A program made the translations under genes and the position numbers. From a virus (lineage: Duplodnaviria; Caudoviricetes): a stretch of DNA of 38,931 bases. Under the pieces are notes generated by a model that was given only the letters and a program-made list of their open reading frames with translations, did no database searches and was not told where the DNA came from. Positions within the stretch are counted from its first letter, which is position 1; each line of letters starts with the position of its first letter. The stretch is from IMG/VR virus record IMGVR_UViG_3300037422_000656, positions 1-38,931 of that record; one strand, given 5' to 3'. Shown here one piece after another: positions 1-38,931 of this stretch.

Positions 1-146
1 GCGCGCTCCTGCTGCGCCTGCTGTTCCAGCAGGCGCGCCTGCGCCTTGGCCTGCTTGTTGGCCGCCGCGCCGCCGGCGATGGTCGAGGCCGCCGACAGCG
101 CCGTGCCGGCCAAGGCGATGGCCGTGCTGATGCCGAAATCCGCCAT
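1..146 (-). CDS. Internal virion/ejection protein (T7 gp14-like), 5' part only, runs off the window
   Basis: Read by hand, not in the ORF track. ATG at 146 with GGAG RBS. Translates MADFGISTAIALAGTALSAASTIAGGAAANKQAKAQARLLEQQAQQER: a Gly/Ala hydrophobic N-terminus then a Q/A-rich helix, typical of podoviral ejection proteins. Position after the tail tube genes fits. Confidence 0.7.
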   Translation of the reverse strand, partial: MADFGISTAIALAGTALSAASTIAGGAAANKQAKAQARLLEQQAQQER

Positions 147-401
147 GTCGGTCTCCGCGCGCGCCGACCCGTCGCGGCGCTAGAGCAACGCCGGTGTCGG
201 TACGCGTCTGCTGTTCAGTTGGTCGGCGTGGATGACTGTCCGTCGGCGCGTTCGCCCGCCCAGCGCCGCTCGCCCGTTTGATCTGGCTGGCGCGGGTGGC
301 GATCCGTCGGGCGCGCCGATGCGCTCCGGCGGCGCGGGCGTCCGTCTTGTCGCGATGACAGGTCGCGCGTCGCGCGACGTCGAGCGGCCTCGGACGTGGT
401 G

Positions 402-1211
402 CTATTGCGTCAGCGCCAGCACCAAGCCCTTGGCCGTGCGGCCGTCGAGGCCGTCGAACCAGCGCAGCAGCGCCGCCGCGTCGTCGTCGGACAGGCGTTC
501 CACGATGCGACGGGCACGGCTATCGAACAGCCCGACGCGCTGCGCCGCCGCCGTACCCCACGACCGCGCCAGCTCGGCGCCCTCCGGGCTGACGGTGAAG
601 CGCGCCAGCGCTTCGTCGGCGGCCGGCTTGGCGTAGCCTGGCTTTCCGGCCGCCAGTTCGGCGAACACGGCGGCGCGCGCCGTCGCGGGTAGCGCGTCGA
701 AGCCGGCGACCAACACCGCCGGATCGGCGATCAGGCGCAGCGCCGACTGCGCCGCGTCCTGCAGGCGCGCGATGTGCGCCACGCCGCCGCCGAGGCGGTC
801 CCAGGTTTCCAGCAGTGCGGCGCCGGCGGCGTCGGCCGCGACCGCGCGGCGCACCGCGTCGGGTGGCGCGGGCGATAGCGAGTCACTCGCCGCCCCGGCG
901 GCCCGCCGGTCGTCGCCGTCGTGGTTGCGATCGGAGTCGCCGTCGGCATCGGCAAGCGCCGGGGGATAGCCGGGCCCGCCGATGTCGCCGCGCAGGATGT
1001 TGCCCGCAGCTTCAGTGCTGCGACGGCCAGCGTTCGCGCCACGTGCATCGGCAACGGTCGCCAGCAGGTCTCGGTACTCGCGCTGCAGCGCCGGGTCGTG
1101 CCAATAGCGCGCCGACTCGCGGCCGGCGATGATGGCCTCGATGGCGGCGATGCGATCGCCGTCGGCGGCGGGCGCGGTGGCGGCGCTCGGCGCGGTGCGA
1201 ACCTCGGTCAT
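402..1211 (-). CDS. Hypothetical protein, scaffold-related (N-terminal copy of the scaffold C-terminal motif)
   Basis: Start trimmed to MTEVRT (ATG 1211), immediately after the upstream gene's stop at 1213. RIAAIEAIIAGRESARYWHDPALQREYRDLL matches the C-terminus of 8241..9173. Confidence 0.7.
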   Translation of the reverse strand: MTEVRTAPSAATAPAADGDRIAAIEAIIAGRESARYWHDPALQREYRDLLATVADARGANAGRRSTEAAGNILRGDIGGPGYPPALADADGDSDRNHDGDDRRAAGAASDSLSPAPPDAVRRAVAADAAGAALLETWDRLGGGVAHIARLQDAAQSALRLIADPAVLVAGFDALPATARAAVFAELAAGKPGYAKPAADEALARFTVSPEGAELARSWGTAAAQRVGLFDSRARRIVERLSDDDAAALLRWFDGLDGRTAKGLVLALTQ

Positions 1212-1212
1212 G

Positions 1213-1695
1213 CTAGGCCACCTTCTGGGGATAGAGATGGCGCAGGTCGCGTTCGGCCAGCGCGACGGTGGCGGCCGGCAGCGACACGGCCTGGCCGTCG
1301 CACTTGCGCTGCACGACATAACCGGTGCCGGCCCAGACGATGCGGTAGCGCTCGTCCTCCATCAGCCGGTCATAGCGCGGCGGGAACGCAGTCAGGCGCG
1401 GCTTGGCCAGCACGACCTTGGCGGCGTCGGCGGCGCCGACCACGGCCTCGGCCATCCAGTCGCGGTCGAAGGCCAGCAGGGTCAGGTGGTCGAGCTCGCG
1501 CAGCCGCGCCGGACTCGCCTGAACCCGGCGCCAGATCGCCGGCTCCTTCAGGTCGTCAGCCGCCAGTCCCCGCGGCAGCCGCACGAAGATCGAGCGGAAG
1601 GCGAATCCTTCGGCGTTAAGGATCACGTTGGCGGGATCGATCGCCGGCTGTCCGGCGCTTTCGATCAGCTCAGGTGTGATGGCGGGCGGTGTCAT
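1213..1695 (-). CDS. Hypothetical protein
   Basis: Start MTPPAI (ATG 1695) with GAGGAG RBS. Globular alpha/beta-looking sequence, packed tightly in the operon. Confidence 0.7.
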   Translation of the reverse strand: MTPPAITPELIESAGQPAIDPANVILNAEGFAFRSIFVRLPRGLAADDLKEPAIWRRVQASPARLRELDHLTLLAFDRDWMAEAVVGAADAAKVVLAKPRLTAFPPRYDRLMEDERYRIVWAGTGYVVQRKCDGQAVSLPAATVALAERDLRHLYPQKVA

Positions 1696-1745
1696 CGATT
1701 CTGCTCCTCGCGTTCTGTCAGCTCTTTCCACCAATGAGAACCCAG

Positions 1746-2012
1746 TCACACCTCGCCGAGCCGGCGCAGCGCGTCACGGATCGCCGAGAGCTTGGCCGAC
1801 TGGTTGTCGATCTCGGCATTGATGCTGTCGCGCAAGGCGATGCGGGCGCGCATTTCGGCATCCTCGGCGCGCAACGCCGCCAGGCGGGCCTCAATCTCGC
1901 GGAGCTCATTGCCCAGCGCCGCCTTGTCCTGCACCGCCCGGGCGATCGCGATCGCCGCCTCGTGTTGCCGGCCCCATGCCTGGACGATCTCGCAGGCCTC
2001 CGTCAGATCCAT
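1746..2012 (-). CDS. Short coiled-coil protein, paralog of 16734..17240
   Basis: AAGGAG RBS before MDLTEACEIVQAWGRQHEAA, which nearly matches MDLSEACQLVQAWGRQHEAA of 16734..17240. Confidence 0.7.
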   Translation of the reverse strand: MDLTEACEIVQAWGRQHEAAIAIARAVQDKAALGNELREIEARLAALRAEDAEMRARIALRDSINAEIDNQSAKLSAIRDALRRLGEV

Positions 2013-2037
2013 CGTCATCTCCTTGTGTCCGTCCATG

Positions 2038-2685
2038 TCACGCGATCGCATCGCTTGCGGCCTGCCCGGTCGACGCTGGCGATGCGGCAACAGACGGAGC
2101 CGGCTCGTCCAGGAGCGCGGCGAGTTCGCCGGCCGTGGCGCGCCGCTCGATCGCGGACCAATCGTCGGCGGCGCTGTAGCCGAACGGCCGCCTCAGCGCG
2201 ATGTGGCCAAACCAGCCCACGCGCGCCGCGACACCGCCAAGCAGCACCATCAGGCGATCACTGAAGCGCGCCTCGACGGCGTGCGGAATCAGCGCCAGGG
2301 GTGCCGGCCGCTCCATCGCCGTGGCGTTCAGGCGGATTAGGTCGGCCGCGCGCTTGGCTTCATCGATGGCCGCGACCAACTCGCGGCAGAGTACCTCGGC
2401 CTTTGCCACCGCCTCCAGCCGCCGACCTTCGGCCGAGCGGATCTCGCGTTGAGCCTCGGCCCGCTGGGCATCGCGCGCAGCCCGCGCGGCGACGCGGCGG
2501 CGATGCAAGGCCACGACCTCGGCGTCGCCCAGGCCCGCTAGCTCAACCTCCGCCGCCTGGATGGGCCGGTTGTCGAATTTGCGGCCGTCGAGCGCCGCGT
2601 TGCCGCGCTCGGCGTATAACGTCTTCAGCCGGCTCTGCACCGAGTCTTTGCAGACGGCTAACACCTGTGTCTCAAGTTCAGGCAT
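2038..2685 (-). CDS. Hypothetical helical/coiled-coil protein
   Basis: AAGGAG RBS, 215-aa ORF in operon orientation, A/E/R-rich helical middle. Confidence 0.7.
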   Translation of the reverse strand: MPELETQVLAVCKDSVQSRLKTLYAERGNAALDGRKFDNRPIQAAEVELAGLGDAEVVALHRRRVAARAARDAQRAEAQREIRSAEGRRLEAVAKAEVLCRELVAAIDEAKRAADLIRLNATAMERPAPLALIPHAVEARFSDRLMVLLGGVAARVGWFGHIALRRPFGYSAADDWSAIERRATAGELAALLDEPAPSVAASPASTGQAASDAIA

Positions 2686-2700
2686 GGAATCTCCTTGTGG

Positions 2701-3246
2701 TCAGCGTCGTCGTTCAGAATCGGAGTCGGTGGCGTGGCGGCGCCACGCATCCTTTGCGGTTGGCGCGGACGCCGCGTCCGCTCGATTCCCTGCCGCGTCG
2801 CGGCCAGCGCCCACGCACCGCCTCGATGGCCGCCAGACCCAGATGTCGCTGCCGTCCTTGTCGGCGCCAAACCCGAGGCGACGCGCCCAAGCCTCGGCCT
2901 GCGGCCATCGCCGGTCGACGACCAGCGTGACAGCCGGAACGCCGCTTCGCGCCAGATGGCTCAGCACCATGCGCGCCGCCTTGTGGAGCGCGACCGGGAA
3001 ACGGCGCGCTTCGGCTGACGCCTCGAGGAACACCCGCACGCCCGACGACAGGTAGACGGCGCCGCCAATGCCGAGGATCCGCCCGTCGGGCCCCTGTCCG
3101 ACCCAGGCCCGGCAGCGCGCCGGTGGCGTGCGGCCGCAATAAGTGCGGAAATCGGCCATCGTCGCCGGCCGGATTGTCACGCGACGGGCCGCTGGGCCGT
3201 CGGCGCATGGCGGCGTATCGGAAGCGTACGGCGGGACGCGGGCCAT
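2701..3246 (-). CDS. GNAT-like phage protein (T7 gp13 / internal virion protein A-like)
   Basis: Motifs IRPATMAD, DGRILGIGG and WARRLGF are GNAT-like. Lies directly after tail tubular protein B, the usual position for this gene. Confidence 0.7.
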   Translation of the reverse strand: MARVPPYASDTPPCADGPAARRVTIRPATMADFRTYCGRTPPARCRAWVGQGPDGRILGIGGAVYLSSGVRVFLEASAEARRFPVALHKAARMVLSHLARSGVPAVTLVVDRRWPQAEAWARRLGFGADKDGSDIWVWRPSRRCVGAGRDAAGNRADAASAPTAKDAWRRHATDSDSERRR

Positions 3247-3279
3247 GGCTTGCCGCCGGAGGTCGGTCGCTCAACAGCC

Positions 3280-5985
3280 TCAGCGATGGTCCGACGTCGA
3301 AATGTCGGCGACGACCGCCCGTACCGTGCAGGGCAGCGGTGCCTGTGCTGCCAGACAGAGCCGCGCGTCGTTGTCCCAGTTGCCGGGAAACGCGCTCATG
3401 TCTTCGTCGGCCTGATCGATGACGACGTCATGATCGACGACGGCCCCGTCGCGTACATGCTTCAGCCGGTCCATGACCACGAAGTCGCCGCCGTAGCGGA
3501 GTCCGCGCGGATGCGTCTTGTAGAGCGACAGGCCGACATGATTGATCTTCTTCTTCTGCCCCAGCGCGGTGCCCACGCTGGCGGCATAAGCCATCTTGGC
3601 GCTCTTGTAGCGTGCCTCGTAGGGCAGCCCGGCCACGACGAAGGACGCCGCCGCGGGAATTGTGATCTGCCCGCCAGACACCGTGAAAAGACGCGGCGCA
3701 TCGGTGGCATCGTCCCATGGGCAGACTCCGTCGGCCCAGACCACGACCTGCAAGCCTTCGAGGTGCGACAGCCCGCCGATCGTATCCGTGGCGGCGCCGC
3801 TGTAGACGACGTGGCTGTCGCTCAGCCGCGTGTCCGTCGCGCCTTGCGACTGCGCCCAGCTCGCCAGCCGCTCGACGTAGCGCACGGTCTGGCCGCCAAC
3901 CGTGCGGCGCACGACGTAATAGACCCTGTTCTCCGGTTGACCGGGCAACACGCAGACATCCTCGATGAACCCGGCCGCGCCGCTGGTCGCGATTTCGACG
4001 AAGGGTGAAACGTCTTCGACCGGATTGAAGATCATCAACGCCGCGGTGCCGTCATCACGTACGAAATGCACTCGTGTCTCAGGTTGCCGCTGCGCCGCCA
4101 GCGCCGCGATGCCGGGCTCGCCGACTTCCGGTACCAGGATGTCGGCCTCGCGCGCCTGGTAGTCGGCGGCGTTGGCATCCAGCAGGATCTGGAACAGGCG
4201 CACGCCGCCGGCCTGGACGAAGAAGGCGCGCTGGTCGACCTTGACCGCCGGCAGCCGATCGCTGCCGTTGGTGCCGGCGTCCTTGATACTGAACTGCGTC
4301 GGCGTCAGCGGCTCGTCGAAACTCGAGGAACGGATCGACAGTTCGGCGCCGTCGGTGCCGATCAGTAGGCGCTGCAGGGGCAGCGCCCAGTTGATGTTGT
4401 CGACCGGGCCGCTGCCGATCGTCCGGTTCAACGGGCCGGCGTCGCCTTCGAACTCTTCGTCGAAGCTGTCGTAGGCGTCCGAGACGCTGCCCCAGATGGC
4501 GTTCTTGCCGAACCACCACAGGCGGCCCTCGTAGAACGCCACCGCCGTCGGCCAGCCACGACTATCGGACCACATGCCCTCGCGCCAGTCGTCGGTGAAG
4601 GACGTCGTCGGCATGGGCCGCAGGATCTCAGCCGTCAGCTGGGTCGGCGAGGTATACTGCAGTCCGCGGGCGATCCCGAAGCGACCGCCGCCAGCGTAGC
4701 TCAGCGTGACGGTCGCCACGCCCGACGCATAGCCGCCGGGCCGGAACCCGAGTCGCACCCACATCGCAGTGTTCGCCACCGTCAGGTCGACGGTCGTTGT
4801 TGTGTTGACCGTGTACTGAGAAAAGCCGTTGAAGCCGCTGTCCTCGCCGTCGAAGCTGCGCTCCAAGGTGATGGTTCCCGACCACGAGCCGGCGATGGCG
4901 ACGTTGACCGTGCGTTCCGACGCGGTGTTGCCGAACACGCGGATCACCGCCGTGTAGGTGTCCTCGCGCGCCAAGCCGACTGCGCTGACCTGCGTGTTGG
5001 CGAAGAGGCGGAATAGTGCGCCGGCATGGCTTGGCTTGAAGAACGGCCCGTCGGTCGTCAGCGTCGTCAGGCCGAAGGTCAGCCCCGTCGACGCCATGCG
5101 CACCGCGGCCGTTCGCGCCGGCGTGAACGGCCCGTCGGCCGCCTCGTACAGACACACCGACCACGAATCGTTGTCGCGCCGCTCGATGCGCCGCTGCTGA
5201 TGGCCGGCGCAGGCCACGAACAGCACGTCGGCCGATTGATCCCAGCGCAGCTTCGACAGGTCGGCCGCCACCCACGGCGTCGGCAATTCCAGCGTCCCGG
5301 CTGCCTCCACCTGCACGCTGTCGACATAGCGGTAGGTGTCGTCGCTGGTCTCCAGTTCGACGTGAAAGTTACCGGTCGGCGTGAAGGCGAGCGAGTGCGT
5401 GCCGGTGCGAAGGGTCGTGGTCCGGACGTAGCTGTCGTCGCCGCTGGCCGTGCCGACCCGGCAGGTGACCGGGCCGCGCGCGACCACCACCCGCAAAGCA
5501 TGCGGGATGTTCTGATTGGCGCCGATCACTGTCACGGTCTGGCCGACGACGGCCTTGCCGCCCCGGTTCGGGCAATTCAGCTCGAGGCTGCCGTTGACGT
5601 TGAACGTGGCCGTCGCGCCGCCGCTGAGCGTCGTGCTCCAACCCCCGCCGCCGCTCATGTCGCCATTGGTCACCGACGTGGTGACGGGCGGCCGCGTCAC
5701 GTAGGCGTCGTTCTTGAGCACGCGCATCGTGGTGTCCGTGAACACCAGCATCTGCGCGTCGGCGGTCGCCGCCACGAACGGCGCGCAGCGGGCGATGGCA
5801 TTGTTCTTCGTGGCGCCGATGTATCCCAGGCCCGGCCGCAGGCTCATCGGCCCCAGGACCTGCGGCAGCCAGTTCACGCATTCCTCGGCCGCCAGCCGCA
5901 ATCGCTCGAGATCGACCCGACCCAGCGCCAGCGGGCTGACAATGCCGCGGTTAAAGGCGGCGATGGCCGCATTGGTCTTACCCAT
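3280..5985 (-). CDS. Tail tubular protein B (T7 gp12-like nozzle)
   Basis: 901 aa. N-terminus AFNRGIVSP..GRVDL..RPG, plus QSADVLFV, GWPTAVAFYEGRLWW, LSHLEG..V.VWADG and VAGLPY, all typical of this family. Confidence 0.9.
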   Translation of the reverse strand: MGKTNAAIAAFNRGIVSPLALGRVDLERLRLAAEECVNWLPQVLGPMSLRPGLGYIGATKNNAIARCAPFVAATADAQMLVFTDTTMRVLKNDAYVTRPPVTTSVTNGDMSGGGGWSTTLSGGATATFNVNGSLELNCPNRGGKAVVGQTVTVIGANQNIPHALRVVVARGPVTCRVGTASGDDSYVRTTTLRTGTHSLAFTPTGNFHVELETSDDTYRYVDSVQVEAAGTLELPTPWVAADLSKLRWDQSADVLFVACAGHQQRRIERRDNDSWSVCLYEAADGPFTPARTAAVRMASTGLTFGLTTLTTDGPFFKPSHAGALFRLFANTQVSAVGLAREDTYTAVIRVFGNTASERTVNVAIAGSWSGTITLERSFDGEDSGFNGFSQYTVNTTTTVDLTVANTAMWVRLGFRPGGYASGVATVTLSYAGGGRFGIARGLQYTSPTQLTAEILRPMPTTSFTDDWREGMWSDSRGWPTAVAFYEGRLWWFGKNAIWGSVSDAYDSFDEEFEGDAGPLNRTIGSGPVDNINWALPLQRLLIGTDGAELSIRSSSFDEPLTPTQFSIKDAGTNGSDRLPAVKVDQRAFFVQAGGVRLFQILLDANAADYQAREADILVPEVGEPGIAALAAQRQPETRVHFVRDDGTAALMIFNPVEDVSPFVEIATSGAAGFIEDVCVLPGQPENRVYYVVRRTVGGQTVRYVERLASWAQSQGATDTRLSDSHVVYSGAATDTIGGLSHLEGLQVVVWADGVCPWDDATDAPRLFTVSGGQITIPAAASFVVAGLPYEARYKSAKMAYAASVGTALGQKKKINHVGLSLYKTHPRGLRYGGDFVVMDRLKHVRDGAVVDHDVVIDQADEDMSAFPGNWDNDARLCLAAQAPLPCTVRAVVADISTSDHR

Positions 5986-5987
5986 GG

Positions 5988-6608
5988 CTACGGCCGGCTC
6001 CGTTCATGGCGTGCCGCGCCGCCCCAGCGCGCCCGCACCCAGCCACCGCGCGGCGGAAACTGCGGCGGCTGGCCGACGGCGTCCTTGACCAGCGCCTCGG
6101 CGCGGCGGCGCTGGCGCAGGCGGTCGAGGTCGGCGAACTGGGCGTTGCGGTGATGGGCCGCCATTTCCGCTGCCAGGTGGGCCTGGACATAGAGCGAGAA
6201 CGATGGCGTCCAACGCGTGGGATCCATGCCCCATGCACCGTCTGATGAGACGTAGCGCACATAGAGCGGATCGACGTTGGCCTTCCAGTACTCGGCCTCG
6301 TCGGCATAGTCCGTGAGCGGAGTGCCGAAGGTCTCGTCAGCACTCAGCGCCGCCGTGCGCAGCCAGTCGTCGGGTTTCTCGAACGCATACTGGAAGCCGA
6401 ACGCCAACGCTACATCGGGATCGCTGCCGAGTTGCACGCTGCGTAGGGCGAAGTTCCAGCTGCCCGCCTCAAGACAGGCACGTACGTGCTCCTCCCATAG
6501 GTCGTCGAGAATGCGCCGCGGCTCGCGACTCTCCGACAGCGACACCAGGCGCGTGTCGCCGAGCAAGCGCAGAGTGCCGTTGTAGACGGCAAGCTTGGTA
6601 GTGCCCAT
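5988..6608 (-). CDS. Tail tubular protein A (T7 gp11-like adaptor)
   Basis: YNGTLRLLG..WNFA..FQYAFEKPDDWLR motifs. Located between capsid and tubular B. Start taken at MGTTKL. Confidence 0.85.
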   Translation of the reverse strand: MGTTKLAVYNGTLRLLGDTRLVSLSESREPRRILDDLWEEHVRACLEAGSWNFALRSVQLGSDPDVALAFGFQYAFEKPDDWLRTAALSADETFGTPLTDYADEAEYWKANVDPLYVRYVSSDGAWGMDPTRWTPSFSLYVQAHLAAEMAAHHRNAQFADLDRLRQRRRAEALVKDAVGQPPQFPPRGGWVRARWGGAARHERSRP

Positions 6609-6668
6609 GGCCAGGCCCGTTTCAGTGAACGTTGGTTTGGCGAAGAATTCCGGCCGCACGGAGCGGGA

Positions 6669-6798
6669 AGCTCCTCACCCTTCGAGACGCATCGCTACGC
6701 GATGCTCCTCAGGGTGAGGAGCTCGTGAGCCCAAGCGTGGGGAGCCGGTGAGCCTCATCCTGAGGAGGCCGCGCAGCGGCCGTCTCGAAGGATGAGGC
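6669..6798. repeat. Paired REP-like palindromes (CCTCAYCC..GGRTGAGG type)
   Basis: Two hairpins in opposite orientation: AGCTCCTCACCCT..AGGGTGAGGAGCT (6669-6723) and GCCTCATCC-TGAGGAG..CGTCTCGAA-GGATGAGGC (6752-6798). Resembles a common alphaproteobacterial intergenic repeat. Confidence 0.8.
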
Positions 6799-6808
6799 AT
6801 GAGCAATG

Positions 6809-7087
6809 CTAGTCTGTGTTGGTCGCGCTGCCGATGGTCGTGCCGTCGGCCAGGTTGACTACGGTGCCCGCCACGGTGACGGTATGGCCGCTCCAGATCT
6901 TGGTGCCGCTGGCGTAGACGAAGATGAGATCGCCATCGCGCATGCCGCGGTCGTAGCCGTCGGTGAAATAGCCCGAGGCGTCGACGGCCGCGGCCGCGTC
7001 GGCCGAGGCGTAGACCCAGAGCTTGGCGGAGGCGCCGACGCCGAGGTCGAGCACCATGCGCGGCGGGTTGGTCGTGCTGTAAGCCAT
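6809..7087 (-). CDS. Small capsid-associated/decoration protein
   Basis: Start MAYSTTNPP (ATG 7087) after an AAGGAG RBS overlapping the capsid stop. 92 aa, beta-rich (GYFTDG..GMRDGDLIFV). Confidence 0.75.
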   Translation of the reverse strand: MAYSTTNPPRMVLDLGVGASAKLWVYASADAAAAVDASGYFTDGYDRGMRDGDLIFVYASGTKIWSGHTVTVAGTVVNLADGTTIGSATNTD

Positions 7088-7098
7088 GTCGGTTCTCC

Positions 7099-7941
7099 TT
7101 ACTGGGCCGCGAAGGCGCTGCCGTCGTGGTTGACCACCACCACGCCGCTGTTCTGCAGCAACTTGGCGCCCATGAAGATGGAGCTGCGTGCCCAGCTCTT
7201 GTCGTGACGCCCGTCGTAGTCGACCAGCGACTTCATGTTGGTGGTGTCGGCGGCGTGGCCGATCGCCTTGACGTTCCAGAACAGGCATTTCTCGGCTGAT
7301 GTGCCCAGCCCCGTCAGCCCGGTGTGCACGACGAAGTCGATGCCGTACCAGCGGAACTTCTCCATCGTCTGGTCGTTGGTCGCCTTCTCGAACGGCTCGG
7401 TGGCGCGATAGTCGGCGGAGCCGAACTCCGGGGTCTGCATCAGGTAGGCGTGGAACGCCGGCGTGATGGCGGCGCACAGCCGGCCGCCGCCGGCATTGTT
7501 GTTGCCCAGGATGGTGCGGGCATGGGCGACCAGGCCGAGCGAGCCGGGCTGGGCCGTACCGGTGTCGTTGCTGCCGGTCTCCAGCTCGGTGATGATCTGC
7601 TGGTCGATCTTGCGATTGATCACCGCCATGGTGGTTTCCTGCATGATCTGCCGCTGATTGCCCTGGCTGGCGAAGATGTTGACCGACGTCTTCTCGACGA
7701 CGTCGTGCCACTCGCTCAAGGTGCAGGTCAGCTGGTTCAGATCGTCGGCCCGCCCCGGGATGTTGCCGTTGACGCCGCGCGTGACGGCGTTGGCGCCGCC
7801 CGAGCCGGCGACGAGGAACACCGCGATGTTCCCCTTGATCTCGGCCTTGCAGCTGACCATGTCGCGCAGCGCCGACTGGCGCCGCTCGAAGGACTGGATG
7901 TGCTCTTGCAGGTACTGGGTTTGGAATGCCGTGTCGGCCAT
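7099..7941 (-). CDS. Major capsid protein
   Basis: MADTAFQTQYLQEHIQSFERRQSALR start with GGAG RBS. AVINRKIDQQII and C-terminal GAKLLQNSGVV. Follows the scaffold gene. Confidence 0.85.
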   Translation of the reverse strand: MADTAFQTQYLQEHIQSFERRQSALRDMVSCKAEIKGNIAVFLVAGSGGANAVTRGVNGNIPGRADDLNQLTCTLSEWHDVVEKTSVNIFASQGNQRQIMQETTMAVINRKIDQQIITELETGSNDTGTAQPGSLGLVAHARTILGNNNAGGGRLCAAITPAFHAYLMQTPEFGSADYRATEPFEKATNDQTMEKFRWYGIDFVVHTGLTGLGTSAEKCLFWNVKAIGHAADTTNMKSLVDYDGRHDKSWARSSIFMGAKLLQNSGVVVVNHDGSAFAAQ

Positions 7942-8240
7942 CTCATTCTCCATGAAGAGGCGCCGACGACCGTCGGGAGCCGCGCGGCGCGCGCCGGGAG
8001 CCCGCCCTGTACGGGTCGGGGGCGGCGCACGTCCGCTGCGGGGCGTCGTTCAGTCGGCAGGTGGGTGCCGTCAGCGCCGGGGTCCGTCGCCGCCCGTCGG
8101 GGCGAAGACCGAGGAGCCGGACATCAGGCGAGAGTCATGACCGGCGTCGCGCCGGCACGAATGTCATGGCGCGTCGGGACCACGTCTGCCGACGCATTTC
8201 CGCCGGCACGCCGCGCGGTGGAAATCGCCGCTGGAGCGGC

Positions 8241-9173
8241 TCAGGTTCGGCGGCGTCCCTGTCGGGTGTTCGCTTCGAGCAAGTCGCGATACTCCTGCTG
8301 CACCGCCGGATCGCCCCAGTATCGCGTATTGGCATCGGGCGCCGCCATGATCGCCTCGATCTGGGCACGACGGCCGGCGATCTGTTGATCTCGGCCCTGC
8401 GCCGCGCTCGGCGTCGGGCGCGCTGCCGGATCGATGTGCAGCGCCAAAGACAGGAGAGCCTGCGTCATCGCGGCGTCATCGCCAACGATACGTCCGTCGG
8501 GCATGCGCGCCAGCAGCAGGCGATCGAACAGATCGAGTCCGAAGGCGGCGAAGATGGGCCGCAGCGTGGAACCGATCACGTTGACGTTGCGCCCGTACGC
8601 CGTGCCCCAGACCCCGCGCAACGCGGTGGCGCTGGCGTCGCGGGCATCGGCATCGGCATTGATTCGCTCGATGTCCTGGCGCTCCTTGTGGCCGAAGTAC
8701 CAGCGCAGCATCGCGTCGACGTGCGACTGCGGAATGTTGGCCGCATGCGCCGCCTGAAAGAAGTCCTCGGCAACCGGCGTGTCGGCCTCACCCAGCACCA
8801 TGGCCTCGGGCAGCGACAGCGCATCTCCATACGCCTGCCAGCGCGCTGGTATGCCCCGCGCCTGGCGCCAGGCGGCGACAACCTCCGGTGCGGCATCCGG
8901 ACCGGGCGGCGCAGTTCTCGGCCCCTTGCGCGACAGCTCGGCACGCAAGACTTTCAGCGCCCGCGCCACCGCTCGCGGCGAGTCGTAGCGGCCCAGCAAC
9001 GCCTCGACGTCTGCGTCTCCGGCGGCGGCCAACGCCCGCCAGTCGGCGGGAAAGTCGGCGACCGCGGGTAGCGTATCCTGGCGCGCCTCGCCCGTCGCCG
9101 GCGCCACGGGCGCATCACTGGCGGCGCTGGCCGCGGTCTCGCCGGAGTCGGCCGTTTGATCGGGGTCACTCAT
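8241..9173 (-). CDS. Capsid assembly scaffolding protein
   Basis: Low-complexity A/P N-terminus, DWR..LLGRYDSP, WRQARGIP, LRGVWG.AY and a C-terminal YW..PAVQQEYRDL helix. Lies between portal and capsid. Confidence 0.75.
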   Translation of the reverse strand: MSDPDQTADSGETAASAASDAPVAPATGEARQDTLPAVADFPADWRALAAAGDADVEALLGRYDSPRAVARALKVLRAELSRKGPRTAPPGPDAAPEVVAAWRQARGIPARWQAYGDALSLPEAMVLGEADTPVAEDFFQAAHAANIPQSHVDAMLRWYFGHKERQDIERINADADARDASATALRGVWGTAYGRNVNVIGSTLRPIFAAFGLDLFDRLLLARMPDGRIVGDDAAMTQALLSLALHIDPAARPTPSAAQGRDQQIAGRRAQIEAIMAAPDANTRYWGDPAVQQEYRDLLEANTRQGRRRT

Positions 9174-9487
9174 CCTGGATCCTTCGCATTGACGGCCGCA
9201 CGCACGGTGTCCAGGCGCAGCTTGCTGAGCTTGACGATTTGCAAGCCCACGAACCGTTTGCCTTCGGCGAACGCCGTGGCGTGTGACTCGCCGCGCCAGC
9301 TGAGCCCATACGCGTCAGCCGCGGTCTCCACGATCCAGCGCAATGCGTGCCGCTGCTGATCCGCATCGGCCACGCCGATCGCCAGCGCCTGGATCGCCGC
9401 GACGTCGGCGTCGTCGTACGGCGCCGGTCGCGCCGGATCGCGGTGGCCGACGGGTACGGGTGCGGTCGAAGGGGTGGAGTGAGTCAC
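9170..9487 (-). CDS. Small conserved podoviral protein (Bbp19-like)
   Basis: TAFAEGKRFVGLQI motif and position between portal and scaffold. Confidence 0.75.
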   Translation of the reverse strand: MTHSTPSTAPVPVGHRDPARPAPYDDADVAAIQALAIGVADADQQRHALRWIVETAADAYGLSWRGESHATAFAEGKRFVGLQIVKLSKLRLDTVRAAVNAKDPG

Positions 9488-9531
9488 TTCGTCCTCATCT
9501 TCGGACAGAGTGGTGGTTGCTGAGCTGCGTT

Positions 9532-9743
9532 GTCGTCCTGAGCGCAGCGAAGGACTCCGCGGTCATTGGTCCGGTCACTGTCGCCTGACATGACGGGTCG
9601 GACCGCGTCGCTCCAGCGACGCAGCGGCGCGAAGCGCCGACTCATGACCATGAGCGCCGCTGGAGCGGCGCGGTTCCAGCCGTTGTCGGTGCCGTCAGTC
9701 ACTGCCTCACCACCGCAGGGTCCTTCGCTGCGCTCAGGACGAC
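9532..9743. repeat. MITE/REP-like element with 24-bp terminal inverted repeats
   Basis: GTCGTCCTGAGCGCAGCGAAGGAC (9532-9555) and its exact reverse complement (9720-9743), between the portal stop and the next gene. Confidence 0.85.
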
Positions 9744-9751
9744 GAAAGCCC

Positions 9752-11410
9752 TCACCCCGCCGACCCCAGCCCATCGCGCAGGCGGGCGGCGGCGTCGCCG
9801 ACCTTGCCGGCGACGTCGGCGCCGGCGCCAATCACGGCGGCGGTCTGCGCCAGCTGTTGTTGTTTCTGCCGCGCCGCGCGCAGGCCGGCGACGGCGCGCG
9901 CATCGCGCAACCATTCCGGCGCCGCGCCGACGCCGCGCAAGGCGTCGCGATAGGCGGCCTCGGCGTCGAAGTTGTCGGCCAGCGCCGGGTCGAGCTGGGC
10001 GCCGAGCCCGGTCAGCTGCGCCGCCTCCTGGAAGCGCGCGATATCGGCGCGGCCACGCGCCTGGCGCAGCGGCGATTCGAAGCTGAACTCGACGGCGCGC
10101 CGCGCCAGCACCTCGGGCATCGAGGCCATGTCGAAGGCGCCGTTGGCCATCAGGGTCTCGAACGTCGCCTCGCACAGGCGGGCGTTGTATTCGGCCTCGA
10201 TCGGCTCGAACAAGGTGACGGCGGCGCGATACGCCTCCTCCGTCCGCTTGGAGACCTCGAACGCCGTCATCTTCTCGCCGGGGTCGAAGGCCGGCAGGAA
10301 GATCTTGTTGAGGTACCAGGCCGAGGCCAGCAGCTCCTCGACCTTGCGCGCCAGCTCGATCCCGGTGCCGACGCCGCCGCGATCAGCGCCCAACGGCATC
10401 AACAGGTCGCTCAGCCGCTGATCGGCCTCGATGTCGGCCCAGGTGAGACCGCCGGCGAACAGGTTGATGTCGCTGCGGAACAACTCGTGCTTGGCGATCA
10501 GCGGCGGATCGACCGCCTTCTGGCCGCTTTCCAGGATCACCAGCATCTGCGCCTGCAGCAGCCGCGCGTCGGGCAGGCTGACGATGGCGGCCGGACTGAA
10601 GGCGTAGGGCGAGCCGCTGACCGTCTCCCAGCGCGGGATCACCCAGGGAAAGGCCGCCAGCGGCGTCTCCTCGATGATGTGCTGATGCTGCGTGTCGATG
10701 TACAGGCAGACATAGGGGAATCGCGCCGCGTTGCGCGGTTTCTTGCGCCAGTCCCAATCCTCGGCCGGCATGACGACGTGCCGGCAGTGCACCTCGTGAT
10801 GCGGCTCGTCGGCGAGCCGCGCCCGCAGCTCGGGCGCCAGCCGCTCGCGGCCGAACTCCTTGACCAGGTTGCGCGCGGTGGGCCGCCAGTCGCGGTGCAC
10901 CGTGTCGATCTCGCCCTCGGGACCTTCGCGCCAGACCACGTCGCGCAGGTGCCAGTTGCGGTACAGCAGCGCCTGGGCGCGGTGGTTCATCTCGACGGTG
11001 ATGGCGCATTGGCCGAAGCCGGCGAAGTCCTTGTCGCCCTCCTTCGTGGCGCGGGTGAACTTGGCGACCGGGTCGTACATGGCGCGCAGCTGCACGCCGG
11101 TGGCGTAGGCGCACCAGCCCTGGGCCGCGCCGTCATCCTTCAGGCGGTCGTCCTTGACGCCGACCTTGAACCACTCGGCGCCAACCGGCCGCGTGTTGCT
11201 GATCGCCGCCGCGAGGTCGCGGTGGCACATCACGGGATAGGACGTCATCAGGTGCGACGCGAACTCGGCGCCGGCCGTGCGGGCGGCGATGAAGTCGGCA
11301 CGCTGCGGGTAGAACTGGCTGGCCAGCTCCTGCCACAGGGAAAGCAACGGCTGGCGCTGTTCGAACAGCGCGTCGCCCTGGCGGATGATCTCGCTGACGC
11401 GGGCGTCCAT
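9752..11410 (-). CDS. Portal protein (head-tail connector, T7 gp8-like)
   Basis: WQELASQFYPQR, WFKV, FPWVIPRWE..SGSPYAFSP, KAVDPPL and MTAFEV motifs. Start MDARV after a GAGGG RBS. Confidence 0.92.
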   Translation of the reverse strand: MDARVSEIIRQGDALFEQRQPLLSLWQELASQFYPQRADFIAARTAGAEFASHLMTSYPVMCHRDLAAAISNTRPVGAEWFKVGVKDDRLKDDGAAQGWCAYATGVQLRAMYDPVAKFTRATKEGDKDFAGFGQCAITVEMNHRAQALLYRNWHLRDVVWREGPEGEIDTVHRDWRPTARNLVKEFGRERLAPELRARLADEPHHEVHCRHVVMPAEDWDWRKKPRNAARFPYVCLYIDTQHQHIIEETPLAAFPWVIPRWETVSGSPYAFSPAAIVSLPDARLLQAQMLVILESGQKAVDPPLIAKHELFRSDINLFAGGLTWADIEADQRLSDLLMPLGADRGGVGTGIELARKVEELLASAWYLNKIFLPAFDPGEKMTAFEVSKRTEEAYRAAVTLFEPIEAEYNARLCEATFETLMANGAFDMASMPEVLARRAVEFSFESPLRQARGRADIARFQEAAQLTGLGAQLDPALADNFDAEAAYRDALRGVGAAPEWLRDARAVAGLRAARQKQQQLAQTAAVIGAGADVAGKVGDAAARLRDGLGSAG

Positions 11411-11420
11411 GGCCATGCCC

Positions 11421-11621
11421 TCAGCCGCCGAGATCGCCGCCACTATAGTCGCCGCCGCCGCCGAGCGCGTCGGTCAGCAGGGTCGACGCCCGGCCGCCGC
11501 GCTGCGCGATCTTGGCGCGGCGCCGGCGCTCGGCCTCCTTGGCGAGCGGCGAGTCCTTGTCGGGATCCGGCGCCGGCGGCGGCGGCGCCGGCGGTTTCGG
11601 GGTGCTGAAGAGTGCGCCCAT
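11421..11621 (-). CDS. Small Pro-rich pre-portal virion protein
   Basis: MGALFSTPKPPAPPPP..GRASTLLT with AGGAG RBS. Typical of the small gene preceding podoviral portals. Confidence 0.75.
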   Translation of the reverse strand: MGALFSTPKPPAPPPPAPDPDKDSPLAKEAERRRRAKIAQRGGRASTLLTDALGGGGDYSGGDLGG

Positions 11622-11623
11622 GG

Positions 11624-13171
11624 TCATCTCCTGTTGACACGCTTGGCGACGCCGTGGCCGAGGTTCACAATCGGTCCGCGTCCGCTGCCATGTATCTTGT
11701 TGGCAATTAGCCGCTCGGCGGCACGCTGGCCGTCGTGCCAGCACATCACCACGGCATCGCCGCGGTCGGGCGAGCGGCCCAGCCGGGCGCGGATCGCGTC
11801 CTTGCTCTCGATCTGAATGCCGCGCGCAGCCATCTCCCAGCGCGGTGCCGCCAGATCAGCGGCCAGGCGCGGATCGTCGGGCAGCGCGATCGGGCTGCCC
11901 TCGCGCTGGTGCGGATTGAGCGCCTCGCGCAGGCGCCACCAACCCTCGGCGCGGGCGTTGACGAAGCCGAGCGCGCCGTCACCCGTGCGGCGGTGCGACT
12001 CGGCGGCGCCGAGATGGCCCGTGACGTCGATGCCGTTCTGCTTCAGATGATCCAGCGGCGAGCCACCCCAGCCGCCGCCCATGTCAATGATCACCGGCGC
12101 GCCGTCGCGCAGCGCGCCGAACACCAGCGCCGCCACCGCGGGCCCGTCCTTGGTGTCGACACCGGCCTTCGCGAGCAGCGGCGCGAACCAGCCGCCGTAA
12201 CGCATGGCCAGCACCGTCTCGTCCTTCCCCCCGCGCGCCACGTCGACCGCCATCGCCGTCATCGGCACGCCGCGCGGCGGTCCGGGCTGCCAGCGCAGCT
12301 GCGCCGCGCGGATCCAATCCCAGGGAATGACCTGCTGCGCGTCATCGGCGCGCGCCGCCATGAAATTGCCGTCGCGCACGGCCGAGCGGACCGGCTCGGG
12401 CAGCGCATCGAGCTCGCGCTGGTAGCCGGTCTTGACCAGGTACGGGTTGTCGCTCAGCCGCGCCGGGATGAAAGTCCGCGACTTTGGGTATAGAAGCGTG
12501 CCGTCGATCTCGACCGGCTGCTGGCCGGCGACCTCCTCGTCCTTGCCGTCGGGGTCGGTGATGAACCAGCGCAGCTCGCCCGGCTTGGCCGGATGGGGAT
12601 GCGTGACGTCGAGCCACGGACGGAACATCCCGATCATCCAGTCGCCGTCGGCCGACAGGGGCGGATTGGAGGCCAGCACGGTCCGGGTGCGCTGGCCGGG
12701 CTCGGTCGTGCGCACCCAGCCCATCAGAAACCGAACTTGCGCCTCAAGGAACTGCGCCGCCTCGTCGAGCGCCAGCAGATCGTGCGGCTGACCCTGCCAG
12801 CTTTGCTCGTCGCCCAGGTACTGCGCCGAGCCGAACTCGATCAGCCGACCCTGCTTGGTGCGCAGGCAGGCGATCGGCTGCTGGCTGAACCCCGGTCGTC
12901 CGTGAATCTGGATGATCCGATCGGTCAGCGCCCGCAGCTCCTTGCGCATGCGCCGCATGATGAGCGAGCGCCGATGGTCGAGCAGCGCCAGGCCGAGCAG
13001 CAGATCGCTCTTGCCGCCGCCGCCCTGCCCGCCATAAAGCAGCACGTCGGCCAAGCTCGCACGGGCCACTGTTTGCGGCCCGGGATTGGGCGTCCAGAGC
13101 GGCGTCGACGGAGCCGTCGTGTCTTGCTGACGATGGCGCGCCCTGTTTTCGTTGCTTTGCGGCGCGGCCAT
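11624..13171 (-). CDS. terL: Terminase large subunit, copy 1
   Basis: Walker A GGQGGGGKS, Walker B LLALDEA, LASNP, nuclease motifs AVDVARGGKD and SPDRGDA. Start uncertain (13171 or 13252). Confidence 0.92.
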   Translation of the reverse strand: MAAPQSNENRARHRQQDTTAPSTPLWTPNPGPQTVARASLADVLLYGGQGGGGKSDLLLGLALLDHRRSLIMRRMRKELRALTDRIIQIHGRPGFSQQPIACLRTKQGRLIEFGSAQYLGDEQSWQGQPHDLLALDEAAQFLEAQVRFLMGWVRTTEPGQRTRTVLASNPPLSADGDWMIGMFRPWLDVTHPHPAKPGELRWFITDPDGKDEEVAGQQPVEIDGTLLYPKSRTFIPARLSDNPYLVKTGYQRELDALPEPVRSAVRDGNFMAARADDAQQVIPWDWIRAAQLRWQPGPPRGVPMTAMAVDVARGGKDETVLAMRYGGWFAPLLAKAGVDTKDGPAVAALVFGALRDGAPVIIDMGGGWGGSPLDHLKQNGIDVTGHLGAAESHRRTGDGALGFVNARAEGWWRLREALNPHQREGSPIALPDDPRLAADLAAPRWEMAARGIQIESKDAIRARLGRSPDRGDAVVMCWHDGQRAAERLIANKIHGSGRGPIVNLGHGVAKRVNRR

Positions 13172-13184
13172 CGCACGCGACAGA

Positions 13185-14051
13185 CTATCGGCGGCGTCGG
13201 ACGCGCTGGTACCACTCGGCGGCGACGCCCAGTTCGGGTGGGGCGTCTTCATTCAGGCACGCAGCCAAGCCGCCGGTCCAGTCATAGGGTGCCTCGTCGT
13301 CGTCAGCCGCCATGCGGTCATCGTCGTTGGCCGCCGTAGCGGGGGGCTGGTCGGCCGCGACGATGACGTCGCCGACGGCGATCGACACGATGAACTCGAA
13401 CGGCGTGCCGTCCTCGGCGTCCTCGAAGATGCTGCTGTCCGGCAGCGCCGCCGTTGGAACGTCGTGCTCCGCCGGCAACAGCGTTGCGGCGTACCAGTCG
13501 ACCGGGGCCGGGTCTTCGTCGCTGTCGTCGACACCACCGCCCGCCACGCCCGGCAGCTGATCGGCGATGGCGATGTCGGCGATAGGCGTTGCCGCGGTGA
13601 AGTCGAACGGCGCCGGATCGCCGTCGTCCGCTTCCGCCTCGGCGTCGATGGCGCGCGGTGGCTGATCGGCGACGACGGCCGTGTCCTGGACCGCAAGGCC
13701 GGCGGCGACGTCATGGGGCGCCGGATCATCGGCGTCCGTCGTCTCGATCGCCGGGACGTCGGCTTCGGCCGCCGCGGGAATAAGCGCACCCGGATCATAC
13801 CGCTGGTCCTGCAACAGCAGCTTGTAGCCGCTCTGCCGCAGGAACAGGTCGCCGGACTGCAGCAGCAGTCGGCTTGGCTGCGGTGTCTCCAGCGCTTGCG
13901 GGCTGTTGTTGTCCTGGCGCCGCTCGTCGCTGGCGGTGCCCCAGCGCGTCGAGAACGGCAGGAAGTCGCTGACGGTGCGGACGACGCCGCGCGCCCAACT
14001 GGCCTGTGGCGCCTTGAACAGCCGTCCGCCACCACCCTTGAAAAACCACAT
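13185..14051 (-). CDS. Acidic repeat-containing hypothetical protein
   Basis: 288-aa ORF. The D/A/P-rich C-terminal two-thirds contains repeated DDxPAPxD(W/F) and ADQPP units. Confidence 0.6.
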   Translation of the reverse strand: MWFFKGGGGRLFKAPQASWARGVVRTVSDFLPFSTRWGTASDERRQDNNSPQALETPQPSRLLLQSGDLFLRQSGYKLLLQDQRYDPGALIPAAAEADVPAIETTDADDPAPHDVAAGLAVQDTAVVADQPPRAIDAEAEADDGDPAPFDFTAATPIADIAIADQLPGVAGGGVDDSDEDPAPVDWYAATLLPAEHDVPTAALPDSSIFEDAEDGTPFEFIVSIAVGDVIVAADQPPATAANDDDRMAADDDEAPYDWTGGLAACLNEDAPPELGVAAEWYQRVRRRR

Positions 14052-14076
14052 GGCCCGCCCCTATCCGGCGGGCCGC

Positions 14077-15207
14077 CTAGCCCGCGACGATGGTGGCGGT
14101 GCCGGTGTACGTCGTCGCGCCGGTCGCCGACTTGGTGACTTCGAGGAACGCCATGCAGGCGCTGTCGAAGATGCGCACCAGGTTGAAGGCGCTGTTGATG
14201 CCGTCGGTCCAGTAGCCGACGTTGGCCACCGGGCAGGGCATGAAGGCCAGCGGGTGGCCGATGGTGAAGTCGATGGCGCCCGTTGCGACCGCCGCGGAGC
14301 ACTGCATCTGGTCGAGTTCCTTGATGCCGCTGTCGCCGGTCGCCAGCGGGCAGAACCATTGGCCGGTCGGCTGGTCGAGCCGGTTGACGATGTTGGCCGA
14401 GTTGCCGGTCACCGACGGCAGGGTCACCGAGCCGGTGCCACCCTGGTCTGTATAGAGGCAGGTCGTCCAGTTGTGCGCCGTCGCCGCCAGGACGGTGCGG
14501 CACTCGATGATCAGGAAATTGCCTTCGGCGCTGTTCTCGGCGCCGGCGGTCGTGCTTTGGTAGCGCGTCGGCACGCCGGTCACCGCCTCGGTGGCGGTGC
14601 TGTTCATCGTCTTGGTGACGGAGAACAGCCGGTCATAGAGCAGCAGCGTGTTGCCGGCCACCGAGGCCAGCGGCATGCCGCCGACGAAGTGCGTCGTGTC
14701 GCCGCTCGTCGTCGGGTTGTTGAAAGGCAGCGCGCCGGTGGTGGCCGAGGTCGGCACCGTGCCGCCGGGTGCCGCCGCGGCAGCCGCGCCCGCCGCCGGC
14801 TGGTTGCCGACGAACCACAGGGTGTTGGTCGCCGCCACAACGCCGGTGGTGCCGACCTTCTGGTAGGCGATCTCCTGGCGCTTGCCGTTGGTCGCCTCGT
14901 AGATCAGGTCGGACAGCGAGGCGAAGCCGGTGCCGAACACGGCGCGGCGGCGCTGCAACTCGGCCAGCCGGCCGATGCGACGGTTGAGCCGATACATGCC
15001 GTCGACAGCGCGCTCCAGCAGCGAGCCCTCAGCGCCGGCCTCGATACGGCCGCGGAAGTCGCCGCCCTTGCAAGCGAACACCTCGCCCGGCACGCGGCCG
15101 ACGGCGATCGGCGGGCCGTACCAGTCGCGCATCGAGGCGCTGATGGCCTCGATCTCGTCGGCGCCGAGATAGCGCTCCAGGCGCTGGGAGTGGGTGGCGA
15201 GCCTCAT
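14077..15207 (-). CDS. Putative virion structural/fibre protein
   Basis: Start trimmed to MRLATHSQ (ATG 15207, overlapping the upstream stop). T/G/A-rich beta-strand C-terminal region. Confidence 0.7.
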   Translation of the reverse strand: MRLATHSQRLERYLGADEIEAISASMRDWYGPPIAVGRVPGEVFACKGGDFRGRIEAGAEGSLLERAVDGMYRLNRRIGRLAELQRRRAVFGTGFASLSDLIYEATNGKRQEIAYQKVGTTGVVAATNTLWFVGNQPAAGAAAAAAPGGTVPTSATTGALPFNNPTTSGDTTHFVGGMPLASVAGNTLLLYDRLFSVTKTMNSTATEAVTGVPTRYQSTTAGAENSAEGNFLIIECRTVLAATAHNWTTCLYTDQGGTGSVTLPSVTGNSANIVNRLDQPTGQWFCPLATGDSGIKELDQMQCSAAVATGAIDFTIGHPLAFMPCPVANVGYWTDGINSAFNLVRIFDSACMAFLEVTKSATGATTYTGTATIVAG

Positions 15208-15386
15208 GGTGCCTGCTCCAACGCCGTGACGCGCTGGCGCAGTTCGATCACTTCCTCGACCAACAGCAGCAGGATCGTCGGGTAGTGCAGGTCGAAGCCG
15301 TCGGCCGGCGGCGTGTCGGCCGTGACCAGCGCGCGCATTCGGTTGACGTACTTCTGGGCGTCCTGGCGATCGAAAGTCCGGGCCAT
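15204..15386 (-). CDS. Small protein resembling the C-terminal coil of tail-fibre intramolecular chaperones
   Basis: LHYPTILLLLVEEVIELRQRVTALE. Coupled between neighbouring genes, GAGG RBS. Confidence 0.6.
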   Translation of the reverse strand: MARTFDRQDAQKYVNRMRALVTADTPPADGFDLHYPTILLLLVEEVIELRQRVTALEQAP

Positions 15387-15389
15387 GCA

Positions 15390-16190
15390 TCACCTCGCGT
15401 TGGTCAAGGCGTGAACCCAGCCGCCGGCGTCGATCAGCAGCCGGCGGTTGGCGGTGCCGAGGCTCTTCAGCACCAGGCCCATCTGGAAGTACATCTGCGT
15501 CGCGGTGATGTTGGTCACTACCGCCGCGCTGGTCGTGCCGTTGACCGTGGCCGTCACCGAGTCGCCCGCCGCGTTGATGTCGATCTCGATACGGTACCAG
15601 GTGTCGGTCGCCACCGTGACGCCGATGTCGGCGACGCTCTCGCTGCCGCCCGAGCGGCATACCAACTGCCACTTGCCGCTGTTCACGTCGTCGCGGTAGC
15701 GCACCATGATGCAGTTGGTGGGCGCGTGCGCCGCCAGCGTGTCGGTCAGGCCGCAAGCCAAGGTGTAGCGGTCGGTGCCGTTCGACAGCGTGCCGTCGGT
15801 CTTGAGGATGGCGATCAGCTTGATGCGCCCGCCGCCGACCTTGAAGCCGTAGGCCGAGGCGCTGGTCCACAATCCGTAGCCAGTCGACGTCGTGCCGCAC
15901 TCGACCCGCTGCACACCAGGGTGTGACTTGGCGTCGGCATTGTCGGCGCCGTTCGACGAGCCGGCGCCGCTGACGTTGACGAACACCTCGCTGGGCTGAC
16001 TGTTGTGGAAGTCCGACCACCACCACGCATTGCGTCGCAGCATCATGAGGTGGACGTCGAACAGCGCCGCCTTCTGGTCGCGGTCGTTGACGTTGGCCTC
16101 CGACGGGCGGCCGTACAGCAGCAGATCGTCGAAGCCATTCGAGTCCGCCGGGTCGAACGCCGGCAGGCCGGGCAACCAGGTGTCGGCCAT
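15390..16190 (-). CDS. Putative lectin-like (ConA/LamG-type) fibre or receptor-binding protein
   Basis: Beta-rich C-terminus with DTWYRIEIDINAAGDSVTATVNG, a ConA-like strand pattern. Confidence 0.65.
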   Translation of the reverse strand: MADTWLPGLPAFDPADSNGFDDLLLYGRPSEANVNDRDQKAALFDVHLMMLRRNAWWWSDFHNSQPSEVFVNVSGAGSSNGADNADAKSHPGVQRVECGTTSTGYGLWTSASAYGFKVGGGRIKLIAILKTDGTLSNGTDRYTLACGLTDTLAAHAPTNCIMVRYRDDVNSGKWQLVCRSGGSESVADIGVTVATDTWYRIEIDINAAGDSVTATVNGTTSAAVVTNITATQMYFQMGLVLKSLGTANRRLLIDAGGWVHALTNAR

Positions 16191-16209
16191 CGAACGCGAC
16201 CGCCGAAAC

Positions 16210-16647
16210 TCAGAGTTCGTCGACGATTACCGTAATCGACACGTTCGACGTGCCGACAGCGCTGCGGAACGACAGTTGTTCGCCGTTGCGGCATTCGAAC
16301 TGCTCGTCGGCGCGCGCCAGCCAGCGCACGACGCCGCCGTTGGCGTTGACCGGCAGGCGGACCAGCGGGTCGCCCGACAGGGTGGGCTGCGTCGCCCAAG
16401 TAGTGAAGTTGGTGAATCCCTGGGTCGGCGCGTCGGCCGCCTCCTTCACGGGGGTGAGCGCGCCGCCGCCGGTCGTGCCGCCAGTGCTGCGGTTGACCCG
16501 CAGCTCGTTGGCGGCGCTCGCCGTGCCCATGCCGCCGATCAGCACCTCGACCAGCCGGAAGCGGCGGTTCGCGGCCGAGATGATGGTCAGGGTGTCGTCG
16601 CTGGTGCTCAGTGCCACGTTGGAGCGGGAGAGGATGTATTTGGCCAT
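16210..16647 (-). CDS. Putative beta-sandwich virion protein
   Basis: 145 aa, T/S/G/V-rich, GGAG RBS. Confidence 0.65.
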   Translation of the reverse strand: MAKYILSRSNVALSTSDDTLTIISAANRRFRLVEVLIGGMGTASAANELRVNRSTGGTTGGGALTPVKEAADAPTQGFTNFTTWATQPTLSGDPLVRLPVNANGGVVRWLARADEQFECRNGEQLSFRSAVGTSNVSITVIVDEL

Positions 16648-16733
16648 GTGATGAGTCTCCGAAGCGGATAGAAGTCGGGGTGTCGCACGCCTGCCTGGCG
16701 CACTGGCGTCAGACGACGTGCCGTTCTGGTTGA

Positions 16734-17240
16734 CTAGGGTTCGGTGGCAGCGCGGATCGCGGCACGCAGCGCGTCGCGCCGCGCCGTCGCCGCGTCGATC
16801 TCGGCGCGAAGCGCCGCAAGCTGGCGTTCGGCGTCGGCAGCAGCGGCCTCGGCCTCCGCCTGGTAGGCCTTATGGATGCCCGCCGTGGTATTGGCAGCCG
16901 CGATGATCTCGTCCGCCTGGGCGCGCGCCGTGGCGATCAGCGTCGTCGCTTCCCGCCCGGCCTGCGCCCGTGTCGCGGCGATCTCTTCGGCCGCCGCCGT
17001 CCGGCGTGCCTCGATCTCGGCGGCAAGGGCGTCGCGCCTGGCGACGAGGTCGGAGTCGAACGCCGACACCCGGGCCTGCGCCTCGGTTTCCAGCCGCCGG
17101 GCGGTGGCGGCGCGCGACTCGATCTCGCGCAGCTCGTTGGCCAGCGCCGACTTGTCTTCCACCGCTTTGGCGATGGTCATCGCCGCCTCGTGCTGGCGGC
17201 CCCACGCCTGCACCAGCTGGCAGGCTTCGCTCAGGTCCAT
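16734..17240 (-). CDS. Coiled-coil protein
   Basis: A/E/R heptad-rich, GGAGG RBS, paralog at 1746..2012. Confidence 0.75.
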   Translation of the reverse strand: MDLSEACQLVQAWGRQHEAAMTIAKAVEDKSALANELREIESRAATARRLETEAQARVSAFDSDLVARRDALAAEIEARRTAAAEEIAATRAQAGREATTLIATARAQADEIIAAANTTAGIHKAYQAEAEAAAADAERQLAALRAEIDAATARRDALRAAIRAATEP

Positions 17241-17599
17241 CAGCGGCCTCCCGTGCGCATCATCAGCCAGGCTGACAGGCTGGTGGTGCCATCGCCGGCG
17301 GTGACCCGCGGCCGGATCTGGTACGGCAGGTCGCCGATCATCTTCAGTCCCGTCGCCGTGAAGGAGACGTTGGCGCCCAGCGGGTCCTTCAACGTCGCCC
17401 AGGTCGTGCCGCCATCGTTGCTGCCTTCCATCACGATGGTGCCGCCGGTGCCGAACGTGCCGGTCACCTGCACCGAGCGGTCGGCGAAGGGGCCGAACTT
17501 GATCGGCGCGCCGTCGTCGCCGTTCAGCAGGCCGGTCCAGGAAAAGCGCACGACGAAACGTTCGTTGTCGGCCAGCGAATTGGCGCTGCGGGTGGCCAT
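17240..17599 (-). CDS. Small beta-rich virion/decoration protein
   Basis: VQVTGTFGTGGTIVMEGSNDGGTTW motif common in small phage structural proteins. AAGGAG RBS. Confidence 0.75.
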   Translation of the reverse strand: MATRSANSLADNERFVVRFSWTGLLNGDDGAPIKFGPFADRSVQVTGTFGTGGTIVMEGSNDGGTTWATLKDPLGANVSFTATGLKMIGDLPYQIRPRVTAGDGTTSLSAWLMMRTGGR

Positions 17600-17611
17600 C
17601 GGGGGCGCTCC

Positions 17612-18058
17612 TTAGGCGTTGGCAAAGGCGGCCGACATCACCAGCCGGCCGGTGGGAAGAATCACGCCCAGCGCCACTTGCTCGGTGCCGGTGTCGGTCC
17701 AGGTGCCGTCCCAGTCGCCGTCGGCCTCGGTGGTGGCGTGGAACAGCTTCTTGGCGATGACCGCCAGCAGCGCGCCGTCGGTGCCGATGGCGATGCCGGT
17801 GCTGCCGCCGGTGGTGGCGTAGGCCGTCGCCGTCGTGTCGGTGAACACCGCCAGCCAGAAGGGTGTGACGACATCGACGTCACTGCCGTCGGCCTTCTTG
17901 AACTGCAGGGTGATGCTGCGCACGTTGGCGACTTCGGCGCCGATCGCGATCGACACGTCGGCCGCCGGGTGGGTGATCTCCTTGCCGTTGGCGATCAGAT
18001 TGCCCTTGCGCGACAGGCCGAGCAGGCGGCCATGCAGCGAGATCAGGGAATCGGGCAT
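17612..18058 (-). CDS. Putative decoration/structural protein, first gene of late operon A
   Basis: Start MPDSLI (ATG 18058) after an AGGAG RBS. Further copies at 25152..25590 and 22385..22481. Confidence 0.75.
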   Translation of the reverse strand: MPDSLISLHGRLLGLSRKGNLIANGKEITHPAADVSIAIGAEVANVRSITLQFKKADGSDVDVVTPFWLAVFTDTTATAYATTGGSTGIAIGTDGALLAVIAKKLFHATTEADGDWDGTWTDTGTEQVALGVILPTGRLVMSAAFANA

Positions 18059-18222
18059 CAGTCTCTCCTGTGCTGAGGTGCTTAGGGCTGTGGCGGGAAC
18101 GCGGGCGTTGGCGCCGACTACGGGTCGGCGCGACGCAGCGGGCGGCGACGGTCGCGCCGCAGCGCCGGTCATGACGCGACGTGGCGACGCGCGCATGGGC
18201 ATGCGGCCCGCCTCAACGCAAA

Positions 18223-18301
18223 CGCCCGGCGCGGAGGTTCCGGCCGGGCGCAGTTCGACGTTTATGAAAATCATCCTACGCAAGGTGCGCCACGAAGTCA
18301 A
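18223..18301 (-). promoter_or_regulatory. Late promoter A: sigma70 promoter plus downstream hairpin
   Basis: -35 TTGACT (18301-18296), 17-nt spacer, -10 TAGGAT (18278-18273), then hairpin CGCCCGGC..GCCGGGCG (18250-18223) followed by TTTGCGTT. Homologous to 26398..26476. Confidence 0.75.
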
Positions 18302-18712
18302 GAAGAAAAATGATATAGGAAAAAATATGTCTGATAGCACACTTCCTATATACATAATGTGTACTGAGTTCATAAATATATAGATTGAATATTATTAACT
18401 TTTGCAGATATGCTTTGAGAACCAGCGACGGGAATGTCGGGATCGCGCATCCTGGCGCCAGTCGGGCGTCGTGCGCGGCCTAGCCGCCCCACATCGGCGG
18501 CGGCAGCCACCGCTTCGCACAACCTCCAGCGCTCGGCCTGAGGGTCGAGCACCAAACGCAGGGTGTTCAGCCCGTTGACGGCCGCCCGTGGTCGCCGCCG
18601 GTGTCGCCCGCCAGCCGTGCCGACTGTCAGCCGGCCGATCGTTTCCGATCGCCCGATCAAGGTTCTATCATGGGTTGTGGTTCGACAGCGTCGGGTCGAC
18701 TAGGATACCTCC

Positions 18713-19171
18713 ATGCTCCACGTCTCGCGCTGCGTCATGCGGGTTCAAGGATCGGGTTTCGTCGCCGACCTTGTCCTCTCCTACCCGGCAGTGATTGACA
18801 TCAACCGACGCTTCGAGTTCGCGCTTGGCCTGAATTGGTCTGGGGTGATGTGCCGTATCATCGATCGCGGCTGGACGTTCGGCCTTGTCCCCCAATTCCC
18901 GTCTCGTCGGGCACCGGCAAGACGACACCGTTCGCTGCTGACAGCCGGGACGATACGGGACTTCTTTGGTTCTGAGCCTCTGGCGAAACCCGGCCGCATC
19001 CGGCGGCCGCGATGGTGGCGCAGTCCGACGCTGTTTCTCTGGTTGGGCGATGCTTATATGTGGGGTTTGTTCGAGGGATGGTCGGGGTTGGAGATCCGGA
19101 CGGTGCCGGACAATGACAGTCGGCCGGAAGATGACCGTCTCGGCGATGACCCACCAAAACCGGCGTTATAG
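18713..19171 (+). CDS. Hypothetical protein, paralog of 19324..19545, possibly degenerate with read-through
   Basis: MRVQGSGFVADL..GLNWSGV..DRGW..RRAPARR aligns with the 73-aa ORF. Confidence 0.4.
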   Translation: MLHVSRCVMRVQGSGFVADLVLSYPAVIDINRRFEFALGLNWSGVMCRIIDRGWTFGLVPQFPSRRAPARRHRSLLTAGTIRDFFGSEPLAKPGRIRRPRWWRSPTLFLWLGDAYMWGLFEGWSGLEIRTVPDNDSRPEDDRLGDDPPKPAL

Positions 19172-19323
19172 TGGCCAATGACCGCTCCAATCGCGTACGC
19201 ACCGCCGCGAGGTCGGCGAGCGACACCGGCACCAAACCCACCATCAAGCCCAGCCGCCCAACATTCTCCACATGCTCCCGGCACAGGCTGTATCCGGTCC
19301 ATATCCTGCAACAGGAGTCAAAC

Positions 19324-19545
19324 ATGAAGAACTGGGTTATCCGGGTTGAAGGACCCGATTTTGTCGCCGATCTCTTCATCTCGGACTATCTCGTGGTCAA
19401 TGCGGAGCCCCGCCTCGCGTTCACCATCGGCCAGGATTGGTCCGACGTGCAACGCGACCTGCTCGACCGCGGCTGGTCGATCGAAACCGTCACTCCCCCT
19501 CCGCCTCGTCGGGCACCAGCAAGACGAGGCCGCTCGCGGTCATGA
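19324..19545 (+). CDS. Small hypothetical protein convergent with the ART gene (candidate immunity/antitoxin)
   Basis: AGGAG RBS, MKNWVIRVEGPDFVADLF.., paralog at 18713. Confidence 0.6.
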   Translation: MKNWVIRVEGPDFVADLFISDYLVVNAEPRLAFTIGQDWSDVQRDLLDRGWSIETVTPPPPRRAPARRGRSRS

Positions 19546-20515
19546 CGGGTATGATGCCCGCCATCAGATTCGAACTGTTGGCCTTCTTGGGATCGAAGGT
19601 GGCGAAGATCGACCGGAAATCTTTGCCCGCGAAGGTGGCGTAGACCGTCGTCGGGGTCATGGGGTCACCGAGCGCCGTTGGAAGCTCGAAGTGGCCAGGG
19701 TCAACAAAGTTGCGGAACGCGACGCCGGGTCGCCCTTCCCGTCTTGCCTCTGCCAGCGCGGAGCGAACGATAGCCGTCGTGTATCGTTGCCCGCCCATGT
19801 CCTTGACGAGGTACTTCTCCTTGTGGCGCAAGAACAGCGGCATCACGTTCGCGCCTTCGCGGTATTCGCGGGCTAGGCCACCCGACGTTCTGTTGTACCT
19901 GCCGGGCAGGTAGCTATCGGCGACTGCCGGCTTCGTCGTGCTAAAGAACGCCGGTTCGCTAAGAGCGCCTGTCGCGCCTCCAAAGAAGCGCTTTCGAAAT
20001 GCCGGGAAGTCCGCGCCCGTGGCATGATAGACGACCTCATCCACATCCCACCCAAGCTTCTTCGCGCGAGCCATCCGTGAGGCTTGGTCCATCGCCAGCT
20101 TGCCGCCGCGCCGACCCAACCCGCCGACACCCGGCGCCATGCCGGCGGCGGCCAGCACAAGCGCGCCGCCGGCCAGCGCCATACCCTTGGCGTCGCCGGC
20201 GTCTCTCGCTTGCAACAGCGCGCCCAGGGCGTGGACCGCGTCGCGCGTCGCGGCGGCCGGTGACAGCTCCATCAAAGCCTCGAACAGGCGGACGTCGTTT
20301 TCGCGCATGTGGGGCGGAAAGACCGCGGCGTTTCCCGGCTCGACCTCGCGTACCGGTTCGAGACCCAACGCTTTGGCCGTCGCGTTGTCTCGCCGGGCTC
20401 GCTTGTGGCGCTTGAGGTCCTCGACCGGGTCGCGCCCCGGCGTCACCGGCGGGAGCTCGACCGGCTCGAGCGGTTCCGTCACCTCGGGCGCCGGAGTGCC
20501 CCACTTGCCCGGCAT
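19490..20515 (-). CDS. ADP-ribosyltransferase-domain protein (ART-PolyVal-like)
   Basis: VVYHAT..FPAF..FFST..VADSY..NVMPLFL..GRPGVAFRNFVD..YATF..FRSIFATFDP pattern, preceded by a hydrophobic AAAGMAPGVGG segment. Confidence 0.7.
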   Translation of the reverse strand: MPGKWGTPAPEVTEPLEPVELPPVTPGRDPVEDLKRHKRARRDNATAKALGLEPVREVEPGNAAVFPPHMRENDVRLFEALMELSPAAATRDAVHALGALLQARDAGDAKGMALAGGALVLAAAGMAPGVGGLGRRGGKLAMDQASRMARAKKLGWDVDEVVYHATGADFPAFRKRFFGGATGALSEPAFFSTTKPAVADSYLPGRYNRTSGGLAREYREGANVMPLFLRHKEKYLVKDMGGQRYTTAIVRSALAEARREGRPGVAFRNFVDPGHFELPTALGDPMTPTTVYATFAGKDFRSIFATFDPKKANSSNLMAGIIPVMTASGLVLLVPDEAEGE

Positions 20516-20562
20516 CGCTTGGCCCCCATTCTCAGGCCAGTCGTTTGTCAGTTAATGCCCCG

Positions 20563-22134
20563 CTATCGATGCCCGAGATGGCGTTTCGCCGCGGCATACC
20601 CGACATTCACCACGGGCCCGCGGCCGTTGCCGATCGTCCACTCGATCAGCGCCTTTTCCGACGCCTTCTGGCCGTCGTGCCAGCACATCACCACGGCGTC
20701 GCCGCGGTCGGGCGAGCGGCCCAGCCGGGTCTTGATCTCGTCCTTGCTCTCGATCTGAAGGCCGCGCACCCCCAGCTCCCAGCGCGGCGCCGCCAGGTCA
20801 GCGGCCAGGCGCGGATCGTCGGGCAGAGCGATCGCGCTGCCCTCGCGCTGGTGCGGATCGAGCGCCTCGCGCAGGCGCCACCAGCTTTCGGCGCGACGGT
20901 TGACGAAGCCGAGCTTGCCGTCGCGCGTGCGGCGGTGCGATGGCTCGGCGCCGAGATGGCCCATGACGTCGATGCCGTTCTGCTTCAGGTGATCGAGCGG
21001 CGAGCCACCCCAGCCGCCGCCCATGTCGATGATCACCGGCGCGCCGTCGCGCAGCGCGCCGAACACCAGCGCCGCCACCGACGGCCCGTCCTTGGTGTCG
21101 ACGCCGGCCTTGGCGAGCAGCGGCGCGAACCAACCGCCATAGCGTGTCGCCAGCACCGTCTCGTCCCGCCCTCCCCGCGCCACGTCGACCGCCATCGCCG
21201 TCATCGGCACGTCGCGCGGCGGTCCCGGTATCCAGCGCCGCTGCGCCGCGCGGATCCAGTCCCACGGAATGACCTGCTTCTCGTCGTCGTCGCGCGCCGC
21301 CATGAAGTTGCCGTCGCGCACGGCCGAGCGGACCGGCTCGGGCAGCGCATCGAGCTCGCGCCGATAGCCGGTTTTGACGAGATACGGGTTGTCGCTCAGT
21401 CGCGCCGGAATGAAGGTCCGCGACTTTGGATAGAGCCACGCGCCATCGATCTCGACCGGGTCCGACCCGGAGACTTCCGCGTCCTTGCCGTCGGGGTCGG
21501 TGATGAACCAGCGCAGCTCGCCCGGCTTCGCCGGATGGGGATGCGTGACGTCGAGCCACGGCCGGAACATGCCGATCATCCAGTCGCCGTCGGCCGACAG
21601 CGGCGGGTTCGAGGCCAGCACGGTCCGGGTGCGCTGGCCGGGCTCGGTCGTGCGCACCCAACCCATCAGGAAGCGGACCTGCGCCTCGAGGAACTGCGCC
21701 GCCTCGTCCAGCGCCAGAAGATCGTGCGGCTGACCCTGCCAGCTCCGCTCGTCACCCAGGTATTGCGCCGACCCGAACTCGATCTGCCGGCCGTCGAGTG
21801 TGCGCAGGCGGGGCACCGGCTGCAGCGCAAAGCCATCGCGACCGCCGAGGGCGATGGCGCGTTCGGTCAGGGCGCGCAGCTCCTTGTGCATGCGCCGCAT
21901 GATCAGCGCGTGGCGATGCTCGGTCAGCGCCAACCCGATCAGCAGGTCGCTCTTGCCGCCGCCGGCCTGGCCGCCGTAGAGCAGCACATCGGCACGGCTG
22001 AGCAGCGCCTGCGTCTGCGGCCCTTCGTTCGGAATCCAGACCCGACGGCGGCTGACGTCGATGACCTGGCGGTCGACGTCGGCGCGGGCGTGCGCCGACA
22101 TCGCGGCGAGGCGGGCGAGCAGGTCATCGAGCAT
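20563..22134 (-). CDS. terL: Terminase large subunit, copy 2
   Basis: Walker A GGQAGGGKS, LLALDEA, LASNP, AVDVARGGRD, SPDRGDA. Start MLDDLL after a GGAG RBS. Confidence 0.92.
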   Translation of the reverse strand: MLDDLLARLAAMSAHARADVDRQVIDVSRRRVWIPNEGPQTQALLSRADVLLYGGQAGGGKSDLLIGLALTEHRHALIMRRMHKELRALTERAIALGGRDGFALQPVPRLRTLDGRQIEFGSAQYLGDERSWQGQPHDLLALDEAAQFLEAQVRFLMGWVRTTEPGQRTRTVLASNPPLSADGDWMIGMFRPWLDVTHPHPAKPGELRWFITDPDGKDAEVSGSDPVEIDGAWLYPKSRTFIPARLSDNPYLVKTGYRRELDALPEPVRSAVRDGNFMAARDDDEKQVIPWDWIRAAQRRWIPGPPRDVPMTAMAVDVARGGRDETVLATRYGGWFAPLLAKAGVDTKDGPSVAALVFGALRDGAPVIIDMGGGWGGSPLDHLKQNGIDVMGHLGAEPSHRRTRDGKLGFVNRRAESWWRLREALDPHQREGSAIALPDDPRLAADLAAPRWELGVRGLQIESKDEIKTRLGRSPDRGDAVVMCWHDGQKASEKALIEWTIGNGRGPVVNVGYAAAKRHLGHR

Positions 22135-22240
22135 CGCCGTCTCCAACCGGTTGATCGCGTGCCATAGGCCGCTTGATGGGCGTGCGCGCTCAAGCTGGTG
22201 TGTCGCAGCTTCCGCCACACCCATCACCGCCCTGCCGCGC

Positions 22241-22481
22241 GCACCGGGCGGTCGGCGAACGGCCCGAACTTGGGCGTCACGCTGGCGCGGCCGTTCAGCA
22301 GGCCGGTCCAGGAAGTGCGGACAACGAAGCGCTCGTTGTCCGCCAGCGAATGGGCGCCGCGCGTGGCCATCTTGGCGCTCCCCGGGCGTTGGCGAAGGCG
22401 GCCGACATCACCAGCCGGCCGGTGGGGAGAATCACGCCCAGCGCGACCTGCTCGGCGCCGGTGTCGGTCCAGGTGCCGTCC
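22241..22481 (-). pseudogene. Fragments: 3' end of the 17612..18058 gene and 5' ~40 codons of the 17240..17599 gene
   Basis: DGTWTDTGAEQVALGVILPTGRLVMSAAFANA with the stop lost, then MATRGAHSLADNERFVVRTSWTGLLNG..KFGPFADR, truncated. Confidence 0.8.
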
Positions 22482-22528
22482 ATGATGTCGCTGAAGCAGA
22501 TGGCTTTGCTCATGTCGTCTCCTGAACG

Positions 22529-22553
22529 AAAAAGCCCGCCGGCAAGGCGGGCT
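22529..22553 (-). terminator. Intrinsic terminator after the three-gene cassette
   Basis: Minus strand AGCCCGCC-TTGCC-GGCGGGCT-TTTT. Confidence 0.75.
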
Positions 22554-22638
22554 GACTAGGATCGGTCGATCAAGGTCGCGCGATTGTTTGCGTGCCAACA
22601 CGCTCCAGCCTAACTCGACAAAGTGCTCAAGCTAACTG

Positions 22639-23475
22639 TCACTGCGACAGCGGGTGTTGCGGCGTGTCGCGCAGGCTGATGTGGTCCGCATTCCAGCGTT
22701 TGAACTTCAACGATTGTGCGAAGGTCAACGCCTCATCCGCGATGAGCTGACAAAACAACAGCTCAATCTCTCGCCATACGTTTGTCGCACTGTCGAAACA
22801 GCGACTGCGAAACGCCGATTCAATCTGAGTGGCAGCCTCATATGCGGCGGCCTCAGCCGCTGTTGGATCGCTCGCCGTGTCGTACACAAGATATATTCCC
22901 AACGTGTATGGATCATCCGGCACGTTGTGCGATCGCTCCACACCTTCATCGACTTCGAAGAAGACGGCAAGCAACAGGTGGCCCGATCGGGTTAGGATTT
23001 TTTGCAAGCGGCCCGCAAGTCCAGTTTGAGCCAGGCGGTTTTCGAATTCATCGGGAAAGGCCGTCCGCCGGTAGCGTGCCGCGAGCCAGAGTTGAAGTCT
23101 GGTTCGATCGTCATCGAGCAGTGAAACGTCGTCCCGAGGCTGGTGGTTCGCCAATTCGGCCTTGGCCACCAGCCGCTTTCGACTGGCAACAAGCTCGATC
23201 CAAGTGACGTTTCCGCCCTCTTGAACTGCCAAGTGCAGCCTGCGCGGGTTCTTGGCGTGCGTGAAGTTGCCGTCTGATCGGTCAATGCGCCGTCCTGCGA
23301 TCACCTCTACATCAGGTTCGACTTCCGGCTCCTGGGCCAAATCGCAGTCATGGGAGATGACCATCACCACGAGGTCATTGGATTGGCCGAACTCGATCAA
23401 GCCGACGGCAGCTGCGGCGGAATCGTCCAGCATATGGCCTTGGCGCCACGGCGTAGACCGATTCCAGCCGACCAT
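22639..23475 (-). CDS. Hypothetical protein with WRQG and VISHDCDL motifs (candidate effector)
   Basis: 278-aa ORF, lower GC than the flanks, third gene of a tightly coupled operon. Confidence 0.75.
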   Translation of the reverse strand: MVGWNRSTPWRQGHMLDDSAAAAVGLIEFGQSNDLVVMVISHDCDLAQEPEVEPDVEVIAGRRIDRSDGNFTHAKNPRRLHLAVQEGGNVTWIELVASRKRLVAKAELANHQPRDDVSLLDDDRTRLQLWLAARYRRTAFPDEFENRLAQTGLAGRLQKILTRSGHLLLAVFFEVDEGVERSHNVPDDPYTLGIYLVYDTASDPTAAEAAAYEAATQIESAFRSRCFDSATNVWREIELLFCQLIADEALTFAQSLKFKRWNADHISLRDTPQHPLSQ

Positions 23476-23481
23476 CGCGGA

Positions 23482-24108
23482 TCACGACCTCTCATCAAGC
23501 ATTGGGACGCCCGCGTCATCATATTGATCGCGGGCTGGCCGCTCTCGATCCGCCCGCCGACTGTCCAGCTCTGCGCGCTGCACCAGCTCTCGCCTGACCA
23601 TATCGACAAGCTGCCGGGCAGCGACTTCGGCGGAACCGCCGTCACGGACAATCTCGAAGAGGTTCTTTCCGAACGCGATAGGTCGGCGCAGCATATGCGC
23701 GGTGGTCGTCAGGCCTTCGCGTGCGAAGACATCCGCCGCTCGCGCCAGGTCCACCAGGCGGGTGGCGTTGTCCGCAGCGATCGGTTTGCCCGCCTGCCAG
23801 TCGTAAATGGCTTGACGGGAAACACCAAGCGCCTTCGCAAGATCTGTTATCGCGGGCTGAAGGACGCTGCGAACTCGCGCCAGATTCTCCGCTGGCGTAG
23901 GAACGGAGGCGTCCTCGGGCGAGCGGGCTGTCGGGTCATAGTCTAAGTTGCGGTATCCTCTGATCCCGCGGGCTTTGAGGTATTCGTTGGTCGCCTCCCC
24001 GCCAGTCCCGGTCTCGTACCCGATAAGCGAGAGTGACATAGAGCGAACGATGTACGGGGTCGTTCGGGGTGAATCAGCCAGTGCAGTTGCGGGCATGGTC
24101 ACCTCCAT
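23482..24108 (-). CDS. XRE-type helix-turn-helix protein
   Basis: ITDLAKALGVSRQAIYDWQAG HTH. Start may be 24096 (GGAGG RBS). Confidence 0.8.
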   Translation of the reverse strand: MEVTMPATALADSPRTTPYIVRSMSLSLIGYETGTGGEATNEYLKARGIRGYRNLDYDPTARSPEDASVPTPAENLARVRSVLQPAITDLAKALGVSRQAIYDWQAGKPIAADNATRLVDLARAADVFAREGLTTTAHMLRRPIAFGKNLFEIVRDGGSAEVAARQLVDMVRRELVQRAELDSRRADRERPARDQYDDAGVPMLDERS

Positions 24109-24911
24109 ACGTTGAGGGCATGATCAGTGACAGTGGCGTGGAACGCGTCGACCACGGCATCATGGATAACGTCGAGGCGACGCCTCACGCGGGACATATC
24201 CAACGGCTCACGCTGATCGGTCCACCCATCCGTGTCCAACCTCGCATGGGGACCCTCAAGATTCCGAAATCGCTCGGCAACTCTCAGCGTCATGGGCGTC
24301 AGATCGGGTGGGAACGCTACCTTGCCTTTTTCGATACTTGCTCTTGAGCGGACATACGCGTCCTCTGTCTTGAGCAATGTCTCGGAAAACGCATGGATCA
24401 CCGCGGCGCCGAGCTTTCCGGTCAAACCCATGACCCCCGGCGCGAGGTATTCGGCGAGCTCCTCATTAGTCCTGGGAAAGACAGTGTCAAGATATCGCAG
24501 TCCGATTCGATCTACGTAAGTCAGATCGACGGCCTCGTGCACCGCTTCGAGTCCCTTCAAGAAGTCCGCCGAGAATGTCTCAAACACATCGTACTCGGTC
24601 GTTTGGAACGACAGGGCGTTCTGGTTGAGAACGAATCCAGATGTGAGCTCCATATTCGAGAACACGTACCGAGTTTCTTGAACAACAGGCATGTGCGCGG
24701 CCACTGCCTCGGTCGCGGCGGCGGGCGCGAGGTTCGCGGCGGCGGGGGCGAGGTTCAACGTCGTGAGAATCCCCTTCTGAAAGTCCGGGTAGCCATGTTT
24801 GCGCATCCGCTCCTGAATTTGAGGAGCGTAAGAGTCCAGGGCCAGGATCTGATTGAAGCGAGCCTGGACAATTGCGAAGTACACTGGCGCGAGCGCCATT
24901 TTCTGGCCCAT
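24099..24911 (-). CDS. TIGR04255-family protein
   Basis: APVYFAIVQARF, FQTTEYDVFETF, RIGLRYLD and LDTD motifs match my recollection of this family. Start MGQK after GAGGG. Confidence 0.75.
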   Translation of the reverse strand: MGQKMALAPVYFAIVQARFNQILALDSYAPQIQERMRKHGYPDFQKGILTTLNLAPAAANLAPAAATEAVAAHMPVVQETRYVFSNMELTSGFVLNQNALSFQTTEYDVFETFSADFLKGLEAVHEAVDLTYVDRIGLRYLDTVFPRTNEELAEYLAPGVMGLTGKLGAAVIHAFSETLLKTEDAYVRSRASIEKGKVAFPPDLTPMTLRVAERFRNLEGPHARLDTDGWTDQREPLDMSRVRRRLDVIHDAVVDAFHATVTDHALNVWR

Positions 24912-25151
24912 GCCGACCCTCATTGACTGACAAGTCACTTTACAGCCTTACAGATCACTTGACAGCTTGAGAAAGGTCCGTTTTCGAGAATCTGGCCCTC
25001 ATCGGCAGCCAGACAATAGACATACGAATTCTCATTATCTAATTGTTTTTAATAGATATTTTCCATGCCGTCATGCCGAACCGCATGTCAGCACGCGCGT
25101 CGACGTCGCGAAACCAGCGACTTGGCGCTGCGCGTGGCCATCTCGGCGCTC

Positions 25152-25590
25152 CTAGGCGTTGGCGAAGGCGGCCGACATCACCAGCCGGCCGGTGGGCAGG
25201 ATGACGCCCAGCGCCACCTGCTCGGTGCCGGTGTCGGTCCAGGTGCCGTCCCAGTCGCCGTCGGCCTCGGTGCTGGAGTGGAACAGCTTCTTGGCGACCA
25301 CCGCCAGCAGCGCGCCATCGGTGCCGATAGCGACGCCGGTGCTGCCTCCGGTCGTGGCGTAGGCCGTCGCGGTGGCGTCGGTGAACACCGCCAGCCAGAA
25401 GGGCGTGACGACATCGACGTCGCCGCCGTCGACCTTCTTGAACCGCAGGGTGATGGTGTGCACGTTGGCCACTTCGGCGCCGATCGCGATCGACACGTCG
25501 GCCGCCGGGTGGGTGATCTCCTTGCCGCTGGCGACCGGATCGCCCTTGCGCGACAGGCCGAGCAGCCTTCCGTGCGGCGGTATCAGGGAG
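25152..25590 (-). pseudogene. Second copy of the 17612..18058 gene, start codon lost
   Basis: Near-identical translation (HGRLLGLSRKG..MSAAFANA), but the MPDS start is replaced by unrelated sequence. Confidence 0.7.
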
Positions 25591-25737
25591 ATCCGCTCCG
25601 AGTGGCGAAGCCGAGCGACGATGAAGGGCGGCGTTCGCCACGCGGTTCCGCCGCGCCGTCCCGACTCCGATCGGAGCGGACCGCCGCCGCGCGCGACGTG
25701 GCGGCCGCGCGGTTGAGCGATCAGAGAGCGGCGGCGT

Positions 25738-26376
25738 CTAGGCTTTGGAGCGCCCCCCACGGTCCGCGGTGGGGACGTGCGCCGAATCTTCCGCGCCTTT
25801 GGCCTTGGACCGCGCCTCTTGCTCCGCGGCTCGGGCGCGCGCCGCCTCTTCCTCGGCCTTGGCGGCATCGGCCTTGGCGAGCAGGAAAGCCACCCGGCGC
25901 GCGACCTCGATCTCGTCGAGTGGCGCCGGCGGAAGGACGACGCCGTTGCGGCCGGTGTGCTCGTGCCGCCAGGTGTCGCGCCACAGATCGGGCCGGCGGT
26001 TCCTGAGCCAGAAGATGCAGGCGGTCGGGTGCGCCGGCACATGCACCTTGAACTTGGTGTGGACCGGCGCCGCGCCGTTGACGGGCACGACGACCCGCTC
26101 GGCTTCGTAGTCGTAGCCCATGGCGCGCCGGTACAGCGACTCGGTCACCTGGGTGTCGGCCCACAGCCGGCCCTGGTTCAGCGCCGCGGCGAAATCGGGA
26201 TAGCGACGCATCCATTTCTGGATCGCCGCCCGGGTGACGCCGAAGAAATCCGCCATCTGCTCCAGGGTGGCGCCCAGGCGGCCGAGCCGTTCGACGTTGG
26301 GCACGAACTCAGGCTTGTAGACCTTGACGCCCGACGGCTTGCCGTGGGGCGACTTCGTGGCGGGTGCACGCGGCAT
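25738..26376 (-). CDS. terS: Terminase small subunit
   Basis: YKPEF..LGATLEQMADFFGVTRAAIQKW HTH, VTESLYRRAMGY, ACIFWLRNRRPDLWRD. GGAG RBS. Confidence 0.85.
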   Translation of the reverse strand: MPRAPATKSPHGKPSGVKVYKPEFVPNVERLGRLGATLEQMADFFGVTRAAIQKWMRRYPDFAAALNQGRLWADTQVTESLYRRAMGYDYEAERVVVPVNGAAPVHTKFKVHVPAHPTACIFWLRNRRPDLWRDTWRHEHTGRNGVVLPPAPLDEIEVARRVAFLLAKADAAKAEEEAARARAAEQEARSKAKGAEDSAHVPTADRGGRSKA

Positions 26377-26397
26377 GGCGGCTCTCCGGAATGCGAA

Positions 26398-26476
26398 CGC
26401 CCGGCGCGGAGGGTCCGGCCGGGCGCAGTTCGACGTTTATGATAAACAGCTTACGCAAGGTGCTCCCGATAGTCAA
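26398..26476 (-). promoter_or_regulatory. Late promoter B: sigma70 promoter plus downstream hairpin, upstream of terS
   Basis: -35 TTGACT (26476-26471), 17-nt spacer, -10 TAAGCT (26453-26448), hairpin 26425-26398. Homologous to 18223..18301. Confidence 0.75.
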
Positions 26477-26746
26477 GAACAAAAAATAAAACATGATGTT
26501 GAATAAAAATACATACGTGTAATCTATATATTGTGTATTTGAATATCACAGTTTCAGTATTTGAAACCTTCAGTTCTTATTAAGGTATATTTGTAACGAT
26601 TTGAAAGGACAACATGTCGCGGCGCCGGTCAGACACCCGTTCGCGGCCCGCCGCCGCTCGCACGACGCGGCAGGCGGTCGAACGCGCCTCTGCCGGCGAC
26701 GTACAGGCGCCTCAGAGCCCGACCGAAAACCGCCCGCCCCTGTCGC

Positions 26747-26851
26747 CTTCATGGTGAGCTTGTCGAACCTTGAAGGCCTCGCACCGGCATTGGTGCGGCG
26801 CTTCATGGTTCGTCCCTCGACAAGCTCGGGATGAAGAGGCTCACCATGAAG
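26747..26851. repeat. REP-like palindromic element (GAGCTTGTCGAA type)
   Basis: Terminal inverted repeats CTTCATGGTGAGC / GCTCACCATGAAG with internal GAGCTTGTCGA / TCGACAAGCTC. Confidence 0.7.
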
Positions 26852-26878
26852 CGGTTTTCCGCATGCTCGGTCAGACCC

Positions 26879-27496
26879 TCAGCGCAGCCGCCAATGCTCG
26901 ACCAGCCGGTCGAGCGCCAGGCGCAACGTGGTCAGCCCCTCGACCGAGGCCCGCTTGCCGCGGTAGAGGCCGTTGGCCTGCGCCCAGTCGGCGGCGCTCT
27001 GCTCCATGACGCAGACCGCGACCACCACGGCGGCCAGCTTGCCCGACTTGCCCAGCACCTGCATGGCCTCGAGCCAGTCGCCGCGCGCCCCGTCGCGCGC
27101 CGCCAGGTAATCCTCGGCCGTGCCGGCGCTGCGCGGCAGGTCGGTGTAGCGCATGGTGACCCGCGGCATCAGTCCGGCGCGGAACGCCAGCGCCGCCAGC
27201 TTGTCGGCGGCGCGCCACTGCCCCTCGTCGAGATCGCCGCGGCTGCGGTAGCGGTCGATCAGGCGCTGGTCGGCGACCCGCTTGACCACCGCCTCGATGC
27301 CATCGACCGAGGTCATGTCGTCGGCCAGCTTGTGGTGACGCGCCAGTTCCGGCGTGCCACGATCGCCGTCCTTGATGGCGGTCAGCTTCAGGCGGCGCTG
27401 CCGCCGTTGGCGCGCCCGCTGCGCCCGCGGATCCTGGCGCGCACCGATACCGATGGCGCCCTTTTGCTGTTCAATGATGCGGGTCATGGCAGGCAT
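26879..27496 (-). CDS. DUF6456-family putative antiterminator/activator (GafZ-like, GafA C-terminus-like)
   Basis: DRYRSRGDLDEGQWRAADKL, VVVAVCV.EQS and C-terminal LRLALDRLVEHW pattern. Directly upstream of the late promoter and terS. Confidence 0.75.
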   Translation of the reverse strand: MPAMTRIIEQQKGAIGIGARQDPRAQRARQRRQRRLKLTAIKDGDRGTPELARHHKLADDMTSVDGIEAVVKRVADQRLIDRYRSRGDLDEGQWRAADKLAALAFRAGLMPRVTMRYTDLPRSAGTAEDYLAARDGARGDWLEAMQVLGKSGKLAAVVVAVCVMEQSAADWAQANGLYRGKRASVEGLTTLRLALDRLVEHWRLR

Positions 27497-27682
27497 CCCT
27501 CGGTGTGGCGGTGGCGACGCGTCATGTCGCCGGCAGCCGGCGGCGACCGGCCGTCCACGGACCGGGCAGACCGCACGATGCTGCGCCGGCTTGTCGGTGA
27601 TCGCATGTCGGCTCCCTTCGGACGGACGCGGCCGACGCGCGGCACAGCAAAATCGGCAGCGGCGCTGGTTGAATAACAGGCG

Positions 27683-27714
27683 ATAGTAAATATATTTTTG
27701 CCATAGTCAATGGC
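27683..27714 (-). promoter_or_regulatory. Promoter of the DUF6456 gene with an overlapping palindrome (candidate operator)
   Basis: -35 TTGACT (27710-27705), 16-nt spacer, -10 TACTAT (27688-27683). Palindrome GCCAT-N5-ATGGC (27700-27714) covers the -35. Confidence 0.55.
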
Positions 27715-27820
27715 TAACATGCCGCTTCCCAAAGCGATATGGCGTGATTACCATTGCGTTGTGGATAACGGGCTGCCGCCGGCCGATGCGGGCGGCCCCG
27801 AGACAGCAGAGGCCTCCGCC

Positions 27821-28486
27821 ATGACCGACAACAACGAGTCCGTCCGCGCCCTCATCGACCGCCTGCTGCGCGAGCGGGGCATCACCTTCGCCGAGGCGTC
27901 GCGGCGCATGGGCAAGAACGAGACCTACCTGTTCGGCTTCATCCGCCGCGGCAAGCCGCGCAAACTGGCCGAGGACGCCCGCATCGCATTGGCTCAGATG
28001 CTTGAGCTGCCGGACGACAAGGTGCTGAAGACCGGGGGCGGGCCACCGACGCCCCTGCCACCATCCAACGTGCGGCCGGCCAGCGGCAGCACGAGCTATG
28101 GTCAGCGCGACTTACCGATCCGCGGTCGCGCCCAGGGCGGGCCGGACGGTGTCATCCACCTCGGCGACGGCACGATCGACTGGACGTGGCGCAGCCCGGA
28201 ACTGGCCAGCGTGCGCGACGCCTACGCTCTGTATGTCGACGGCGATTCAATGTCCGACTTCAATCTGCCGCACGGCAGCATCGTGTTCGTGCATCCGCAT
28301 CGGCGACCCCAGCCCGGCCGGATCTGCGTGCTGGTGCTGAACTCCGGCGCCGCCTACGTGAAACGGCTGGACCGCGTCACCCAGTCAAAGGTCGTGGTCT
28401 CGCAAAGCAATCCGCCGCGCTCGCTGGAATTCCCGGCCGCGGAAGTCTCCGATCTGCATATGGTGACCAGTGCCGTGTTTGCGTGA
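27821..28486 (+). CDS. HTH + S24 peptidase repressor (CI/LexA-like, RogA-like architecture)
   Basis: N-terminal HTH (FAEASRRMGKNETYL..RGKPRKL), catalytic Ser in VDGDSM and Lys in YVKRL. Start MTDNNE after AGAGG. Confidence 0.88.
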   Translation: MTDNNESVRALIDRLLRERGITFAEASRRMGKNETYLFGFIRRGKPRKLAEDARIALAQMLELPDDKVLKTGGGPPTPLPPSNVRPASGSTSYGQRDLPIRGRAQGGPDGVIHLGDGTIDWTWRSPELASVRDAYALYVDGDSMSDFNLPHGSIVFVHPHRRPQPGRICVLVLNSGAAYVKRLDRVTQSKVVVSQSNPPRSLEFPAAEVSDLHMVTSAVFA

Positions 28487-28530
28487 AACGATACGCCGCG
28501 CATTTCTCCACAGCCATGGCACGACGCCTA

Positions 28531-28559
28531 TTGACACGGTGGGGCATAAATACTATAAA
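28531..28559 (+). promoter_or_regulatory. Near-consensus sigma70 promoter downstream of the repressor
   Basis: TTGACA (28531-28536), 17 nt, TATAAA (28554-28559). Confidence 0.65.
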
Positions 28560-28589
28560 CAATGCCATTACATTACCGGACGCGATGGC

Positions 28590-29057
28590 ATGAACTGCGG
28601 GTCACCAGTGGCATGGACAACGCTTTGCCAGGAGGTACGCCGCCCCTGGTGCCCGGCTTGGCGGGGCGTCCTGCCGACGCGCGGCGCGCCGGCGCCAACC
28701 TCGGCGCCGCTCGCGATTGCCATCTGCGCTCTGTTTGGTGCGCCTCGGACGTTCGACACCGAAGCGGCGGCCGCGACGTGGCGGGCGCTTGGCCCGCTGG
28801 CGCTCAATGCCGCCGGGCTATGGCGCGATCTGGCCTATGACCGCGAGATGCTGCGCGCCCATCTGGATTGTGTCCGCCACTGGCGCGGACGAGGCGACCA
28901 GCGCCAGGCCGCGATGGCTGCCAGCGAGCTTGCCCGTCGTTGGACGCGCTATCGGCGCGACATGCGACGGTTGGCCGACGCTGTCGACGCGGTGCGCGCG
29001 GCGCTCATGCCGCGACCGGGCCAACGCGCGGCGTCGCGACACGAAGTGGCCGCCTGA
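28590..29057 (+). CDS. Hypothetical helical protein, start uncertain
   Basis: ORF behind a strong promoter. The C-terminal half reads like an amphipathic helical protein ending EVAA. The 5' part is ambiguous. Confidence 0.4.
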   Translation: MNCGSPVAWTTLCQEVRRPWCPAWRGVLPTRGAPAPTSAPLAIAICALFGAPRTFDTEAAAATWRALGPLALNAAGLWRDLAYDREMLRAHLDCVRHWRGRGDQRQAAMAASELARRWTRYRRDMRRLADAVDAVRAALMPRPGQRAASRHEVAA

Positions 29058-29346
29058 CAGCGACCGGCCTTTTGCCCGCGCATCTCGGGGATTGCCGTCA
29101 GCATCGGCCATGGCGTGCGCTGCTCGATGTCTGGCGCGGCGGTTTCGGCACGGCAGACGTTGGCGCGGATCGCGCGGCCGACGGATTGAAGCGGCTCCAC
29201 GACCGGGTTCGACACGCCGGGTTTCGGCCAGCCCAGGACTTGCAGCAAACGTCACGCACAAGACGCGCGCATGGCTGCCAACGTCGCGATGTGCCTCGAG
29301 GCGCATCGGCACACAGCTCGAATTCAGCAACGCGGGCCAGAAAGCG

Positions 29347-29421
29347 TGGTGGGCGCGACAGGGATTGAACCTGTGACCCCTACCATGTCAAGGTAGTGCT
29401 CTCCCGCTGAGCTACGCGCCC
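29347..29421 (-). tRNA. trnV: tRNA-Val (GAC)
   Basis: GGGCGCGTAGCTCAGCGGGAGAGCA-CTACC-TTGACAT-GGTAG-GGGTCACAGGTTCAATCCCTGTCGCGCCCACCA: full cloverleaf with encoded CCA. Confidence 0.97.
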
Positions 29422-29578
29422 GCACGCCTATTGCCCCCTGCATCGTGAAGGGCTTCCGGCGAGGTCGGCGCGGTGTTAGCCGATCATCCGGCGCTTGGCA
29501 AGACGCCGGTGATCCACGCCGCGCCGTTGATGTCCGCCGATGGGGTGACGCGGCCGGCGATTCCGTCTATGCAAGGTC

Positions 29579-30472
29579 ATGGAGTCGCTCGCCCCGATCG
29601 ACATTCTGCGTCCGCTGGCGCAGTCCTTGCCCGTGGTCCTGGCTTCGCCGCACAGCGGTGCCGCCTACCCGGCCGACTTCCTGGAACAGACGCATCTTGA
29701 TGTTGCCGTCCTGCGCCGCTCGGAGGACGCCTTTGTCGACGATCTCTTCGCACCGGCAGTCGACCGCGGCGTGCCGCTCTTGCGGGCGCTGTTCCCGCGT
29801 GCCTATGTCGACGCCAATCGCGAGCCCTACGAGATCGATCCCGCCATGGTTGACGGCCGCCTGCCGGCCTTCGCGAACACGCGATCGCCACGGGTCGCGG
29901 CCGGCCTGGGGACGGTGCCCCGGGTGGCCTTCGACGGGCAGGCCATCTACCGCGGCAAGTTGCGGCTGTCCGAGCTCGAACGACGCATCGCCTGGTATTA
30001 TCGGCCCTACCACGCGGCGCTCGAGCGGCTCATTGCCGAGACCCGCGAACGGTTCGGCCATTGTATCCTGATCGACTGCCACTCGATGCCCTCGACATCA
30101 CCGGGCAGGCCGCAGCCGCCCGTCGGTCGGGTCGATTTCGTTTTGGGCGACAACCATGGCGCCGCCTGCGCGCCGGCACTGACGGCCTTGGCCGAGCAAT
30201 GGCTCGACCTTCACGGTTACCGCGTGGTGCGCAACCAGCCCTACGCCGGCGGCTACACCACCCAGCACTACGGCGCACCGAGCCAAGGCGTGCACGTCCT
30301 GCAAATCGAGATCAACCGCGCGCTCTACATGGACGAGCGCGCGTTGCGCCCGACGCCGGCCTTCGCCCTGCTCGCCCGGCGCCTTGCCGACCTGATCGAC
30401 GATATCGGCCGCACCAGCCTGGGCCATTCGGCGTTTCCCGCTTGGATCGCTGCCCGCAACGCCGCCGAATAG
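29579..30472 (+). CDS. N-formylglutamate amidohydrolase
   Basis: SPHSG..YP, SEDAFVDDLF, RAYVDANR, YYRPYH, IDCHSMPS, NQPYAGG and QIEINRALY motifs. Confidence 0.93.
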   Translation: MESLAPIDILRPLAQSLPVVLASPHSGAAYPADFLEQTHLDVAVLRRSEDAFVDDLFAPAVDRGVPLLRALFPRAYVDANREPYEIDPAMVDGRLPAFANTRSPRVAAGLGTVPRVAFDGQAIYRGKLRLSELERRIAWYYRPYHAALERLIAETRERFGHCILIDCHSMPSTSPGRPQPPVGRVDFVLGDNHGAACAPALTALAEQWLDLHGYRVVRNQPYAGGYTTQHYGAPSQGVHVLQIEINRALYMDERALRPTPAFALLARRLADLIDDIGRTSLGHSAFPAWIAARNAAE

Positions 30473-30544
30473 CCGCGGCCGGCGCCTGCGCCTGAGTCGC
30501 GTTCAGGTCGGGCAGACGCACGCCCCGACGCGCCGCGCCCTGAC

Positions 30545-30612
30545 AAAAGAAAAGGCGGTGTCGATCGACACCGCCCGAGTTTTAGGGAGGAAACGCCCAA
30601 GACGGGCATATG
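30545..30612 (-). ncRNA. suhB / MmgR (alpha-r8) family small RNA
   Basis: Minus strand: hairpin GCCCGTCTTGGGC, conserved TTTCCTCCCTAAA, terminator GGCGGTGTCG..CGACACCGCC-TTTT. Located downstream of an N-formylglutamate amidohydrolase gene. 5' end approximate. Confidence 0.8.
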
Positions 30613-30942
30613 ACAAACACAGAGGCCGACAAGCGGCGTTTGTCACAGATCAAATATGGTGCACCTGCGAACGGAAATCAAGAGGACTCAAATTCGTTAC
30701 TTTTCAATTCACTAAATGGCTGTTTACCTGGATTTGGCTGTTGCGGTTCTGCAACGCAGCAGAAATTTACATGCGTCTCATGCATTTTCCTCATCCCACA
30801 TCCCAACGAACCCCGCTTGGAAATCCGCGCCGCGCGCGGGCAACATGACGCCACATCAAAGCCTTAGGCCCGGTCCGTGGCGGCCGGTCCGACGGTCGCC
30901 CCGTGATGGATGAAGCTTCCGGATCCGCAGCTGGAGACAGGC

Positions 30943-32445
30943 ATGGCCCGCCGCAAGATCGTCATCGCCATGATGATGCACGAAACGAATACCTTCTCCC
31001 CGGTCCCCACCCCCCTGGCGTCGTTTGGTCGCATGGGGGCGATGGCGGGTGACGCGGCGATCGCGGAATTTACCGGGACCAACACCCAGATCGGCGGCTT
31101 TATCGGCGTGGCGCGCGACATCGGCGCCGACTTTGCCGTCCCGATGGCCGCCAGCGCCCATCCCTCGGGCCTCGTCCAAGAGGCCGCCTACGAGGAGATG
31201 TGCGGCGCCATTGTCGGCGCCATTCGCCAGGGCTGTGATGCCGCCTTCCTGGCCCTGCATGGCGCCATGGTGGCCGAGCATTTCGACGACGGCGAAGGCG
31301 AGCTGCTGCGGCGCATCCGGGCCATCGCGCCTGACCTGCCGATCGCCGTCGGGCTGGACTTCCACGCCCAGATGACGGCGGCCATGGTCGACAACGCCAC
31401 GGTGGTGACCGGCTACCGCACCTATCCACACATCGACATGGGCCATACCGCCGAGCGCGCCGCGCGCACCTTGGTGCGCGCCATGAACGGCGAGGTGCAG
31501 CCGAAGATGGTCTGGGGCTTCCGGCCGATGCTGACCAGCACCTTGTCGCACACGCCCTCGCGCCAACCGATGAAAGACATCATGGACCGCGCCAACACGG
31601 CAGAGGATTCAGGCCACGTGCTCAACGCCTCGGTGTTCGGCGGCTTCCCACAGGCGGACATCCCCCATCTTTCATGCTCAGCCGTCATTGTTTGCGACCG
31701 CCGCATCGCCGAAGGCGAGATCCTGTTGAACCAGCTGCTCGACACGGCGTGGGAAAGACGCGAGGCCTTCCTTTACACCGGCGAGAAGCTGTCGGCCCAG
31801 GTGGCGCGCGCCAAGACCTTGGACGGCGGGCCGATCATCCTGGCCGACCATGGCGACAACACCGCCTCGGGCGGCACGCAGGACGTCATGAGCGTGGTCG
31901 AGGAGGCGATCAAGCAAGGCTTGCAGGACGTCGCCGCCGGGCCGATCTGGGATCCGATCAGCGTCGCCCGCATGATCGAGGCCGGGGTCGGCGCCACCGT
32001 GACCTTGGAGCTCGGCGGCAAGGTCGACATGCCGCAGCTCAATCTCAAGGGCAAACCGCTCAAAGTGACCGGCACGGTCAAATGCATCACCGACGGCGAG
32101 TTCGTCGTCACCGGCCCGATGGCGACCGGCACCAAGGTGCGTATGGGCCGCACCGCCGTGCTCGACACCGGCGCCATGCAGATCGTGGTCTCGGAAAACC
32201 GCAGCGAGCCCTACGACCTCGGCGTCTTCACCCATTGCGGCATCGACCCGCGGCGCAAAAAGTACGTGCTGATCAAGTCGCGCCAGCATTTCCGCGCCGG
32301 TTTCGAGCCGATCGCCAGGCACATCGTGATGTGCGACGGCGACGGCGTGACCAGCTCGGACCTCAAGCTGTTCGACTACAAGAAGCGCCGCCAGCCGCTT
32401 TACCCCTTCGAGCCCGACCTGCAGCTGGGCCGCAACGAGCCGTAG
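30943..32445 (+). CDS. M81-family metallopeptidase (MlrC-like)
   Basis: HETNTFSP, LHGAMV, DFHA, YRTYPHID, DNTASGG and KSRQHFRAGF motifs. Start MARRK after GGAG. Confidence 0.9.
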   Translation: MARRKIVIAMMMHETNTFSPVPTPLASFGRMGAMAGDAAIAEFTGTNTQIGGFIGVARDIGADFAVPMAASAHPSGLVQEAAYEEMCGAIVGAIRQGCDAAFLALHGAMVAEHFDDGEGELLRRIRAIAPDLPIAVGLDFHAQMTAAMVDNATVVTGYRTYPHIDMGHTAERAARTLVRAMNGEVQPKMVWGFRPMLTSTLSHTPSRQPMKDIMDRANTAEDSGHVLNASVFGGFPQADIPHLSCSAVIVCDRRIAEGEILLNQLLDTAWERREAFLYTGEKLSAQVARAKTLDGGPIILADHGDNTASGGTQDVMSVVEEAIKQGLQDVAAGPIWDPISVARMIEAGVGATVTLELGGKVDMPQLNLKGKPLKVTGTVKCITDGEFVVTGPMATGTKVRMGRTAVLDTGAMQIVVSENRSEPYDLGVFTHCGIDPRRKKYVLIKSRQHFRAGFEPIARHIVMCDGDGVTSSDLKLFDYKKRRQPLYPFEPDLQLGRNEP

Positions 32446-32769
32446 GCGGCGTGGCGCCGGGCCGCCCGCCGCCGGCCCGACCACGCCCGGCGCGGGCCGG
32501 TTCCAGAGCTCGGACCGCGCCGGCAGGGGCGATCCCCCGGCCCACAGGGCGGCGGCCGGCCGAAATCAAGGTGTTGACCGCCGTATCGCCACACGCACCG
32601 GATAGGCTATAACAGCACCAACGGCAGGACCTTGGGGCTTTCAGGGCACATGTCGCGCTCACCATCGTGACGCCGCCGGTCGGCGGCACGGCGATGGGCG
32701 GAAAGTGAGACGCGGGCTTCGACGCCCGCGAGCGGTCCGCCACGCGGCGGATCAAAAAAAGGCGAAAAA

Positions 32770-34554
32770 ATGGCATCCCCCGAGCTGTTCCATTTCGTGA
32801 TGATCAAGCCGACGCATTACGACGACGACGGCTACCCGATCCAATGGCTACGCTCAGCGATCCCGGCCAACACCTTGGCGGCCGTGCATGGCCTGGCGCT
32901 CGACTGCCAGAAGCGGCAGGTGCTCGGGCCCGACGTCGAGCTGCGCCTGTCGGCCTATGACGAGACCAACTTCCGCATCCGGCCGCGCCGGATCGTCGCC
33001 GACATCCAGCGCGCCGGCGGCCGCTCGCTGATCGCCTTCATCGGCGTGCAGTCCAACCAATTTCCGCGCACCATGGATCTGGCGCGCCAGTTCCTGGCGC
33101 TGGGCATGCGGGTCGCGATCGGCGGCTTTCACGTCTCGGGCTGTATCTCGATGCTGGCCGAGCTGCCGGCGGAAATCCGCGAGGCGCAGGCGCTGGGCAT
33201 CGCGATCTTCGCCGGCGAGGCCGAGGACGGCGCGCTCGACGAGGTGCTGCGCGACGCCTGGGCCGGCACCCTGAAGCCGCTCTACAACCGCATGGACAAG
33301 CTGCCGGCGCTCGAAGGCCAGCCGGTGCCGATGCTGTGGCGCGACGCGGTCAGCCGCACCGAGGGCCACCGCTCCAGCTTCGACCTCGGCCGCGGCTGCC
33401 CTTTCCAATGCTCGTTCTGCACCATCATCAACGTGCAGGGCCGCAAGAGCCGCTTCCGAACGCCCGACGATCTGGAGCTGATCATCCGCGACAACGCCAA
33501 GCAGGGCGTGCGCAAGTTCTTCATCACCGACGACAATTTCGCGCGCAACAAGGACTGGGAACATCTGTTCGACCGGCTGATCCACCTGCGGCAGACCGAA
33601 GGCCTGAAGTTCAAGCTGGTGATCCAGGTCGACACACTCTGCCACAAGATCCCGGGCTTCATCGAGAAGGCGGCCAAGGCCGGCGTCAACCGCGCCTTCA
33701 TCGGGCTGGAGAACATCAACCCCGACAATCTGATGGCCGCCAAGAAGCGGCAGAACAAGATCACCGAATACCGCTACATGCTGCAGAAGTGGCGCCAGCA
33801 CGGTGTGACGACCTACGCCGGCTACATCCTCGGCTTCCCCAACGACACGCGCGAGTCGATCCTGCGCGACATCGAAATCATCAAGCGCGAGCTGCCGGTC
33901 GACCTGCTGGAGTTCTTCTTCCTGACGCCGCTGCCGGGCTCGGAGGACCACAAGAACCTGCTCGCCAGCAAGATCTGGATGGACCCCGACCTCAACAAAT
34001 ACGACCTCAACCACCGGGTCACGCACCACGCGCGGATGTCGGACGCCGAATGGGAGCGGGTCTACGAAGAAGCGTGGCACGCCTACTACAGCCCCGAGCA
34101 CTTCAAGACCGTGATCAGCCGCGCCGCCGCCCTGCCCGACGGCCGGCCGCGCGCCAAGATGCGGCTGATGCTGTGGTTCTACATGATGCTGTGCATCGAG
34201 AAGGTGCATCCGCTGGAAGGCGGCGTGTTCCGCCGCAAGTACCGCACCGACCGCCGCGCCGGCCGGCCGATCGAGAGCCCGCTGGTGTTCTATCCGAAAT
34301 ACTGGGCCGAGACGGCCGGCAAGGCCTGGCGCTACGCCAAGATGTTCTGGGACGGCTGGCGCATCTACCGCGGCGTGGCGCGCGATCCGGCGCACGCCCG
34401 TTACACCGATCTCGCCATCACGCCGCCGAGCGAAGGCGAGCTCGAGGCGCTGGAGATCTTCAGCCAGACCGCTGGCGGCAAGGCGGCGGTCGCCAAGAAG
34501 CACCGCGAGGACGACCAGCGCGCCAAGCTCGCCCGCCTGCAGGCGGCGGAGTAG
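32770..34554 (+). CDS. Radical SAM protein with B12-binding-like N-terminal domain
   Basis: GRGCPFQCSFC (CxxxCxxC), ITDDNF, FIGLEN, YILGFP, TPLPGS, GGFHVSG. Confidence 0.9.
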   Translation: MASPELFHFVMIKPTHYDDDGYPIQWLRSAIPANTLAAVHGLALDCQKRQVLGPDVELRLSAYDETNFRIRPRRIVADIQRAGGRSLIAFIGVQSNQFPRTMDLARQFLALGMRVAIGGFHVSGCISMLAELPAEIREAQALGIAIFAGEAEDGALDEVLRDAWAGTLKPLYNRMDKLPALEGQPVPMLWRDAVSRTEGHRSSFDLGRGCPFQCSFCTIINVQGRKSRFRTPDDLELIIRDNAKQGVRKFFITDDNFARNKDWEHLFDRLIHLRQTEGLKFKLVIQVDTLCHKIPGFIEKAAKAGVNRAFIGLENINPDNLMAAKKRQNKITEYRYMLQKWRQHGVTTYAGYILGFPNDTRESILRDIEIIKRELPVDLLEFFFLTPLPGSEDHKNLLASKIWMDPDLNKYDLNHRVTHHARMSDAEWERVYEEAWHAYYSPEHFKTVISRAAALPDGRPRAKMRLMLWFYMMLCIEKVHPLEGGVFRRKYRTDRRAGRPIESPLVFYPKYWAETAGKAWRYAKMFWDGWRIYRGVARDPAHARYTDLAITPPSEGELEALEIFSQTAGGKAAVAKKHREDDQRAKLARLQAAE

Positions 34555-34604
34555 CGGCGGCCGCAAGCAGGGCTATCGTCGACAACTTAGAAGCCTCACC
34601 AATA

Positions 34605-34741
34605 CCTTCCCCCGGAGGGGGAAGGTGGCGCGAAGCGCCGGATGGGGGATGCCGTAACGACATCGGGCTTTCGCCGTTGCATCGAGTTCGATCAGCCATC
34701 CCCCTTCCGCCCTTCGGGCACCTTCCCCCTCCGGGGGAAGG
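34605..34741. repeat. Alphaproteobacterial palindromic intergenic repeat
   Basis: CCTTCCCCCGGAGGGGGAAGGTG and CACCTTCCCCCTCCGGGGGAAGG inverted repeats between convergent genes. Confidence 0.85.
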
Positions 34742-34789
34742 CACTGAAGGTCATGTGCGATAGCCCCGCGACGCCTCCACCGACCGCGT

Positions 34790-36403
34790 TCACGTCGCCG
34801 TCACATAGCCCGCCGCCTCATCCGCCCGTCGTGCGTCGGCCGCGCGTTGCCGCGGATCACCATGCCCGCCGCCGCCCGGTGTCGCCAAGGTCACGGTGTC
34901 GCCGGTGTTCAACACGTATTGCCGCTTGGGATCGACGTTTTCGCCGTTGATCCGCACCTCGCCGGTGGCGCCGGCCGCGCCGCCCTCGATGCCGAAGGCC
35001 GGGATCACGGTGCGCTCGGCGACGAACGACACCGCGATCGGCGTGTCGCTGCGGCTTTCGATCAGGATCTCCTGCCCCAGCCCGCCGCGGCGCGTGCCGG
35101 CGCCGCCGCTGTCGGGCCGCAGCTTCTTGTGATGGAAGCGCAGCGGCGCGATGTGCTCGCTGATCTCGATCGAGGTCGACGACACGTTCGACGGCCAGGA
35201 CAGGCAGGTCATGCCGTCGCCCCGCACGTTGGCGCCCATGCCGCCGTTGTAGAAGAACATGTTGGCATAGGGCTTGCCGTTTGCGTCGACGCCCGACTGG
35301 TTCATGCCCCACAGCGGCGAGCCGCAGGCCGCCATCACGCGCTGCGGCACGATCTGGCCGAGGCAGCCGAACACCAGCATCGGCACGTAGTGGCCGATCA
35401 GCATGCGCGAACCGCCCGAGGCGGGAAACACCGGGTTGACGATGCAGCCCTCCGGCGCGCTGAGCGCGATCGGCCGCCAGGCGCCTTCGTTGTTCGGCAG
35501 ATGCGGCGAGGTACAGACCTTGACGCCGTACATCGCCATGGCGTTGGTGTAGCACAGCGCGCAGTTGATGGCGCGATCGACCTGCCGGTCGGTGCCGGCG
35601 AAGTCGATGGCGATGCGATCGCCCTCGATGGTCAGCGCCATCTTCAAGGTGATCGGCTTGTCCAACAGACCGTCGGTCTGCAGCTCGCTGCGATAGGTGC
35701 CGTCGGGCAGCTCGCGGATGGCGGCGCGCATCGCCACTTCGCAACGCGACTGGATCTCGCGCGCCAGGTCCGCCAGGTCGGGCAGGTCGTGCTGGCGCAT
35801 CAGTTCGACCAGCCGTTCCTCCATCATGTCGAGGGCCACGACCTGGGCCCACAGATCGCCCATCGTCTGCTCGGGCGTGCGCACGTTCTTGCGGATGATC
35901 GTCACCAGGGTCTCGTCGGTCCGGCCGGCCGCCACAAACTTCATCGGCGGGATCTGCAGGCCTTCCTCGAACACCTCGCGCGGCTCGGGGCTGCGGATCT
36001 TGCCGCCGATGTCCGGCAGATGCGCCGTGGTGGCGCTGAAGGCCACCAGCCGCCCGTCGCGGAAGATCGGCTTGGCCAGGGTGACGTCCGGCAGGTGCCC
36101 GGTGCCCAGCCAGATATCGTTGGTGATCAGCACGTCGCCCGGCGCCAGCGACCCAGCGGGGAAGGCAGCGAGGAAGTGCCGCACGGTCTGCGGCAGGGTG
36201 CCGATGAAGCTTGGGATGCTCTCGGTCGCCTGCACCAGCGACTGGCCGTCGGCGTCGGTGATGACACAGGAGAAGTCGTAGCTTTCGCGCACCAAGGTCG
36301 AAAAGCTGGTGCGCACCATGGCGGCCGCCGCCTCGTCGACCAGCGAGATCAGCCGACGCCACAGCAGTTCGAGTTCGATCGGATCGAAGGTGCGAACCAT
36401 CAC
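34790..36403 (-). CDS. Hydantoinase B / oxoprolinase family protein
   Basis: RTSFSTLVRESYD, GDVLITND, HLPDIGG, EEGLQIPP, DSGGAG.RRGGLG, TPGGGGHGDP. Confidence 0.93.
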   Translation of the reverse strand: MMVRTFDPIELELLWRRLISLVDEAAAAMVRTSFSTLVRESYDFSCVITDADGQSLVQATESIPSFIGTLPQTVRHFLAAFPAGSLAPGDVLITNDIWLGTGHLPDVTLAKPIFRDGRLVAFSATTAHLPDIGGKIRSPEPREVFEEGLQIPPMKFVAAGRTDETLVTIIRKNVRTPEQTMGDLWAQVVALDMMEERLVELMRQHDLPDLADLAREIQSRCEVAMRAAIRELPDGTYRSELQTDGLLDKPITLKMALTIEGDRIAIDFAGTDRQVDRAINCALCYTNAMAMYGVKVCTSPHLPNNEGAWRPIALSAPEGCIVNPVFPASGGSRMLIGHYVPMLVFGCLGQIVPQRVMAACGSPLWGMNQSGVDANGKPYANMFFYNGGMGANVRGDGMTCLSWPSNVSSTSIEISEHIAPLRFHHKKLRPDSGGAGTRRGGLGQEILIESRSDTPIAVSFVAERTVIPAFGIEGGAAGATGEVRINGENVDPKRQYVLNTGDTVTLATPGGGGHGDPRQRAADARRADEAAGYVTAT

Positions 36404-38565
36404 GCGATCTCCGCCACGATGGAGCCGTCGGATCGCAACTCGGCGACCGCGCCCGGCCCGACAATGAACGTACTTTCGTTTTCCTCGAAGACCGCCGGAC
36501 CGTCGATACGCACACCGAATCGCAAGGCGTAGCGATCATAGACCGGGGTGTTCATGCTCCGCCCCGCCTCGGCAAAGTATACTGGTCGCATGCCCTTGAG
36601 CGCGGGATCGTCATGCGCCGGGGCTGCGCCACGCCGTGGCGCGTCATGGGTCGCTCCGACCGAAGAGACGCCACCGGTTTGGCGCGCCTCCGGCGTATGC
36701 TGCCGCGCCCGCAGCACCAATGGCCCGCCGGCACCGGGCATCGGCGCCGACACCGACAGGCGCAGCGAGACGAACTGGATCGCCGCGCCGGGCGGCGTGC
36801 GGGCGAACAACGCCCTGTAGACCGTCTCGTAGGCTGCCCGCACCGCGGCCGCGTCGGCCGCGTCCGGCATGGCAACCGTGACCTCGCTGCCTTGGCCGAC
36901 ATAGCGCATGTCAGCCAGGCGCAACTCGGTGCGCGACGCAAGATCGGCGCCCGTCGGCCGCAGGACCTCGAGCGCCTCCTGACGCATGGCGGCGAACAGA
37001 CGTTCCATGGCCGCGAAATCGGCGGCGGCCAGCGGCGCGTTGAAACTGCTGACCCGGTCGATACGTGCCGGTGCCATCAACATGCCGATGGTGCTGCCCG
37101 CGCCCGCGCCGGGCGGACAGACGACGCGGCGCACACCCAGCTTGCGCGCCACGTGCCAGGCATGCACCGGCCCGGCACCACCGGTGGCCAGCAGGGCGTA
37201 TTCCGCCGGGATGCGGCCGCGCTCGGCGATCGCCACTCGGGCGGCGCCGGCCATGTTCTCGTTGACGACGTCGTGCACACCGAAGGCGATGCGCGCCGGA
37301 TCGACGGCCAGCGCCTGCGCCAACCCGCCCAGCGCGGTCTCGGCGGCGGCGCGGTCGATCTTCATCTCGCCGCCGAGGAAGAAGTCGGCGTCGAGATAGC
37401 CCAGTGCCAGATCGGCGTCGGTCACGGTCGGATCCGTGCCGCCGCGACCGTAGCACGCCGGTCCCGGTTGCGCACCACTGCTCTGTGGACCGACGTTGAG
37501 CGTGCCGAGATCGCTCTTGCGCGCGATCGAACCGCCGCCGGCACCGATCTCGATCAGCTCGACCGTGGCGATCTGGATCGGCAGGCCGGAGCCGCGCAGG
37601 AAGCGCTTCTCGCGTGCCGCCTCGAAGCCCCAGGCGACCAGCGGCTGGCCGTCGTCGACCAGGGCCAGCTTGGCGGTGGTGCCGCCCATATCGAAGGCCA
37701 GCACGCGATCCAGCCCGGCGTTGCGCCCGAACCAGGCGCCAGCCAACGCGCCGGCGGCCGGGCCGCTCTCCATCAGCTGAACCGGCGCCCGCTTGGCCTC
37801 GCTGACATGCGTCAGCCCGCCATTGGACAGCATCAGGAACAGCGCCCCGGCGATTCCGTCACGGCGCAGCGCCGTCTCGAGCCGCTCAAGGTAGGCCTCG
37901 GCCAGCGGCCGCACATAGGCGTTCGCGACCGTCGTGCTGACCCGCGGATACTCGCGGATTTCCGGCGCGATGTCGGACGAGATTGATACCGACAGCTTCT
38001 GGAAGCGCCGCGACACCGCTTCGGCAATGGCGCGTTCGTGGGCCGCGTTGGCGTAGGCGTGCAGGAAGCAGATCGCCAGACTCTCGACGCCCTGGGCGAC
38101 GAGATCGGCGACCTCGGCCAGCGCGCCATCGATGTCCAGCGGCACGTCGACGCTGCCGTCGGGCCGCAATCGCTCGCGCGCCTCGCGCCGCCAGGGACGC
38201 GGCACCAATGGCTTGGGCATCTCGATGAAGATGTCGTAGAGCTCGTACTTGCGCTCGCGCGCGATCTCCAACACGTCGGCGAAACCGGCCGTGGTGAGCA
38301 GCCCGGTCCGTGCGCCCTTGCGTTCGATCAGCGCGTTGGTGAAGAGCGTCGTGGCGTGCACGACCCTGCCGACCTCTCGCGGACGCACGCCGGCGCGGCG
38401 CAGCACTTCGCGCGTGCCGGTCAGTGCGCCGCGCGCCGGGTCGTCGGACGTGGTGCTCTCTTTCCAGATGACGGCGCGCCCGTCGCGCGGATCATGAAGC
38501 ACCAAATCCGTGAACGTGCCGCCGATATCGATGCCCAGCGAATAGGGTGCGTCAGCAACCGTCAT
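36400..38565 (-). CDS. Hydantoinase A / oxoprolinase family protein
   Basis: GIDIGGTFTD, HATTLFTNALIE, ESGPAAG, DMGGTTAK, IGAGGGS, GPACYGRGG. Confidence 0.93.
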   Translation of the reverse strand: MTVADAPYSLGIDIGGTFTDLVLHDPRDGRAVIWKESTTSDDPARGALTGTREVLRRAGVRPREVGRVVHATTLFTNALIERKGARTGLLTTAGFADVLEIARERKYELYDIFIEMPKPLVPRPWRREARERLRPDGSVDVPLDIDGALAEVADLVAQGVESLAICFLHAYANAAHERAIAEAVSRRFQKLSVSISSDIAPEIREYPRVSTTVANAYVRPLAEAYLERLETALRRDGIAGALFLMLSNGGLTHVSEAKRAPVQLMESGPAAGALAGAWFGRNAGLDRVLAFDMGGTTAKLALVDDGQPLVAWGFEAAREKRFLRGSGLPIQIATVELIEIGAGGGSIARKSDLGTLNVGPQSSGAQPGPACYGRGGTDPTVTDADLALGYLDADFFLGGEMKIDRAAAETALGGLAQALAVDPARIAFGVHDVVNENMAGAARVAIAERGRIPAEYALLATGGAGPVHAWHVARKLGVRRVVCPPGAGAGSTIGMLMAPARIDRVSSFNAPLAAADFAAMERLFAAMRQEALEVLRPTGADLASRTELRLADMRYVGQGSEVTVAMPDAADAAAVRAAYETVYRALFARTPPGAAIQFVSLRLSVSAPMPGAGGPLVLRARQHTPEARQTGGVSSVGATHDAPRRGAAPAHDDPALKGMRPVYFAEAGRSMNTPVYDRYALRFGVRIDGPAVFEENESTFIVGPGAVAELRSDGSIVAEIA

Positions 38566-38654
38566 TCATTCGTCCCCGCGGCAGACAGGCGCGCCCTTCA
38601 GGTCGCTGCCATGCGGCAGTTCGATGAACGTCGCCGGCGCGTGAGCGAACTGGT

Positions 38655-38771
38655 GTCGTTCTGGGCGAAGCGAAGGGGCTTGCAGGCGATCCGTCGTGTC
38701 GAGCGTAGCGAGACACCTCCTCGAAACGGAGTCCCCGTTCCCGGAAGATTCCTCGCATAGCTCGGAACGAC
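38655..38771. repeat. Degenerate REP-like palindromes (GAGCG.AGCGAG type)
   Basis: GTCGTTCTGGGCGAAGCGAAGG and GTCGTGTCGAGCGTAGCGAG..CTCGCATAGCTCGGAACGAC resemble the 9532 repeat. Confidence 0.45.
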
Positions 38772-38860
38772 GTGACAACGGCGCCTCAAGACCCCTGACG
38801 CCGCTCAGGCCGACGCATGGGATAGCTTGTTGCGACATTCCCAACCCGAACACCCGTCGG

Positions 38861-38931
38861 TCACTCGGCACGGATGTTGCCCTGCTTCACGACCTTGGCC
38901 CAGCGCACGCGATCGCTCTGGATCTGGGCGG
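38861..38931 (-). CDS. Tripartite tricarboxylate transporter substrate-binding protein (Bug/TctC), 3' end only
   Basis: Minus strand reads AQIQSDRVRWAKVVKQGNIRAE*, the characteristic C-terminus of Bug proteins. Confidence 0.7.
   Translation of the reverse strand, partial: AQIQSDRVRWAKVVKQGNIRAE

Follow-up and report, generated by a model that had tools for sequence, protein, structure and literature searches.

In the chromosome of Vineibacter, beside a tRNA gene, we found the head, tail, and DNA-packaging genes of a short-tailed phage. The window that we analyzed (the 38,931 nucleotides of IMG/VR record IMGVR_UViG_3300037422_000656) holds at least 29 kb of this element. Its left edge is a contig end, which cuts a gp14-like gene. 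We conclude that the element, whose host is Vineibacter, is a podophage operon that is kept vertically, is under selection, and has no replication genes in the parts seen; its role in making particles is putative. Our preferred reading, which we give an even chance, is that the late operon of a temperate podophage lost cro, replication genes, and att, has been inherited vertically under purifying selection, and likely builds DNA-filled particles once its repressor is inactivated.

The virion genes are on the minus strand and are of the T7 type (portal and tail tubular proteins), not the siphoviral head and tail of RcGTA. They encode the portal, or head-tail connector (9752..11443; PF12236, E = 6e-63); a Bbp19-like protein (9170..9487; weak match to PF25181); the scaffold protein (8241..9173; phrog_3742, with position and synteny in viral loci); the major capsid protein (7099..7953; PF19821 and phrog_3437); a small capsid-associated protein whose position suggests a cement-like role (6809..7087; phrog_18004); tail tubular protein A, a gp11-like adaptor (5988..6608; phrog_394); tail tubular protein B, a gp12-like nozzle (3280..5985; phrog_376, E = 2e-153); a small internal-virion-type protein at the position of T7 gp13 (2701..3246; phrog_308); and the N-terminal part of a gp14-like small ejection protein (3..146; phrog_418 and a weak match to PF24072). 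Two other Vineibacter genomes, G127 and G128, contain the cement-like protein (85-87%) and the gp13-position protein (76% in G128 and 67% in G127), and the gp14-like fragment matches the G128 copy at 88% over 40 amino acids.

The packaging genes are also on the minus strand. The terminase small subunit (TerS; 25738..26376; 212 amino acids; phrog_309) aligns with phage TerS proteins and over the HTH match of the G127 copy. This alignment agrees with the earlier note, which had reported an N-terminal HTH, and it argues for packaging that would start at a pac site over random packaging. TerS is only 43-49% alike among the carriers, and the sole TerS match in G128 sits among host genes. The terminase large subunit (TerL) is present in two full copies with intact motifs (20563..22227 and 11624..13252; the second matches phrog_979), which are 88% alike at the nucleotide level.

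The earlier note had also described an apparently intact T7/BPP-1-type operon. The expected genes are there, from TerS and TerL through the portal, Bbp19-like protein, scaffold, capsid, and tail tubular proteins A and B to the gp14-like gene, but the operon has been rearranged. Besides the second TerL, a promoter and several small genes are duplicated. Three small conserved genes, Z, Y, and X (16734..18061, minus strand; X and Y are 87-93% alike in the carriers), precede TerL in free phages as well. There is another copy of X with the start of Y (25114..25601, minus strand; 91% nucleotide identity to copy 2), a relic of an X/Y duplicate (22241..22481, minus strand), and a short duplicate of the gene at 16734-17240 (1746..2015, minus strand; 80% at the nucleotide level over 130 bp), which is present in G127 too. 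A low-GC cassette of three genes, one of which encodes a TIGR04255 protein (22639..24938, minus strand), is a foreign insertion. An ART-PolyVal-like gene (19490..20515, minus strand; PF18760 below the cut-off) is intact in the window and broken in G128.

The remaining accessory genes are on the minus strand as well. Five of them (13185..16647) are common to G128 and partly to phage G132, and they probably encode decoration or adhesion proteins of the virion; there is a match to PF22237 within 15390-16190. Near the contig end lie a protein whose beginning duplicates the C-terminal motif of the scaffold (402..1211; scaffold residues 268-308 match its G127 counterpart), which had no family and no atlas match above 0.9; a protein conserved in G127 (1213..1695; 76% amino acid identity, omega 0.26, weak match to phrog_26742); and a protein common to G127 and G128 (2038..2685; 53-57% at the amino acid level).

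Codon use in the element is like that of its host. GC3 is 0.81-0.94 in ten core element genes and 0.84-0.93 in five host genes, as expected from the initial impression that the structural genes are as GC-rich as the host's, versus 0.67-0.69 in the nearest phage. The palindromes that had been seen to interrupt the operon (6673..6797, 9532..9743, and about 26710..26880) are indeed of host type: they are REP-like repeats that occur genome-wide, with dozens of copies in G128.

The control region is minimal. A cI-type repressor with HTH and S24 domains (27821..28486, plus strand) is divergent from a gene for a DUF6456 protein, which we predict to be a Q-like late antiterminator (26879..27496, minus strand; PF20057 at 32.6 bits, versus a cut-off of 26.3). 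The interval, given before as about 320 bp, is 324 bp (27497..27820) and contains three sigma-70-like sites, versus 0.5 expected. We found no GafY-like gene and no conserved ORF in it. The corresponding gap in G128 is 363 bp. The catalytic Ser and Lys motifs of the S24 domain are kept in both the window and G128, and the region of the cleavage site has no plain Ala-Gly match. Between the repressor and the tRNA-Val(GAC) gene (29347..29421, minus strand), a host gene at the element's edge that adjoins the same host gene in relatives, there is a single conserved small ORF and no integrase match, in line with the earlier description. This ORF (28692..29057, plus strand; start uncertain) is kept in G128 (57% over 108 amino acids). 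We did not find the repressor or the DUF6456 protein in G127, which is an incomplete metagenome-assembled genome. An AlphaFold model of the DUF6456 protein (pLDDT 71) had no Foldseek match in the PDB at E = 0.001.

A late-promoter-like motif (-35, 17 nt, and -10, followed by a GC hairpin) is found at 26398..26476 and again at 18223..18301, both on the minus strand. Across three genomes there are six copies (two in the window, three in G128, and one in G127), and they lie ahead of rearranged blocks. A consensus promoter scan did not list the copy at 26398..26476.

DUF6456 belongs to the family of GTA (gene transfer agent) master regulators, and PF20057 also matches in Caulobacter and in ordinary phages. 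It occupies the late-control position in the ordinary phages G133, G132, and G034. Because G133, a complete 54-kb relative of the element, has the same module along with cro, an integrase, and ejection genes, DUF6456 is part of ordinary phage late control, and finding it is therefore not enough to identify a GTA. In G133, about 7.6 kb, including cro, separates cI from DUF6456, which shows the ancestral state. The early rightward operon that lies there in G133, with cro, is absent from both the window and G128.

Orthologs of the element are found in two of six genomes from the genus (G127 and G128). The element is absent from the other four, and the PF19821 capsid is absent from 119 of 130 genomes from the family; G127 holds a single PF19821 capsid. 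The window and G128 share the insertion site at tRNA-Val, and the empty site can be seen in three non-carriers. Between the window and G128, synonymous distances for the core virion, repressor, and DUF6456 genes are 0.29-0.63, versus 0.33-0.67 for host genes; between the window and G127, they are 0.32-0.75 for the element and 0.30-0.78 for the host. The capsid and TerL trees both have the form (G127,(window,G128)), which matches the host tree. Thus, the element appears to have been inherited vertically and to have diversified with its host in three carriers, which requires one or two losses. The idea of a single host clade for all carriers failed in AU tests.

The core virion frames are open in all three species and are under purifying selection. 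Because GC bias inflates omega from the NG86 method, we used maximum-likelihood omega instead. For the capsid, adaptor, nozzle, and portal, omega is 0.06-0.08 against G128 and 0.07-0.13 against G127; for reference, it is 0.03-0.08 for host genes and 0.04-0.08 for pairs of free phages. Omega of 1 was rejected for all 16 element genes that we tested. The earlier note had suggested that the host retains the element, and had recommended examining synteny, dN/dS, and phylogeny. The shared site and cI-DUF6456 gap in G128, the host-like distances, the host-congruent branching, and the low omega all support retention.

The earlier note had also asked what lies to the left of the operon. In G128, gp14 is followed by a MuF_C remnant, a fibre gene, and an endolysin gene; next comes the gabD host block, which in G125, G126, and G130 lies directly after tRNA-Val. 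Neither the window nor the far end of G128 showed an integrase, cro, a replication gene, or an att copy, and the tRNA 3' end is not repeated in the window or in five related loci. The absence of an integrase from both ends is a composite of two species. Contigs from two DNA runs extend 166 and 450 bases beyond the window's left end. Joints in two metagenomes were short-sided and were left unused. In two metagenomes, contig depth is similar across the element and its flank, which is a weak sign that the element is not amplified. No RNA data set was listed as containing window positions 5300-13200.

The carriers differ in their ejection genes. Proteins like gp15 and gp16, which excerpts from PMC8954989 describe as required for infection by podophages, are encoded after gp14 in 18 of 20 viral relatives and have been lost from G128. 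G127 seems to keep them: its contig C328 contains both, and this contig is linked to the element by a 52% gp14 match, by GC content, and by the single PF19821 capsid in that genome. We had considered that all carriers keep gp14 and lose gp15 and gp16, and we dropped this idea given C328. When we compared the G127 gp15-like protein to viral contigs, we found no locus, and a protein search gave two matches (itself and a partial one), which does not imply absence. The G128 fibre matched one viral locus (65% over 117 amino acids). Neither of the viral-contig searches recovered the window's missing left part.

How might the element work? We propose that, after DNA damage, the cI-type repressor would cleave itself with the aid of RecA. 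This would allow transcription of the divergent DUF6456 gene, whose product would serve as a Q-like antiterminator at the copies of the late promoter, so that the head, tail, and lysis genes are expressed. Because the element is apparently unable to excise or replicate, terminase would package chromosomal DNA in situ. Given that TerS keeps its DNA-binding end, packaging would probably begin at a pac site near terS, and headful packaging could run through the operon into host genes. Particles with host DNA would then be freed by lysis. The element is thus a candidate for a packager that resembles lateral transduction and is heading toward a GTA.

Some observations fit poorly with a tamed packager, and the foremost alternative is that the element is a defective, cryptic prophage that was fixed long ago, has stopped making functional particles, and is slowly decaying. 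We consider this doubtful, with perhaps half the standing of our preferred reading. It would account for the loss of the element from four of the six genomes, for the lost ejection genes and displaced TerS of G128, and for the switch not being found in G127. The duplications, the relic, and the inserts in the window have the appearance of decay, and host-type genes sit between structural genes in G127. Also weighing against our preferred reading are the absence of the PF19821 capsid from most of the family, the low similarity of TerS among the carriers, and the repressor's cleavage-site region, which is not plain. The low omega can date from an earlier life as a phage, or could reflect avoidance of toxic misfolding or occasional use by a helper phage. 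However, three species retain open core virion frames at host-like synonymous distances, with omega as in free phages, and the rearranged blocks retain copies of the late promoter.

Alternatively, a domesticated particle might do a job other than transfer, such as killing neighbours, acting as a decoy, or delivering protein, with heads that are perhaps empty or DNA-poor. This would explain why G128 retains the head, tail, gp14, fibre, and lysis genes without gp15 or gp16, and why variable accessory and ART-PolyVal-like genes lie within the operon. We consider this explanation improbable, and against it stand the retained TerL and portal genes, whose motifs are intact and whose omega is low, and the second TerL copy. 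Slightly more improbable still is an ordinary or recently active family of temperate podophages that entered the genome of each species on its own and has its integrase and replication genes outside the sequence seen. The patchy distribution, the site at the edge of a tRNA gene, the classification of the record as a virus, and the ejection genes in G127 fit this, but the element occupies one site in the window and G128, both have the cI-DUF6456 deletion, and the synonymous distance between them is at the level of host genes; in addition, the far end of G128 has no integrase, replication gene, or att copy, and host-like GC3 and host repeats are found inside the element.

If our preferred reading is correct, then the element is a candidate for an independent route to a GTA. 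How a prophage becomes a GTA is mostly guesswork because the GTAs of known genetics are old. Here, the free ancestor type (G133 and G132), three host-fixed descendants in differing states, and the empty site are all available for comparison. If particles do form, then a podophage can be tamed by a single deletion that wires the repressor directly to the late regulator, and the order of losses (replication, ejection proteins, packaging specificity) becomes testable.

Temperate podophages of the G133/G132 type have a T7/BPP-1-like late module. They share with the element the order of TerS and DUF6456, Y, TerL, portal, scaffold, capsid, gp11, gp12, and gp14, and the window's capsid nests among theirs. 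Unlike the element, G133 has an integrase and ejection genes of 651 and 1,792 amino acids; cro, integrase, and att are missing from all parts of the element seen.

A GTA is expected to carry mostly random host DNA, to be endogenised without replication or excision, to be inherited vertically, to have an undersized head, and to deliver DNA (PMC9662315). As to head size, the element spans at least 29 kb, and its relative G133 packages 54 kb. The element departs from a true GTA in the DNA-binding end of its TerS, which known GTA TerS proteins lack according to excerpts from PMC11841831; in its repressor's catalytic pair; in its absence from four of six genomes; and in the missing ejection genes of one carrier. 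In excerpts on CcGTA and RcGTA (PMC11150451, PMC9638019, PMC9632790), the HTH-S24 repressor RogA controls a late regulator of the DUF6456 family, and GafZ works at the cluster promoter as a Q-like antiterminator. The element likewise has an HTH-S24 repressor next to a DUF6456 regulator, is inherited vertically, and has no replication genes in view. The earlier note saw the same regulatory logic here, but this is only an analogy: DUF6456 is found at the late-control position of ordinary phages, no GafY-like partner lies in the element's gap, and the catalytic Ser and Lys, which RogA is described there as lacking, are retained in the element's repressor. Also, the virion genes of those GTAs are siphoviral, and the element is restricted to part of one genus. 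The Bartonella agent BaGTA, in excerpts from 10.1101/2024.11.20.624540, has a phage-derived late operon that is controlled by a Q-like antiterminator and read from a sigma-70 late promoter followed by a leader. It resembles the element by description, except that we saw no run-off replication module in the element.

The Dd1 GTA particle of Desulfovibrio is short-tailed. It comes from bacteria of another class, and its TerS has no DNA-binding domain in the excerpts from PMC11841831, while the element's TerS keeps one. We set aside the GTA clusters of endosymbionts, which according to excerpts from PMC9254644 include a distal tail, a hub, and a megatron.

A similar design is found in a widespread, host-resident podoviral cluster of alphaproteobacteria, for which our literature search found no published account. 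Like the element, it has a divergent S24 repressor, small regulators, the portal, scaffold, capsid, gp11, gp12, gp14-like, fibre, and lysis genes, and no replication genes. Its site is lysS, instead of tRNA-Val, and the element is much younger and still rearranging. The two are only distantly related: in a quick maximum-likelihood tree, the element's capsid lies among free-phage capsids and outside the cluster's clade (SH-aLRT 99). We tentatively suggest that a podophage has been tamed here for a second time, independently and much more recently, and that the element is converging on the old cluster's design of switch, head, and short tail, as a damage-inducible packager of the host chromosome and the missing intermediate between a laterally transducing prophage and a GTA. 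If so, we may be seeing it midway, with a full ejection set in the basal carrier, gp14 only in the sister species, and TerS in the course of being swapped.

The element, a podoviral head and short-tail operon that fills the window from its left end, where it is cut, to tRNA-Val(GAC) at 29347..29421, is a real podophage operon that is fixed in its host, under selection, and free of replication genes in all parts seen. It is also younger than, and separate from, a podoviral cluster that is widespread in Alphaproteobacteria. The left end is a contig end, since the window is the entire 38,931-base virus record. Host genes fill the right-hand 9.6 kb and assign the window to a genus of six genomes (G125-G130, all examined) within a family of 130. 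The window and G128 are sisters in the host-gene tree (support 100/100), and among proteins from named organisms, those nearest to its DUF6456 (79%) and capsid (91%) belong to a Vineibacter MAG. A host REP-like palindrome lies at 34600-34746, between radical SAM and hydantoinase B genes.

Using Pfam and PHROGs, we identified on the minus strand, from right to left, DUF6456, TerS, TerL, a second TerL, portal, a Bbp19-like protein, scaffold, capsid, tail tubular A (adaptor), tail tubular B (nozzle), a small internal virion protein, and a gp14-like gene that is truncated by the contig end. Several claims of the earlier note held up. An HTH/S24 repressor is divergent from DUF6456, with 324 bp between them (about 320 bp was claimed). 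Between the repressor and the tRNA, where the note saw one small ORF and no integrase, one ORF is conserved (57% alike to its G128 counterpart), and five candidate ORFs matched no family in Pfam or PHROGs. The core genes are as GC-rich as the host's (GC3 of 0.81-0.94 for ten element genes vs. 0.84-0.93 for five host genes), and the three palindromes within the element are host-type, being repeats spread genome-wide in G128. The head and short-tail gene set was also borne out, but the operon is less tidy than the word "intact" implied. The note overlooked two TerL copies (88% alike in nucleotides, motifs intact in both), a duplicated promoter and small genes, one relic, and a cassette (22639-24938; a TIGR04255 protein, an HTH protein, and one further gene) inserted in the duplicate of small genes X and Y. 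The cassette has a low GC3 (0.67-0.69), as do two genes of the nearest phage, and no counterpart was matched in G127 or G128.

At its start, the protein at 402-1211, which G127 shares, repeats the C-terminal motif of the scaffold; it could influence head assembly or head size. Where the GC content is lower, a short sequence on the plus strand occurs twice (18730-18935 and 19332-19537) and also in G128 (L136 4349-4878); it matched no family.

The phage G133, whose 54-kb genome is complete and has terminal repeats and an integrase, shares the late module, DUF6456 included, with 651- and 1792-aa genes after gp14. The 7.6 kb ahead of its DUF6456 hold cI, cro, a methylase gene, and some ten other ORFs. 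The phage fragment G132 is nearer to the element (DUF6456 54%, gene Y 71%), and in a prophage of G034, DUF6456 is located after a DnaB helicase. DUF6456 therefore belongs to the usual late control of phages, and the gap, which is short in G128 too (363 bp), is a deletion, since G133 has 7.6 kb with cro there. DUF6456 is followed by a -35 element, 17 bases, a -10 element, and a GC hairpin. The motif recurs ahead of rearranged blocks, which brings the total to two copies in the window and three in G128; G127 has one. It was not among the sites listed by a consensus promoter scan; by analogy with GafZ and BrrG (PMC11150451 and 10.1101/2024.11.20.624540), we infer a Q-type promoter. The repressor retains its Ser and Lys motifs, so we predict that damage likely induces the element. 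RogA is without these motifs (PMC9632790). Of the proposed RogA-like switch, the GTA-like control layout stands, but the repressor differs from RogA and DUF6456 is ordinary in phages.

The element is present in two of the six genomes of the genus. The proteins of G128 are 88% (repressor), 79% (DUF6456), 90% (capsid), and 88% (portal) alike to the window's, compared with 86-94% for host genes; for G127, the values are 87% (capsid), 84% (portal), and 76% (nozzle), compared with 76-90% for host genes. The other four, whose completeness is unreported, had no capsid match and no match to element DNA except repeats. In the sister genus, one of seven genomes had a weak capsid match, which belongs to a different prophage. 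Synonymous distances of element genes are in line with those of host genes in both comparisons (window-G128 and window-G127). A four-gene host tree is (G127,(G128,(G125,((G126,G129),G130)))), with weak support for the position of G125 (54.5/64). A single host clade of carriers was rejected (AU p = 6e-8). A quick capsid tree and a TerL tree both give (G127,(window,G128)), so the host congruence that the earlier note proposed to check was found. The simplest reading is that the element was acquired once, close to the root of the genus, and lost once or twice. Contig depth is similar over the element and its flank in two freshwater metagenomes, a weak sign that the element is not amplified.

The proposed check of dN/dS also came out in favor of selection. 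Maximum-likelihood omega for capsid, adaptor, nozzle, and portal is 0.06-0.08 (window-G128) or 0.07-0.13 (window-G127); it is 0.15-0.18 for TerL, 0.22 for DUF6456, and 0.09 for the repressor. Host genes have 0.03-0.08, and free phages 0.04-0.08 (twelve gene comparisons from four phage pairs). An omega of 1 fits worse for all 16 element genes tested (2dL of 19-497, with kappa on a coarse grid).

Other evidence speaks against the element working as a GTA. Among 34 viral capsid loci, 20 have DNA beyond the nozzle gene, and 18 of these 20 have large genes at the gp15/gp16 position after gp14. G128 has lost these genes; on a short contig, G127 seems to retain a 595-aa gp15-like gene and the beginning of one that resembles gp16. 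In T7, according to PMC8954989, gp14 forms the outer-membrane pore, and gp15 and gp16 form the tunnel and inner-membrane pore. If these roles apply, particles of G128 could at most reach the periplasm. DNA uptake from the periplasm in RcGTA depends on competence proteins of the recipient. The window's TerS retains its N-terminal region, TerS identity among carriers is only 43-49%, and the single TerS match in G128 is located among host genes. (This stand-alone TerS-like gene, L152 5700-6788, has a long low-complexity tail and host metabolic genes around it.) In G127, the late promoter comes after roughly 9 kb in which host-type genes predominate, and six more ORFs of ABC substrate-binding type separate TerL and portal (three were scanned, all PF04392). 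The repressor and DUF6456 were not found in G127, a MAG that is also without rpoB and dnaK. Three small genes directly before its fibre gene (L184 2-1203) look immunity-protein-like by eye and had no Pfam match. G128 has a second copy of a four-gene accessory block (L151), so the block duplicated there differs from that in the window.

We give even odds to the prediction that the element can be induced to make particles, into which the chromosome would be packaged in place. Slow decay, which the losses and interruptions above would fit and against which the free-phage-like omega of the core virion genes speaks, is a doubtful but serious alternative. It is unlikely that the particles serve another job, a reading that the loss of the gp15/gp16-like genes in G128 would allow.

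An ordinary prophage, as the patchy distribution (two of six genomes) might suggest, is about as unlikely, given the ends of the element. At its far end, G128 has a gp14-like gene, a 212-aa MuF_C remnant, a fibre, a few small genes, an endolysin, a holin-sized gene, and then host genes; integrase and replication genes were searched for there without a match. These host genes are the gabD-like, lactamase-rhodanese block that is found within 1-9 kb after tRNA-Val in G125, G126, and G130. No second copy of the last 12-25 tRNA bases was found in the window or five relative loci. Because the G128 contigs do not cover the tRNA, "same site" for the window and G128 depends on this block, and the absence of an integrase from both ends is a composite of two species.

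PF19821 capsids were found in 11 of the 130 family genomes (several in full prophages) and in 111 of 401 genomes sampled across the class. We examined loci from 20 of these 111, selected for strong matches on long contigs, and scanned 100 selected proteins. One is a prophage with a primase and a gp15-like gene. In the other 19 (L262-L280), host-type genes surround the portal, capsid, and tail genes, and seven of these loci have an S24 repressor in divergent orientation. Among the 18 loci with a nozzle gene, 16 continue with small genes and then fibre-like, terminase, or host genes; one is cut short and one is the primase-bearing prophage. At the regulator position, L263 has DUF6362 and other loci have unnamed families; lysS adjoins the cluster in L267 and L274, and GTA_holin_3TM is in L270 and L273. 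Such clusters are found in genomes of 0.9-1.3 Mb too. G011, from the family of the window's host, has this layout with DUF6456, and its proteins are ~30% alike to the window's. In this complete Reyranellaceae chromosome, the minimal cluster (L138 6619 to L139 7583) has an S24 repressor, a small ORF, DUF6456, TerS, TerL, portal, capsid, tail, gp14-like, DUF6127, and lysozyme genes, with host-type genes interspersed. L020, L202, and L212 make up another group that is flanked by host genes and lacks large ejection genes: host genes lie directly before TerS, and head and short-tail genes end in a gp14-like gene and then a fibre or host gene (L202 4101-20797 sits on a 1.24-Mb contig). In the literature that we searched (mostly non-subscription), no paper describing a podoviral GTA-like cluster from Alphaproteobacteria was listed.

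In the capsid tree, the window's element falls among free-phage capsids, while the widespread host-embedded cluster forms a separate group. The element does not belong to the RcGTA family or share the RogA circuit, and its TerS is unlike known GTA TerS proteins, which do not keep the N-terminal region (PMC11841831). It resembles GTAs in general in its inheritance and its control layout.
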